Source of the DNA: Eukaryota sp. GEM-RC1
Taxonomy: Eukaryota
Direction of reading: 5' to 3'
Length of the DNA stretch: 64,000 bases
Assembly (NCBI GenBank): GCA_040285855.1
Contig: JAUFOQ010000006.1
Coordinates: 2,232,001-2,296,000 of the forward strand
Shown: piece by piece, positions 1-64,000 of the stretch
Layout: each line of letters begins with the position of its first letter
How positions within the stretch are numbered: the first letter of the stretch is position 1
Made by a program: the position numbers and the translations under genes
The notes under the pieces: model-generated
Seen by the model: the letters and a program-made list of their open reading frames with translations, nothing else
Databases searched by the model: none
Told to the model about the DNA's origin: nothing

Positions 1-249
1 GAACAGCAGATTAAACATGGATTTGAACTCGTTTAAAAGACTTTCGATTTGTGTTGGAAGTCAATGCTACTGAAAACGTGTATTCCTGATCACAAATAGA
101 ATAATATGAGATCTAGATTCAATTGTATACAATTTAAACATACAGAGGTAATTCATTCCAGCTGTTTGTTATTAGTACTGTATGTCTATGGACTGTAAAG
201 AACAGTTTAATTCAAAAAATAGTTGTTGTATTTGGAAATTGCAGGACAA

Positions 250-360
250 ATATAGTCTCACTAGAGCACTTTTCAATATGAGTAAGACAAAATTAGTCTC
301 AGTGAGACTAATTTTGTACTGATACTAATTCTGCAGTGAGACTAAATGTTTCCTGAAGTG
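250..360. mobile_element. Right end of a Tc1/mariner(pogo)-type element with AGTCTCA/TGAGACT subterminal repeats
   Basis: Clustered TAGTCTCAGTGAGACTA-like motifs ending ...CCTGAAGTG|TA, like the MITE ends at 6322 and 30441; no left end seen. Confidence 0.5.
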
Positions 361-631
361 TAGCATGCTATCAACATCATACATGTTCAGATTAAACCCT
401 AATTACACTGGAAACAATATTGTATTCGATAGGTATTTGTCAATGTATGATGATCTCGTTACTCTCGTTAATACACCTTACTGATCTGGACTTGTACTGT
501 CAGTTTTATTTAAGGACTTGGGCTCGGTTAATTTATATGATAAAATGCATTTCCAGTAGAATCCTTAGGCCATGTCAGAAAACACGTGTGTTCAACCTTT
601 GTTTGTTATAATTAACTTTATATTTTATTTG

Positions 632-932
632 AAAATCTATATTCTAAGTTTTCATTTGTTCCATTTGCAATTTCTATTTTTGGTAATATTGGTCCAGCCG
701 GTTTAAAGTTTTTCAGTGATTTTAGTCTTTTATGTCGTTCTAATGGCAAGGTGTTTAATAGCGCTGTATGGATTAATCGAATTATGTTCGCTCTTTATAA
801 AAGCATTCTCAAGTTTTATGTTCCATTTATTCAATGTTGTATAGGGACAATTCTCGTGTTGATGTGGAGAATTTCACTTCTTTCATTTTCTGAATTAGTA
901 TGTGTTAATTTATTGTTGCAAATAAACTCTTA
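632..932 (+). mobile_element. 3' fragment of a CRE-like non-LTR retrotransposon
   Basis: Translates as FVPFAISIFGNIG...WINRIMFALYK (end of RLE region); close reverse-complement match to ~12016-12320; both end AATAAACTCTTA. Confidence 0.75.
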
Positions 933-1818
933 CAGTAAACTCTCTCTAATTGCAACCCCTGTAATTGAAAACTCTCTGAAATTGCAACAAAAACCCATGC
1001 CATTGAGTAAAACAATACCAAATTGAAAATTGAAACAATTGAAACAGTTTTTGAGACCTAATTGAAACATTGAAGTCAACTTTATGCTGTATTCTGGGTG
1101 TCGCATCTATAGCTAGCTGCCATATATTGATGTTAGTGTAGAAACAGAGGAAGACGTTGTTGTTTTTCATAAATCCTACAGTACTCTTCTGGTTTTTTCC
1201 ATCATCAACTTCAATATATCATACAAAGTACTGAACATCAACCAAAAGTCAAATACAAAAGCATGCTCGTCAATATTTTGAAGATGATCAAAATACAGAA
1301 ACTGTAACTGCAGAACCTTTCCGCAAAAAAAAGAACTGAATCATTTTTTGAGAATTTTCTCCTATTGTGTTCAAATACTAGTGCATTAGTTTAATGACTT
1401 CACTGCTCTAAATCAAGTGATGATAGATCTTCCAGTAGTGCGGGAAAAAATGAGGGAGCAACATTGGTTCATTTTTTTGTCACCCTTACGAAATATGAAC
1501 GAAACACTGTGTATGTACCATTGTATAATGAGTACTGTCGATATTATGTAAAAATCTTTTTTAAAAAGCGGGATGATTAATTTGAGTCAAGCTAATCACA
1601 TTTGTTTAAGTCCGAGCATTCATGGTAGTTGTTTTGTGGATCAGACTTGTTAATTTGCTCTTGTAGACTACTTAATAACATATTTGATGTTCTGGAATAA
1701 GTGTGGAGGTTGTATTTAGTTTAGGGTAGATTTATAGGAACTCTCTGTAATTGAAAACTCTCTGTAATTGAAACGAAACTCCATTCACCAAGTCGTTTCA
1801 ATTAGAGAGAGTTTACTG
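933..1818. mobile_element. Non-autonomous pogo/Tc1-mariner-type element (886 bp)
   Basis: 20-bp TIR CAGTAAACTCTCTCTAATTG...CAATTAGAGAGAGTTTACTG flanked by TA on both sides. Confidence 0.85.
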
Positions 1819-2368
1819 TACTACTTTTATATCCTTTATTTGTAATTTTAAATAATAGACGTTGTAGTTACAGAAAGATACACTCATCTTTTAAGACTCT
1901 AAGTTTGGTAAATCAGGAGTTGTGAATGGTTGTGCCAACTCAACGAAATCAAATTTGAAAATTTACAAATGCTATAATGACACCTACACAGTGTTTCTAC
2001 TATTCTAGATATGATTAATTTGAAAAACGAAAAGAAAAGTCTAGAAAACAGAAACTGTATTGAGACATATAACCATCTGAGTGACACGTGGCAACCAAAA
2101 CAATTGGAAGAATCTATATCACAATTTAAAGAAATAAACAAAAATGGAACGCATTGGTAGTTATGAAAATCAACTATTTAGACCACCGTGAAGCCGAAAA
2201 GATTGTTCTAGAACAGAAAAATGAACAAAATACTAAATCAAAATCTTTGGACGATGATCTAAAAACTTGAATTTCAATTATCGATCATTCTGCTTGTGAA
2301 TACATCAACCAAAAATACTGTTTTTTGGAAAATGATGTGGTGATACAAAGTTATCAGAAACAAAGAAA

Positions 2369-3415
2369 TCATGAAAAGGATACCGGACAATGTTCTTTTA
2401 ATTCATTAAAACCTTGTTGCAGGGCTCCCAATGAAGAACTAATCATAATCGACAGCTGATCCGCATTCAAAATTTTACGAATTTTTGAAATTATTGGAGA
2501 AAGACTTTTACAAACAGTCGCAACACGTGATAAATGTTGGTTCAATGTGCAAGGAGAACCGCTGCCTAAAAACAAACTAAAATATAAACAAAGGGAGAAG
2601 AAATGAATTCTTTCAGCTTCACTTTCATTTATCTTCTCTAATTTCCTAGAGAAAACAGATTCAACATCATCAACGGTCCTAATTCCATAGAGTTCTGAGA
2701 GACAAAACAAGGAAAAGAAATGAACCACATAAGTGCTTTGAGTTAAAAGAAAAGAAAAGAAAGAGAAAGGGTGGTCACGTAGAAATTCAACATTCAAATT
2801 AGTTTGAATTCGGTACATCAGTTCAATAGGACCATTCTCCTTAATAAAGTCGTCTTGCACGCAGAAAGGACACTGAGGGAGCACTACGGGAGAAGTAGAG
2901 TTGTAGAGAGAAGAATCAAAGAGAATAGCACACATGGATGAAAGTGAGGGAAGCAGAGACTCTTTGAAGGAGAAGAAGGCAAGAGATAGAGGAAACAACG
3001 GACGGAGAAGTTTAGTAGCATCAAGTGAAGAAATATGGGTTAGTACGTCAGAATTTATGACATGATCCATGACGAAATTCAAGTTGGATATAGCAAAGGG
3101 TTCCAGAAGCACTTTAGAGGCCCCTGGCTTAAGTGTGAGAGCACGAAATAAGCACTCTAAAGAAGTGACTGAAATGGATCGATTCAAAAGGGAAACACAT
3201 GAAGAATAGTTGAGAGTGGTGTTGATGAGGCAATTAAACAGTAGAGAATTTGAGGTTGTTTTATAGTAAAGTTGGCACTGAGAGAAAAGAGAATGCGTGT
3301 AGGTGTGATTGTCGATACAAAGAGGTAGTGTTGGTACTTCCAAAGAAGATGTTGGAGAAGCAACCCTGAGGTCTATGGTAGACTTACAGCGAGGAGGACT
3401 GGAGAGAAAAGCCAT
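2369..3415 (-). CDS. Hypothetical protein (348 aa, Leu/Ser/Phe-rich)
   Basis: Long ATG-initiated ORF divergent from RIO1, 20 nt apart; no motif recognised; 3' end uncertain. Confidence 0.65.
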   Translation of the reverse strand: MAFLSSPPRCKSTIDLRVASPTSSLEVPTLPLCIDNHTYTHSLFSQCQLYYKTTSNSLLFNCLINTTLNYSSCVSLLNRSISVTSLECLFRALTLKPGASKVLLEPFAISNLNFVMDHVINSDVLTHISSLDATKLLRPLFPLSLAFFSFKESLLPSLSSMCAILFDSSLYNSTSPVVLPQCPFCVQDDFIKENGPIELMYRIQTNLNVEFLRDHPFSFFSFLLTQSTYVVHFFSLFCLSELYGIRTVDDVESVFSRKLEKINESEAERIHFFSLCLYFSLFLGSGSPCTLNQHLSRVATVCKSLSPIISKIRKILNADQLSIMISSSLGALQQGFNELKEHCPVSFS

Positions 3416-3435
3416 TTTGTCAAAAATTCAGCTTC

Positions 3436-5041
3436 ATGTCAAATCCTATTGATGAAGTAGATGCGTTTATTGCTGCTGAAGGGATTTTTATCCATGAGTC
3501 AGACCCTACTCTTGATGATGGAACGTTCTGTCCCTATTGTCGCTTTCAGGTTGAGGCCTGTCAGTGTATCTCAAACCCAATGCCTTCCTCAGATGAGGAA
3601 GACTCCTTCAACACTCGTAAAGCTCCACATACTCTTACAACTCGCTCTTCTCAACATTCTTTCACCAAACCTTCAAGTAAGACAATCTCTGCCAACGACG
3701 ACTCAACTGACCTTTCTTCTCTGTCCTCTACTGTCGCAAACCCAGTCAAGGCAGCCATTAAGCGACATGAAGACAGTAGAATCAAAATCAAAGATATTGG
3801 ATCCCGTTCCACCACTGAACAAGTCCTTGACAGTAGAACAAGAATGATGTTGTTTAAACTCTTGGATAAAAACAAGCTGAGTAGTATCAATGGTGTAGTT
3901 TCTACCGGTAAGGAGGCCAACGTTTACCACGGAACTGCTCTAGTAAAGGTTGACCAAGTTGCCGAGGATGACCAGGACTCAACGGAAACAGTTAAGGAGA
4001 TGCAGGATGTTGCTGTTAAAGTGTTCAAAACATCCATTCTCAAGTTCAAAGATAGAGAAAAGTATGTAACAGGGGACTGGAGGTTCAGAAAAGGATATTC
4101 CAAGAAAAACTCTAGAAAGATGGTAACTCTGTGGGCTGAAAAGGAGTTTCGTAATCTATCACGTGTTCATAGATCAGGAATACCGTCACCAAGACCGTTG
4201 CATATTCACGATCACATCATCATTATGACCTTTATTGGTAAGAAAGGAATTGCTGCTCCAAGGTTGAAGGATGTTGCGGACCAGTTTGACGAAGAGAAAC
4301 TCTATGAGCTCTATTATTCTTCGGTCAAAATAGCACGTGATTTATGGACTAAGTGCAAGCTTGTTCATGGTGATTATAGTGAATATAATCTACTTGTTGA
4401 TAGATCAAAATCACTTGTAGTGATTGATGTCGGTCAATCTGTAGAGAATGACAACCCTTTGGCACTGGAATTTCTTAGATCTGACCTGAACAATGTAAAC
4501 AATTTCTTTAGAAAGTATGGTGTTCGAACAATATCCCTGAGAGCTCTATTCGACTTAATCAAAATTGATGATGACGTTCGTTTTGAGACGACCTACCAAT
4601 CACTGTTGAGTGAATACTCTACTATTTCTGATCTAGATCTTACTGCTTCTCAACGTGAGGATGCTGTTTTCCACAAGTCTTTCATTCCACAAACCTTGGA
4701 TGAAGTGCCGAATATGCTTAGAGATATCGACAATCTAAAAAGACATTAGAGGTAGTTTGATATATGGATCATTGCTGGGTGATGAAGTCGTTGAAAGTCA
4801 ATCAGAGTCAGAAGAAGAGTCTGAATGTTCGGGTAGTGAAGAGGAATCTTTGGAAGAAGAAACAACATCAGCAACCTCTTCAGATGAGAAGTCTTCAGTC
4901 CACCCAGATGGTTTATCTAGGAAGGAGAGGACTAAGTTGTTGAAGAAAGAACGGAGGGAAAAGAGAGAGACAACGAAAATACCGAAACACGTGAAGAAAC
5001 GTCATCATTCCCAATCAGTAAAGAAACGCAAAGGGAAGTAA
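3436..5041 (+). CDS. RIO1: RIO1 atypical Ser/Thr kinase, split by a frameshift near 4740
   Basis: Motifs STGKEANVYH, VKVFKTSILKFKDR, WAEKEFRNL, LVHGDYSEYN, IDVGQSVE; acidic and basic tail (KIPKHVKKR) in ORF 4757-5041 joins via the A5 run at 4737-4741. Confidence 0.95.
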
Positions 5042-5198
5042 TTGCTGGTTGATAGGTCAATAAACATGGAGTGTGAGTCAATTGTTTTGTTGTTTTGATT
5101 GTCGAAATTAGACTTGCGAATGTGGAATTCCACTTCCATTTCCACATAATATATAATATGGAACGAAATTTTGATAAAAAGACTAATAATAATAAAAG

Positions 5199-5332
5199 AC
5201 ATATTTGATGTTCTGGAATAAATATGGATGTTGTATTAAGGGTAACTTTATAGGAATTCTCTGTAATTGAAAACTCTCCGTAATTGAAACGAAACTCCAT
5301 TCACCGAGTCGTTTCAATTAGAGAGTTTACTG
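5199..5332. mobile_element. Solo right end of the 933-1818 element family
   Basis: Near copy of ~1678-1818, ending GAGAGTTTACTG|TA. Confidence 0.75.
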
Positions 5333-5725
5333 TACAATTGTAATTGTCTCCACAAATTGTTCTTGTAACTTCTCTTTCCATATCTGCTGTACTCAGAACC
5401 CATCAGTTTAAAAAAGAGTTTAACTAGATGTGTTTCAGATCAGGATCTGGAATAATTGAATTGCCAATACAATTATTTCAATACATCTGTATGAAACATT
5501 GATTGGATTGATTGAATTTAGAACATTGAAACCTTGATTGATATAATGTTCAAACGTTGCAACATTGGCCAATTATATTTTCCGATAGAATTATCATATT
5601 TCACGCAACACTACAAATCGCAATACCAATATGCAGCTTATGTAGATAGTTGTTTTAACATGTTCTTTATGAACAAAATAAATAACTAGTAAGATTTGGC
5701 TGTTCTACTACATGTAGTACTAGTA

Positions 5726-6322
5726 CAATGGTTTGTCTAATTAGTCTCACTGAGACTAATTTGCAAGGAAGTTTTCATCATCAATTTTAGAATTAGTCTC
5801 ACTGAGACTATTTATCTGATGAGACTAATTCAAAAGGTGAGACTAATTTCAAGACTACTTTACCTTTGCTTATTACTATTCATTGCGAAAAACTAATTGA
5901 TCATTGATAATATGATTCCCATAACAACACTCCGAATACTTTCCATTATGTTCTTCAAAAACAAGGTACATTTGAGTGATGTTCAATTGCTAAAACTGAG
6001 TCCACGTCTAACTACAGCTTATCTAGTCCGTAACACCATCAGAATTATACTTATCTTCGTCGGAAATACTAAACAGCAGGGTTGTGAGGTCGAGGGGTGC
6101 GTGCTTAAACGGAAACAGACCCTGAAAGCTATTGGTTATGACGAGACATGAGAGTAGTCCTCAAAGCTAGGACATAAAAAAAAAGTGTAGAAATATACAC
6201 AGAGTTTATTTGGATTATAGTCTCACTGACAAAATTTAAAGGTCAATGTTAGAATTAGTCTCACTGAGACTAAATTGCTGATGAGTCTAATTAGCTGATG
6301 AGACTAATTAGACAAACCAGTG
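5726..6322. mobile_element. MITE (Tc1/mariner-pogo type, TA TSD), ~600 bp
   Basis: TIR CA(A/C)TGGTTTGTCTAATTAGTCTCA; TA flanks; second copy at 29862-30441. Confidence 0.85.
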
Positions 6323-6518
6323 TAGTAGTGGTAATACTTGAAACATTGACCAATATCAACCATTGAAACATTGATTGGTTTCATTTGAAACATTGACATT
6401 GGCATTGGATAAATACCAATCATTGACATTGGCAATCAATTCAATTTTTCCAGGTCCTGGATTCTCATAGCCTTTTTTCAAAAAGAAAACCAATTCTTTC
6501 TCCACATTGTAGGATCCT

Positions 6519-7498
6519 ATGAAACGACGTTCAACAACCAAAGATGAACCTGTACTTAAGTCAGATAAAACTGAAGATGATACTTCTTCAACTACTATAT
6601 CCACCTCTTACGAAGAGTTCCGTCCTCTAATAGGAGCTCATGTAAGTGCAGCTGGAACCTATTCCAACAGCTTGAAAAATGCTATAGAAATCAATGCTAC
6701 TTGTTTTGCTCTCTTTGTCAAATCTCAACGTACTTGGCGTGCTCGAGACTTCAAACCATCAGAGATTAAAGAATTTAAAGAACTCGCCACTCTCCACAAC
6801 TTCCCTCCCACTTCTATTGTAGCTCACGGAACTTATTTAGTCAATTTAGCTTCAAGTGACGCGTCTCTGTTCACTAAATCTCTCGACGGTCTTCAGCTTG
6901 AACTCCAACGGTGCTCAGCCCTTGGAATAGGATACTTGAACATTCACCCGGGGTCTACGAAGGGTGACCAGACTCATCTAAAAGGTTGCATACAAGTAGC
7001 TAAAGCAATCACAACTGCTCTTGAAAACACTGATACCTTCTGTCGTGAATCCGATTGCTTAACCTCAATTCTCTTAGAAAACACCGTAGGTGCTGGAGAC
7101 ACGTTGGTGGTCCCTTTAAAGAACTTGCCACAATAATTGAACATATTCCTGAGTCCTTTAAGTCTAGAGTAGGGGTTTGTTTAGATACCGCTCATCTGTG
7201 GGGGTATGGTTATGATATTTCAACAAGTGAAAAGTTTACAACGATTCTCAATGAATTTGATGAACTTATTGGACTTTCTTTTTTAAAGGCAATTCATCTT
7301 AATGATTCAAAGGTAGAATTAGGTTCCAAACGTGATCGCCACGAAAATCTTTTTAAAGGAACCATTGGAAAGGAATGTTTTCATTTTATTATTAACAGTT
7401 CTATTTTTCATGATATTTTAATTATTTTAGAGACTCCTGGTGGTAATGAGATATGGGTAAATGAAATCGAAGAACTGCGAAGCATAAGAAATACTTAG
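6519..7498 (+). CDS. APN1: AP endonuclease IV family (Apn1/Nfo), frameshift near 7105
   Basis: IGAHVSAAG, HGTYLVNL, IHPGS, LLENT, RVGVCLDTAH, HLNDSK...DRHENL, ILETP; adding one G at TTGGTGGT joins the two ORFs. Confidence 0.93.
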
Positions 7499-9208
7499 TC
7501 TTTTGACACAAACTTGTAAAATTGATTGTTATTGGAGATTCCCTTAACTGGCTTTGACCCAGGCATTCTCATTACTTTTGGTCTTAGTATGAAGTAGTTC
7601 ACTTAACTACAGTTTTTCCAAATATCCTTTTTAAAAAATCTGGTTCGTGGCGATTGACACTGATCAATCTTGAACCATTGGTTGTTGTATCAATTATTTT
7701 TATTATTCCCCGAGTTATTAATCTTGTTTACAGTTTTTAATACAGTTCTTCGACCAATCAAAATCCAAATTCTCTGAGTCATGTTATAGCTCGACAACAT
7801 ATGTACGGGTATGACGAAACTTAATTTAACTAGAGAAATCTACCAAAAACACACTTTCAACTTGAAAGTTTCAACCTTGTATCTACTTCACTGTTCCTTT
7901 ATCCAGTATTCAGGGACATGAACCAGACCAAGACTGACTTAGTCTATGACTTGTTAGTCTATCTGGTATGTAACCCAAGCAGTGTTGCAGTACTCCATGT
8001 ACTGTGATACTACTGGGAATAGGACAATGCCGTTCTAAAAACGAACGGCGGACTGGGGAGGACTTTGCAAAAATTTTGGGATCCCCTAGTCCAGTCCATA
8101 TTAACTAAACAACTGTAAACACGTAGGTGTGTCAACACGTGTGGAAAAATCCGACGACGTGTGGAAGAGGGGGAGAAAAGAGGGAGAGGAGGAAGAGAGA
8201 TGTGGTAGGAAGGAGTATTAAGAGCAATCACAGTAGGCGTGGGAAAACGATTTTCGGATAGGGGAAAGTGATTTTCCAGAATAGGAAAGTCCGACCCTCA
8301 TTTTGTAGATCTTTAATCCAGGCCCATAATTTTCGCAGCATGAGTGCGATTGCGGAGCAATCGTCAATCATCAAGAACAATAAGGCCTGGATAAAGATTT
8401 ACAACCGAGCAGCAATCAGCAATCCTTGAGAAACTCCCCTTACGTGAAGTTTCAATTTTGATTGACCCCCATCAAATTAGATTGATTGTACCTATTACTG
8501 ATTGATTAAGCCCAACTAGGCAACTGGAGTGACCACACAGTTGCCTTTCTTTTAGTAATTTCTCAGGGAGTAGAGGGTTTTGAGTTTGAATTTTTAAAAA
8601 TTTGTGCTAATTTGAGGTGTGTGGACGTGTCAGTGGTGTGAATTATACACGTTGGAAAATTGTTGACATTGACTTTTGTCATGTGAGTTGTATGTACATT
8701 GACATTTCAGTATCAATTGTGTATAGTATTGTACTAACAGTGAGACGTCAATAGTATGTACATGTATAGTAGCTATCGACATGTCTATCAGTGCCAATGA
8801 TAACAATCACTAGACCAATCAAAATTGATTAGAGTGATTCACAACATACTTGGATCACTTTCACAATCATAATGTTAGTGATATAGATGAGATAGACATA
8901 GAGCTAAACATGTACCATAGTACTACATACATACATAGTATAGTAGTACAGTACTAAGTACCACTCAATCTGAGAAAGACTGAATCAAATGTAATTGATG
9001 GATGTGATTCTATTAGTCACAATTATAATCACTGTCACATGAATACTACACCAATATCAAATAGTCCTATAAGTACCAGTCACTATACTGATACATGACA
9101 CATACCTATACTACTGTACAACATCACTCACAATACTCATATTCACATCCAATCGAAAAAAACAGTACTACGTGAGTTTGACAAATTTTAAATAATGTCA
9201 AATATTTA

Positions 9209-10104
9209 TCAATGTGTAGTACCAATAGTTCTATAAGCCGTTTCACAAGTTGCCATTAATTTCTTTGCCTCTTCAACTGCAAAACGCAGTGCTACTTTCT
9301 TCTTTGTGTTTGGCATGGAGTTGTTTTTAGCAGCCCAATAATTCATAACATCTTCTACTATTGCTAGATTAATATTTGCCCCACCCAAGTTGGTAGAGCC
9401 ATCAGTCCCTATTACGGTAACATCATCACTGTTAATATCTACAATAGATACATCAAAAGTACCACCACCGAAATCAAACACGAGAACTCGCTTGCCCAGT
9501 GTTGAAGAATCTTCGTGTTTTAGAGATAGAGCAGCAGCAATTGGTTCGCTGATAAGTGTGATTTCCTCAAAACCTGCTAGTTCAGCAGCACTCTTCGTTG
9601 CTTGACGCTGATGGTCATTGAAATAAGCAGGTACAGTGATGACAGCCTTGGTGATGTTTTCCACCCCCAGTACTTTTTGGGCATTGTCTTTTATATAAGA
9701 CAAGACTTTGGCACTGATTTCTTCGGGTCTGTATGTTTGGTCATTCACTTTAATTCCAGTGCATCCTGCAGGATATATCAGTTCTACGATATTGAAAGGG
9801 TATGTTTTCTTCATTTGTTGAACATCTTCATCATTAAAGCGACTTCCAATGAAACGTTTGACTTCAAAGACAGTGTTTTCTGGATATTTTTTCATCGAAG
9901 CCAGAGCAGGGCTACCAACTACACATTTTGTTGGAGACCTGAAGGAAACGACCGATGGAACTAACAAGTTGTTTGATAAACAGTCGGGTAGAACTTCAGG
10001 GTTGTGCCATCCAAGACTGCCATCCGGGTTCCGTTTTGGCGATAAACAGCAGCACAAGAGTTTGTTGTTCCAAGATCGATCCCAAGGACAATGGATGAAG
10101 ACAT
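9209..10104 (-). pseudogene. hsp70: Truncated Hsp70-like gene (most of NBD only), frameshift near 10040
   Basis: MSSSIVLGIDLGTTNSC in one frame, then VITVPAYFND, EPIAAAL, DFGGGTFDVS; stops after VEEAKK, no SBD. Confidence 0.8.
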
Positions 10105-10251
10105 TTGAATTCCAATTTGACATGAACAGTACAGTATTATTGAAAGATGCAACATTACGTATACTAATATATTGCTACTACATGGTGGAAACTGATAAAA
10201 CAATGATAATGATGAAAACTATATCAGGCCCTCTCATAAGATAATTTAAAA

Positions 10252-11272
10252 CAGGGATGCCGAAAAATATATTGTACAGTAGTGCAATACATTGTATATT
10301 GCAATACATATCGTAGGTGTCCCAATACAAGCAAGGTTCCAATACAATCAAGGCCCCAATACAAGCAAGTAAAAGTGTTTGCTTGTATTCTTCTCATACA
10401 TTCATTCTGGCTGTCCAGCGAGTTGTACTTCTATACAAAGTTTATTAAGATGTATTACTCGATGGAGTTATTGTATTGTTTGACTTTTATAAATTCAGAA
10501 GGACAAAAGGGCGTATCAAAATCCAATTGGAAACAACAGGCAATAGCATCCCTGTCAATAGAACTTTGCTCATATACAGACAAATACATGTATTGTGTAT
10601 TTGTAGAACAAATTCATATACTGTTATTAAAGCATGTGGAATATTAATGTATTGTTTTATATTTTTGCTGCATTTATAATACAGTGTACAAGTAGCATTA
10701 CGAAATAGGGCATGTGGTCCTGTAATATATTGAAAACAAAGATGTCGTCACTGCACCGTATGACTAGGTCCTCGAGAAAGGAGAAGAAGTAATGTTAGTG
10801 TAATGACTCATCAGGACTCAATTGTATAATAAATTCACTTTACTCTCTAACATGGTACCTAAGACCAACAGAATTGTTTCACAAATGAATAATGATTTGG
10901 AGTTTAAACAGGTGCTCTGTTTTTGTATTGTAGTCTTTGTTTGTAGATTAAGCTCTCTTCATAAAAGGATTGACTTTGCTCTAAAATCTGTTTCATACAA
11001 CAATAACTCTTTCTGCTTAACATATAATCAATAATCACACTCAATTCACTTATTGGAACAAACAATGCTATCTGCCGCACGTCAATTTATTGACTCTGTA
11101 GAGTGTTGCAAATATTGCAATATATTGCAATATTTTTATTGCGACAATTGAAATTGGTGACAATATCAATATACTGTACTTGTAGTTATTGAAATATTCG
11201 CAAACCACAAAATATGTATTGCAATATTTAAAACGTACAATATATATTGCAATATATTTTTCGGCATCCCTG
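10252..11272. mobile_element. Non-autonomous hAT element (1021 bp)
   Basis: 23-bp TIR CAGGGATGCCGAAAAATATATTG; 8-bp TSD ATTTAAAA. Confidence 0.92.
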
Positions 11273-11504
11273 ATTTAAAATAATGTGAACATCCAAACGT
11301 GTCAAAAGAAAATGTGAAATAAATATAATTAAAACAAAATAAAACCTAAATGAAAACAACATATTTTATTAGTACATGTACATCTACTAAAGAGGAGCCC
11401 TGAACTAAATATCTTTATGACTGTTATTAATAATTACAGAATCGGGCCAGACATGTCCTTGGTTTACAAAATAGGGTCATTATAAAAACTTCTTACTCTA
11501 TAGG

Positions 11505-13080
11505 CAGGGGCTTGCAAAATTGAATTGACAATTAATTGGTCATCAACAAGACGTACCAATCAATAATTGTAATAATTGCAATTAATTGAAGCCAATTAAC
11601 CAATTTATCTACATGTATACATAATAGAAACTCGCCAAAAACTACAAAATTTGAGGAAATGAGAATATGGGTGATCACACTTTACAGAAACTAATTATCA
11701 ATCATCTCGTCTTTCACAGAACAGTATTTATTAGCCCAAAAGTTGTTTAAGAGAAACACTTCCTCCACGTCACCATGGAATATGCTCTTTGGGGATACAT
11801 CACTGACAACGTTTCGTTGCAACGGTTGTTTTGGATGTTATACACCAACTTCATTCGAATTCTACTTGACATTTTGCCGTGGGAGAGTGTTGTCAATCAC
11901 TTGTGATTGCACTTCAGCAATCACAGATATATGACCTCATGATATATTTTTGTCGCACGGCAAAAATTGGTCGTGTTTGTCTTTTGTATATTTATTCATT
12001 TTGTATATTTAGTAATAAGAGTTTATTTGCAACAATAAATTAATACATACTAATTCAGAGAATGAAAGAAGTTAAATTCTCCACATCAACACGAGAATTG
12101 TCCCTATACAACTTCGAATAAATGGAACATAAATACTTGGGAATGCTTCTATAAAGAGCGAACATAATTCGATTAATCCATACAGCGCTATTAAACACCT
12201 TGCCATTAGAACGACATAAAAGACTAAAATCACTGAAAAACTTTAAACCAGCTGGACCATTATTACCAAAAATTGAAATGGCAAATGGAATAAATGAAAA
12301 CTTAGAATATAGATTCTCATTAAGCTTCTACAAAGCATCCGCATAATTTGAACACTTTCGTTGTTCAGCCTTTTCCAGATGACCATTCGAATCATTCAAT
12401 ATGGAGTCTTGGCAGACTTTTGCAAACGGGTCAACTGTAGTAAAATCAACCACAACTTGAGATGAATCCAGGAAAGGAGCAATTAAGTCACCACGCCGAG
12501 AATCAAACACGTTATTGTCACTATAATGTTTCAGAAGAGGTAAAATTTTGTATATTTAGTTGTATATTTAGGTTGCCTCATATTTAAATACTAAAAAGAA
12601 ATGCAACTATGTCCCTAAGCTCCATGTTACATTTCAAGAATAAAGACGTATTCAGATGATCGTCTGACAAATTCTATCTTTGAAGGTCATATTGTGCTTT
12701 AACTTGGGAAAACAATCTTTCTACTTCAACACTTGTGGAAGAAATAAATCTCAAATCAATTTTTGAACTATTAACAAGATATCTTTTCTTCTTCAACTGC
12801 CTTCGTCCGTCAGCATTCGCCTATTGGTAAATTATGGGTTGTAGAAGAAGGCGCGGTTGCCAAGTTTTGCGTCATGGGGGTTTGATGATTCGTTTGATTT
12901 GTCGGTTGATATTATGTACAATATTTATTCTGTTTTACAATAAAAACGAGTCGCGTTATTCTCTCAGTATGGACTCTATTAATTGGCAATTAATTGGCAA
13001 TTCTGTAAGCAGTACCAATCAATTATTGCAATAATTTATTGGCAATAATTGGAGGTCCAATTCAATTTTGACAGCCCCTG
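11505..13080. mobile_element. Non-autonomous hAT element (1576 bp) inserted in the MULE
   Basis: TIR CAGGGGCT(TG/GT)CAAAATTGAATTG; 8-bp TSD TCTATAGG. Confidence 0.92.
12016..12540 (-). mobile_element. 3' fragment of CRE-like LINE (RLE domain) nested in hAT
   Basis: RRGDLIAPFLDSSQVVVDFTTVDP matches the RLE motif of the element at 21327-24328. Confidence 0.8.
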
Positions 13081-14421
13081 TCTATAGGGCCACTCCCACA
13101 ACTACTTCCAATCGAGAAGAATTGTTAGAATGAACATGCAGCCACTGTCCAGACGTTGGTGCCCCTCTGAAAACTACTAGTCCATTGATTGTTCGCTCAT
13201 GCATTTCGTGATGATTGTTCTTTCTACCTTCGAAATATCATTCCTATATGACTATGATTGTTATATGAGGGCTTATTGTGCCAAATTGCTATGTTTGCAT
13301 GAAGCTTACGGATCTTACCTTGTTAGGATTGATGAGAGATATCGTTCTTGTTCTGGTCCAAAACACTTGGGATTTCCGTGTCCTCACTTTGCTGCTGTGT
13401 GTAGATTTCTGGGCAAAAGTCATCTGTCATATGTTTCTGAGTTTTTCACCATTCAATACTATCGAGAAACCTATCGCTATGGAATCTATCCCATACAATT
13501 AAGTGAGGACATGGAACACTTGGAGAGAATATTACCACCTTTATATTCAAAGAAAACTGGTAGGAGAAAGAAGAAACGCTATAGATCTAACCGTCATGGA
13601 AGAAAAGAGGCACGTAAAGAATATGAACAAGAGATATTCGACAAGTTGATGATTTCTTTGGGTGAGATAGATGGAGGATGTGAATCAGAAGCGCATCAAA
13701 ACGAGGATGTTGTTGAAGATGATGATAACGAACCGTCCAAATGCGAGGAAAGACTGATGGAGGAATGGGATTTCGACAACTATGTTGGAGAACCATCACC
13801 ACTTGACCCGATTCTCATGTAGAGTAAACTAGTTGTATATTTTTAAGCCAATAAAGCATGTAGTTGAATGAAGTTTGAGAACAGTGATGTCCATTAGATA
13901 CAGAAAAGTTGGAAGAGGTTGGATGACCCTGTTTTGTAAGAACAATGAAAAGTGACCCGATTTTGTAAACAGAAGATGTCAATGAGGTCGATTTTGTAAA
14001 AGCCCCAATTTTGTTCAATCAAATCTTCATTCGACGAGCAGCTTATAAAGAACACATCAGTCATTAATTACTCTGTGTAGTATCCGGATCTCATGGCATA
14101 GTTCAAATACCAAACAAGATATACATAGCAGCTTCCACAAAAAAGCTATACTTATTTTATTGTTTATTGTGTGATAGAACAATACATAAATTGTCCAATC
14201 AAATGTTGAATTGTATTGTAGGCTCAGTTGTAAAATACAAAACACAGTATGTTTCTGTATTTGTATTTTTTCTGTATTATCGTCAATTTTGATGTTTAAT
14301 TTGGTTCGTTTAATCTACCTGTCTGTCAGGATTGATCCGCATACTTTAAAGATAACTCATTGACGTTATGAAGTATCCATAACCATGTTAGTGATCTTGT
14401 CATGACTATTGTTTGATTAGG

Positions 14422-14518
14422 GAGGTTTCAAGGACCCTAATACAAGCAAGGTTCCAATACAAACATAGTAAAGAGTACGCTTGTATAGTATTTACGGTTG
14501 CTTGTATTGAGACCTCGC
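14422..14518. repeat. Short MITE-like repeat (AATACAAGCAA / TTGCTTGTATT inverted motifs)
   Basis: Imperfect inverted ends GAGGT...ACCTC; related sequence at ~10315-10390. Confidence 0.4.
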
Positions 14519-15184
14519 CGACATGTGTTGAATTTTTTTCTGGAAAAGTGTATTTATACTTGGCAACATTTTTCCAGGTCACGTTCACGGCTATTGCGTC
14601 AAGCATTTGGCTGACAATATAGCCAAAAGATTCAGGAGAAAGAATTTATTGCTTGAAGTATGGAAGGCAGCAAGAGCAGTGTCAGTAGAAGAGTTTAACC
14701 TATCAATAACTGCAATTGATGCCATCTCTCCAGGAGCTGCTCAGTATCTCAACAAGGTTGGGAACGAACATTGGGCAACAACATTTTTTCAAGGAGATAG
14801 GTACGGCTATCTTACCAGCAACACAAGTGAATCCTTGAATAGTTGGCTACTCTCAATGAGAGAATTGCCAACTATTGCAATGATTCAACAAATCCGTTAC
14901 AAGTTGACTGATTGGATTAATAATCGCAGAGATGAAGCCACAAAACTGTCTGAGAAGGAATTACCTGTCGTGGAAGATGTGTACAATTATGTCAAGGTAA
15001 ATCTAAAGGAGGGGAAGAAATTCAAGGTCGTGAAGTGTGGTGAGGTCAATGACGAAGTGTATGAAGCAGTGTTTGAAAACCACCCGGGTGGAAATGAAAA
15101 CCACCCGGGTGGCGTCTGGGTGGTACTGGGTCTAGGTGGTAAATTTCTTAACCTCCACTTCCTTCCAACCTCCAACTTCTTCAA

Positions 15185-18177
15185 ATGCCATGGCCTGGAA
15201 AGAAACACCCAGTCTTTGATATGATATCTCCTAATCACGAATATTCTGAGGTTCAATACTCTAGGGGAAAGGTTCACGCTCTCTGTGATTACTGTTACCA
15301 TCCTTTGAATCACTTTCCTGGTAGAATATCTGAACACTTCATCCCTGAGTTACGTGGCAATATCAAGCTTTGTCTTCATCTTGATATTCTTCCAGACGGT
15401 AGTCGTAACGTCGATTCTTTTTAGCTTGTAATCGTCTCCGAACTCTTTTGAAATTACCTAGAATTTGTATTCCAAACACTCCTACAGTAGCTTCTCCAAA
15501 TACACTACGATTGTCCTCTACTATTGTACCAAGCTCTAGCTTGCCACTTGGGAACTCTTTTGATCCGTCTCCCAGTGCTCCTGATGTTATAGAAATTCGT
15601 GAACCTCCTCTGAAGTGCAAACAACTAACAGTGAAAGAGGCGATCTGCCTTAAAGCCGCTGAAAAAAAAGCTGTTGAAGAGTATCAAGACAGTGTCTGCT
15701 TTCATATAGCAAAGTTATTGGCAGCACGTGGACAACCAATCTCTCTAGCAGATTGTGATGAGTTACAGGAACTTCTTACGGTAACATCCTGTGGTAAATA
15801 CAAGCCTGTATGTTCCAAGACCATCCAAACAAAATATCTGCCACAAGTAGAAGATCATCTCCGAAAAGAACTGACCGATTATTTGGAAGCTATCAAAGAA
15901 ACTGGCTGTTCGATTACTACTGACGCTTGGACAATTGTAAATGGTACCGGCTTTATGAATATTGTAATAAATGCCCCTCCTGGTCCATTTTTCTTTGATG
16001 TAATAGATTTAACAAACCAGAAGAAAACTGGAAAATTCATTGCAGATAAGTTAAATGATGTAATTCAACATATAGGAGTACAATATGTTAAATTTGTAAT
16101 TACTGATAATGGAGCTGATTTTACCAAAGCAGGAAAAATCCTCATGAAAGAGCACCAAAAACATGGATTGACCTGGCTTCCTTGTGCTGCTCATACTTTC
16201 GATCTTGCTTTAACCAATGTAGAAGGACGTATTCCCACCATCAAAAATCTCGTTGACATTGCAAAAAAAATTGTCAAATTCATTCGAAATCACAAGACCT
16301 CACGTGATGTTTTTAATCAGATTTCAGAAAAAAATTACTTTTTCCAGGAGAAACCAGATTTTATACTCGGTTTTTATTGCTTCAACGGATAATTGAGTGT
16401 AAGAATGCAGTAATTACTACTCTTCTTCATAGCGATGTTCTGGCAATGATTGGAAAGTTGCCACATGAAAAAAAGATGCAGATGCATGAAATTTTACATC
16501 ATGTTAAAGACATAGAGTCTCTGCCTTGTATTGGCCAGTACTCGTTTTGGGACAAAATAGGTCAAATTTCTCATTTGTTCAAACCATTTGCCGATTTGAT
16601 CCTTTTTTCTGATCAAGATACTCCATATATTGGGAAACTGCTGAACAGAACTGCCGCTGCGTACAACAATACTTTGGACTTGTTCAGAACCATGACTTGG
16701 ATTTCAATTGACGATAGAAATGAAACTAGAAGAATTTTAAAAACTAGAGTGGATGCTGTTCTAACCCGAGCACATATTACTGCTCATTTGTTGGACCCTG
16801 AAAACCAATCCAAACTAGCGGGGTACTCAGGCGAAAGATTAGTGAACTACCTAAGGATTATGAGGGAATATCTTAGTTCTCAGCAAAGAAGATTATGAAA
16901 AGGCCAATACCGACTTTCAAATTTATATGATCCAAAAGGCTCCTTACTACGATGATCCATTTATCTGGGAAGAAGCCCAGAAGCAACCAGCCTATGAGTG
17001 GTGGAAGCTACATGGAACTGATAGTCCACTTAAAACAGTAGCATCGCAGTTGTTGGGACAAATTTCATCTGCATCTTCTGCTGAAAGAAACTGGTCAGCA
17101 TTTGGATTTATCATGAACAAAAGAAGAAATAGAATGAGTACAAAATTGCTGAAGTCTCTCGTTTTTGTCTATTGCAATCTTAAACTCCGAAAGAAGCTTT
17201 TAGTTGCACGTGAGGACTTCCCACAATGGATGGCGGAAGAGATTGTAAAAATGTATGAAGAGATGGAGGCAGCAATGTAAAAATATCTTATTGTTATCTT
17301 ATTGCTTTTCTGACATTCAACAATAAATATATTGTCTGGATTGATATCTTATCTTATTTATTGGTTATCTTGAGTCAAAACAATAAATATATTTTCAATA
17401 ACGACAGTAACAGATCACTAACAAGAATTTGGTCACAGTCATCAACTTTAGCCTGATTGAGGTGTGAGATACTTTATTAGAATTTTCCAATAGAAGTTTG
17501 ATCCCACAGATCAACATTGTACAACAAGAACAGTTGCTTTCCTAACGCTTTTGAGTTCAGATTTGGTTTAGTGTTTTCTGAAGTCCTTCTTAGCTCTACT
17601 GAAAAGCATCCCAGATGTGAAAGCTTTATTCGGTACCCAATAAGGTAACCTTCCTACAAAACTATGAGCATCCCATATTCATTTCTAGTTACAAGTATAC
17701 AATATAAATCTATATATTTTAAATCTTGATTAGTTCGTTGCTGTTTACGTTTGTTCAATCTTTTGTTTAAGCCACCGTGACTGCATGCTCTCTGTTACTT
17801 TGGAGTTCAAATGCTTCAACACAATTCTACTTTTTTCTAAATTGACATCAAGATAAAATCAGGTTACAGAAAGAAAATGAACGTTCTTGAATTATCTTAT
17901 CTTATTGAAATATATCGTATATTGTTGAGTTTTCAAGATAAATATATTGTGGAGAGAGAGTGTCACAATAAGATAACAATTAATATATTTATTGTTATTG
18001 AACAATATATTTATTTATTTTACATTCCTGGATGGAGGTAGAGGAAGAAGAAGAAGTAGAAGACGTTCCTGTGAGACAAGTACAAGCTGAAGTCAATGAT
18101 GACGAAGATGATGACGATATGGAACTCTTTGACCCTTGTTTCCATCAGAACCTACAAGTTCGTGATCATAATGACTG
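15185..18177 (+). pseudogene. hAT transposase (BED-like finger, DDE core, dimerisation domain), frameshifted, with a MITE in the acidic tail
   Basis: CDYC...H...C; TTDAWT, ITDNGA, PCAAH, EWWKLHG, SSASSAERNWS across ORFs 15185, 15448, 16377 and 16927. Confidence 0.9.
17270..18030. mobile_element. Non-autonomous hAT MITE (761 bp)
   Basis: TIR CAG(C/G)AATGTAAAA; 8-bp TSD GATGGAGG; removing it restores EEMEVEEEEEV. Confidence 0.9.
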
Positions 18178-19489
18178 AGGAGATGTTAGATGAATGGTTC
18201 CAATGTTTAGATTAGAATAAAGTATTTTGCTTTTATGAAAGGAGTTTTAGGGTGAGTGATGAGAGTTATACGGATGCATGTATGAGTACAAGTGTATCGA
18301 GGAGAACATGAAAAAAGTGTCTCTCATTTTTAGACCACCCGGTGACCACCCGGGTGGCGTCCGGGTGGAAAATTTTCGAACACTGGAAGTTCTGGACAAC
18401 ATGTCAAGTTTTGTTGTCAAAACGAACGACAACAACTGCACATGTACCTGTAGGGAACCATCCATTTTTGGATATTCTTGTTGTCACGTAGCAGCTGTAT
18501 ATGTGAAGGAAAAGAGATCGCCAATCCTCTATATCAATGAGTGTTTTAGAACCAGTACTTATAGTGATACTTATCACTACGGTATTCCTCCCATTGCCAA
18601 TAGAAACAGTTGGAATCGAGATGAATCAACTGAACAACTTGAGCCGCCTGTCTACGCTAAGCGAACAGAAAGACGTCGGAAGAAGAGGATTCAGAAAAAG
18701 GGGCAACCGAAGAAGAAGATGTCTAAAGTAGATGACGAACAATAGGATCAGATTATGGCGGGAACCTTTCAAAGTGAAGAATCTGATCACGATGAGGTGG
18801 AAGAACCATACTTGTTGATCACAATCTTTTTGTCAGTGTGATCACAATCACAATCACAACCACATCACACGATCACATGTGAATCACAATCACAAATTAT
18901 GATCACAAATACTGTTTATTGGGAAAAATAAAGTTGATAATAATGTATTATATTATTTATACATATCGAACTTACATAACCATACAGCTTTCTTTTGCGA
19001 ACACGATCTATTTCACTGTCCTGAGACCAATCTACATCAATGTGCTCCTCCATATCTGAATCTTCGATCACAAAAGCTTCTCCAATATCCTCTTTATCAT
19101 CCTCGTCCTCATCGTCAACTGTGATGTCGTCACAAACATCTCTCAAATCAACATTTGCTACCACATCCATTGTATTTGCCGGTTGTTCTTCTTCTGCCAA
19201 CAACACTAAAGACCCACATTTCCACATCCAAAAGAAGAAAAATTGAAGACCAATTCCTTTCCATTGTAGATGCTGAACCAGTATGGCCTGTAATTCTTTG
19301 AGCTAATTGACTCAACTGTGAACAGAGTACCACCATTGATGGATAGCGAAATCAATGACTTCAGAAGTAGTAAGTTTTGTGGTAAAATCTATTGTATGAT
19401 AAAAAACGGATTTGTGTGCGGAGAAAAACACATAATAAGATAAGTACAAATAAATAAACACTGTTAAAACAAATTATCAAACGAACTAC

Positions 19490-21324
19490 ATCATCCCTTA
19501 TCTCCTCCCTTATCTCCTCTGGATGGCTCTACCAAAAGAAATCCACAAGTTGTTACACCTTTGCACCAAAAACGCAGAGTTCTACAATTTCTCGACGCTG
19601 AATTTGAAGCAAATAACCAGAGCTCCAAAGGGCTAATGGCCAAAGCCGTCGACCACTTTCCTAATATCTTCACAAGTAGGGTTAGAAATACTAACCTACA
19701 AAAAGTAACCCACTGGTGGAAAATTCATCAACAGAACCATGCAGTAGTGGTACATCCTTCTACTATCAGCAGTACTGTAAGAAACACAAGGAAGCGTGTT
19801 CTGTTGAAAGCCTTGCCAGGAAGAGGAAGAAAGCAGGCTGCATGGGTAACTTGGCTCCACGATGAACTTCTACACGAGTTTGATCGTTTACGTAAAGCTG
19901 GAGTACAATTTTCACCAGGTTTGTTACAAAGTTTAGCCCGTCAAATTTTGAATCATTCTGAACATGTTATGTTCAACTCAAATTTCGTTGCAGCTGGATC
20001 GAATATTTGTTTACATGATCGTATTACTCCCTCATGGATTCAGTTATTTAAAGAAAAAAAATGAAGTGGTGTCCAGAACTGTTTGTGGTAAGTTGATGGT
20101 GTCTGATGCAAAAAGAGAATATATTGACAGATCAGTTGCTTTTCATCTTGGCGTTGTTGCTAGAGCATTTGAAGACGGTTCTCTCGATGAAGACTATGTT
20201 TACAATTTTGATGAAACACATTTTATAATTGACATGGTTAACAAACGAACGTTAGGAGTAAGGGGTGAAGACCAAGTTTCATTCGCGGATGTTGTTTCGG
20301 GGACTGAGGGATTTACTGTAGTTGTGAAGATAAGAGGTGGGTCTAGAGCTAAAGTGACTGCCCCATTTCTGATTTTCAAAAACCAACTGTGCTCATATCC
20401 AATCAAAGGAACAAAGGACGATGATCCTCACGTTTCTTATTGCAGCTCAAAGAAGGGATTTATGACTTCCGATGTATTAGCAAAGTACTTCGCTGAAAGG
20501 AAGGTGAACGCAAAGGGATGTCTATTGAAAAGAAGATCTTGTTTTGTGACAATGTCAGTAGCCATAAGTTAACGACTGAAGTACAAGAAGCTCTTGACGA
20601 ACTTAATGCAGAAATGCGATTTCTACCTGCAAACGCAACTGATTTATATCAACCCTGTGACTCTTTCATCATAGCCAAATTAAAGGAAGAGTGGAAGAGA
20701 TTGTGGGGTGCTAAAAAGTTGGAGCTAATTGAAAATAAGCTATATGCTGAAGGCTCAGGGAAGATCAAAAATCCAGGAAAAAAGTTAATGTTGGACTTTG
20801 CTAAGGAAGCAGTTGATTATGTTAACTCAAGACAAGATGCTTCAGGTATCTCTTTTGCTCGAAAATCCATGATACGGTGTGGCCTCTCGCTTGATGTCGT
20901 GGGACGATGGCAAATTTCTCAGTTGTATCCTCAACGACAAGAAATTATGAGAAAATATCGGCCAAACTTTGATGGTCTCCCCTCCCTCCGAAAGCGTTTC
21001 AAGAGCAAGAAGATCTTCGCAACGTGATGTACCACCGGTTGAAGAGGATATTGTGGAAGTTGATGTTCAACAACCCAATGATGATGATATTATTGATCTT
21101 GAATAGTTTTCTGTTACTTGTTTATCATAAAAACTGTATCAATTAAATTTGAAGTTGACCAAGACTAAATTAAGTCTCCAAGAATTAGTCTTGGTGAGAC
21201 TAATAAAAATACAGTTCATTTAGTCTCACTCATAAATTAGTCTTGGTGAGACTAATTATTATGTGCACACGATTGAAAGTGTCTTAAGAATTAGTCTCAC
21301 CAAGACTAATTGTCAATGACAGTG
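19490..21324 (+). mobile_element. pogo/Tigger-like (DDE_1, CENP-B type) transposon, frameshifted; left end not identified
   Basis: YNFDETHF, FCDNVSSH, LPANATDLYQPCD across ORFs 19561, 19964 and 20518; right end ...TGACAGTG|TA with GAGACTAAT repeats. Confidence 0.85.
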
Positions 21325-21326
21325 TA

Positions 21327-24300
21327 CCTAATTCCGAAAAGTAGTTGCCTTCAAACAACTTGGACAAAATGGAATCAACATATCTATACATAGACCTAAA
21401 AATCGAAAAAGCAAATTTACTCTTCCAGTACGATCTGTTAAACTTCTTGCCAAATTCTGAACACAAATTTTCAAATAAACTTAAAAACTCCTTGGTAGAA
21501 GAACCGAAATTTCCGTACAATGAAACTGCAAAAGGCTGAAAGACAATATTATTGTGTCTTCGTGAATTCAATGCAACAACTTGATGTCCGTACTTAGACA
21601 CTTTAGCGTTCTCAGCGTCTTTCAGCGGATCATTTGAGGGATTCAAAATTTTGGCAATAGCTGAAGCTTTGCAAGGATCAACGGTCGTAAAATCAACAAC
21701 AATTTCTTGGCATGACAACCAAGGGCCAATAAAATCACCACGTTTCTGAGTAGAATCAGGGTGATCTGAAAGATGAGAAAGTAATGGTTCGACTTTGCCA
21801 TGGAAACCATTCGCCTTAAACATTTCCAAACATGTATCTCGAAGACTGTTGTGCAAAATTGAACGACAATATATGAACTTTGAACAATTGACCAAATGAT
21901 GAAAGCTAGCCTTATGTTGGTTTTTACAGATACACGTGCTGTTCTGTAACAAACCAAATGGCCAAAAACCTAAACGAAGTCTCATGTTAACAAGCCATTC
22001 ATGATCTTTTAGATTAAAAATAAATCTCCCTGGCAATTGAGTAATGAAAGTAGATGCTGAATCACTACTCATGTCTTGTAAAAATGCACAGAAAGCGGGA
22101 CTTTTAACTTTAGCCAAGCTAATGCAGTTAGTATAGTCCAAGCTCTCATGGAAAGATACAAATTTCTTCTGAAATTTTCTAACACCAAGAGGAAGGGAAA
22201 AAAGCGTTCGTTGAGGTGTTTCCGTCACAGATGCAGGGAACAAGGATTCCCAAACATCAGGGTTCATACCATCTACAAGATTTTGAAGTGATATAAGCCA
22301 TTGACAAGGCGAATATCGAATGAGATCTTCATTAGACCAAAGTAAGGGATAACGTAACTTAAATTCATACAGCAGATTCTTCAAACATCCTAAAAAGGCA
22401 CCTTCACGCATATAACGAGCTTTGGAAAACCAATTCCACCAAATCTCACAGCAGCAAATGAATGACGATGAATAGAAAGCTTTTTCGACTCTACCAGCTC
22501 TGACAAAAACTCTGTTCTCAGAGCGTTAAAACGACGAGAAAGGTCTATCGTAAGCTCAGGAGGTAACCCACGTAAAAAATGATTGACTTTACCTGCAAAA
22601 CAAACTTGCAAAGTGGCAAAGGATACTTGTTTTCCTACATTCAAATCTAACACATTTCTCAACTTTTGATCAAGAGAATCAATCTTCTTCTCCAGCATAC
22701 TCACAATTTGAGAGGAATTGCCAATAAAGTTTCCAAGAAACTTGATACAATCAGAAGAATAATTAATAAAAGGATTAGCAACACCTTCATGCAAATCAGT
22801 GTCATCCACACGACCAATAACAACACATTTGCTCAAATTGATTGTCAAACCAATTTGACCTGAAAGATCAACAAATCGAGCAAAACTTGGTTTCAAAGTA
22901 TGCATTTTGCCAACCAAAGAAGTATCATCAGCATACGAATTAATCATTATACCAGGAAACTCACTATGGAAAACTCGTAACACTTTCTGCAAAGGCAAAC
23001 AAAAAAGAAAAAGGGCCAAGAGGATCACCTTGCTTCACACCACGAGACGATTTCAAACAAAATTCGTTAAAAATCAAATCAGTAGGACTTCCATAGAATG
23101 CTTCAAAATATGGAACAAGTTCAGGAAAATGCTCCACCAGTTGATCATAAATTGCAGATCTAAAAACACAATTAAAAGCATTCTTGTAATCAACGTTTAA
23201 CAAAAAATTATCAACATCATTCAAAAATAGATCAGTTGTTAGACAAGCACAATTAGTGCCATCCACAATTCCAATTCCATATTGAAATGGTCGAAAGAAT
23301 TCAATCGCCTTCGATTTGATTCTACCAAAACAGATCGATGCTAACAATCTTGAAATACATTCACCAATAGCGATTGGTCTAACGCCACCACCTGGCTTAT
23401 CTAAAGCAACTAACCGACTAGTCTTTAAATCATCAGGACATTTTGCTGGATTCAACAATACAAGATTGAAAAAAACAGCTAAATCATCAGCAATTTCAGG
23501 GCAATGATTGACACATAACTTTAAATGGTCGAAGCTAAGACGAGAAGGACCAGCTGCTTTTCCAGATCTTGATTTATGAATTGCAAGTAAAACTTCCTCA
23601 GAGCTTATGGGTGAATCAATCCAATAATTAGAAGTATTACTTGAATAGTTTAAAGGTTCTTCAAGAGGATGCAACAGTTCAAGTTTGTGAACAGTATCAA
23701 TACTGTTCTCAGCAATGGAGGTTCCATCCAAAACAGATAAAGCCGAAGAGAACTGGCCCCTAAAAACAAGAGATCTGAAGAGACTACGTTCGGTTGTATC
23801 CGAATTAGATGACGAGGAAACAGACTTGTTTCTGACTTTCTTTGCTCGGGAAAGAAAGTAACGCCAAAGAGGAGAGGGATTCCACGAACCCTTACGTAAA
23901 GGATATGTAATTGCTCTCACAGCAGAAACTAAAGAAGAACCCACAGAGGGATGAATGGATAGAGGAATTGGCAAAGGAGGACGAACAGGGTCAGAAGGAG
24001 TACAAGACACACAGCATAGCAGAGGTCTGCCAGCAGAGTTTTTCCCCAGAGCATTAGACCGACAAAAAAGACAAATGGGAGCAGAAACACCAGAAGAAAG
24101 TAAGGAGGGAGAATCAGCAGAAGTAGCATCAAAGAGCGGAACATCGGAAGCAAGCAGATGCTCATGTGACTTAGACAAAGAAAGAGCTCTATCATCCATG
24201 TTGTTTCGAGCAGGGCAGTTTCGCTTATCGTGACATGTTGACGAGCAAACACTACACTTTCTAGGTAAACGACGAAAGCCTGCCTTTTTAGGAGGAGGCT

Positions 24301-24328
24301 TGGCAGGTTTTGACAAAATTGAAACCAT
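21327..24328 (-). mobile_element. CRE-like non-LTR retrotransposon, single ORF (Zn knuckle-RT-RLE), two frameshifts
   Basis: CSVCSSTCHDKRNC; KPGGGVRPIAIGE, DYKNAFN, GVKQGDPLGP, YADD; CICK...HLVNC; RGDFIG...VDFTTVDP. Confidence 0.9.
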
Positions 24329-25405
24329 GGAACAGGAAAAAAATATGATATAAAAATATGATATATTGTATGATATAGTAATGTTTGATATCTTATAGCA
24401 CCCTTGACATTGAAAGTCTTCCCTTACCTGATGTGTTTTCATGAACTTTCACGAGCTGGTAAAGCGCATTGTCCTTGTTACAATCGGATTGGAGAAAAGG
24501 AAGTGATGCCATTGTGGGGAAATGGTAAATGTAGTTTTCGAGCACCAGATTAGACTCTAAACTTGTGCTCTATACTGTAGAGTGTTGTTGAACAATTAAA
24601 ACTGGTCTAGGTTTATCACATACATGTATTATATTAATGACTTCACTTCAGTATGGATCACATTTGAATCACAAGTGATGTGATCACAAAAAAAAGGCCA
24701 GTGTGATCAATTGTGATCACAATCACAATGTGATCACATGTGTTTGTGATCCACAAGTATGGGAAGAACCATTCATCAATGAAGAAGTTGAGTCTATGAT
24801 GTGTTGTGATTGGGATGCAGATAGTTCTCCTTCACCTTTAGATGAGATCTTGGTGTTTTAAAGTATAAGACGGCTATTAAAGTAGAGTTCTATATTATTT
24901 TGAGATGAAATAGATGGAGGTCCTAATCAAGAGTGGAGAGCTAGCAGAAAGTGACCCTGTTTAGAAAGGTTGTGATATGACTGACCCTGATTTGAAAACG
25001 TGTGTTATAGACTGACCCTAAAATGAAAATGCCCCAATTTCATTTGTCACACGTATAGATCTATATTTTGGTCTGAATGATGTGAAAATGGATTTTGCTG
25101 CTAAACGAATGAAAGACGCCATTTCAGAAGTCCCCTACAGTAGGGATAAATGTGTAGAAGAAACGAGCTGTCTATCGTTAAACCAGAAACCAGGAAAAAC
25201 TCCTGTAACACAAACACGTAACAAGCGTGTTAGATTCGATTTTTGAACGTGTTAGCGTTCACTGAATTAGAGATCATGTACCAAATATCATTACGTTAAT
25301 TTAAGATAAATTAGAAAACAGTCATTTACAAGTACATGTATATAACATTAATAACATAACTAGAAGGAAGTATGAAGAAAAATACTAACAAAAAAGTGAC
25401 TCAAG

Positions 25406-27427
25406 TTATGGACTGAATCGGAATTGACTTTGAAGTCTTTCAATTTTGATGGAAGCTGTATTTGATTTGTCTTGAAGATCTTCAGCTTCTACATGTAATA
25501 TTCCATCTGAATCAATGATCATTGTGGTAGATATCTGGGCCTCTCCTGCTGGAAGTGGAGGTAGATTACTGATCCTGAAGCGTGCAAGAAATGTATTTAG
25601 AGACACAACCGAGGCCTCACCTTGATACACATTGATAGTAGTTGATGTTTGATAGTCGGCAGTAGTAACGTAAGTATCATTGAACATACAAGGAACACTG
25701 GAATGCCTAGGAATGATGACACTCATGGTACCAACTTCATTGGTTTCGGATTTAGATTTGATACTTATACCCAAACTATGAGGAGTAACATCATGAAGAA
25801 CGTGATGGAAATATGCAGCAGCACCAGCGGCTACGGATTGGTCAGGATTGAGAGTTTTTCTTACTTTACCAGGAAACTTAAGTTCAAGCATTTCTTGAAC
25901 CTTTCTCAAACGAGAAGATCCTCCTACAAGTTGGACGTAGTCGATGGCAAAAGATTGAAGACGGAGGGATTGAAGAAGTTCCTCAATAATCGATAAGCAT
26001 TTGGTAATGTAAGGGGCACAAATAGCATCAAAACGGTCTTTAGTTAAGACAAGTTCAAGATCATTTCCAGAAGCAAAGTTCTCAACTTCTATTTCAGCCT
26101 CATCTTTAGTCGTTAGGGCTTTCTTTGCTTTCTCTACCGCAAAACGCAATAAGACTTTTCTTCTTTTCAGTTGGTAAGGAGTAACAGTTATTGTCAGTAA
26201 TCCAGTTTTTCATAACATGGTCTACTATGTCTTGATCGATATTTGCCCCACCTAAGTTTGTAGAGCCATGAGTTCCAATGACAGTAATGTCATCACTTTT
26301 AATATCTACAATAGATACATCAAAGGTACCACCACCAAAATCAAATACGAGAACTCGCTTGCCGACTGTCGAAGGATCTTCTTGTTTTAGAGATAGAGCA
26401 GCAGCAGTTGGTTCGTTGATTAGGGTGATTTCCTCAAAGCCGGCAATTTCAGCAGCTGTTTGTGTTGCTTGACGTTGATCATCATTGAAATATGCAGGTA
26501 CAGTAATGACAGCCTTGGTGATGTTAGTCTGTCCCAGAGCATTGATAGCGTTAGTTCTGATGTGAGACAAGACTCTCGCACTGATTTCTTCGGATCTATA
26601 TGTTTGGTTATTCACTCTAATACCAGTAAATCCATCACTTAGTTCTACAATTCTGAAAGGATACCTGGATTTCATTTGTTGAACAACTTCATCATTAAAA
26701 CGTCGTCCAATAAATCGCTTAATCTCAAAAAAAGTTTTATCAGGGTGTTTCTTCATAGTATCTCGAGCATCAACACCGACGACACAATTCTGGGATGCGA
26801 AGGAGACAATAGATGGAACAAGTCTTTCAGCTGAGTCGAAATCTGTCAGAACTTCTGTGATGTGAGAAGTGAAACTGCTCTCAGATTCTCGTTTTTGACG
26901 GTATATAGCGGCACAAGAGTTTGTTGTTCCAAGGTCGATCCCAAGGACAATGGATGAAGACATTTGAGAATTTGGCCGTGTATTGGTGAAGGATGAACTA
27001 GTCTCGTTTGGTGAAGTATTGACGGAAACAATAGGGGAAGTACCAGGAGTTTCTATTTGTTGGTTGTTCGCTGATGAGCTGGACTGATGATGGTTGTAAA
27101 TGTTACGTCTTGTATTGTTTCTGGGTCTCTTTGAGTTGGGGCGACGATGACGACGAGTTTTTGGGCCCCTGGCATCTTCAACTTTAATATAGTTCTCCCC
27201 CCATTTCTGACAATTCCAATGAGATTTGATAGATTCACCTACTTCGACAGAAGGTACAGAAATGATAGCGTATCCAGGCATGTTAGGAACATGGCGAAAC
27301 ATCATGACATCACAATCGGGAAAGAAATGAAGCCTTTCCAGTAGCTCAGATACAGTGAACCAATGAGGAAGATTGCCTAAAATCAGACTGAAGATACACA
27401 CGAACCAATGTAGATGTTGGGGATCAT
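25406..27427 (-). CDS. hsp70: RRM-Hsp70 fusion protein (lidless); intron 27377-27405; frameshift near 26160
   Basis: Spliced start MIPNIYIGNLP (RNP2-like), GYAIISV (RNP1-like); then GIDLGTTNSC, DFGGGTFDVS, LVGGSSR and SBD-beta; ends QFRFSP. Confidence 0.85.
27377..27405 (-). other. Predicted 29-nt spliceosomal intron
   Basis: GTTCGTGTGTATCTTCAGTCTGATTTTAG; splicing creates IYIGNLP; same position and length in the paralog. Confidence 0.8.
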
Positions 27428-27431
27428 GTTA

Positions 27432-29675
27432 TACAGAAATTTCTAAAGATCTTGCTAATTACCTCCAACAGATGGTTTGTTTGAAAGTTATTCCTCCAAT
27501 TGAATTGACTGCTGCTCAACTTATTGCTTTAGTAAAACCAGGTAACGGAATTAAGCCTGATCGAATCCGTCCAATTGCAGTTGGAGAATCAATTTCTCGT
27601 TTATTCGCATCAACTGTGTTTAATCGAGTGGTCGATAAAGCGGGTCGCTTTTTGTCTCCATTTCAATTTCGAATTAAGACAATTTACGGGGCTTCTGTTG
27701 CTGCCTTAACATCAGATTTGTTTTTCAATTCACATGATGATAATTCCATTTTAAATCTTGATTTTAAAAATGCCTTTAATTCAGTTAGTTGTAAATCTGT
27801 TTTTGCTGCTATTGAAAACGACTCTCCTGAGTTGATGTCCTACTTTTATTTATTTTATGGAAAACCAAGCGATTTAATTTATGATTCATATTCATTGAAA
27901 TCTATGTCTGGTGTTAAACAAGGAGATCCTCTTGGTCCTCTTTTTCTTTTGTTTGGTCATTCATGAAGCGCTTTTGTGTATTTTAAACAAATACCCAGAC
28001 CTTAAGATAGTTGGTTATATCGATGATATTTCTATTATTGGCCCCCTTGAATTGTTAAAAAGGTCGCTGTGGAAGTGGCTGATATTTATGAAACATTGGG
28101 TTTATCTCTGAACCCAGACAAATGTTTATTAATTGGTAGATCTACACAAGAATTATTTATTAATGGAGTGCAGATTCCATTTATCAATTATGTTGAAGAC
28201 GCTTTTCGTTTTCTAGGATGTTGGCTTGGGAATGTTCCTAAAATTTCTCAAGAATTATCTAATTGTTTGGACAAAATTGGTTCAGAACTCAACACAATTT
28301 CTTCATAAGATATTGAAACACATAACAAAGTTTTCTATTGTAAAAATTTGCTACTCCGGAAAAATCACACATCTTTTGAGATCTACTGCTCCTTTAATCA
28401 CTCTGAACTTGTGTAGATCTTTTAACGAGTTGAGGATTAATTTGTTTGCTTCATTGTTAGAAGTTGATTCAACGTTACTTAGAAGTCATTTGTTTACTTC
28501 TGCTCATTTTGGTGGTATTGGTTTTATCAAATCTTCAATTCTTTGCAAATCTGCTTTTTTAGGCGGTAGAAAAAATTCGTCTTTGAATTTGTTAATCGGT
28601 TTCCTAATGATATTTCCCTTATTAACCCCAATTCATGTAAATCTTTATTTGACTTAAACGAAGCGTTAATCAAATAACCTTTTGACGTTTGGTCTCAGTG
28701 TTTCCCAGAATCTGTGTCTGAAATACCTGAAAGATCTTTGACTAATCTTCAGTTCTGTCTGAAAAATTACAACAGAAACTCACAAATATTTTTTGAAAGC
28801 TTGTTCGAAAAACATCCCGCTTTTGCAAATTTCTTAATGGATGTTTCCAATATCTCTCCTTCATGTCTGATTACACAAATCCCTCAAGTTTACGGTCTTC
28901 TTCTTGATGATAACTCTTGGTCATTACACATGCGTTTACGGTCATATATTTGGCCTGATAACCTTCCACATAATTTGAAATGCCAATGTGGGCAATCTGT
29001 AACACCTACAGATTTATTAAATTGTAACCGTTTTATTTCTTTTAGAAGTAAGGTTCATGATTCAGTAAGGGATCAATTATATTGTATGTGTAAATCTTAT
29101 GGAATAGTTTCCTTTTAGAACCAGTTCTGACTGATTTGTTTGGTGGTACGGGTATTGACATATCGTTTGAAAATAGCCGTGGTGATGTCATATATCCTGG
29201 TCTCGATGGATCATTGATTATTGCTGATGTTATGTCTATCGACGTTTGTAATGGTTCCAACAAGAAACTTGCTAAATCCAATGCTAACAACCCTCTGTTG
29301 TTTGGTGAAAAATTTAAAAAAGAAAAATTTTGTGCTAAATTGAAATTATTGAATTCGGTTTCATACTCGAATTACGTGTTGTACCCTTTTGTGTTTTCAC
29401 TGTACGGTTCTTTAGGTGAATCTGCCACTTCACTACTTGAAATCTTTGTAAAGATTGTAAAAGAAAAAACATCTATGACTTTTGATCTTAGATTTTGGAA
29501 AAATCGAATCGTGTTTGCTATCTTTAAAGGTATGGTGACTTCTGTATCTAGTGCTTTATTATCTCTTATTATGAAGATAAGATAGGTGAATTTTTTTTCA
29601 GTTGGGTAATCTGGACTTTGAGGATATTGATTATTAGATGTATGTCCACTGTAGTGTTGTTGTCAATAAAAACTT
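27432..29675 (+). mobile_element. 5'-truncated, degenerate CRE-like LINE (second family)
   Basis: RIRPIAVGE, DFKNAFN, GVKQGDPLGP, YIDD, CQCG...LLNC, RGDVIY...ADV, WKNRIVFAIFKG; several stops and frameshifts. Confidence 0.88.
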
Positions 29676-29861
29676 GATCCATAAAAAAATATTGGATCAT
29701 TATATTTTATTTGTAAGGATTAAGTTGTAACTTATGAATATAGAAGTATCACAGAAAATCAACCATCTTTATGGCAGAAAATGCCATACGCGTATGGCCG
29801 TATGGCGCGTATGGTATTATGGCACATAACGCTGGATAATTATGTTAACCTACTACTACTA

Positions 29862-30441
29862 CACTGGTTTGTCTAATTGGTCTCACTGAGACTAATATGC
29901 AAGGAAGTTTTCATCATCAATTTTAGAATTAGTCTCACTGAGACTATTTATCTGATGAGACTAATTCATAAGGTGAGCCTAATTTCAAGACTACTTTACC
30001 ATTGCTTATTACCATTCATTTCGAAAAACTATTGATCATTGATACCAGTCCCATAAAAACACTCAGAATATTTTCCATTATGTTCTTCAAAAACAAGTCA
30101 CATTTGAGTGATGTTTAACTGCTCAAACAGAGTCCACGTCTAACTACAGCTTATCTAATACGTAATACCATCAGAATCCCAATTATTTTCGTCGGAAATA
30201 CTAAAAGCAGGGTTGTGAGGTCGAGGGATGCGTGCTTAAACGAAACCTGCAACGATCGGTCATGAAGAGACAAGAGCGTAGTCCTCAAAGCTAGGTCATA
30301 GGAAAAACAAAAATTAATAGAAATATACACTTAGACGGAGTTTATTTGAATTATAGTCTCACTGACAAAATTCAAAGGCCAATTTTAGAATTGATCTCAC
30401 TGAGACTAAATTGCTGATGAGACTAATTAGACAAACCAGTG
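29862..30441. mobile_element. MITE, second copy of 5726-6322
   Basis: TIR CACTGGTTTGTCTAATT; TA TSD; full-length similarity to 5726-6322. Confidence 0.88.
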
Positions 30442-30451
30442 TAGTACTGTA

Positions 30452-30559
30452 TAGAGCTGTCAAACGGTTCGGCTCAAGTCGTAAGCCGAACGATTTGAGC
30501 CAAGTCATATCCAAATTTGGCTTGGCTTACTCAAATGGCTCAAGCAGTTGACAGCTCTA
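30452..30559. mobile_element. Mini hAT-like MITE (108 bp)
   Basis: TIR TAGAGCTGTCAA...TTGACAGCTCTA; no matching TSD seen. Confidence 0.55.
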
Positions 30560-30599
30560 CTTCATTATGTGAAAATCAGTCCGAGTCCATATGAAAGCA

Positions 30600-31045
30600 C
30601 CAGGAGTAAACCAATAAACGCATATCTTTTCCACATTCCTTAACATGACACTGGGCTCTGAAATCTTGGCTGTTTTTGATCGACAAAGAGTAACTTCAAT
30701 GGAATCCTATCTGCCTCCCAACACAACTCATTCACTACAACCCGCAGATTCTCTTGTCATTCCAAATATCAAGACAAACTTTTTAAAGACATGGAACACT
30801 AAGAAAAGAGAATTGATTAACTACCGCAACTTTTCTATATCAGGATAGATTTCAAATCTTGGAAAGCAATTCGTTCTTCAATTAGCTGAAGAATGTGTCA
30901 ATGAAGTCAATGCAGACGATGACTATGATGGTAATTCACATGTTCGCAAAGCCATGATTGAGCTTGAACACAACTGGTTGTTGGGAAATTGAACGGTTGA
31001 AATCAGAGCTTCAAGAAATTATCAAAAAGTATTCTGATCAATTTA
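30600..31045 (+). mobile_element. pogo-like DDE_1 transposase fragment
   Basis: YLPPNTTHSLQPADSLVIPNIK, homologous to ORF 20518. Confidence 0.75.
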
Positions 31046-31259
31046 ACAAGATAGTTCACGATTTGTTGTAATAGAGAAATCGAAATTTCTCATTTCTAGT
31101 AAATTTAGAACACTAATGAAAGTACTTCTATAGTTTTGTATTGTTCCAAGAAAAATACAATTATCACAAAGTTGTATAAGAACATTATAACTATATTCGG
31201 TACTCAATAAGGTAACCTTCCTACAAAACCATGAAATTGTAAAAACAGACAAATAATAC

Positions 31260-31358
31260 TGATATCGATATGGTATGGGGAAAGAATGGGGGAAGGTAAA
31301 AGGTGTTTATAAAGTGAAATAACTGACTACGTAACCATACTAATACCTTTGGCTAACA
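31260..31358. mobile_element. 99-bp insertion, candidate solo LTR
   Basis: TG...CA ends with ATAC duplicated; absent from the duplicate site at ~49935. Confidence 0.6.
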
Positions 31359-31794
31359 ATACTAAGACTAAATCCAAACGACTTCATCACAACCCTGTAA
31401 AAGATTACGTTTTTCAACATTAAGCTTCACACCAAACTTGTACAAGTTCTCAATTAATCGAGAGAAATAGAAAGGCATATTCCGACATATAAAAAACACT
31501 ATGATGTGCTACTGTTGACCAGGAATTTTCTGTGTCTAGTGTCTCAGACTTTTATATGTATTTTTGTGCCCTCCATCGATAAACTATTTTTAAATGTTAT
31601 TTAACAAAGACTGTCAGTCAATTTGACTCGACTTGAAATATACAGTAGTCGACTCGACTCTGCTTTGATATCTCATGAGTAGACTCGACTAAACTCACTT
31701 GGTTCTAGTTGTTGGACGTACAAAACACTGAACATAATAACTTATCAATCAGAACCAGGTACATAGCTATTATCAAGTAAAATCAAAAATTAGA

Positions 31795-33585
31795 CTATAA
31801 TCTACCAGAAAGACGAACAAAAGGGACATTTGGATTGTCTGTAGAGTGCAAATCGATACCAGCATCAAGGTCAGATACAGAAACATTACAGTTCAGTTTT
31901 GTTTTAGACCCATGACAAATTTGAACACTCAATGTATCCTCAGGACACATCCTTAAATTAAAAGTAAACTTTTCTTTTTCTTGAATTCACGAAATGTAGG
32001 GGTTTGCGTGTGCTGAAGATCGTCATGAGTTAGGACAAATAGAATAGATATATCTGCTGTACAAACAAAATGATTCAAAGGTTCTGTGTAGACGACAAAC
32101 TCAGCTTCATCACACAGATCAGGTTTCTGGTTTTTGAATCATTTTCAACTGGTTGGTCCATTATAATAACTGGAATCCTCTTAAAAACCCCATTTTGACT
32201 CTCAGCAATGTTAGTAGGGAGTAAACTCTGGTTGGTCGGTGCACAATCATGTTCATGACAAGCGTTTTGGCGAAAACTTGTACCACACGAAATTTGACTT
32301 GTACATGTGTGAGAATGTGTGCCAGTTTCTTCTATAGGTGTTCCAGAAACGATTAATTGAGTTTGTTCGGTTTTCTCTTCATGTGGTTCAGCTCCAGTAT
32401 GTGTTAAAACAACATTTTGAGGTCTCAGGTGTTTAACATTTGACGGATCTTTCCATCGTAGTCCTCCAAGAGCAACATCAGTGTTAGGATCCAGTATACA
32501 AGCCAAAGGTGCTTTAAAAGCCGATCGCATCCGTTCTCTAACTGAATGAAGAGCTGCTAACCTTCCAACTGGAACAACTTTGGTAACAAATTGTGACTGT
32601 ACATATTTGGCTTGTTCCTCAAGCAGCTTAACAAAGTTCTCTCGAAATGCCTCCAATTTCCCAGAAAGATCTTTCAAGAAACTGTCAAGTACAGATGGTG
32701 GAACATCTTCCTCAAAGTCACCATTTGGATAAAAGTCTTCTACCAAAACTGACATCCTAGTTTTAGTTTTAGCTTTATTACATGCCAAAAGTAATTTCAT
32801 CTTGGATTTTCATTCATTGTGGCACGGATTTCTTCATCAATTTTAGTTAAGCAGTACTCATACAAAGCTTGGTCAACTTGAACAGCACCCATCCACCACT
32901 CTTCAGAATGAATGATATTAATGTCAAATCGTTGATGGAGAAAGACAACAGCTTTGGTAAGTAACTGACCAACATCTACAATGACGACGGTTTCAAGTTT
33001 AGAGGGTGCATGGGCTTTAAAGAGATAAGAAGCTACAAGAGCTTCCAGAGTAGGGACAACAGTGATATCAGGATAGTCAAGGTTATGGAATGTATCAAGA
33101 AGAACATTTTGATGTTGTACAGGTAGACTTTGAGGAAGAACCAATGATGATATGTCAAAAGGGGAGTTGATGCAATGATTCAGTTCAAGTATAATGTGTT
33201 CTACAAGAGGAAGAAGGAGTTCTGTTTGTGTGAGATTTTTACAAACACTGTTCACATTTACGGAGAAGACAAGACCGTCATTGATTTGGCTGACATTTCC
33301 CATAAGGAAAGAAGTAAAAGGAAGATGTAAGGGTTTAGGGGAAGATTCTTCTGTGACTTCAGTGGGGACAATGTGTGTAGCAGACACAAAACAGTTTTTG
33401 GCATGCTTCTTGACTTTGGATTCGGCATTTTGAGCTGTGAAAAAAGACCCCAGTTCTTTAACAACGACATTAGAAAGGAACATCGCATCGGTACTTGTTT
33501 GTAAACTAGTATCTCGATTATCCACGTCATTTCTCACCGCGAGGACGATGCCGTAGGATCCCAGATCTAAAGAAACATGATGCAT
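31795..33585 (-). CDS. Divergent Hsp70/Hsp110-like NBD plus unrelated C-terminal region (frameshifted; possibly a pseudogene)
   Basis: VSLDLGSYGIVLAV, TLEALVASY, VIVDVGQ, MGAVQVDQALYEY, KLLLACNKAK and VVPVGRLAAL align in order to Hsp70-superfamily NBD motifs. Confidence 0.65.
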
Positions 33586-33630
33586 TTAAGAATGATGAAA
33601 TTTGTAATAGAAATTCACAGTCTTCACTAC

Positions 33631-35212
33631 ATGTCTTCATCCTTTATTCTTGGGATCGATCTTGGAACAACAAACTCTTGTGTTGCATTTTATCGTCACA
33701 AGCGAGAAACTGAGAGCAGTCACACACCTCACATCACAGAAGTTCTGACGGATTTCCTGTCTTCGGAAAGACTTGTTCCATCTATTGTCTCCTTCGCATC
33801 CCAGAATTGTGTCGTTGGTGTTGATGCTCGTGATACTATGAAGAAACATCCAGATAAGATTGTGTATGAAGTCAAACGTTTCATTGGACGACGTTTTAAT
33901 GATGAAGTTGTTCAACAAATGAAAACCAGGTATCCTTTCAGAATTGTAGAACTAAGTGATGGATTCACTGGTATTAGAGTGAATAACCAAACATACCGTC
34001 CCGAAGAGATCAGTGCGAGAGTCTTATCTCACATCAGAACTAACGCTATCAATGCTCTGGGACAGACTAACATCACCAAGGCTGTCATTACTGTACCTGC
34101 ATATTTCAATGATGATCAACGTCAAGCAACAAAGAGGGCTGCATATATTGCCGGCTTTGAGGAAATCACCCTAATCAACGAACCAACTGCTGCTGCTCTA
34201 TCCCTAAAACAAGAAGATCCTTCGACAATCGGCAAGCGAGTTCTCGTATTTGATTTTTGGTGGTGGTACCTTTGATGTATCTATTGTAGATATTAAAAGT
34301 GATGACATTACTGTCATTGGAACTCATGGTTCTACCAACTTAGGTGGGGCAAACATCGATCAAGAAATAATAGACCATGTTATGAAAAACTGGACTACTG
34401 ACAATAACTGTTACTCCTTACCAACTGAAAAGAAGAAAGTCTTATTGCGTTTTGCGGTAGAGAAAGCAAAGAAAGCCCTAACGACTAAAGATGAGTCTGA
34501 AATAGAAGTTGAGAACTTTGCTTCTGGAAATGATCTTGAACTTGTCTTAACTAAACAACGTTTTGATGCTATTTGTGCTCCTTACATTACCAGATGCTTA
34601 TCTATCATTGAGGAACTTCTTCAATCCCTCCGTCTTCAATCTTCTGCCATCGACTACGTTCAACTTGTAGGAGGATCTTCTCGTTTGAGAAAGGTTCAAG
34701 AAATGCTTGAACTTAAGTTTCCTGGTAAGCTCAGAAAAACTCTAAACCCTGATCAATCCGTAGCTGCTGGTGCCGCTGCCTATTTCCATCACGTTCTTTA
34801 TGATGTTACTCCTCATAGCTTGGGCACTGATATCAAATCTAAATCAAGAACGAAAGAAGTTGGCACTATGAGTGTTATCATCCCTAGGCATTCCAGAATT
34901 CCTTGCAAGTTCACTGAAACTTACTACACTTCATGTGACTTTCAAACCACACTTACCATTGGTGTTTTTCAAGGTGAAGCCACGATTGTGTCTCTAAACA
35001 CATTTCTTGGACGCTTTGAGATCAGTAATCTACCTGTTCTTCCAGCAGGAGAAGCCAAAGTATCAACTACAATGATCATTGATTCAGATGGAATATTGCA
35101 TGTTGATGTTGAAGATCTTCAAAACAAATCAAATACAGCTTCAATCAAAATTGAAAAGCTTCAAAGTCAGTTCCGGTTTAGTCAACGTCTTGATGAAGTG
35201 TCTCGAACTTAG
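33631..35212 (+). CDS. hsp70: Lidless Hsp70-like protein, no N-terminal extension; frameshift in the T-run near 34255
   Basis: Canonical NBD motifs and SBD-beta; intact duplicate at 52212-53792. Confidence 0.9.
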
Positions 35213-35310
35213 TTATAACTTATATGCTAATCCATTTGGTTTTAATAAATGAAAATATAAAAATAAATTTGCTCATCCAGCCACTAGCAGTAAGAAAAAG
35301 AAACTTTTTT

Positions 35311-36170
35311 CTGTACCTAATATGGTACCCTTCCTACAAAGCTACAAAATGAAGCTGTATGAAATTGTAAAAACAAACAAAAATAATATTAAGACTAAAT
35401 CTAAACGACTTCCTTTTCATCTGGTAAAAGATTAAGTTACTCAACAATAACTTTCACACCAAACTTGTACAATTTCCCAACTGATGGAGAGAAATAGAAA
35501 AGCATATTAAGATATATTGAAAACACAATACGGTTTTTCAATCAGCTTTTCTAATACTAACACTTGTTTTCTTTACACAGTTCTTGGAATTCATTGAAAA
35601 ATAGACTACCAGCAGGACTAATCGATCCAAAAAGATAACCAGCAAAAGGTCAAAACACAAATATGAAATATGGGTTTCGATTTAACTATTCTACTTGAAA
35701 GTCAGAATTGGATTGTTTGAGTTTTTCAACATCTGTTGACTGATTAAAAGAACAAGCTAACATCCTTCTAACACCAAAATTTGTTACAAACATCTACTAT
35801 GGTATAATCCATTAATGATTGACTCGATTTAAGCCATGAAGTACGGAGGTCTTGCTCACTCTAAAGTTGAACCAGTTTTGAATCACCTTTTACAAAATGA
35901 ATTTACGGGTCAAGAAAAAGTGTGCTTTAATCATGAAATAACAAGCATCACGTACACCATCATGAATAACTGAACGTAGATGAATAAAATAACGACAATT
36001 AATTAAATGGCGAATAAGAGTACTAGTTCCACAAGAGCAAGTTGAATAGTTTAATCAATTTGCAGGCCAAATAGCCAAACGAAGACTCATATTGATCAAC
36101 CAAGCTTCATCAGATAAATGTAATCCAAACGCCTTAGGATTTTGAGAAATACATCAAGAAGGTCCACCAT
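35311..36170 (-). mobile_element. Degenerate 3' fragment of CRE-like LINE (third family)
   Basis: Minus strand reads FGLHLSDEAWLINMSLRLAIWP...CSCG...HLINC...HDGVRD; 3' part similar to 31200-31510. Confidence 0.7.
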
Positions 36171-36529
36171 TTCATAGATCAAATAAAAGAGTCAATGTAA
36201 TTTGCAGTTTACATTCTCACATACTACGGCAAATACGGAGAGGCAAAGGAGAAATTGAAGGGCTGGATGCAGCCTTCGTCTGGGGTGTAACGGTGACAGG
36301 AGACGTTTGCTTTGGATGGGTAATCTTACTCTCGTTCCCTGGAAGGCATCATCATCAGACTTTGCGTTACATAGATTCGTTTACGTTTATATTTGATACA
36401 TACTTGTTTGTTTTACTAGATTCTGACCATTTATCAACTAGTCTGTTAAAGGGTTAAACTGGCTGAGCACTTGAGTGTGACCTGCTGCTAAAGGTCTTTG
36501 AAAAAAACTAGAAACTGGCGCCAGTGAGC

Positions 36530-36636
36530 TCCAAGTCAAGTCGAACGACTGGACTTAAAAATTCTCAAGTTACTTGGAATTGACTTGATTCAAGTCGATC
36601 AACGTGTGCCTTGAGTCAAGTCGTTTGACAACACTA
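36530..36636. mobile_element. Orphan hAT-like end
   Basis: CAAGTC subterminal repeats ending GTTTGACAACACTA, similar to the TIR at 30452. Confidence 0.45.
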
Positions 36637-36639
36637 ATA

Positions 36640-39600
36640 TGAAAACATCCTGAACTTCCTGTTAGAGTTTAGCTTCTGGTCTCGCGAAATTAGACAACAG
36701 GAAGACAAGGTGTTACAATGATGAGTTAGGAAATCCTATCCACTCATATGACATCTGCCGTACTGCCGTCTTGGAGATTGACCCTACTGATGTATGTGAA
36801 TTTATCAACCAAAACATGGTTTATACTTGGAGACGTACAGGGGAATTATCTTCTAGTGGAACAGATGATGAAGCCGTTTGGCGTTATCTTTGTACGAAAC
36901 CTAGAACAACACCGTGAATGCTGCTACTAAGAGCTTTCAAAGCATCAATTTCACGAAATCCAATGTGGAGCCTCCTGAGAAAATCGCAAATTTCCTGAAT
37001 GCGGCTATAAAAGCCATTCAACGATCCACCGCCATCAAAGGTATCGGGGAAGAGAGGATCGCAATGCCATCAGATCTGATTGCTGAACACTTGAACCAAA
37101 TTGTTGATTGCGACAACAACATCAACCTCCTCGAAGACCTAAAGATAAAGTGGCTTCGTGTGCTTGAACGTAAACCTGAGCTGCTCGAAGAGTTTGTTAA
37201 TGACTTGAAAGAAGTATACCTCTTTTGGGCCAGGAATAATAGTGTTCAGACCGACGAACGAAGCTCTAGATCAAGTAAACCTTCCAAGAATGCTTTGAAA
37301 AGGCTAACTCGAACGAAAATGAACGTTCCGATGAACGTCCCTCTCGACGAGAAGAAAGAGCTTGCTTTAACTGCAACAAGAAAGGTCATTTGTCTAAGGA
37401 TTGCAAAGCCCTTCGCAGAAGCAGTGAGTCGGATGACAAGTCCAGAAAACGTAGGTCTGGTGACGGTAGTCGTAGTAAATATTCTAAATATTCTAAGAAT
37501 AAAACCGATAATTATGTCTTGCAAATTAGAACAACAGTCAACGCTACACCAGATTAATATATCAATCCCCTGGCAGTTCTCAACACACAAGAGGATAAGG
37601 ATGATACATCTAGAAAGATTTATAGTTTACAGAACTTAGGGATCAAAGACAAAGGTAACGGGCCTTTAGTTCTACGATTGTGGATTAACAAAGTTCCAGT
37701 GACAGGTGAATTTGATACAGCAGCTACATGTTCTGTGATCACTCAGGACCTTGTTCGTCACTGTGGAATGGAAATTATCGACGACAGTATTGATTACATT
37801 TCAGCGAATAATATTCGTGCAACTTCCTTAGGTAGTGCAATTGGTGTTCTGACGTTCAACGTCGGAAGTGTGGCCAACCAGATTCACAACAGGCATTCTC
37901 TTCCCGTAATTCCAGGTACCGGAACATTACTGATTGGACGAGATTTGCAAAATGATCTAGGGCTCCTGAAAGACGATGGTTTGATCATAAGATTAGACAA
38001 AGAACATCGCACAATCTTAAACTCTGAGAGTGAATTTGATGAGAGAATTTCGATACCATCAAAACCCATCTTGGATCAATCAATTTCGATTGCTTCCATC
38101 AATGATGAGTGCGGCAAGTCTCAACCCTCTAATCAATCTTTGATTGACTTTGAGAAGAAAGTTGACGATTCTGGCTGTAAGATACTACTAGATGATCCTA
38201 CACGACGACAGGCATTGCTTACCCTATTAAGCGAATGAGACGCCCTATTCTCACTCCTTGATTTCGCTTATTCTCACTCCTTCTGTTTATTTTTTTGTGA
38301 AGTTACATCTTCTCCTATGAACTACGAACCTGGATCATTTATTTTGGCAGCTCCTTCTTTCGATGATGATGCGTAAAGAATGTCCTGCAAAGAAAGGGAT
38401 GCCTTGTTGTAAGAGACTGCAACAGTTGGTTAAAGATTGCCAACCTCTAACTGTTGAGATGTTTCATCATCATTGGCATCTGGAAAGACGCATTGAAGAT
38501 GCTCAACGTGTAGGCCAACCTAGATTAGCCAGAATTCTTCCACCTAACCCAGCTTAGGCTAGAGGAAGGCCAAGACACTCAGAAGTAGCGAACAGCAATC
38601 ACCAGGATAGAGTTGTTGCTCAACAACGAACTCAATATAAATGTGGCCTCTGCAGAACTCCAGGTCATACTAGAAGAAGTTGTCCACTAAAGGGACAGTT
38701 CCAACGTATGATTGAACAAGGAACTAATGAGTAGTTGTATTAGGTTTATTTGATACGAAATAAAAGAAAATAAGACGTCATAGCGGAAGAAAAACTATGG
38801 TGAAGAAATACAGAGAAGGAGTGAGAATAAGCGAAATCAAGGAGTGAGAATAGGGCGTCTCTAAGCGAATACTCCGAAGTCTTCTCTGAAGAAATACATC
38901 CTGACGGCATTGATTGTCCTCCGATGTCTATTCCCTTCGACGACGAGAGCACAGTTGTATATAGGCCTCCTCGACGGTTGAACCCTATGAAACAGAAGGT
39001 TGCCGAAGAGATCTTTAATGAATTAATACTGCAAGGATGGGCCATACCATCGACAGGAACATTCAGCAGTCCCATTGTCCTGGTGATGTACAACGACCAC
39101 CGCAAGCCCCGTTTAACTGGAGATTTCAGTGGGCCCAATGGGATAAATGCTAATACGAAGCCTGTGAAGCTGAATCTTCCCAGGATCTGTGATATACTAG
39201 AGTTCCTTTCGAATGCAAACTTCATCGGAACAGTTGATCTTCCAAAAGCTTTTTGGCAACTCAAAGTAGCTGAAGAAGACGTCGACAAGACAACTGTGTC
39301 TATACCTGGTATGTCAATTAGTTTCAAACGGACATGTTTTGGTTTGAAGAATGTACCTGCAATCTTCCAAAACATTATGATGGATATATTCAACATTGAG
39401 GGTGTTTTTATTTACATTGACGATGTAATAATCATAGGGAACACATTTGAAGAATATATGGATCGATTACGACAAGTACTAGATTGCGCCAGACGCTTTC
39501 GTGTACGTTTTGGATTACGTAAATGTTATTTCGTAACTTGTAATCACAAAATCAAGATTCTAGGCAGCGACTTTGTGAACAAAACCCGTTGCATCGATGA

Positions 39601-42023
39601 AAGTAGAATTTCTGCTTTGAGGAACCTATCAAGTAATCTCACTGAAGTTAGGAGTCTGATTGGTGCTTTGAATTATATAGGAGACTTCATTCCAAATTTT
39701 TCGGATTTGACAGCTCCATTAGTAGCACTAACTCGTGACAAACCTAAGAAGATACTGTGGACAACGGAACACGATGAATTATTAGTATCAATCAAAGGAT
39801 TAATAATCAATCATATGGCTTTAGACTTGCCTAGTGAAGAAGTGAACATCATAATCTCCACGGATGCATCTAACATAGCCGTAGGTGGCGTGATTTGGCA
39901 GGAAGAAAATCCTCGATCTCCACCTGGGACTCCTCTAAAAGATCGAAGGGTTCGACCTATCTCTTTCTATAGCAGACTTTTGAACAATAGTCAGCAGAAT
40001 TGGGCTGCAATTCGGAAAGAATTGTATGTCATTTTGCAGATTCTGACTGAATTAACGTTGGAAGGTTTTCTAATGAGTAGACACTTGACGATCTTTACAG
40101 ATCATAGGAACCTTGCTTTTCTCATAACTGCACCTGAGAATAACCGGATTGTCAAACGATGGATCCCAATATTTTCTGAGTATAGTATTGAGATTGAGCA
40201 CGTTGCAGGAGAAGATAATCAATGGGCTGACATGCTATCACGAGTAATCGATCGCAGTCCCATTGAGACAATCAAATCAGTGATTTTGACAAATCACGTT
40301 TCAGATCGGAACATTGTACTCAATCAAATGGATATGAGACACAATGGAGATGACTACACCGAGTTACGGTTCATCAAGGATAACTCAACCTATGTCATCA
40401 GCAATCTACGGGAACTATCTGTCGACAACCAACTTCCTTTGTTCGACTCTTGGCTGTCAACCATTAGATCCGAACAGCTGAAAGCTTATGAGTTGAAAGA
40501 TCCTGTATTTAAGAACACGGTAATATGCTCTGAAAGCATGTTACATTTATCTAAAGACAAGAAAATCCTGATACCAGACACGTTGAGGAAAACACTACTC
40601 AATATGCTCCATGGTTTAGTCCAAGCAGGACACCCAAACTTGAAAGATAGTTTGGCTAAGCTGTTCAACAGCGGCTACTTTTGGCCTAAGATAAAAGCTG
40701 ACATGGTAAAACATGTTAAGCACTGTCCAGCCTGTCAGAAAACAGCTCCGGCTTATAAACTGACTATCGAATCGACGGGTTCGTTATGGGCCGACAGACC
40801 ATTCGCAAGACTCAATGTCGATACGATTGGACCTCTTCCAAAAGATCAAGATGGTAATCAGTTCTTACTGGTCTTCGTGGATTCGTTCACAAGATATACT
40901 ATCCTTAGCCCCCTCGAAGAACTAAATAGTATCGAGGTAGCACATCGTCTAGTGTGGGATGTTGTTGCTAGCTTTGGAGTACCTTTTATGATTCACAGTG
41001 ATAACGGCAAGGAGTTTGCTAACTCCACGTTCGAGGCAGTTTGTAACCTGCTGGCCGTTGAGATCAGTCGTTCGATTCCACATTTCTTTCAAAGTAAATG
41101 GTCTGGTAAAACGTCGACACAGGGATGTACTTCAAAGTCTACGTCGTCTCCTTGTAGATTTCAACGATTACGATAGTTGGTCTAGATATATCCCAGCTGT
41201 ACAACTTCAAATATATGCTACTACTAGTAGTGTCGCATGCCACTCACCATATCAACTGATGTTTGGAAGTGATATTAGCCCTGGTTCTGATCCAATAAAC
41301 ATGCTAAAAGCATTTGAACAAAGTCGATCTGAGATTCCATTCGTAAAAGATATGGCTCTAAAACTCGAAAGACTAACGAAAAAGCGAGAAGAGGCAGAGA
41401 CTCGTCAAACAAGTAAGGCCTCTCGCAAAACCAACAAAAGTAACCCGTTCAAGATAGGTGATCTCGTACTGAAGAAGTCAAAGACATCTAAGCAACATGG
41501 TAGTTATGCTGGACCATTCCTGTTAATGTCCGTTGATTCTCAATCATCAATGTCAATCAAGAATCTGATTACTGGTCACGTCAGCAAAGCTAGTTTCCAC
41601 CAATGTAAGATCTATCTCACAGACTTACCCAACGACTCTGATTTCCATAAGGCTGTTGCGTCAGACGATTCAAAAGAACATATCGTCCTTGAAATACTCG
41701 ACCGCTATGATACCCCCGTTGGTGAACACTGTACTGTGTTGTGGTATGGTGGTGAAACCTCCTCAGTTCCCACTAAGGATATTTCCAATACCAAAGCTTA
41801 TTCTGCGTTTATTAGATTAGAAAGTATTGATAGTAAAGTCCACAAGCCTAAGAAGCCCTTGCCTCGTACTAGAGTATCTAGCTCAGGACTGTCTAGTAAA
41901 ACACATGTTGCCAAGAGAACTAGGAACTCGAAGAGAGAGAAGAGGTAGTGTAGGCCACAGGTGTTGATACGTGGCAGTGTTCTAGTTCCAATTTCATTAT
42001 TCAATATACTTATACTTACCACA
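36640..42023 (+). mobile_element. Ty3/gypsy LTR retrotransposon, 5'-truncated and defective (gag-PR-RT-RH-IN-chromo-like)
   Basis: CFNCNKKGHLSKDC; FDTAAT; DLPKAFWQ, FGLKNVP, YIDD; TDASN; H..H/CPAC, DTIG, SDNG; purine tract GAGAGAGAAGAGG before TGTAGG. Confidence 0.93.
38237..38861. mobile_element. Non-autonomous MULE (625 bp) inserted in gypsy pol
   Basis: ~50-bp TIR GAGACGCCCTATTCTCACTCC...; 9-bp TSD TAAGCGAAT; internal RGRPR and CGLCRTPGHTRRSC; excision restores LLSEYSEVF. Confidence 0.93.
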
Positions 42024-42114
42024 TGTCTCATACAGGTAACATCATTGAAAAAATCACAAAGGTCATCAACAATTAAAAGAATTTTGTCTACATAATGCTT
42101 TTAAAATATCAAAA

Positions 42115-42570
42115 TTAATACCAAAAGGTCCGGGAGCTTTCCCAGATGGCAACGTTAAGATCAAATCCAAAACTCATCAGACAAAATACGATTTTCTCTC
42201 CAATATGTTGGAGAAAGTGGAACTTCCGTAACACATATTCTATTTTTAAAAAATGTATTTGTATTTTGTTCAATCCTTGTATTTTCCAGGTATGGTTGGA
42301 TCTATCAAGATTCAGCTCTTCCACATGAATGCTATCCTCAATAGACTCATACGCTGGATAAGTCCACAAGACATCATCGTATTTATTACTGACTACAACA
42401 CGTAGCGCTTGGCGAAGTTCGCTCCTTGGCATTCTGTCATCCACGATCGCATACCTAAAAGAAGACACTGATATCTGTTGAGGAACGTTTCTGCATGTAT
42501 TTTCCCTCAAGTTGGACGATTTACTGGGCGATTGGTTAGATACAGATGATGGGAATACGTATCGTTATCA
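42115..42570 (-). pseudogene. Unidentified coding fragment
   Basis: Protein-like 131-aa ORF, duplicated at 60726-61136; no motif recognised. Confidence 0.3.
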
Positions 42571-43338
42571 ATCATATTACACATGGGATCCGTGTCTTAG
42601 TATCTGTTAGTATCATTTGATTGGAAAGGAAGATGTATCTGATAGTATTAGTTTTAAGTACATGTAGTTTTCACAGAAGTCATTAGACATAAATTTACAA
42701 AAGAAAAGTACAGGAATAGCAAATTTTACGGTACAGGAATAGCAAAAACCTGCATTTGATGAGTGACTATTCACAGATAGAAACATTACTGGCTTAAAAA
42801 GTACAAAAACCGATTTTTTGACGATTTAAAGTTGTATTAGAAAATGGCGATGCTGACAATCTTTCATGAGTAATCTGAAACAGTATTGAAACCGATACAT
42901 TTCTTTCAAATCTTAAGGTTATGTATATGACATCATACTTGTAAAATTCCAAAATCTGTATTTTATGTATTTTATGTATTTTACTGAATTTTTTCCAATA
43001 TGCTGAACAAGTGCTTCGTCCGCTCATTTGCGTCCATTATAATGATATCAAGTGCTAGTTTTAGATGCAGTCATTCTTTGGTTCAGCTCTTTCCGACCAT
43101 TTGGTTAACATTTACTTGCATTTATCAAACTCAATCTGTGAAAATGAACAAATTTTGTTCATCAATCTCTTCCCTCAATTCATCCTAACAATCCAAGAAG
43201 TAACTTCTAGAACATAAGAAAGAGGAAGTGGGCCAGGACGCAGATGCTGGAATCAATGAATTAGTGGAGATCAACCTTGAACTTTTGCTGGACATCGTTA
43301 TAACCACCTGCAGGAATTGGAATCGAATACAATCTTAT

Positions 43339-44041
43339 CAGGGGTGGGAAAACAATATTGCAATAAATATAAACATATTTTAGCCACAAAATAACTATTG
43401 CAATTTCTGAAATAGTACCAATAAATATCGCAATTCTTCAACCAATATTGCAAGAGTTCAATATTGCAACAATAAGAATCATATTATGTACTTATTACAA
43501 AAAAACGCAGATTCTATTGTTCATAATCAGAAATATCGAAATTAATCTCAATAGTATTGAGAATAGTATCGAAGATGAAGATATTGAGTCAATACCATTA
43601 TATACATCTACGATTTTTATACTGCTCACGATAAGTCTTACAGTAGCTTTATCCCAAAAATCACTGTTTTCTTTCATTATTATTTGCATTTCAAGACTGG
43701 GGGCTTCAGAGAAAATGGCTTCAGAAGAAAGAATTCAGATTGAACTTCAGGAAACACTCGAATTGAGCTCAAATGACAGACATTATGATAATACAACAAC
43801 TAGAAATCATCACCGATAAATCAACTCTCACTTTATAAACACATAATGCAACAAAACGGGTTTTGGGACTCCAAATGGTGAAGTAAAACAACAAAATGAA
43901 CAACGTATATTGGCAATATTGCAATATTCCAATAATTAACCGGTATAACAATAAATATTGGTCCACCTCACAGAGCGGAAATATATAGTGGAGCAATATT
44001 TATTGCAATATTGGAAGATCAATATTGTTTTCCCACCCCTG
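43339..44041. mobile_element. Non-autonomous hAT element (703 bp)
   Basis: 22-bp TIR CAGGGGTGGGAAAACAATATTG; 8-bp TSD AATCTTAT. Confidence 0.93.
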
Positions 44042-44324
44042 AATCTTATACTGCACCGTTATCGTTGAGTGCTCGTTGAAGAAGATTAGCAGACTGATAT
44101 GTTTGTATTTTACTTTGTATTTTGGCGTATTTTTGTATTTTTCAAATGAAAACTCGTGTATTGTACAAGTATGTATGACATCAAATAACAGCGGCACGTA
44201 CAGTACATGTACCAAATATAATTACATTGATTTAAGATAAATTACAAAACATTCATTTACAAGTATATAACATTAATAACATAAGGAAGTATGAAGAAAA
44301 ATACTAACAAAAAAGTGACTCAAG

Positions 44325-46646
44325 TTATGGACTGAATCAGAATTGACTTTGAAGTCTTTCAATTTTGATGGAAGCTGTATTTGATTTGTCTTGAAGATCT
44401 TCAGCTTCTACATGTAATATTCCATCTGAATCAATGATCATTGTGGTAGATATTTGGGCTTCTCCTGCTGGAAGGGGGAGGTAGATTACTGATCCTGAAG
44501 CGTGCAAGAAATGTATTTAGAGACACAACCGAGGCCTCACCTTGATACACGTTGATAGTAGTTGATGTTTGATAGTCGGCAGTAGTAACGTAAGTATCAT
44601 TGAACATACAAGGAACACTGGAATGCCTAGGAATGATGACACTCATGGTACCAACTTCATTGGTTTCGGATTTAGATTTGATACTAATACCCAAACTATG
44701 AGGAGTTACATCATGAAGAACGTGATTAAAGTAGGCAGATGCACCAGCAGCCACGGATTGGTCAGGATTGAGAGTTTTTCTTACTTTACCAGGAAACTTA
44801 AGTTCAAGTATTTCTTGAACCTTTCTCAAACGAGAAGATCCTCCTACAAGTTGGACGTAGTCGATGGCAGAAGATTGAAGACGGAGGGATTGAAGAAGTT
44901 CCTCAATGATAGATAAGCATCTGGTAATGTAAGGGGCACAAATAGCATCAAAACGGTCTTTAGTTAAGACAAGTTCAAGATCATTTCCAGAAGCAAAGTT
45001 CTCAACTTCTATTTCAGACTCATCTTTAGTCGTTAGGGCTTTCTTTGCTTTCTCTACCGCAAAACGCAATAAGACTTTCTTCTTTTCAGTTGGTAAGGAG
45101 TAACAGTTATTGTCAGTAGTCCAGTTTTTCATAACATGGTCTATTATTTCTTGATCGATGTTTGCCCCACCTAAGTTGGTAGAGCCATGAGTTCCAATGA
45201 CAGTAATGTCATCGCTTTTAATATCTACAATAGAAACATCAAAGGTACCACCACCAAAATCAAATACGAGAACTCGCTTGCCGATTGACGAAGGATCTTC
45301 TTGTTTTAGAGATAGAGCAGCAGCAGTTGGTTCGTTGATTAGGGTGATTTCCTCAAAGCCGGCAATATATGCAGCCCTCTTTGTTGCTTGACGTTGATCA
45401 TCATTGAAATATGCAGGTACAGTAATGACAGCCTTGGTGATGTGAGACTGTCCCAGAGCATTGATAGCGTTAGTTCTGATGTGAGATAAGACTCTCGCAC
45501 TGATTTCTTCGGGACGGTATGTTTGGTTATTCACTCCGATACCAGTGAATCCATCACTTAGTTCTACAATTCTGAAAGGATATCTGGTTTTCATTTGTTG
45601 AACAACTTCATCATTAAAACGTCGTCCAATAAATCGCTTAATCTCAAAAAAAGTTTTATCAGGGTGTTTCTTCATAGTATCTCGAGCATCAACACCAATA
45701 CTACATGGCTGGGATGCGAAGGAGACAATAGATGGAACAAGTATTTCAGCTGAGTCGAAATCTGTCAGAACTTCAGTGATGTGAGATGTGAGACTGCCGT
45801 CTGGTTCTCGTTTTTGACGATAAACTGCAGCACAAGAGTTTGTTGTTCCGAGGTCGATCCCAAGAACAATGGATGAAGACATTTGAGAATTTGGCCGTGT
45901 ATTGGTGAAGGATGAAGTCTTGACTGCAATAATAGGAGTTGCAGAGGTCATGTTGTAATGTGAAAGATCCTGGTCATCGTCTAAAACGAGACCTTTGAAA
46001 ACAAGTTTAAGTCCAAAAGAGTATTGTGACTCACAAAGTAGATCGTAGACCTTCGATTTCAAGATATGTACTTTGTCAGTGGGATCAACGTCTACTTCGA
46101 AGATACGGGATGGGTTTAGCAGGCGAACTCTAAGTTGTCCTTGTCTTTCTCGTAATCTCTTGACTCTACTTTCATAGATTCTCTGGAAAAAGGGTACACT
46201 TCGGTGGGGTCTTCTTTCTGGGCGACTAGGAGAAGTCTTAGGTTCGTCAGTCTCTACGTTGTTAGCCGTTGAGCTGGATGGGAGACGTCCGTTCATGTTA
46301 CATCTTCGACCTCGACCTCGACCTAAGGGGGGACGGTTAACACGAGATCTGGGGGGTAAGGTATCCATGACTTTGATTTCGTGTTCTCCCCACATCTGAC
46401 CATTCCAATGAGATTTGATGAATTCACCTATTTCAGCAGAAGGTACGGAAATGATTGCAAATGACCCATTAAACCACATAGAATCTCGACGCACAATGAC
46501 GTCACAACCGGGGAATAAACTGAGCTTTTCCAAAAGTTCAGTTACAGTGAAGCCATGAGGAAGATTGCCTTAAGTCAGACGGGGTATTCACACAAACCAA
46601 TGTAGATTCTTGTAGTACGAGTGGGTTCATCAGGTTCACCACACAT
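44325..46646 (-). CDS. hsp70: RRM-ubiquitin-like-Hsp70 fusion protein (lidless); intron 46569-46597; frameshift in the G-run near 44475
   Basis: Spliced start MCGEPDEPTRTTRIYIGNLP; RGRGR linker; Ubl FEVDVDPTDKVHILKSKV...LKLVFKGLVLDDDQDLSHYNM; Hsp70 NBD and SBD-beta in one open frame. Confidence 0.88.
46569..46597 (-). other. Predicted 29-nt spliceosomal intron
   Basis: GTTTGTGTGAATACCCCGTCTGACTTAAG with CTGAC branch motif; splicing links ATG 46646 in frame to the 700-aa ORF. Confidence 0.85.
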
Positions 46647-47159
46647 TATATGTGAAGCGGAATTCAACTTACAATTTGTATTTTTTTTGATTTCCTTAAG
46701 CGATTATACAGCAGAAGTGTGTAATGAATCGATTCTTTTGTTTATCTTTTTCTTAGGCAACTTCGATAAATACTAGTTTTGTCACGGGAACTACTATTTT
46801 AACTTTATTCGATAATTATATATACATGAACATGTATATGTACCTTCGATAATTGAATGATAATTGAAAATGTGAAAGGTACATATATAGATTATTCAAA
46901 CAACGGGTATTACATGGTCTTCATTCAATCCTTCTAGCTCAGTTGCAAAGGAGTAAGAGCCAAAAAAGTGGTTTAGTAAGACCTGGCCCGACTACAAAAA
47001 TGCCTACATAATGGTCGCTCTCTTTGTAAGAGTAGAAACCAACCTTCTATTAGTAGTCTAGAATTTGAACAACTCATGTGTCAAACGTATTTGTGGAGTA
47101 GCAAACAATTTCTCCAACATCATTTATCAGTCCTTACTACATTTCCCAAGACATGTTTC

Positions 47160-47930
47160 GAGTTTTCCTCGTTTTGTTGAATTGTCTTCAAGTATTGGTT
47201 TGTCAATTAATTTTCAAAAATGTCTTGTCATTGGACGTTCTTCAGTTGATTTGAATTTTGGGGAATCTTCCATTCCGTTTGTCAATTATTCAGATGAATG
47301 TGTCAAGTTTTTGGGCAATTATACTGGTATTGTTGACAAAATTAAGGAGACTTTATCACATAAGAATAATTGTATCTTTCAGCAGCTTAACCAAATCGTT
47401 GATCTAGATGTAGGCAAACAAGTGTCTTTTGCTATGCTGCAAGTTTGCTTTGGTGGTAAAATTAATCACTTTTTACGTGGTTTACCGCCTGAACTAACTC
47501 TCGAATGATCTCGTAATTTTAATTCATTGCGCACAAATTTTGTTAGTTATCTGGTTGGTAACAAAGACTCTTCACTTCCTTCTCATTGTTTTACTTCTAC
47601 TTCTTTTGGTGGTATTGGTTTCACGAAAGCTAAATACATGCGTGATGGTGCCTTTTGGGGTCTTTAAAGAATTTTTTGTTTGGCTTTCAGAATCGTTATC
47701 CTGAGTTATGGAAAACGAAAGGTTTTTTACTTCACTCACCTTGTGCATGGTTAATTAGTTTTCAAAATTTAATTGATAGTCTTGACTCCAATTTGTGGTC
47801 AGATGTATTTCCTGTTGGGGTAACAGAAATTCAGCAGAGAAGCATTTTCTCTTTGCCTTTGTGTGTTCGCAAGTTACAGAAGAAGTTTGTTTTGTTTCAC
47901 GAAAGCTTGGACTTTAAAAACCGTATTAAG
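47160..47930 (+). mobile_element. Internal fragment of CRE-like LINE (same family as 21327-24328)
   Basis: VGKQVSFAMLQVCFGGKINHFLRGLPPELT closely matches ORF 22390-23028. Confidence 0.85.
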
Positions 47931-49490
47931 TGTCTGGAGAACCTGAAAGTATTGGTAAAGGAGTTGCACAGAGAGACTCTGGTGTGGGGATTGATGGTGT
48001 CACAACCAAAGAAACCCATGTTACACTGGATGAATCTGATGCTGAAGCACTCCGAAAACTCCGTTTGAACCGGGATGGTGAAGACGTGCAATTTATTTCT
48101 GAGCCTAAGACCCCCAAGAAGTCTAGTCAGACAGCGTCCTCTGGAGCTAAGAATCTTCTGCCAATTGATGAGTTTGACATATCTAATGTGGAATACTCTG
48201 AGGAACTTACCCAGGACGATTTGGCGAGGAAGTTGAAACGTGTAGCTGAGATGACCGAACTATTAGCTTTCCGAAAAAACTTCGAAGAGCATGATAGACT
48301 ACTTGCTCTCTCCGTAAAACCCCATAGACCCATGTCTAATGGGGAACGGAAAGAATTCGAAGCAGGGAAACGGGCCAGGTCCGTCGAGGACAACGCTCCG
48401 GACTACCTAAGGGATAGAGCTCTGTGGCATAATGATGCACTCCCTGATCATCTCATACCCTTCGAATCCATCCGCGACAGCTTAACAGGTATGACTGCGG
48501 AAACTCTCTGGTACTATGCCCAGTTTCAACCGAGTCATCCTGATCTCAAAGCTAGGATGCGGCATAGGAAACATTACCTAATCAGGAATGTACCACCTTT
48601 GACTTCCCCAGAGAACATCAAGAAGTAGCTGGGTGAGAAGTTCAACGGGAGCCGTGGGGATACCTTTAGCTTTCCGGACGATGAAGTCTGGGACCCTTCC
48701 ATGGGAATGGTTGTTGAACTTGCTGAACTTGGAGACCCCTCTGGTCAACGAGTATTTTATGCTTACCCTCCTTGGTTTGTGTACCAAAAATCTCGAGAAG
48801 CTGCTGTGTTTCACAATGTGGCTGTCTTCACAGATTGGGTTGACCCTGCTCACGAATTTCCCAATGTTGGACCTGGCTTAGCTTTACCTCAGAAGTTTCG
48901 TACTACTCCAGCTGATAACAGGGAGATTGTTCCTTTCGGTCTTCGAAACGATCAAAGACTCGAACTTAGCGTTGGTGCTCCTCTCTGCGAAAGCAAACAT
49001 CAAGACTCTCCTTCAATTCGAGAACTAGATGCTGACGCTCCTCCAAACTCTTATTACCCTGGTAAAACAAAAAGACCCAGTGGTTCCGTTATTTATGTTT
49101 ATGACAAAAAATCAAAGAAGTTTCTACGTGGTAAAGAAATCAACGGTTTTGGTGATAAAAGACACAAGGGCTCTCCGAAGACTGGTTGCGAAGAAGAATT
49201 CGAAGAAGTCTACAAGATTACCGAGAATCCAGATCGCTTGAGCACAATTATGCAGATCTTGGAACTCGAGGAAACCCCAGCTCAAGCAGAACCTCGTTCA
49301 GAATTCGAAGTAGAAGAACATGTTCGACCTCCTTTCAGATCTCGATACGATGAATCTCCTCCCGACTCCGATGAAGAAGATAGAAGGAATCTGGCTGGAT
49401 CATGTGCCTTGCGTGGATCTATGATTTTAGGAAACAATCCAATCAAATCAAAAGCTCGCCCAAAGTCGAAATTCAAACCAAAGATGTTGG
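47930..49490 (+). pseudogene. Orphan ~520-codon reading frame with one in-frame TAG (48626-48628)
   Basis: ORFs 47930 and 48701 share a frame; higher GC than flanks; no family recognised. Confidence 0.5.
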
Positions 49491-49802
49491 AGGATTTATT
49501 CTCCCGCGCTGGCAATGTTGTGAATGCCAAAAGAACACGGTTAAATGTTGAATGTGTTCAAGCAATTTTGAGTTTAGAATCGTGGAGCTGATATTCATTA
49601 TCTCATTAATAAATCTTGTTACTACGAATAGAAAATACATTGGTGTGTTTATATACTTGACATTCAAATACAAATGTTTGTTGATGAGTACTACTCGAGT
49701 ACTACTCAATGAGTCTACTCAGATACTCGAGTAGTATTCATATTCACTTTTCAGGGACGGTGAGTAGTACTCGAGTATTACTCGAGTATTTTCCCATCTC
49801 TA
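49490..49802 (+). mobile_element. 3' end of a hAT element
   Basis: LFSRAGNVVNAKRTRL...LSLESW (dimerisation domain end), TACTCGAGTA repeats, terminus CCCATCTCTA. Confidence 0.8.
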
Positions 49803-50368
49803 TTCTATAGTTTTGTATTGTTCCAAGAAAAATACAATTATCACAAAGTTGTATAAGAACATTATAACTATATTCGGTACTCAATAAGGTAACCTTCCTA
49901 CAAAAACATGAAATTGTAAAAACAGACAAATAATACTAAGACTAAATCCAAACGACTTCATCACCACCCTGTAAAAGATTACGTTTTTCAACATTAAGCT
50001 TCACACCAAACTTGTACAAGTTCTCAATTAATCGAGAGAAATAGAAAGGCATATTCCGACATATAAAAAACACTATGCTGTGCTACTGTTGACCAGGAAT
50101 TTTCTTTGTCTAGTGTCTCAGACTTTTATATGTATTTTTGTGCCCTCCATCGATAAACTATTTTTAAATGTTATTTAACAAAGACTGTCAGTCAATTGGA
50201 CTCGACTTGAAATATACAGTAGTCGACTCGACTCTGCTTTGATATCTCATGAGTAGACTCGACTAAACTCACTTGGTTCTAGTTGTTGGACGTACAAAAC
50301 ACTGAACATAATAACTTATCAATCAGAACCAGGTACATAGCTATTATCAAGTAAAATCAAAAATTAGA

Positions 50369-52160
50369 CTATAATCTACCAGAAAGACGAACAAAAGGGA
50401 CATTTGGATTGTCTGTAGAGTGCAAATCGATACCAGCATCAAGGTCAGATACAGAAACATTACAGTTCAGTTTTGTTTTAGACCCATGACAAATTTGAAC
50501 ACTCAATGTATCCTCAGGACACATCCTTAAATTAAAAGTAAACTTTTCTTTTTTCTTGAATTCACGAAATGTACGGGTTTGCGTGTGCTGAAGATCGTCA
50601 TGAGTTAGGACAAATAGAATAGATATATCTGCTGTACAAACAAAATGATTCAAAGGTTCTGTGTAGACGACAAACTCAGCTTCATCACACAGATCAGGTT
50701 TCTGGTTTTTTGAATCATGTTCAACTGGTTGGTCCATTATAATAACTGGAATCCTCTTAAAAACCCCATTTTGACTCTCAGCAATGTTAGTAGGGAGTAA
50801 ACTCTGGTTGGTCGGTGCACAATCATGTTCATGACAAGCGTTTTGGCGAAAACTTGTACCACACGAAATTTGACTTGTACATGTGTGAGAATGTGTGCCA
50901 GTTTCTTCTATAGGTGTTCCAGAAACGATTAATTGAGTTTGTTCGGTTTTCTCTTCATGTGGTTCAGCTCCAGTATGTGTTAAAACTACATTTTGAGGTC
51001 TCAGGTGTTTAACATTTGACGGATCTTTCCATCGTAGTCCTCCAAGAGCAACATCAGTGTTAGGATCCAGTATACAAGCCAAAGGTGCTTTAAAAGCCGA
51101 TCGCATCCGTTCTCTAACTGAATGAAGAGCTGCTAACCTTCCAACTGGAACAACTTTGGTAACAAATTGTGACTGTACATATTTGGCTTGTTCCTCAAGC
51201 AGCTTAACAAAGTTCTCTCGAAATGCCTCCAATTTCCCAGAAAGATCTTTCAAGAAACTGTCAAGTACAGATGGTGGAACATCTTCCTCAAAGTCACCAT
51301 TTGGATAAAAGTCTTCTACCAAAACTGACATCCTAGTTTTAGTTTTAGCTTTATTACATGCCAAAAGTAATTTCATCTTGGATTTTCATTCATTGTGGCA
51401 CGGATTTCTTCATCAATTTTAGTTAAGCAGTACTCATACAAAGCTTGGTCAACTTGAACAGCACCCATCCACCACTCTTCAGAATGAATGGCATTAATGT
51501 CAAATCGTTGATGGAGAAAGACAACAGCTTTGGTAAGTAACTGACCAACATCTACAATGACGACGGTTTCAAGTTTAGAGGGTTCAGGGGCTTTAAAGAG
51601 ATAAGAAGCTACAAGAGCTTCCAGAGTAGGGACAACAGTGATATCAGGATAGTCAAGGTTATGGAATGTATCAAGAAGAACATTTTGATGTTGTACAGGT
51701 AGACTTTGAGGAAGAACCAATGATGATATGTCAAAAGGGGAGTTGATGCAATGATTCAGTTCAAGTATAATGTGTTCTACAAGAGGAAGAAGGAGTTCTG
51801 TTTGTGTGAGATTTTTACAAACACTGTTCACATTTACGGAGAAGACAAGACCGTCATTGATTTGGCTGACATTTCCCATAAGAAAAGAAGTAAAAGGAAG
51901 ATGTAAGGGTTTAGGGGAAGATTCTTCTGTGACTTCAGTGGGGACAATGTGTGTAACAGACACAAAACAGTTTTTGGCATGCTTCTTGACTTTGGATTCG
52001 GCATTTTGAGCTGTGAAAAAGACCCCAGTTCTTTAACAACGACATTAGAAAGGAACATCGCATCGGTACTTGTTTGTAAACTAGTATCTCGATTATCCAC
52101 GTCATTTCTCACCGCGAGGACGATGCCGTAGGATCCCAGATCTAAAGAAACATGATGCAT
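50369..52160 (-). CDS. Divergent Hsp70/Hsp110-like gene, copy 2 (frameshifts near 52015 and 51380)
   Basis: Duplicate of 31795-33585. Confidence 0.65.
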
Positions 52161-52211
52161 TTAAGAATGATGAAATTTGTAATAGAAATTCACAGCATGA
52201 GTCTTCACTAC

Positions 52212-53792
52212 ATGTCTTCATCCTTTATTCTTGGGATCGATCTTGGAACAACAAACTCTTGTGTTGCATTTTATCGTCACAAGCGAGAAACTGAGAGCAG
52301 TCACACACCTCACATCACAGAAGTTCTGACGGATTTCCTGTCTTCGGAAAGACTTGTTCCATCTATTGTCTTCTTCGCATCCCAGAATTGTGTCGTTGGT
52401 GTTGATGCTCGTGATACTATGAAGAAACATCCAGATAAGATTGTGTATGAAGTCAAACGTTTCATTGGACGACGTTTTAATGATGAAGTTGTTCAACAAA
52501 TGAAAACCAGGTATCCTTTCAGAATTGTAGAACTAAGTGATGGATTCACTGGTATTAGAGTGAATAACCAAACATACCGTCCCGAAGAGATCAGTGCGAG
52601 AGTCTTATCTCACATCAGAACTAACGCTATCAATGCTCTGGGACAGACTAACATCACCAAGGCTGTCATTACTGTACCTGCATATTTCAATGATGATCAA
52701 CGTCAAGCAACAAAGAGGGCTGCATATATTGCCGGCTTTGAGGAAATCACCCTAATCAACGAACCAACTGCTGCTGCTCTATCTCTAAAACAAGAAGATC
52801 CTTCGACAATCGGCAAGCGAGTTCTCGTATTTGATTTTGGTGGTGGTACCTTTGATGTATCTATTGTAGATATTAAAAGCGATGACATTACTGTCATTGG
52901 AACTCATGGTTCTACCAACTTAGGTGGGGCAAACATCGATCAAGAAATAATAAACAATGTTAAGAAAAACTGGACTACTGACAATAACCGTTATTCCTTA
53001 CCAACTGAAAAGAAGAAAGTCTTATTGCGTTTTGCGGTAGAGAAAGCAAAGAAAGCCCTAACAACTAGAAATAAGGCTGAAATAGAAGTTGAGAACTTTG
53101 CTTCTGGAAATGATCTTGAACTTGTCCTAACTAAAGACCGTTTTGATGCTATTTGTGCCCCTTACATTACCAGATGCTTATCGATTATTGAGGAACTTCT
53201 TCAATCCCTCCGTCTTCAATCTTTTGCCATCGACTACGTTCAACTTGTAGGAGGATCTTCTCGTATAAGAAAGGTTCAAGAAATGCTTGAACTTAAGTTT
53301 CCTGGTAAGCTCAGAAAAACTCTAAACCCTGATCAATCCGTAGCCGCTGGTGCCGCTGCCTATTTCCATCACGTTCTTTATGATGTTACTCCTCATAGCT
53401 TGGGCACTGATATCAAATCTAAATCAAGAACGAAAGAAGTTGGCACTATGAGTGTTATCATCCCTAGGCATTCCAGAATTCCTTGCAAGTTCACTGAAAC
53501 TTACTACACTTCAAGTGACTATCAAACCACACTTACCATTGGTGTTTTTCAAGGTGAAGCCACGATTGTGTCTCTAAACACATTTCTTGGACGCTTTGAG
53601 ATCAGTAATCTACCTGTTCTTCCAGCAGGAGAAGCCAAAGTATCAACTACAATGATCATTGATTCAGATGGAATATTGCATGTTGATGTTGAAGATCTTC
53701 AAAACAAATCAAATACAGCTTCAATCAAAATTGAAAAGCTTCAAAGTCAGTTCCGGTTTAGTCAACGTCTTGATGAAGTGTCTCGAACTTAG
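52212..53792 (+). CDS. hsp70: Lidless Hsp70-like protein, intact ORF (526 aa from MSSSFILG)
   Basis: GIDLGTTNSC, EVKRFIG, TVPAYFND, NEPTAAA, DFGGGTFDVS, LVGGSSRI, DVTPHSLG, IDSDGILHV; no lid or EEVD. Confidence 0.93.
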   Translation: MSSSFILGIDLGTTNSCVAFYRHKRETESSHTPHITEVLTDFLSSERLVPSIVFFASQNCVVGVDARDTMKKHPDKIVYEVKRFIGRRFNDEVVQQMKTRYPFRIVELSDGFTGIRVNNQTYRPEEISARVLSHIRTNAINALGQTNITKAVITVPAYFNDDQRQATKRAAYIAGFEEITLINEPTAAALSLKQEDPSTIGKRVLVFDFGGGTFDVSIVDIKSDDITVIGTHGSTNLGGANIDQEIINNVKKNWTTDNNRYSLPTEKKKVLLRFAVEKAKKALTTRNKAEIEVENFASGNDLELVLTKDRFDAICAPYITRCLSIIEELLQSLRLQSFAIDYVQLVGGSSRIRKVQEMLELKFPGKLRKTLNPDQSVAAGAAAYFHHVLYDVTPHSLGTDIKSKSRTKEVGTMSVIIPRHSRIPCKFTETYYTSSDYQTTLTIGVFQGEATIVSLNTFLGRFEISNLPVLPAGEAKVSTTMIIDSDGILHVDVEDLQNKSNTASIKIEKLQSQFRFSQRLDEVSRT

Positions 53793-53890
53793 TTATAACT
53801 TATATGCTAATCCATTTGGTTTTAATAAATGAAAATATAAAAATAAATTTGCTCATCTAGCCACTAGCAGTAAGAAAAAGAAACTTTTTT

Positions 53891-54735
53891 CTGTACCTAA
53901 TATGGTACCCTTCCTACAACGTTATGAAATTGTAAAAACAAACAAAAATAATATTAAGACTAAATCTAAACGACTTCCTTTTCATCTGTTAAAAGATTAA
54001 GTTATTCAACAATAACTTTCACACCAAACTTGTACAATTTCCCAACTGATGGAGAGAAATAGAAAAGCATATTAAGATATATTGAAAACATAATACGGTT
54101 TTTCAATCAGCTTTTCTAATACTAACACTTGTTTTCTTTACACAGTTCTTGGAATTCATTGAAAAATAGACTACCAGCAGGACTAATCGATCCAAAAAGA
54201 TAACCAGCAAAAGGTCAAAACACAAATATGAAATATGGGTTTCGATTTAACTATTCTACTTGAAAGTCAGAATTGGATTGTTTGAGTTTTTCAACATCTG
54301 TTGACTGATTAAAAGAACAAGCTAACATCCTTCTAACACCAAAATTTGTTACAAACATCTACTATGGTATAATCCATTAATGATTGACTCGATTTAAGCC
54401 ATGAAGTACGGAGGTCTTGCTCACTCTAAAGTTGAACCAGTTTTGAATCACCTTTTACAAAATGAATTTACGGGTCAAGAAAAATCATGCTTTAATCATG
54501 AAATAACAAGCATCACGTACACCATCATGAATAACTGAACGTAGATGAATAAAATAACGACAATTAATTAAATGGCGAATAAGAGTACTAGTTCCACAAG
54601 AGCAAGTTGAATAGTTTAATAAATTTGCAGGCCAAATAGCCAAACGAAGACTCATATTGATCAACCAAGCTTCATCAGATAAATGTAATCCAAACGCCTT
54701 AGGATTTTGAGAAATACATCAAGAAGGTCCACCAT
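53891..54735 (-). mobile_element. CRE-like LINE 3' fragment, copy 2
   Basis: Duplicate of 35311-36170. Confidence 0.7.
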
Positions 54736-55204
54736 TTCATAGATCAAATAAAAGAGTCAATGTAATTTGCAGTTTACATTCTCACATATTACGGCAAATA
54801 CGGAGAGGCAAAGGAGAAATTGAAGGGCTGGATGCAGCCTTCGTCTGGGGTGTAACGGTGACAGGAGACGTTTGCTTTGGATGGGTAATCTTACTCTCGT
54901 TCCCTGGAAGGCATCATCATCAGACTTTGCGTTACATAGATTCGTTTACGTTTATATTTGATACATACTTGTTTGTTTTACTAGATTCTGACCATTTATC
55001 AACTAGTCTGTTAAAGGGTTAAACTGGCTGAGCACTTGAGTGTGACCTGCTGCTAAAGGTCTTTGAAAAAAACTAGAAACTGGCGCCAGTGAGTTCCAAG
55101 TCAAGTCGAACGACTGGACTTAAAAATTCTCAAGTTACTTGGAATTGACTTGATTCAAGTCGATCAACGTGTGCCTTGAGTCAAGTCGTTTGACAACACT
55201 AATA

Positions 55205-58200
55205 TGAAAACATCCTGAACTTCCTGTTAGAGTTTAGCTTCTGGTCTCGCGAAATTAGACAACAGGAAGACAAGGTGTACAATGATGAGTTAGGAAATCC
55301 TATCCACTCATATGACATCTGCCGTACTGCCGTCTTGGAGATTGACCCTACTGATGTATGTGAATTTATCAACCAAAACATGGTTTATACTTGGAGACGT
55401 ACAGGGGAATTATCTTCTAGTGGAACAGATGATGAAGCCGTTTGGCGTTATCTTTGTACGAAACCTAGAACAACACCGTGAATGCTGCTACTAAGAGCTT
55501 TCAAAGCATCAATTTCACGAAATCCAATGTGGAGCCTCCTGAGAAAATCGCAAATTTCCTGAATGCGGCTATAAAAGCCATTCAACGATCCACCGCCATC
55601 AAAGGTATCGGGGAAGAGAGGATCGCAATGCCATCAGATCTGATTGCTGAACACTTGAACCAAATTGTTGATTGCGACAACAACATCAACCTCCTCGAAG
55701 ACCTAAAGATAAAGTGGCTTCGTGTGCTTGAACGTAAACCTGAGCTGCTCGAAGAGTTTGTTAATGACTTGAAAGAAGTATACCTCTTTTGGGCCAGGAA
55801 TAATAGTGTTCAGACCGACGAACGAAGCTCTAGATCAAGTAAACCTTCCAAGAATGCTTTGAAAAGGCTAACTCGAACGAAAATGAACGTTCCGATGAAC
55901 GTCCCTCTCGACGAGAAGAAAGAGCTTGCTTTAACTGCAACAAGAAAGGTCATTTGTCTAAGGATTGCAAAGCCCTTCGCAGAAGCAGTGAGTCGGATGA
56001 CAAGTCCAGAAAACGTAGGTCTGGTGACGGTAGTCGTAGTAAATATTCTAAATATTCTAAGAATAAAACCGATAATTATGTCTTGCAAATTAGAACAACA
56101 GTCAACGCTACACCAGATTAATATATCAATCCCCTGGCAGTTCTCAACACACAAGAGGATAAGGATGATACATCTAGAAAGATTTATAGTTTACAGAACT
56201 TAGGGATCAAAGACAAAGGTAACGGGCCTTTAGTTCTACGATTGTGGATTAACAAAGTTCCAGTGACAGGTGAATTTGATACAGCAGCTACATGTTCTGT
56301 GATCACTCAGGACCTTGTTCGTCACTGTGGAATGGAAATTATCGACGACAGTATTGATTACATTTCAGCGAATAATATTCGTGCAACTTCCTTAGGTAGT
56401 GCAATTGGTGTTCTGACGTTCAACGTCGGAAGTGTGGCCAACCAGATTCACAACAGGCATTCTCTTCCCGTAATTCCAGGTACCGGAACATTACTGATTG
56501 GACGAGATTTGCAAAATGATCTAGGGCTCCTGAAAGACGATGGTTTGATCATAAGATTAGACAAAGAACATCGCACAATCTTAAACTCTGAGAGAGAATT
56601 TGATGAGAGAATTTCGATACCATCAAAACCCATCTTGGATCAATCAATTTCGATTGCTTCCATCAATGATGAGTGCGGCAAGTCTCAACCCTCTAATCAA
56701 TCTTTGATTGACTTTGAGAAGAAAGTTGACGATTCTGGCTGTAAGATACTACTAGATGATCCTACACGACGACAGGCATTGCTTACCCTATTAAGCGAAT
56801 GAGACGCCCTATTCTCACTCCTTGATTTCGCTTATTCTCACTCCTTCTGTTTATTTTTTTTGTGAAGTTACATCTTCTCCTATGAACTACGAACCTGGAT
56901 CATTTATTTTGGCAGCTCCTTCTTTCGATGATGATGCGTAAAGAATGTCCTGCAAAGAAAGGGATGCCTTGTTGTAAGAGACTGCAACAGTTGGTTAAAG
57001 ATTGCCAACCTCTAACTGTTGAGATGTTTCATCATCATTGGCATCTGGAATAACGCATTGAAGATGCTCAACGTGTAGGCCAACCTAGATTAGCCAGAAT
57101 TCTTCCACCTAACCCAGCTTAGGCTAGAGGAAGGCCAAGAAACTCAGAAGTAGCGAACAGCAATCACCAGGATAGAGTTGTTGCTCAACAACGAACTCAA
57201 TATAAATGTGGCCTCTGCAGAACTCCAGGTCATACTAGAAGAAGTTGTCCACTAAAGGAACAGTTCCAACGTATGATTGAACAAGGAACTAATGAGTAGT
57301 TGTATTAGGTTTATTTGATACGAAATAAAGAAAATAAGACGTCATAGCGGAAGAAAAACTATGGTGAAGAAATACAGAGAAGGAGTGAGAATAAGCGAAA
57401 TCAAGGAGTGAGAATAGGGCGTCTCTAAGCGAATACTCCGAAGTCTTCTCTGAAGAAATACATCCTGACGGCATTGATTGTCCTCCGATGTCTATTCCCT
57501 TCGACGACAAGAGCACGGTTGTATATAGGCCTCCTCGACGGTTGAACCCTATGAAACAGAAGGTTGCCGAAGAGATCTTTAATGAATTAATACTGCAAGG
57601 ATGGGCCGTACCATCGACAGGAACATTCAGCAGTCCCATTGTCCTGGTGATGTACAACGACCACCGCAAGCCCCGTTTAACTGGAGATTTCAGTGGGCCC
57701 AATGGGATAAATGCTAATACGAAGCCTGTGAAGCTGAATCTTCCCAGGATCTGTGATATACTAGAGTTCCTTTCGAATGCAAACTTCATCGGAACAGTTG
57801 ATCTTCCAAAAGCTTTTTGGCAACTCAAAGTAGCTGAAGAAGACGTCGACAAGACAACTGTGTCTATACCTGGTATGTCAATTAGTTTCAAACGGACATG
57901 TTTTGGTTTGAAGAATGTACCTGCAATCTTCCAAAACATTATGATGGATATATTCAACATTGAGGGTGTTTTTATTTACATTGACGATGTAATAATCACA
58001 GGGAACACATTAGAAGAATATATGGATCGATTACGACAAGTACTAGATTGCGCCAGACGCTTTCGTGTACGTTTTGGATTACGTAAATGTCATTTCGTAA
58101 CTTGTAATCACAAAATCAAGATTCTAGGCAGCGACTTTGTGAACAAAACCCGTTGCATCGATGAAAGTAGAATTTCTGCTTTGAGGAACCTATCAAGTAA

Positions 58201-60588
58201 TCTCACTGAAGTTAGGAGTCTGATTGGTGCTTTGAATTATATAGGAGACTTCATTCCAAATTTTTTCGGATTTGACAGCTCCATTAGTAGCACTAACTCG
58301 TGACAAACCTAAGAAGATACTGTGGACAACGGAACACGATGAATTATTAGTATCAATCAAAGGATTAATAATCAATCATATGGCTTTAGACTTGCCTAGT
58401 GAAGAAGTGAACATCATAATCTCCACGGATGCATCTAACATAGCCGTAGGTGGCGTGATTTGGCAGGAAGAAAATCCTCGATCTCCACCTGGGACTCCTC
58501 TAAAAGATCGAAGGGTTCGACCTATCTCTTTCTATAGCAGACTTTTGAACAATAGTCAGCAGAATTGGGCTGCAATTCGGAAAGAATTGTATGTCATTTT
58601 GCAGATTCTGACTGAATTAACGTTGGAAGGTTTCCTAATGAGTAGACACTTGACGATCTTTACAGATCATAGGAACCTTGCTTTTCTCATAACTGCACCT
58701 GAGAATAACCGGACTGTCAAACGATGGATCCCAATATTTTCTGAGTATAGTATTGAGATTGAGCACGTTGCAGGAGAAGATAATCAATGGGCTGACATGC
58801 TATCACGAGTAATCGATCGCAGTCCCATTGAGACAATCAAATCAGTGATTTTGACGAATCACGTTTCAGATCGGAACATTGTACTCAATCAAATGGATAT
58901 GAGACACAATGGAGATGACTACACCGAGTTACGGTTCATCAAGGATAACTCAACCTATGTCATCAGCAATCTACGGGAACTATCTGTCGACAACCAACTT
59001 CCTTTGTTCGACTCTTGGCTGTCAACCATTAGATCCGAACAGCTGAAAGCTTATGAGTTGAAAGATCCTGTATTTAAGAACACGGTAATATGCTCTGAAA
59101 GCATGTTACATTTATCTAAAGACAAGAAAATCCTGATACCAGACACGTTGAGGAAAACACTACTCAATATGCTCCATGGTTTAGTCCAAGCAGGACACCC
59201 AAACTTGAAAGATAGTTTGGCTAAGCTGTTCAACAGCGGCTACTTTTGGCCTAAGATAAAAGCTGACATGGTAAAACATGTTAAGCACTGTCCAGCCTGT
59301 CAGAAAACAGCTCCGGCTTATAAACTGACTATCGAATCGACGGGTTCGTTATGGGCCGACAGACCATTCGCAAGACTCAATGTCGATACGATTGGACCTC
59401 TTCCAAAAGATCAAGATGGTAATCAGTTCTTACTGGTCTTCGTGGATTCGTTCACAAGATATACTATCCTTAGCCCCCTCGAAGAACTAAATAGTATCGA
59501 GGTAGCACATCGTCTAGTGTGGGATGTTGTTGCTAGCTTTGGAGTACCTTTTATGATTCACAGTGATAACGGCAAGGAGTTTGCTAACTCCACGTTCGAG
59601 GCAGTTTGTAACCTGCTGGCTGTTGAGATCAGTCGTTCGATTCCACATTTCTTTCAAAGTAAATGGTCTGGTAAAACGTCGACACAGGGATGTACTTCAA
59701 AGTCTACGTCGTCTCCTTGTAGATTTCAACGATTACGATAGTTGGTCTAGATATATTCCAGCTGTACAACTTCAAATATATGCTACTACTAGTAGTGTCT
59801 CATGCCACTCACCATATCAACTGATGTTTGGAAGTGATATTAGCCCTGGTTCTGATCCAATAAACATGCTAAAAGCATTTGAACAAAGTCGATCTGAGAT
59901 TCCATTCGTAAAAGATATGGCTCTAAAACTCGAAAGACTAACGAAAAAGCGAGAAGAGGCAGAGACTCGTCAAACAAGTAAGGCCTCTCGCAAAACCAAC
60001 AAAAGTAACCCGTTCAAGATAGGTGATCTCGTACTGAAGAAGTCAAAGACATCTAAGCTACATGGTAGTTATGCTGGACCATTCCTATTAATGTCCGTTG
60101 ATTCTCAATCATCGATGTCAATCAAGAATCTGATTACTGGTCACGTCAGCAAAGCTAGTTTCCACCAATGTACGATCTATCTCACAGACTTACCCAACGA
60201 CTCTGATTTCCATAAGGCTGTTGCGTCAGACGATTCAAAAGAACATATCGTCCTTGAAATACTCGACCGCTATGATACCCCCGTTGGTGAACACTGTACT
60301 GTGTTGTGGTATGGTGGTGAAACCTCCTCAGTTCCCACTAAGGATATTTCCGATACCAAAGCTTATTCTGCGTTTATTAGATTAGAAAGTATTGATAGTA
60401 AAGTCCACAAGCCTAAGAAGCCCTTGCCTCGTACTAGAGTATCTAGCTCAGGACTGTCTAGTAAAACACATGTTGCCAAGAGAACTAGGAACTCGAAGAG
60501 AGAGAAGAGGTAGTGTAGGCCACAGGTGTTGATACGTGGCAGTGTTCTAGTTCCAATTTCATTATTCAATATACTTATACTTACCACA
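55205..60588 (+). mobile_element. Ty3/gypsy element, copy 2
   Basis: Duplicate of 36640-42023 with the same MULE insertion and integrase lesions. Confidence 0.93.
56801..57425. mobile_element. Non-autonomous MULE, copy 2
   Basis: Same TIRs and 9-bp TSD TAAGCGAAT. Confidence 0.93.
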
Positions 60589-61910
60589 TGTCTCATACAG
60601 GTAACATCATTGAAAAAATCACAAAGGTCATCAACAATTAAAAGAATTTTGTCTACATAATGCTTTTAAAATATCAAAAGTAATACCAAAAGGTCCGGGA
60701 GCTTTCCCAGATGGCAACGTTAAGATCAAATCCAAAACTCATCAGACAAAATACGATTTTCTCTCCAATATGTTGGAGAAAGTGGAACTTCCGTAACACA
60801 TATTCTATTTTTTAAAAAATGTATTTGTATTTTGTTCAATCCTTGTATTTTCCAGGTATGGTTGGATCTATCAAGATTCAGCTCTTCCACATGAATGCTA
60901 TCCTCAATAGACTCATACGCTGGATAAGTCCACAAGACATCATCGTATTTATTACTGACTACAACACGTAGCGCTTGGCGAAGTTCGCTCCTTGGCATTC
61001 TGTCATCCACGATCGCATACCTAAAAGAAGACACTGATATCTGTTGAGGAACGTTTCTGCATGTATTTTCCCTCAAGTTGGACGATTTACTGGGCGATTG
61101 GTTAGATACAGATGATGGAATACGTATCGTTATCAATCATATTACACATGGGATCCGTGTCTTAGTATCTGTTAGTATCATTGATTGGAAAGGAAGATGT
61201 ATCTGATAGTATTAGTTTTAAGTACATGTAGTTTTTCCAGAAGTCATTAGACATAAATTTACAAAAGAAAAGTACAGGAATAGCAAATTTTACGGTACAG
61301 GAATAGCAAAAACCTGCATTTGATGAGTGACTATTCACAGATAGAAACATTACTGGCTTAAAAAGTACAAAAACCGATTTTTTGACGATTTAAAGTTGTA
61401 TTAGAAAATGGCGATGCTGACAATCTTTCATGAGTAATCTGAAACAGTATTGAAACCGATACATTTCTTTCAAATCTTAAGGTTATGTATATGACATCAT
61501 ACTTGTAAAATTCCAAAATCTGTATTTTATGTATTTTATGTATTTTATGTATTTTACTGAATTTTTTCCAATATGCTGAACAAGTGCTTCGTCCGCTCAT
61601 TTGCGTCCATTATAATGATATCAAGTGCTAGTTTTAGATGCAGTCATTCTTTGGTTCAGCTCTTTCCGACCATTTGGTTAACATTTACTTGCATTTATCA
61701 AACTCAATCTGTGAAAATGAACAAATTTTGTTCATCAATCTCTTCCTCAATTCATCCTAACAATCCAAGAAGTAACTTCTAGAACATAAGAAAGAGGAAG
61801 TGGGCCAGGACGCAGATGCTGGAATCAATGAATTAGTGGAGATCAACCTTGAACTTTTGCTGGACATCGTTATAACCACCTGCAGGAATTGGAATCGAAT
61901 ACAATCTTAT

Positions 61911-62614
61911 CAGGGGTGGGAAAACAATATTGCAATAAATATAAACATATTTTAGCCACAAAATAACTATTGCAATTTCTGAAATAGTACCAATAAATAT
62001 CGCAATTCTTCAACCAATATTGCAAGAGTTCAATATTGCAACAATAAGAATCATATTATGTACTTATTACAAAAAAACGCAGATTCTATTGTTCATAATC
62101 AGAAATATCGAAATTAATCTCAATAGTATTGAGAATAGTATCGAAGATGAAGATATTGAGTCAATACCATTATATACATCTACGATTTTTATACTGCTCA
62201 CGATAAGTCTTACAGTAGCTTTATCCCAAAAATCACTGTTTTCTTTCATTATTATTTGCATTTCAAGACTGGGGGGCTTCAGAGAAAATGGCTTCAGAAG
62301 AAAGAATTCAGATTGAACTTCAGGAAACACTCGAATTGAGCTCAAATGACAGACATTATGATAATACAACAACTAGAAATCATCACCGATAAATCAACTC
62401 TCACTTTATAAACACATAATGCAACAAAACGGGTTTTGGGACTCCAAATGGTGAAGTAAAACAACAAAATGAACAACGTATATTGGCAATATTGCAATAT
62501 TCCAATAATTAACCGGTATAACAATAAATATTGGTCCACCTCACAGAGCGGAAATATATAGTGGAGCAATATTTATTGCAATATTGGAAGATCAATATTG
62601 TTTTCCCACCCCTG
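61911..62614. mobile_element. Non-autonomous hAT element, copy 2
   Basis: Same TIR and TSD AATCTTAT as 43339-44041. Confidence 0.93.
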
Positions 62615-62896
62615 AATCTTATACTGCACCGTTATCGTTGAGTGCTCGTTGAAGAAGATTAGCAGACTGATATGTTTGTATTTTACTTTGTATTTTGGCG
62701 TATTTTTGTATTTTTCAAATGAAAACTCGTGTATTGTACAAGTATGTATGACATCAAATAACAGCGGCACGTACAGTACATGTACCAAATATAATTACAT
62801 TGATTTAAGATAAATTACAAAACATTCATTTACAAGTATATAACATTAATAACATAAGGAAGTATGAAGAAAAATACTAACAAAAAGTGACTCAAG

Positions 62897-64000
62897 TTAT
62901 GGACTGAATCAGAATTGACTTTGAAGTCTTTCAATTTTGATGGAAGCTGTATTTGATTTGTCTTGAAGATCTTCAGCTTCTACATGTAATATTCCATCTG
63001 AATCAATGATCATTGTGGTAGATATTTGGGCTTCTCCTGCTGGAAGGGGGAGGTAGATTACTGATCCTGAAGCGTGCAAGAAATGTATTTAGAGACACAA
63101 CCGAGGCCTCACCTTGATACACGTTGATAGTAGTTGATGTTTGATAGTCGGCAGTAGTAACGTAAGTATCATTGAACATACAAGGAACACTGGAATGCCT
63201 AGGAATGATGACACTCATGGTACCAACTTCATTGGTTTCGGATTTAGATTTGATACTAATACCCAAACTATGAGGAGTTACATCATGAAGAACGTGATTA
63301 AAGTAGGCAGATGCACCAGCAGCCACGGATTGGTCAGGATTGAGAGTTTTTCTTACTTTACCAGGAAACTTAAGTTCAAGTATTTCTTGAACCTTTCTCA
63401 AACGAGAAGATCCTCCTACAAGTTGGACGTAGTCGATGGCAGAAGATTGAAGACGGAGGGATTGAAGAAGTTCCTCAATGATAGATAAGCATCTGGTAAA
63501 TGTAAGGGGCACAAATAGCATCAAAACGGTCTTTAGTTAAGACAAGTTCAAGATCATTTCCAGAAGCAAAGTTCTCAACTTCTATTTCAGACTCATCTTT
63601 AGTCGTTAGGGCTTTCTTTGCTTTCTCTACCGCAAAACGCAATAAGACTTTCTTCTTTTCAGTTGGTAAGGAGTAACAGTTATTGTCAGTAGTCCAGTTT
63701 TTCATAACATGGTCTATTATTTCTTGATCGATGTTTGCCCCACCTAAGTTGGTAGAGCCATGAGTTCCAATGACAGTAATGTCATCGCTTTTAATATCTA
63801 CAATAGATACATCAAAGGTACCACCACCAAAATCAAATACGAGAACTCGCTTGCCGATTGTCGAAGGATCTTCTTGTTTTAGGGATAGAGCAGCAGCAGT
63901 TGGTTCGTTGATTAGGGTGATTTCCTCAAAGCCGGCAATATATGCAGCCCTCTTTGTTGCTTGACGTTGATCATCATTGAAATATGCAGGTACAGTAATG
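62897..64000 (-). CDS. hsp70: 3' half of Hsp70-like gene (duplicate of 44325-46646); 5' part outside the window
   Basis: Near-identical to 44325-45430; frameshifts near 63500 and 63047. Confidence 0.88.

Follow-up and report, generated by a model that had tools for sequence, protein, structure and literature searches.

The gene of interest (copy A) occupies positions 25406..27427 of the minus strand in a 64-kb stretch of DNA, referred to below as the window, from the anaerobic metamonad Skoliomonas sp. GEMRC. When spliced it corresponds to NCBI GEMRC1_006416 (P0002; Eukaryota sp. GEM-RC1) and it encodes, in order, an RRM, a linker, a ubiquitin-like (Ubl) domain's remnant and an Hsp70 that lacks the helical lid. 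Its first exon, of only 22 nt (27406..27427), specifies the first strand of the RRM and is followed by a 29-nt GT-AG intron (27405-27377, with the same position and length as in the second RRM-bearing gene of the window, copy B); the N-terminus MIPNIYIG-NLPHWF..., with which P0002 also starts, appears only when this intron is removed. The gene comprises 663 codons if a single extra base in its Hsp70 part is not real and otherwise stops after 430 codons. In the NCBI model, of 652 aa, a second predicted intron bypasses the frameshift.

The RRM (27171..27418, minus strand) and the first RRM of a family of two-RRM proteins in Skoliomonas (P0009, P0015 and the fragment P0014) are homologous. A direct Pfam scan of this domain gave no match. 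Its ESM Atlas model, compared with RRM_1 clusters, reaches a TM score of 0.82 over residues 1-84, and it shares 53% identity (E 3.9e-39) with P0005, a protein with repeats that score above the Pfam cut-off for RRM_1; the diverged but homologous RRM announced by the original prediction is thereby confirmed. The tyrosines of IYIGNL and GYAIISV, the putative RNP2 and RNP1 motifs, are kept, and Ile/Val stands in for the second aromatic residue of RNP1, a substitution seen throughout the donor family. A profile run over all six frames of the window found only two RRMs. An AlphaFold2 model of P0002, made from the single sequence without an alignment, had a pLDDT of 35.6 and was discarded; three of six representative matches (P0007, P0008 and P0010) were likewise set aside as chance matches driven by repeats.

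The low-complexity linker that follows (27033..27170, minus strand) ends in TSP and originates from the same two-RRM donor gene. It is as basic as had been claimed, with 11 K+R and 1 D+E in 46 aa. Beyond the Ubl remnant (27014..27037), the SSFTNTRPNSQ junction (26964..26996) leads up to the original Hsp70 ATG. That copies A and B share this junction also held true: over the 30 nt preceding the ATG the two do not differ at a single base, and the window has no other instance of this stretch, which is absent in particular from the copies starting at 10104, 33631 and 52212, the source of all the other Hsp70 5' ends there.

Transposons abound in the window (MULE, hAT, DDE_1, LTR and non-LTR elements). 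An LTR retrotransposon with protease, RT, RNase H and integrase lies at 36905-41948 and again at 55478-60513 (plus strand) and has a 59-nt inverted repeat within it (38237-38295/38803-38861). MITE-like elements at 29857-30446 and 43338-44042 have terminal inverted repeats of 29 nt (97%) and 23 nt (100%), respectively. Diverged non-LTR copies were found at 21284-24448 (minus), 47065-47930 (plus), 35464-36231, 54029-54757, 12070-12549 and 655-816; among them are remnants lying directly 3' of the stops of Hsp70 copies C and D, and one element some 400 nt upstream of the start of copy B. Positions 31355-45427 and 49929-64000 constitute a 14-kb tandem duplication (99.1% identity, 79 substitutions, 18 indel events), which includes copies C and D, the LTR element and copy B; either the region duplicated recently or the assembly has placed two haplotypes one after the other. 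Ordinary host genes of the RIO kinase and AP endonuclease 2 families (3436-5041 and 6519-7498, plus strand) are each split over two frames, owing to a small intron or an indel. Finally, a frameshifted, unannotated set of ORFs (32075-33585 and 50369-52160, minus strand) stands head to head with copy C, 45 nt from its ATG; by eye it has phosphate motifs like those of the actin fold, and searches of Pfam and PDB returned no match for it.

A lid-less Hsp70 family

The window holds six Hsp70 copies. Besides A, there are copy B (44337..46646, minus strand); paralog C (33631..35212, plus) and its tandem duplicate D (52212..53792, plus), neither of which has an N-terminal extension; paralog E (9209..10104, minus; 84% to P0003), which is truncated, frameshifted and without an RRM upstream; and the 3' part of the tandem duplicate of copy B (62895..64000, minus), whose N-terminus lies beyond the window.

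Pfam HSP70 and PDB alignments identify the Hsp70 part of copy A (25406..26963, minus strand) as an atypical member of the family, made of an NBD and an SBD-beta, with a shortened interdomain region and no helical lid. The Pfam match covers positions 1-498 of 599 and includes SBD-beta. When the extra base is read across, BiP and Ssb1 can be aligned with the NBD over its phosphate loops and over the catalytic Lys, Glu and Asp. The stop at 25406 comes right after SBD-beta, so that both the SBD-alpha lid and the C-terminal tail are missing; C, D and P0003 end likewise. Compared with Hsp70A, about 12 residues are missing before the interdomain linker, which reads VLHD instead of LLLD. Thr takes the place of the Val in the pocket of BiP and of the Arg that precedes IINEP, residues with roles in peptide binding and J-protein coupling, and GGANID replaces GGEDFD. 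Among the best 60 of 124 PDB matches, those at the top are cytosolic and ER Hsp70s (Hsc70, Hsp70A, BiP and Ssb1; about 275 bits for the whole), and the protein scores below the NCBIfam cut-offs for DnaK. A mitochondrial or DnaK identity, considered on account of a TTNSC motif and the lack of a four-residue NBD insert, was rejected because the C-terminal half scores higher with cytosolic and ER Hsp70s (123-128 bits) than with DnaK and mtHsp70 (95-115 bits).

The organism also has canonical cytosolic, ER and mitochondrial Hsp70s. In supplement file 3 of PMC11316075, over the first 400 characters of each cell, none of the 32 Hsp70 occurrences is a GEMRC row of the lid-less family; over the same span of the supplements, none of five marker peptides of these genes was found. 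That file does contain one member of the family from S. litria, namely g6625 (827 aa, FPKM 15.4). Its first codon is the Hsp70 ATG, from which it follows that the RRM/Ubl extension is lineage-specific.

As the original prediction had stated, the Hsp70 parts of A and B are nearly identical (94% over 479 codons) while their RRMs have diverged (64% over 73 codons, or 70% without an ambiguous loop) and yet remain open. The identity is patchy: in 150-nt windows the distance between the two Hsp70 parts ranges from 0.10 down to 0.01 along the gene, and the tandem twins C and D are 0.05-0.07 apart in one tract and 0.00-0.02 elsewhere. Odd-one-out sites, 179 in all, fall into 55 runs, a degree of clustering that was reached in none of 20,000 shuffles and that could partly come from rate differences along the gene, although the C-D tract is hard to explain that way. 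To judge by this patchiness, the Hsp70 bodies have likely been homogenised by gene conversion, a process known for Hsp70 paralogs in fungi (PMC3879978). The SSFTNTRPNSQ junction is then likely to mark the left edge of the homogenised tract.

Origin of the chimera and the deletion in copy A

Copy B (P0011) has the order RRM, linker, helix, Ubl and Hsp70. Its ATG lies at 46646 and its 29-nt intron (46597-46569) at the intron site of copy A; position, length and splice sites are kept between the two introns, and 8 of the 29 bases differ (counted by eye). This correspondence implies copying of the RRM piece at the level of DNA. The segment from RRM to helix matches P0014, whose model lacks most of its first RRM, at 62% over 84 aa, and P0009 of S. 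litria, where P0015 is a second homolog, at 34% over 140 aa (E 4e-19). After TSP comes the helix block of the two-RRM donor (46138..46235, minus strand; 29/33 aa identical to P0014), which is lost from copy A. Next to it, the Ubl (45913..46137, minus strand) shares 60 of 75 aa with the organism's own Rad23 (P0001, with the order Ubl-UBA-XPC-binding-UBA) and has no di-glycine end; a tblastn search with P0001 matched the window at the Ubl only, and not with its UBA and XPC-binding domains. Homology shows copy B, as read from these alignments, to be a chimera of three donors: the 5' half of a two-RRM gene, the Ubl of Rad23 and an Hsp70. Language-model features describe the two-RRM donor protein as Rrt5-like (score 0.90), which we regard as a lead only.

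Similarity searches with length limits, which may pass over unrelated RRM-Hsp70 fusions in other organisms, found relatives with this N-terminus only in Skoliomonas. Searches for close relatives confirmed none of 205 pattern matches in metagenome contigs and none of nine in viral contigs, and a literature search at the level of titles and abstract openings yielded no published RRM-Hsp70 or Ubl-Hsp70 fusion. Judged from sequence, the RRM-Ubl-Hsp70 architecture is new but lineage-restricted, and its function is predicted only. Separately, P0005 (GEMRC1_007396) has this RRM twice in tandem, preceded by a ubiquitin-like fragment which does not come from Rad23 (23% identity) and which makes it a second, independent RRM-Ubl pairing.

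The pieces of three genes, with an intron retained, and their location among so many MULE, hAT, DDE_1, LTR and non-LTR elements bring to mind fragments carried by transposons of the Pack-MULE or Helitron type and devoid of host function. One could also envision a chimera created by the error-prone long-read assembly, which was made from Nanopore R9.4 reads with Illumina correction and is 48% repetitive (PMC11316075). However, no pair of TIRs flanks A or B (24300-30600 and 42000-48000 searched), and the fusion exists at three separate loci (A, B and P0006, a further copy that is 98% identical to B over 312 aa), with diverged sequences, open frames and dN/dS below 1. We give these explanations next to no chance.

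Copy A differs from B by what it has lost. The 24 nt at 27037-27014 encode PIVSVNTS, where copy B and Rad23 have PIIAVKTS in the last strand of the Ubl, and they match the 3' end of the copy B Ubl at 19 of 24 positions; among about 128,000 sites on both strands of the window, only A itself and B attain at least 19/24. In copy B, a 294-nt block with 6-nt microhomologies at its ends (45933..46232, minus strand; repeats 46232-46227 and 45938-45933) spans the corresponding region. The repeats start at 46232 and 45938, 294 nt or 98 codons apart, and joining them yields the sequence of copy A. The 18 nt after the joint in A match the end of the Ubl at 14 of 18 positions, as against 5 of 18 for the left continuation. 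Copy A keeps the last 8 Ubl codons, then 18 extra bases, and a folded Ubl is not present in it. Since the donor has the helix block directly after TSP, B is ancestral and A derived at that place. Aligned in this way, the sequences show an in-frame loss of 294 nt from copy A, bounded by a pair of 6-nt microhomologies, and we infer that the mechanism was microhomology-mediated. A MAFFT alignment had suggested that SSFTNTRP might be the decayed start of the donor's second RRM; this was rejected, as the DNA remnant puts the Ubl directly 5' of the junction. The statement that the Ubl block exists only in the copy at 44-46 kb is therefore accurate for the bulk of the block and has to be amended for the 8-codon remnant.

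Selection on the RRM and the condition of copy A

Ratios of dN to dS were obtained from Nei-Gojobori counts for the pair A and B, and as such they average past time, do not speak of present function and may hide selection acting at individual sites. For the RRM (73 codons) dS is 0.60, dN 0.27 and dN/dS 0.45 (95% bootstrap 0.20-0.91); for its 64-codon core, with the ambiguous loop dropped and kappa set to 1-4, dN/dS is 0.31-0.46 and P(w>=1) 0.002-0.017. Over the same range of kappa the whole Hsp70 gives 0.27-0.35. In the first set of counts, the first half of the Hsp70 gives 0.32, and the linker 0.78 (0.38-1.59). The two regions part company in dS, which is 0.58 (CI 0.31-1.11) in the RRM versus 0.11 (CI 0.08-0.15) in the Hsp70, with non-overlapping intervals and values 4-5 times higher in the RRM. 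Similar dN/dS with differing dS indicates that RRM and Hsp70 regions differ in age, the RRM being the older. In a tree of RRMs the pairing of A with B was not recovered, and A groups with P0005 at 50%. The probability that the 146 N-terminal codons are free of stops by chance is 0.04-0.006 at 0.2-0.3 substitutions per site. Together these comparisons support the view that the RRM has been under purifying, not diversifying, selection and is constrained no less than the Hsp70. Of the original prediction, the claim that the RRM is kept under selection is supported and the claim that it is diversifying is not, the excess divergence being one of dS. Gene conversion, we note, can mimic "diversifying" N-termini.

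The same prediction saw here a modular, swappable N-terminus, a view that amounts to active exchange of N-terminal modules together with an RRM that diversifies under selection. N-termini do vary among the copies (none, RRM, RRM plus Ubl), and the sharp step in identity at SSFTNT is a boundary of recombination or conversion. Yet dN/dS is below 1 and equal to that of the Hsp70, the Ubl remnant and the microhomologies reveal a deletion, and a census of junctions within the window finds a single extended type among the five copies that retain a 5' end. What survives of the swappable N-terminus is that it was assembled from two host genes; the difference between A and B, an internal deletion in A, contradicts active swapping for this pair, and we consider that reading very improbable.

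Two features that the prediction did not mention bear on whether copy A is intact. The first is the extra base, which lies in a T4 run (26156-26159, minus strand; T3 in the four other aligned copies) and breaks the Hsp70 frame. It is either real or an assembly error, and the frequency of similar indels is compatible with the latter: the 14-kb tandem twins differ by 15 one-base indels, 14 of which fall in runs of at least 3, although such runs make up 18% of the bases. If all 15 (in 28 kb) are errors, the rate is about 1 per 1.9 kb, so that one indel is expected in a 2-kb gene. Copy B has an extra base of its own in a G5 run near its 3' end (44474-44478), common to B and its tandem duplicate, and P0006 is cut at 324 aa. 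With frameshifts in A and B, P0006 cut and E truncated, no RRM-bearing copy is seen intact as assembled.

The second feature is a 5'-truncated, frame-broken non-LTR retroelement (27436..29585, plus strand), the truncated end of which directly adjoins the start codon of copy A. Reverse-transcriptase homology begins at 27436, 9 nt from the ATG and on the opposite strand, and at such a distance the native promoter of copy A has probably been displaced. A 7-nt target-site duplication including the ATG is not significant, as 12% of 3000 random position pairs have one, and a similarity between the far flank of the element and the DNA upstream of copy B (p 0.06) was dropped.

These features invite the reading that copy A descends from a once-functional chimera and is now silent or pseudogenic, its promoter cut off by the retroelement and its frame broken, while conversion keeps its Hsp70 part looking healthy. 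Loss of the Ubl is an event of the kind expected in decay, E is truncated and the other copies are broken as assembled, and birth-and-death is a known mode of evolution in Hsp70 families (PMC3879978). Against this, the 146 N-terminal codons have neither stop nor frameshift, the intron is intact and errors at the local rate (15 in 28 kb) would be expected to leave roughly one homopolymer indel in such a gene. Moreover, the adjacent retroelement has at least three frame changes by tblastn (about five by eye, plus two stops) in 2.15 kb, against one in the 2.0-kb gene, a difference that hints at continued selection on copy A. We consider decay a serious contender, though the less probable one. Were copy A silent, it would be an ordinary product of birth-and-death.

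Proposed history, predicted function and known systems

The history that we propose starts from a divergent Hsp70 family of this lineage whose members end after SBD-beta and normally begin at their own ATG. In copy B, as homology shows, this ATG is preceded in frame by the intron-bearing 5' half of a gene with two RRMs and by the Ubl of Rad23, which were presumably brought there by ectopic recombination at the DNA level in this transposon-rich region. Copy A then lost 294 nt, presumably by microhomology-mediated deletion, leaving 8 Ubl codons behind, and gene conversion would have kept the Hsp70 bodies alike while the unique N-termini aged independently. This succession of chimera, deletion and conversion is well supported by the comparisons above and is probably correct. 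It is also what gives the locus its interest, as new-gene formation can be traced here in a barely studied protist lineage, with both donors, the joints and the later deletion readable from the DNA.

As to function, the RRM and the basic linker are predicted to bind RNA or RNPs and the NBD to bind ATP, and the lid-less SBD-beta may transiently hold unfolded segments nearby, much as Ssz1 does. The held segments would, in copy B, be passed by the Ubl to the proteasome; copy A would hold only, and the retroelement next to its start codon may have shut it down in the meantime. On balance we lean, if by a little, towards regarding copy A as an in-frame deletion derivative of the three-gene chimera, with its RRM kept by purifying selection, which likely encodes an RNA-tethered, low-affinity Hsp70 without the predicted proteasome docking. 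If expressed, A and B would offer a natural pair for testing an Hsp70 with built-in RNA tethering and proteasome docking.

An altogether different role can be imagined, in which the Hsp70 is an ATP-dependent switch in defence or signalling and the RRM and Ubl are integrated baits, sensors or decoys for viral or intracellular-bacterial proteins directed against Rad23 and the RNA-binding protein of the host. Skoliomonas species have many long, divergent Hsp70-like proteins (about 790-1620 aa; PMC11316075 supplement file 3), the S. litria protein g6625 shows motifs of a kinase at its C-terminus (identified by eye in the nucleotide sequence given there), the same RRM is found beside another Ubl-like piece in P0005, and the copies are clustered in repeat-rich DNA. 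A bait receptor is nevertheless improbable, in that there is no signal of positive selection, SBD-beta is not followed in these copies by any effector or signalling domain, no pathogen is known, and the Ubl seems to have gone by a simple deletion. It is tempting to speculate further that the lid-less Hsp70 serves as a fusion chassis in Skoliomonas, joined to a kinase in one species and to an RRM and the Rad23 Ubl in another. The RRM-Ubl-Hsp70 protein might then be a single-chain machine that binds RNPs, holds chains and docks on the proteasome, or else an integrated-bait sensor, and copy A an expressed variant without the docking arm; we offer this broader scheme as a conjecture that is rather unlikely to hold in full. 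The reading that we favour remains that of an RNA-tethered holder derived by deletion.

Such a protein shares the ATP-binding motifs of canonical Hsp70 and is deprived of its lid, its C-terminal tail and its conserved hydrophobic linker. DnaK without the lid has lower affinity and faster exchange, and Ssz1 acts as a lid-less holder (PMC7083937). Copy A resembles Ssz1/HSPA14 in combining NBD and SBD-beta with an altered interdomain linker and no helical lid, and low-affinity holding beside an RNP is what Ssz1 does (same source). The differences are that Ssz1 is tethered via Zuo1 and does not hydrolyse ATP, whereas copy A has a predicted tether in its fused RRM and keeps the catalytic residues. 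No Ssz1 entry appears among the best 60 of 124 PDB matches or in a second set of 33. Ssz1 also forms a stable, low-copy subfamily (PMC3879978) whereas the family described here is young and multi-copy, and six copies in 64 kb would argue against an Ssz1-type stability in number. With regard to the donors, the Skoliomonas two-RRM protein gave RRM1, linker and helix, and its second RRM is replaced by Ubl-Hsp70 in the chimera; Rad23 gave the Ubl, present at 60/75 in B and as the 8-codon remnant in A, and the chimera is without its UBA and XPC-binding domains. Modules of this kind are met in other chaperone systems: BAG-1 unites a Ubl with an Hsc70-binding domain, and proteins such as DNAJC17 unite a J-domain with an RRM. 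These likewise link Hsp70 with the proteasome or with RNA, but they do so in trans, as co-chaperones, whereas in copies A and B modules and Hsp70 form one fused protein.

Follow-up and report, generated by a model that had tools for sequence, protein, structure and literature searches.

The 64,000-nucleotide stretch of Eukaryota sp. GEM-RC1 DNA analyzed here (the window) encodes Hsp70s without a lid that are specific to Skoliomonas, a free-living metamonad genus; the host is a soda-lake flagellate. At two sites a bare lidless Hsp70 lies head to head with a partner gene of the Hsp70 superfamily that has lost its catalytic residues. The strongest point, read from gene order and unnoticed in the original prediction, is that the bare Hsp70 and its degenerate partner are neighbors in a second species. 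Our preferred reading, held tentatively and at a little under even chance, is that the two constitute a private Hsp70-plus-regulator module, serving specialized clients rather than bulk folding.

Gene content and the duplicated block

The following Hsp70-superfamily features were located in the window.

9209..10104, minus strand: truncated Hsp70 relic (Pfam HSP70), ending within NBD lobe II; 75% nucleotide identity to the array copies
25406..27427, minus strand: RRM-like domain, low-complexity linker, and lidless Hsp70 (Pfam HSP70; NBD plus SBD-β)
31126..45427: duplicated block, copy 1; copy 2 is 49803-64000, 99.1% identical
31795..33585, minus strand: partner gene copy 1 (∼597 aa, read through 1-nt homopolymer breaks)
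33586..33630: AT-rich inter-ATG spacer, copy 1 (45 nt), a presumed bidirectional promoter
33631..35212, plus strand: bare lidless Hsp70 copy 1 (Pfam HSP70)
44325..46646, minus strand: RRM-like domain, ubiquitin-like domain (E = 2e-7), and lidless Hsp70 (Pfam HSP70)
50369..52160, minus strand: partner gene copy 2 (pseudo-ATPase)
52161-52211: inter-ATG spacer, copy 2 (51 nt)
52212..53792, plus strand: bare lidless Hsp70 copy 2, an unbroken 526-aa ORF (P0348; Pfam HSP70)
62897..64000, minus strand: third minus-strand Hsp70, 3′ part, cut off by the window end (Pfam HSP70)

All eight of the loci originally counted are real, six by Pfam (E values down to 1e-119) and two by structure and profile, but only five are distinct genes, because a block duplication of ∼14 kb has made three of the eight copies of three others. 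Minus-strand Hsp70s do lie at 25.4, 44.3, and 62.9 kb, and they share a 3′ flank (25275, 44206, and 62779, ∼130 nt beyond the stop), but their regular spacing mostly reflects one recent segmental duplication. In the block alignment, 31355-45427 matches 49929-64000 with 99.1% identity over 14,095 columns and a period of 18.57 kb. The 62.9-kb Hsp70 is 99.7% identical to the 44.3-kb copy; the 25.4-kb Hsp70, whose product matches P0001 except at gene-model joins, is an older paralog (95%), and the DNA upstream of it differs. The head-to-head pair is present at both predicted sites, with ATGs 45 to 51 nt apart, as is the 9.2-kb relic. This relic, the recent duplication of the block, and one more copy beyond the window agree with the birth-and-death family that had been proposed. 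The family is small, with ∼9 Hsp70 and 5 partner loci seen in GEM-RC1; the window genes are missing from the 11 GEMRC Hsp70 rows in the published paper's table.

The Hsp70 frameshifts are 1-nt homopolymer changes: in an A run near 26.15 kb (25.4-kb gene), in a T run at ∼34258 (bare Hsp70 copy 1), and in a C run near 44.48 kb (44.3-kb gene, with a TGA four codons ahead of its paralog's stop). Partner copy 2 is broken in the same way near 52020 and 51375, and the paralog P0228 is open across the break common to the partner copies. Since RIO1 and endonuclease IV, housekeeping genes in the window, carry similar changes, the frameshifts are probably assembly errors.

It could be argued that the 18.6-kb repeat is itself an artifact, with two haplotypes placed in tandem and paralogs mixed by polishing; the true copy number would then be lower, and the genes would stand. 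The 99.1% identity with many homopolymer indels would fit, as would a mosaic patch in the NBD of both plus-strand Hsp70 copies. The published skoliomonad assemblies were built from early Nanopore reads and corrected with Illumina data, and fragmented BUSCOs make up 8.9% for the GEMRC genome versus 3.0% for the transcriptome. We nevertheless regard an artifact as very unlikely: 79 substitutions are dispersed along the block, a third plus-type copy on the same contig, outside the window, has its own substitutions (P0350, P0351), and the left boundary falls inside a short dispersed repeat (found again at 35302-35529), which fits unequal crossing-over.

Anatomy and ancestry of the lidless Hsp70s

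The window Hsp70s retain the ATPase motifs and the SBD-β peptide-binding sandwich, the alignment reaching profile position ∼500, and are without the lid and the EEVD. In the four family rows that run to the end, 12 to 21 residues follow SBD-β, compared with 119 to 133 in the four canonical controls; the lid-latch arginine is absent. No lid-like ORF of at least 40 aa lies downstream of the window Hsp70s, and P0002 and P0004 end alike. The P1 loop, K71, E175, DxGGGT, and GGS are kept in six of seven aligned family rows (residue positions here and below, including T13/T14, are taken to follow bovine numbering); a kinase fusion alters the last two. The phosphate-1, K71, E175, phosphate-2, and adenosine motifs are intact in all three window rows aligned.

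The prediction of a lineage-specific family holds. Only skoliomonad proteins match above ∼40% identity (85, 67, 54, and 51%), other Hsp70s matching at ∼40% or lower, and the family forms a separate, Skoliomonas-only clade on a stem of 0.69 to 1.55 substitutions/site in two trees, built without an Ssz1 row and without the skoliomonad canonical Hsp70s, which were compared by eye. Canonical cytosolic, ER, and mitochondrial Hsp70s are present separately in these Skoliomonas species. The sequence comparisons thus support the conclusion that the window copies are not ordinary recent duplicates of the canonical cytosolic Hsp70. Placement on the mtHsp70/DnaK branch was also considered; an AU test rejected a clade of the family with two mtHsp70s (P = 0.002; quick tree, 30 rows). 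Among the best 80 of 108 viral-contig loci, relatives show 31 to 43% identity, and no viral Hsp70 was sister to the family among the nine placed in the first tree and four in the second, where the long branch limits placement.

Selection between paralogs has been purifying, with dN/dS of 0.24 to 0.31 between array types. The peptide-binding domain gave no sign of diversifying selection (0.27 to 0.31 between types), and no pairwise comparison exceeded 1. The truncated relic falls in the same range (0.28 to 0.34), dN/dS being a reflection of past selection.

Domain shuffling, another part of the prediction, is evident across the family. Two Hsp70 copies (25.4 and 44.3 kb) carry an RRM-like N terminus, the latter with a ubiquitin-like domain as well, and Skoliomonas litria has an NBD-coiled coil-kinase fusion (g6625; FPKM, 15.4). 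Both RRM-like copies have retained an RRM intron of 29 nt with GT-AG ends (27405-27377 and 46597-46569), and the RRM dN/dS is 0.38. The RRM-like N terminus has no Pfam match; the top four of its eight PDB matches are RNA-binding or RRM-type proteins at weak E values (0.44 to 1.2), its low-confidence model (pLDDT 41) places the elements in the order expected of the β-α-β-β-α-β RRM fold, and a basic linker follows.

The RRM-like domain and linker, together with the lidless NBD plus SBD-β plan, would be expected of a divergent ribosome chaperone of the Ssz1/HSPA14 type, tethered to RNA by the fusion. We consider this highly improbable: Ssz1 hydrolyzes no ATP, whereas the window Hsp70s keep all catalytic motifs, no Ssz1 chain occurs among the best 60 PDB sequence matches, and the family is multicopy and lineage restricted.

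A partner with a degenerate ATPase domain

Neither partner gene (31795-33585 and 50369-52160) has a Pfam match in the window. Structure places the partner in the Hsp70 superfamily (Atlas model, TM 0.83; Foldseek with a paralog model, E = 7e-17), and a profile search matches it to Hsp105 (E = 2e-14). Profile scores were 56.6 bits for Hsp105, 55.8 for Ssb, and 53.6 for Sse1, the match ending at position ∼360; the fold search tied Sse1 (Z = 28.4, VIA), Hsp110 (28.1), and Ssz1 (27.6). The second phosphate loop, DxG[HQE], is Hsp110-like. T13/T14, K71, E175, and GGT are lost in all five partner rows spanning them, and in four of the five an Arg replaces an adenosine-motif glycine.

The partner consists of an NBD of Hsp70/Hsp110 fold, a linker, and a C-terminal β-rich region; the P0228 model comprises an NBD (1-373), a disordered segment (375-506), and a β-rich part (507-613) with no helices beyond. 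The helical bundle that contacts Hsp70 is missing, judging by this model and by a profile match confined to the NBD. The earlier label "Hsp110-like" therefore overstates the case, because the match is limited to the ATPase domain and Hsp110 and Ssz1 are tied in the fold search. In Hsp110 the bundle holds Hsp70 open, according to the available portion of PMC4753570. Given a partner with no bundle and an Arg in the adenosine motif, sequence and model make it doubtful that it works on Hsp70 as a normal exchange factor.

By eye, S. litria and RCL each have a true Hsp110 as a separate protein. At E ≤ 1e-3 the partner has six matches among 1.84 billion representatives, one being the window's own and five named skoliomonad proteins; the sole metagenome match looks Hsp110-like by eye. 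The tail is variable: in two paralogs with near-identical NBDs it is down to scattered matches, and it differs in every paralog.

If the preferred reading of a regulated Hsp70 module is correct, the 45- to 51-nt spacer would co-express both genes, and the dead partner would dock NBD to NBD with the lidless Hsp70, in the manner of Sse1 and Hsp70. Once docked, it would tune the nucleotide state of the Hsp70 or bring clients through its variable tail. Lid loss would make client binding brief and of low affinity; the part of PMC7083937 available links lid loss in Ssz1 to low-affinity binding. RRM-like, ubiquitin-like, and kinase fusions would direct other copies to RNA-protein clients, the proteasome, or signaling.

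Linkage of the pair in a second species

In TZLM1-RC, relatives of the partner (P9112_003518, KAL0224128; 35% identity to the window gene) and of the Hsp70 (P9112_003519, KAL0224129; 54%) have consecutive tags. The chance of this adjacency is ∼5e-4 by simple arithmetic (2+2 known genes among 15,224); it concerns one locus and was read from locus tags, which do not include strand. Reading frames are intact in this deeply diverged species (P0004, P0231). The TZLM1-RC genes P9112_007303 (partner-like) and P9112_006953 (Hsp70) are not neighbors, and in GEMRC1 the tags of the named partner paralogs (_006673, _006893, _008174) do not adjoin that of any named family Hsp70. Within the window, RIO1 and its upstream ORF are also head to head, with starts ∼20 nt apart, which makes close divergent spacing unexceptional here.

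Transposable elements in the region are as follows.

27436..29600, plus strand: 5′-truncated non-LTR retrotransposon (RT plus C-terminal region); homology starts ∼10 nt from the start codon of the 25.4-kb gene
29851..30449: MITE-like element bounded by 29-nt terminal inverted repeats; another copy lies at 5715-6333
35464..36231, minus strand: non-LTR retrotransposon 3′ relic; second copy at 54029-54757
36286..41990, plus strand: Gypsy-type LTR retroelement (protease, RT, RNase H, integrase); second copy at ∼54851-60555
47050..47930, plus strand: non-LTR retrotransposon fragment

The Gypsy-type element has a 5′ LTR-like start and, near 36513, what we take to be a primer-site-like motif; no matching 3′ LTR was located. 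TE-derived DNA makes up at least 39% of 25.4-64 kb (∼43% counting two more relics) versus a repeat content of 48% for the whole published GEMRC assembly and 48 to 55% in the genomes of the two species that have the pair, so the region is not unusually TE-rich, contrary to its description as TE saturated.

These features could mean that the two genes are independent and passively linked in a repeat-rich region: a low-expression truncated Hsp70 lineage, comparable to plant Hsp70T1, and an unrelated decayed Hsp110 paralog, duplicated by retroelements, with several copies perhaps dying. Of the eight loci, three are duplicates at 99% and one is a truncated relic, a retroelement abuts the 25.4-kb ATG, and tight head-to-head spacing is common here; as far as the available parts of these sources go, plant T1 genes form tandem clusters that are scarcely transcribed (PMC10687569) and Entamoeba Hsp70s are TE linked 30% of the time (PMC2886108). 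We nonetheless think passive linkage rather unlikely, as both families persist with intact frames and adjacency in a second, deeply diverged species, the adjacency is kept despite the repeat load of these genomes, and selection has been purifying.

A defense role

The defense role originally suggested is possible but found no support: TEs are about as dense as in the genome on average, no diversifying selection was seen in the peptide-binding domain, the family is small, and the head-to-head spacing recurs at RIO1. An elaborated version seems unlikely. By analogy with paired NLRs, whose head-to-head pairs work by a sensor/helper mechanism, the dead ATPase with its fast-changing tail would sense foreign proteins or act as a decoy for them, the active lidless Hsp70 would be a co-transcribed switch, and the RRM, ubiquitin-like, and kinase fusions would be integrated baits or effectors, making an immune or signaling system on the actin/Hsp70 fold. 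Consistent with this are the head-to-head arrangement of active and dead NTPase-fold genes, the divergence of the partner tail beside a near-identical NBD in two paralogs, and the kinase fusion. Skoliomonads also have many other long-tailed, divergent Hsp70-fold genes, including intact and degenerate close neighbors (g8291/g8293 and g8656/g8660, by eye), and springtails have GBP-Hsp70 fusions. Predicted bacterial conflict systems use Hsp70s with and without a peptide-binding domain, according to the accessible part of PMC7159879. Against it, known immune or effector domains are absent from the window's copies, and the small family, the pairwise dN/dS values, and the TE density count here as well.

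Comparison with known systems

Paired NLRs with integrated domains are similar by analogy, being divergent pairs of related NTPase-fold proteins, one of them degenerate and variable, with domain fusions; the window proteins have the actin/Hsp70 fold rather than STAND, and no LRR, TIR, CC, or death domains. A literature search found no divergently transcribed pair of this kind. The available portions of reports on Entamoeba histolytica (PMC2886108) and Halicephalobus mephisto (PMC6872716) describe expansions of divergent Hsp70s, TE linked in the former and long branched in the latter, but these are much larger (31 in Entamoeba), heat induced with positive selection in Halicephalobus, and, in those portions, without a paired pseudo-ATPase. 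Plant Hsp70T1 is likewise C-terminally truncated, in lineage-specific tandem clusters, but resembles full-length cytosolic Hsp70, and dead partners and RRM or ubiquitin fusions are absent from the part of PMC10687569 available. Ssz1/HSPA14 has the same lidless plan; the window Hsp70s differ in keeping the hydrolysis residues, in being multicopy and domain fused, and in having a partner that is not a J-protein. In the Hsp110-Hsp70 pair (Sse1-Hsp70, PDB 3D2E), an atypical Hsp70-fold protein also stands beside an intact Hsp70, and Hsp105/Sse1 are the partner's best profile and fold matches, but our partner matches over the NBD only and has no exchange bundle, and the two skoliomonads noted above have a separate true Hsp110. 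With canonical cytosolic Hsp70 and BiP (HSPA1, Hsc70, Ssb, BiP) the window Hsp70s share the NBD catalytic motifs, SBD-β, the DVTP linker end, and the eukaryotic cytosol/ER-type group; they differ in 37% identity, no lid or EEVD, ∼12 fewer residues before the linker, a long private stem, and N-terminal fusions.

Few proteins are as conserved as Hsp70s, and the dead or lidless forms known so far (Hsp110, Ssz1) work in the housekeeping chaperone cycle. The array itself carries less weight: most of it comes from a single recent duplication, in a genome rich in repeats. If the preferred reading is right, a private lidless Hsp70 kept next to its own pseudo-ATPase, with swappable ends, would represent reuse of the fold as a dedicated switch in a free-living, anaerobic protist with little-studied stress and defense biology, and the intact pair of the second species offers a direct two-protein test.

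Eight Hsp70-fold loci and a recent block duplication

The DNA of the window is eukaryotic and AT-rich (GC 0.31 to 0.47); as the original prediction had it, it carries eight Hsp70-superfamily loci, six identified by Pfam HSP70 and two by their Hsp70 fold. Bare (plus-type) lidless Hsp70s lie head-to-head with a minus-strand Hsp70-fold gene, here called the partner; minus-type copies are fusions.

Hsp70-superfamily loci in the window
9209-10104 (-), truncated Hsp70 relic, Pfam HSP70
25406-27427 (-), minus-type Hsp70 with a tentatively RRM-like N-terminus, Pfam HSP70
31795-33585 (-), partner copy 1, Hsp70 fold, no Pfam match
33631-35212 (+), bare Hsp70 copy 1, Pfam HSP70
44325-46646 (-), fusion Hsp70 with ubiquitin-like domain, Pfam HSP70
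50369-52160 (-), partner copy 2, Hsp70 fold, no Pfam match
52212-53792 (+), bare Hsp70 copy 2, Pfam HSP70
62.9-64.0 kb (-), third minus Hsp70, Pfam HSP70

When the window was compared with itself, 31355-45427 and 49929-64000 proved 99.1% identical, differing by 79 substitutions and 18 gaps; the duplicated unit carries a partner gene and a bare Hsp70 together with a gypsy element and a fusion Hsp70. Since one recent block is present twice, the array as first seen consists of eight real loci but five distinct genes. The left edge of the block sits in a short repeat found again at 35302-35529, which is consistent with unequal crossing-over; that the assembly inflated the copy number is improbable. 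The 25.4- and 44.3-kb Hsp70s are 95% identical, with different upstream DNA.

Other elements are present in the window. Remains of DNA transposons and retroelements are stacked at 13.2-24.4 kb, comprising hAT remains (DUF659 and dimerisation domains), SWIM-containing and DDE_1 sequences, and, at 21284-24448 (-), a non-LTR element that is nearly complete. Inverted arms of 59 nt (38237-38295 and 38803-38861, 95% complementary, 507 nt apart, also in copy 2) break the pol of the gypsy element between its protease and RT regions. A GC-richer stretch (0.47) at 47930-49591 (+) holds two ORFs in one frame, 232 and 320 aa long, with one stop between; its end gave only a sub-threshold hAT dimerisation match.

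The lidless Hsp70s form a separate, lineage-restricted clade

In the alignment (bovine residue numbering), the Hsp70 copies retain K71 and E175 along with the phosphate-1 loop, DxGGGT, and the adenosine motif, and the SBD-β sandwich is present. Only 12 to 21 residues follow SBD-β, versus 119 to 133 in four canonical controls; the copies have no lid, no EEVD, and none of the arginine that latches the lid in canonical Hsp70. Because P0002 and P0004, family relatives from protein collections, end alike, lid truncation predates the species split.

Tree rows were hand-picked from about 85 candidates, with the partners, Hsp110, Ssz1, and skoliomonad canonical Hsp70s set aside. The family formed one clade in both trees (SH-aLRT 100), with a stem of 0.69 (LG+G4, 50 rows) or 1.55 (mixture model, 30 rows), and both placed it inside the eukaryotic cytosol/ER-type group. 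The AU test on the 30-row tree rejected a clade of the family with mitochondrial Hsp70 (p 0.002). A grouping with arthropod and plant long branches differed between models and was treated as long-branch attraction. The 32-row table of PMC11316075 has separate cytosolic, ER, and mitochondrial Hsp70s for GEMRC, and since the family is also separate in the trees, its members are not ordinary recent duplicates of canonical Hsp70.

Among the best 120 of 8000 matches, those closest to the array Hsp70 were named proteins of Eukaryota sp. GEM-RC1 (85% and 67% identity) and TZLM1-RC (54% and 51%), all others being at about 40% or less; a viral scan gave matches to the family at 31 to 43% only, among the matches listed. 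Both organisms are Skoliomonas, free-living soda-lake metamonads (PMC11316075), and TZLM1-RC is taken as S. litria because P0005, a kinase-fused family member, matches supplement row g6625 of that paper. Five collection proteins are identical letter for letter to sequence in the window. Counted from protein collections only, and thus as lower bounds, GEM-RC1 has at least about 9 family Hsp70 loci, 6 in the window and 3 outside (P0350/P0351, a third copy of the plus type located on this contig, plus GEMRC1_007337 and GEMRC1_007133), and at least 5 partner loci, 2 in the window plus GEMRC1_006673, GEMRC1_006893, and GEMRC1_008174; TZLM1-RC has at least 2 of each. No skoliomonad protein appeared among 106 matches of 1449 to 4135 aa, which is weak evidence; the search covered pieces of at least 265 aa.

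The supplement of PMC11316075 also holds many other divergent skoliomonad Hsp70-fold genes with long tails (800 to 1624 aa), and intact and degenerate genes close together (S. litria g8291/g8293, RCL g8656/g8660); RCL g2761 (FPKM 6.8), judged by eye, is similar to the partner family.

Fusions to other domains

The ubiquitin-like domain of the 44.3-kb copy scored above the cut-off (E 2e-7). The N-terminal domains of the 25.4- and 44.3-kb copies are 62% identical to each other, and both genes have a 29-nt GT-AG intron in the same place. For this domain, the top four of eight PDB matches were RNA-binding or RRM-type proteins (E 0.44 to 1.2); Pfam made no call, so we describe it only tentatively as RRM-like. 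Modelled from its sequence alone, the N-terminus with the RRM-like and ubiquitin-like domains gave a poor structure (pLDDT 41). P0005 has the architecture NBD-coiled coil-kinase and is labelled plainly cyto-hsp70 in the genome paper; its FPKM of 15.4 is the sole expression value for the family in this analysis, and cytosolic Hsp70s in S. litria have FPKM 465 and 212 (PMC11316075).

Many springtail proteins (Orchesella, Folsomia, Allacma; P0126, P0129-P0131, P0135, P0136, P0144, P0153, and others) join the GTPase domain of a guanylate-binding protein (PF02263) to Hsp70, and some of these appear to lack the lid; our literature search found no paper on them.

The partner is a predicted pseudo-ATPase

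Neither partner gene scored significantly against a profile of 113 Hsp70/DnaK hits. An Atlas model of the N-terminal half nevertheless aligns with Hsp70-family proteins at TM 0.83, and a partner profile matched Hsp105 (56.6 bits), Ssb (55.8), and Sse1 (53.6), in the NBD only. The model of the paralog P0228 (mean pLDDT 59) predicts an NBD (1-373), disorder to 506, and a β-rich domain (507-613). Foldseek with this model ranked Hsp70 NBDs first, and its fold matches to Sse1 (Z 28.4, rmsd 3.5, 348 aligned), Hsp110 (28.1), and Ssz1 (27.6) amount to a tie. The label "Hsp110-like" goes too far: the matches are confined to the NBD, and the helical bundle through which Sse1 acts on Hsp70 (PMC4753570) is missing, so the partner is not a proper Hsp110. 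T13/T14, K71, E175, and GGT are lost in all aligned partner rows, from which the protein is predicted to be a pseudo-ATPase. The tail differs in every paralog, and the C-terminal region had no usable Atlas match and no Pfam match.

A search of 1.84 billion representatives gave six matches; one is the piece from this window, and the other five are named proteins of skoliomonads. Of 146 candidates in a metagenome scan with the partner alignment, one locus was picked up (L001:4840-6732, +), an Hsp110-like gene that is rich in GC and encodes 630 aa.

Live genes or decay

All frameshifts in the Hsp70 copies are 1-nt homopolymer changes, and the break shared by the partner copies is one A fewer than in the open P0228. 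As an internal control for assembly error, the RIO1 kinase gene (3382-5041, +) and the endonuclease IV gene (AP_endonuc_2; 6513-7498, +) each appear to be frameshifted by 1 nt in a short run; the published Skoliomonas assemblies used early Nanopore reads (PMC11316075). We rejected pseudogene status on frameshifts alone, and small introns as their source. dN/dS is 0.24 to 0.31 between array types; SBD-β gives 0.27 to 0.31 when plus types are compared with minus types, and the RRM-like domain gives 0.38. Against live genes, the truncated relic too gives 0.28 to 0.34, a non-LTR element starts ∼10 nt from the ATG of the 25.4-kb copy, and the copies at 44.3 and 62.9 kb have a C-run frameshift in common and both stop four codons early at a TGA. 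The plus copies diverge in a central NBD patch, many sites of which are as in the minus copies, pointing to either gene conversion or polishing with mis-mapped reads.

Pairing of the partner with the bare Hsp70

The ATGs of the partner and the bare Hsp70 lie 45 and 51 nt apart in the two copies. The most informative result is adjacency in the second species, read from tags at one locus: the relatives P9112_003518 and P9112_003519 (35% and 54% identity) have consecutive tags and accessions. The tags of the other named paralogs of the two families are not consecutive. Closely spaced divergent starts are ordinary in this window, as RIO1 likewise begins ∼20 nt from a divergent ORF; passive linkage is unlikely. 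That ORF (2369-3415, -; ∼348 aa) has no Pfam match.

Building on the observed anatomy, lineage restriction, selection, and adjacency, we tentatively favor, at somewhat short of even chances, a module of Hsp70 plus partner. The spacer between the divergent ATGs would drive co-expression; an NBD-to-NBD heterodimer would let the dead partner tune or aim the lidless Hsp70, which may hold clients briefly and at low affinity, by analogy with lidless Ssz1 (PMC7083937); and the fusions could direct other copies to RNA-protein clients, the proteasome, or signalling. A role like that of the ribosome-associated complex, despite this analogy, is very improbable. The interpretation first offered stands as to lineage specificity and separation from ordinary duplicates; its suggestion of defence is unproven, and a defence pair is rather doubtful. 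TE density was rejected as evidence for immunity, TE-derived DNA making up at least 39% of the array interval versus 48% repeats genome-wide (PMC11316075).

Comparison with known systems

A literature search, in which the Skoliomonas papers were covered mostly in part, found no description of the family, and none of a eukaryote that pairs a lidless Hsp70 with a dead gene of the Hsp70 fold. We conclude that the Hsp70 system has a real variant here, specific to the lineage and apparently undescribed, in which a pair of genes, one active and one dead, is conserved. Hsp70 expansions and truncations as such are already known, from the TE-linked Hsp70s of Entamoeba (PMC2886108), the expanded, divergent Hsp70s of Halicephalobus (PMC6872716), the tandem truncated Hsp70T1 genes of plants, whose transcripts are scarce (PMC10687569), and the Hsp70s within predicted conflict systems of bacteria (PMC7159879).

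Follow-up and report, generated by a model that had tools for sequence, protein, structure and literature searches.

Can a single Hsp70 chain carry its own RNA-binding domain and its own route to the proteasome, and is a gene that seems to encode such a chain real, alive and selected? The question is raised by a minus-strand gene in a stretch of 64,000 nucleotides (hereafter the window) from contig JAUFOQ010000006.1 of Eukaryota sp. GEM-RC1, which an earlier note, made from the DNA letters alone, had described as a fusion of an RRM, a ubiquitin-like domain (Ubl) and an Hsp70. According to the available part of the genome paper, these organisms are anaerobic soda-lake metamonads whose Nanopore assemblies were corrected with Illumina reads, the GEM-RC assembly being 48% repetitive (PMC11316075); the locus tags of five of the records named here were not found in six of that paper's supplementary files.

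The minus strand holds an open reading frame of 712 aa from stop to stop (46569-44431). Eight candidate GT-AG introns are able to link this frame with the ATG at 46646, and one of 29 nt (46597-46569) restores the RNP2-like motif and gives a product of 728 aa. The deposited protein P0005 has the same 728 residues and the same first exon, and a paralog in the window carries an intron of 29 nt, also GT-AG, at the identical site, with 8 of the 29 bases differing from the focal intron. The single frame that had been read across 44325-46646 does not hold, since a +1 frameshift at 44478-44474 intervenes and the frame ends at 44431; the domain calls do hold by Pfam, AlphaFold and Foldseek, and the three-domain RRM-Ubl-Hsp70 architecture is real (Table 1).

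Table 1. Features of the fusion gene and its copies in the window (position 1 is the first nucleotide of the window).
Feature	Coordinates	Strand	Evidence
First exon, with the start codon and strand beta1 of the RRM (RNP2-like motif)	46598..46646	-	Deposited model P0005
29-nt GT-AG intron within the RRM	46569..46597	-	Paralog has same site and length
RRM, residues 12-85, split by the intron	46369..46613	-	AlphaFold; Foldseek; Pfam RRM_1 E 0.025; ESM Atlas match of paralog
Disordered linker rich in Arg (17 of 74 aa); probable donor, RRM protein P0004	46135..46368	-	62% identity over 84 aa
Basic 18-residue helix at linker end, 18/18 identical to P0004	46144..46197	-	AlphaFold helix 143-156
Ubl without C-terminal Gly-Gly, a probable copy of that of the organism's Rad23	45910..46134	-	Pfam PF00240; 59/75 identical to P0001
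Nine-codon spacer preceding the Hsp70 Met; identical in paralog	45883..45909	-	
Hsp70 NBD, catalytic residues intact	44728..45882	-	Pfam; structure match; residue check
Shortened interdomain linker, then SBD-beta as far as the frameshift	44479..44727	-	
Five-C run, +1 frameshift relative to intact paralogs	44474..44478	-	Main frame stops at 44431
Last 45 codons of SBD-beta in other frame, ending in TGA; no alpha-helical lid, no EEVD	44337..44473	-	Pfam HSP70 positions 459-498
Paralog RRM-Hsp70 (P0002), with nine-codon Ubl-end remnant at ~27039-27012	25406..27427	-	21/28 nt match
3' part of 99% gene duplicate in 18.6-kb segmental duplication; 5' part outside window, likely P0003	62900..64000	-	

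The RRM of the fusion is divergent. A Pfam scan of the whole protein gives no RRM match, and the N-terminal piece alone covers positions 1-70 of the 70-position RRM_1 profile at E 0.025 and 14.9 bits, below the cut-off of 20.7. The RRM-like N-terminus proposed after splicing is borne out by its fold: AlphaFold places a beta-alpha-beta-beta-alpha-beta topology at residues 12-85 (pLDDT 71-88), Foldseek returns an RRM-protein match to the focal protein (E 5.8e-4), and the RRM domain of the paralog, 61% identical, matches RRM clusters of the ESM Atlas (features 0.91, TM 0.77-0.84). The whole protein matches plain Hsp70 clusters only in that atlas, and in the PDB no RRM reached significance by sequence search, the best match (E 0.095) being to an RRM protein. 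Scored against the RNP1 and RNP2 consensus, the domain keeps the RNP2 Tyr and the Phe at RNP1 position 3 and lacks the aromatic at RNP1 position 5, one of the three stacking aromatics, together with the basic RNP1 residue. The linker that follows, of about 75 residues, is modelled as disordered (pLDDT about 30). The RRM and this 17-Arg linker would put the protein on RNA, with an RNP1 that is partly degenerate.

The parentage of the Ubl is closer to hand. The segment, first placed at about 46137-45922 and now delimited at 46134-45910, scores 28.7 bits with Pfam ubiquitin (PF00240; cut-off 25.4), and in a structure search it adopts a beta-grasp fold (Z 11.5, rmsd 1.8, 72 residues aligned); the AlphaFold model of P0003 is weak (mean pLDDT 50) and served for the fold of the Ubl only, the fold lists being filled by Ubl matches. 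Residues 172-246 of the fusion match TIGR00601 (rad23), and 59 of 75 residues (79%) are identical to the Ubl of the organism's own Rad23, P0001, which has a Ubl, two UBA domains and an XPC-binding domain. At the positions that align with the hydrophobic patch of ubiquitin, the fused domain keeps the Rad23 residues; the basic Rad23 residue aligning with ubiquitin Lys48 has become Leu. Like the Rad23 and Dsk2 shuttles, the fusion carries an integral Ubl without Gly-Gly; unlike them it has, by Pfam scan of P0005, neither a UBA nor an XPC-binding/STI1 domain, and clients would be selected by the Hsp70 and the RRM instead of by polyubiquitin. Because the Ubl appears to have been copied from the Rad23 of the organism itself, the analogy with integral domains that dock on the proteasome is stronger than the earlier note could have known. 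A cleavable ubiquitin fusion was considered and rejected: the domain ends in Thr-Ser-Ser, has no Gly-Gly and is about 25% identical to ubiquitin.

The Hsp70 part matches Pfam HSP70 at E 5e-111. Its NBD has the actin fold and keeps the equivalents of the phosphate loop, Lys71, Glu175, Asp199, Thr204 and Asp206 (Hsc70 numbering); in all, canonical Hsp70 is matched at 13 catalytic or nucleotide-binding positions and at the Pro and Arg switch positions. As these residues are kept and the AlphaFold model fits onto the structure of ATP-bound BiP (Z 54.3, rmsd 2.8, 454 residues aligned), ATP binding is likely. All parts of the eight-strand SBD-beta are encoded in the DNA, the last 45 codons out of frame. 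The interdomain linker is about 12 residues shorter than usual and contains two His, and the Arg that contacts J-domains is Thr, which suggests that stimulation by J-domains may be weak or changed.

The alpha-helical lid and the EEVD are absent, and the whole subfamily to which the protein belongs ends soon after SBD-beta. A quick tree of 27 rows puts the Hsp70 together with unfused proteins of 520-545 aa from three skoliomonad isolates (SH-aLRT 100), which places it, by sequence, in a lidless subfamily found only in skoliomonads. Five members (P0006, P0007, P0008, P0129 and P0126) share the clade, the shortened linker and the lack of lid and EEVD, and differ from the fusion in beginning at the Hsp70 Met; in P0126, from Eukaryota sp. 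TZLM1-RC, the NBD is joined to a C-terminal protein kinase domain. Within the subfamily an RRM or Ubl occurs in the GEM-RC1 records P0002, P0003 and P0005 only, the relatives in two sister species being unfused or kinase-fused. A viral origin was rejected, the best viral matches being 33-35% identical against 43-67% for the skoliomonad relatives. The plant truncated Hsp70T type III proteins are lidless too, and structures of Ssz1 match at Z 43; the accessible text on the plant proteins mentions no N-terminal RRM or Ubl and their origin is separate, and it proposes them as holdases without EEVD-based passage to Hsp90 or into the ubiquitin-proteasome pathway (PMC10687569). Elsewhere in the window, two strongly degenerate Hsp70/Hsp110-like genes, recognized by eye and without a Pfam match (50369-52160 and 32075-33585, both minus strand), have a long C-terminal part of no known kind and stand head to head with unfused Hsp70 genes at 52212 (+) and 33631 (+); the spacing of about 50 nt suggests a shared two-way promoter.

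How the three parts came together can be read from sequences of the same genome. A search with the N-terminal 230 residues gave four proteins, all from Eukaryota sp. GEM-RC1 (2 of 1113 and 2 of 350 candidates). One of them, P0004, matches the fusion from the end of the RRM through the linker (62% over 84 aa) and then continues into an RRM of its own, to which no known RRM family is assigned; its gene model lacks most of the first RRM, so that a donor with two RRMs is inferred. P0004 and P0001 lie on contigs other than that of the focal gene. The gene is thus very probably a chimera of three genes of one organism, namely an RRM protein, Rad23 and a lidless Hsp70. That the three pieces were joined by the assembler, and never in the organism, would not surprise in an error-prone long-read assembly of a repeat-rich region; this explanation is nonetheless very improbable, as the frame runs through both junctions, identity of the pieces to donors on other contigs is just 62-79%, the diverged paralog has the same RRM, the same intron and a remnant of the Ubl, and P0003 contains both junctions again, differing from the focal protein at two amino acids.

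The paralog just mentioned, 18 kb from the focal gene at 25.4-27.4 kb, corresponds to P0002 (no difference over the stretches compared) and runs from the RRM through half of the linker into a nine-codon stretch that agrees with the final Ubl strand at 21 of 28 nt. No other position in the focal gene scores above 13, and a score of 21 arose in 1 of 5000 shuffles. The identity of this remnant, 75%, is close to that of the RRM region (76%) and not to that of the Hsp70 region (95%), and the alignment reads a 6-nt microhomology at both ends of the part missing from the paralog. Given the remnant, the triple fusion likely came first: it would predate the split of the paralogs, and the paralog would have lost its Ubl by deletion. 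The domain was therefore dispensable in that copy, or the copy is dead. The focal gene itself lies within a segmental duplication (31355-45427 and 49929-64000, 99.1% identical), the second copy of which is matched in its 3' part by P0125 and has its likely 5' part in P0003.

Mobile elements are frequent around these genes. Fragments of non-LTR retrotransposons lie upstream of both RRM fusions in opposite orientation (27370-29567 and 47161-47927, both plus strand), the one at P0002 abutting the start codon; both halves of the segmental duplication hold a Ty3/gypsy-like element recognized by eye (36905-41948 and 55469-60513, plus strand), and MITE-like elements with terminal inverted repeats of 23 nt and 29 nt occupy 43338-44042 and 29857-30446. 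Capture inside a DNA transposon was considered and is unsupported, no terminal inverted repeats enclosing the gene within 41900-50400.

Whether the focal copy is intact depends on how its 3' end is read. The five-C run shifts the frame, and the 45-codon tail of SBD-beta then ends at a TGA (44339-44337), four codons ahead of the TAA (44327-44325) used by the paralog; the TGA is a substitution, the 25-kb paralog having CGA, and removes four residues. Both lesions recur in the duplicate copy (~63050), and this is the argument that they are real, since independent random errors would not give the same damage twice. The gene could then be a once-functional chimera, now a pseudogene, with its last SBD-beta strands lost and any signal of selection historical, as would suit a region rich in transposon fragments and broken paralogs and a sister copy without the Ubl. 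Against such decay, the tail past the frameshift differs from the 25-kb paralog by 2 synonymous changes and 0 non-synonymous ones, the 5' 2.1 kb are open, and frameshifts are about as frequent as residual long-read errors would lead one to expect: the duplicated 14-kb segments show 18 indels, 15 of them single-base and 10 of these in runs of at least 4, frame breaks affect five of the six Hsp70 copies of the window, and an APN1-like endonuclease IV gene recognized by eye (6513-7500, plus strand) has a one-base frame break near 7105 that is likely an assembly error. Because indels are common in the assembly, APN1 is broken in the same manner and the tail has no amino-acid change, an assembly error is somewhat favoured over a real lesion, at odds of about three to two; the pseudogene is unlikely, though a serious contender.

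Traces of selection were sought in the divergence between the focal gene and its paralog. Over 65 codons of the RRM cores (Nei-Gojobori) dS is 0.72 and dN/dS 0.36 (bootstrap 0.16-0.77; Fisher p 0.0025); the linkers have a dN/dS of 0.89. The Hsp70 parts have dN/dS of 0.16-0.32 at a dS of 0.08-0.15, a value so low that gene conversion in the array is suggested to have homogenised them. In neutral simulations of one branch at 0.25 or 0.35 changes per site, which assumes that the fusion is as old as the paralog split, a Ubl identity of at least 59 was reached in 0.04% or 0% of runs and the 687-nt N-terminal frame stayed open in 0.9% or 0.3%; with 0.15 changes per site, such a Ubl identity is unremarkable (17% of runs). 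The 18-residue helix remained unchanged in 0.3% or less of neutral runs. From these comparisons we infer that the RRM, the Ubl and the basic helix have been under purifying selection after the fusion, and past selection on the fusion gene appears fairly well supported.

The same data bear on a more modest reading, in which an expressed Hsp70 gained a promoter and a first exon from the RRM gene and in which RRM, linker and Ubl are tolerated passengers, folded and in frame. The deletion of the Ubl in the sister copy, the near-neutral evolution of the linker and the existence of unfused members of the subfamily would all agree with it. It is improbable in view of the dN/dS of the RRM and of the helix that has not changed from its donor, although selection for folding alone could account for part of that conservation.

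What the product would do, if made, is predicted from its parts. The lidless, ATP-binding Hsp70 is predicted to hold clients, the RRM and Arg-rich linker to tether the chaperone to RNA or RNPs, and the Rad23-derived Ubl to dock the whole on the proteasome. Hsp70 clients are usually handed over via CHIP or HOP; a lidless Hsp70 without EEVD could not use this hand-over, so that a built-in Ubl would give it a direct route to the proteasome. At a probability of roughly 0.4, then, the protein works as a single-chain shuttle from RNA or RNPs to the proteasome. Several observations count against the shuttle: the five-C run and early TGA in both copies, the loss of the Ubl from the sister copy with a retroelement fragment at the start codon of that copy, the ordinary Ubl identity under neutrality at 0.15 changes per site, the RRM short of one stacking aromatic and the basic RNP1 residue, the Leu aligned with Lys48, the altered J-domain contact Arg and hydrophobic linker, and the unfused or kinase-fused state of the relatives in sister species. 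The RNA-targeted chaperone routing RNPs to degradation that the earlier note had imagined thus stands in part, on its domains and on a Ubl derived from Rad23, and is weakened by the missing lid and EEVD, the altered linker and the possible frameshift. Its suggestion of retroelement or viral RNPs as targets falls away, as nothing points there and the nearby transposon fragments are local background. A more ambitious version of the shuttle, a natural single-chain RNA-guided degrader in which RRM and linker pick an RNA or RNP, the lidless Hsp70 grips the associated protein and the Rad23 Ubl passes it on to the proteasome with no ubiquitination involved, is a distinctly doubtful proposal; it would include a recent assembly, all three parents and a sister copy deleted for the Ubl being retained in one genome, where they could serve as controls.

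In functional terms, the shuttle's main rival is a Ubl that acts as a built-in degron: the Hsp70 would then have a short life, degradation starting from the disordered linker or from a C-terminal tail that is unfolded, and the client would perhaps be destroyed as well. It is the main rival because Rad23 escapes degradation through its C-terminal UBA, which the fusion lacks; in the accessible text on Rad23 this protection is lost when an unstructured extension is present (PMC3105319), and the available part of the midnolin study describes midnolin as itself degraded in a Ubl-dependent manner (PMC10617673). The 75-residue disordered linker of the fusion would suit such a fate; its internal position, between folded domains, would not, and we consider the degron quite unlikely. 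It would overlap with the shuttle if clients are degraded along with the chaperone.

The shuttle has partial precedents. BAG1, with a Ubl and a BAG domain, binds Hsp70 in trans via the latter, and Pfam finds no BAG domain in the fusion. Midnolin combines a Ubl with a Catch domain and a basic helix and, in the portion of the study available, delivers clients without ubiquitination (PMC10617673). Both resemble the fusion in tying an integral Ubl to client capture; no Catch domain was detected in the fusion, midnolin entries match its Ubl only, and the likeness to the midnolin helix is an analogy only, since the basic helix of the fusion comes from the RRM protein.

Extra domains on Hsp70 are themselves recurrent. 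The best 150 of 39,826 representatives at E 0.001 were taken as relatives and 148 scanned with Pfam (37 at E 1e-4 and 111 at E 1e-3; the other two are P0003 and P0007). Among these 148, which were ranked by Hsp70 similarity from clustered libraries that can hide fusions, none has a ubiquitin domain, and an RRM is present in a single one, P0271, where it precedes a canonical full-length Hsp70; precomputed assignments give neither a ubiquitin nor an RRM domain among the 120 matches listed. The 37 long or N-extended matches include six TPR, four GBP, one GrpE and one RRM fusion, and kinase fusions are seen among the hits as well. An N-terminal TPR is found in P0146, P0157, P0183, P0186, P0200 and P0227, and an N-terminal GBP in P0164, P0170, P0258 and P0270; metagenomic RRM-Hsp70 proteins with a full lid (P0271, P0273 and P0275) come from several contigs and two sources. 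Since P0271 has a full lid, lies outside the skoliomonad clade and has an RRM not detectably similar to that of the fusion, it is likely an independent event. HRP4 of Leishmania joins an NBD to TPR, according to the available part of its description (PMC4943205). None of the TPR, GBP and RRM fusions, nor HRP4, has a Ubl. A literature search, mostly outside subscription papers, found no Ubl-Hsp70 or RRM-Hsp70 fusion described, and none for Skoliomonas either. That the earlier note knew this architecture from no described Hsp70 is in line with these results: the architecture is new as far as the searches reach, it is built of known parts and it occurs in one species.

Should the copies be dead, they would still be a clear, dated case of gene shuffling among three parents in a protist genome rich in transposons. 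If the gene is functional, domain capture would have turned an Hsp70, which is among the most conserved of proteins, into a self-contained shuttle from RNA to the proteasome that unites in cis the tasks performed in trans by BAG1, CHIP and Rad23. With the parents, an unfused paralog and a sister copy without the Ubl all available, the gain or loss of each module is directly testable.
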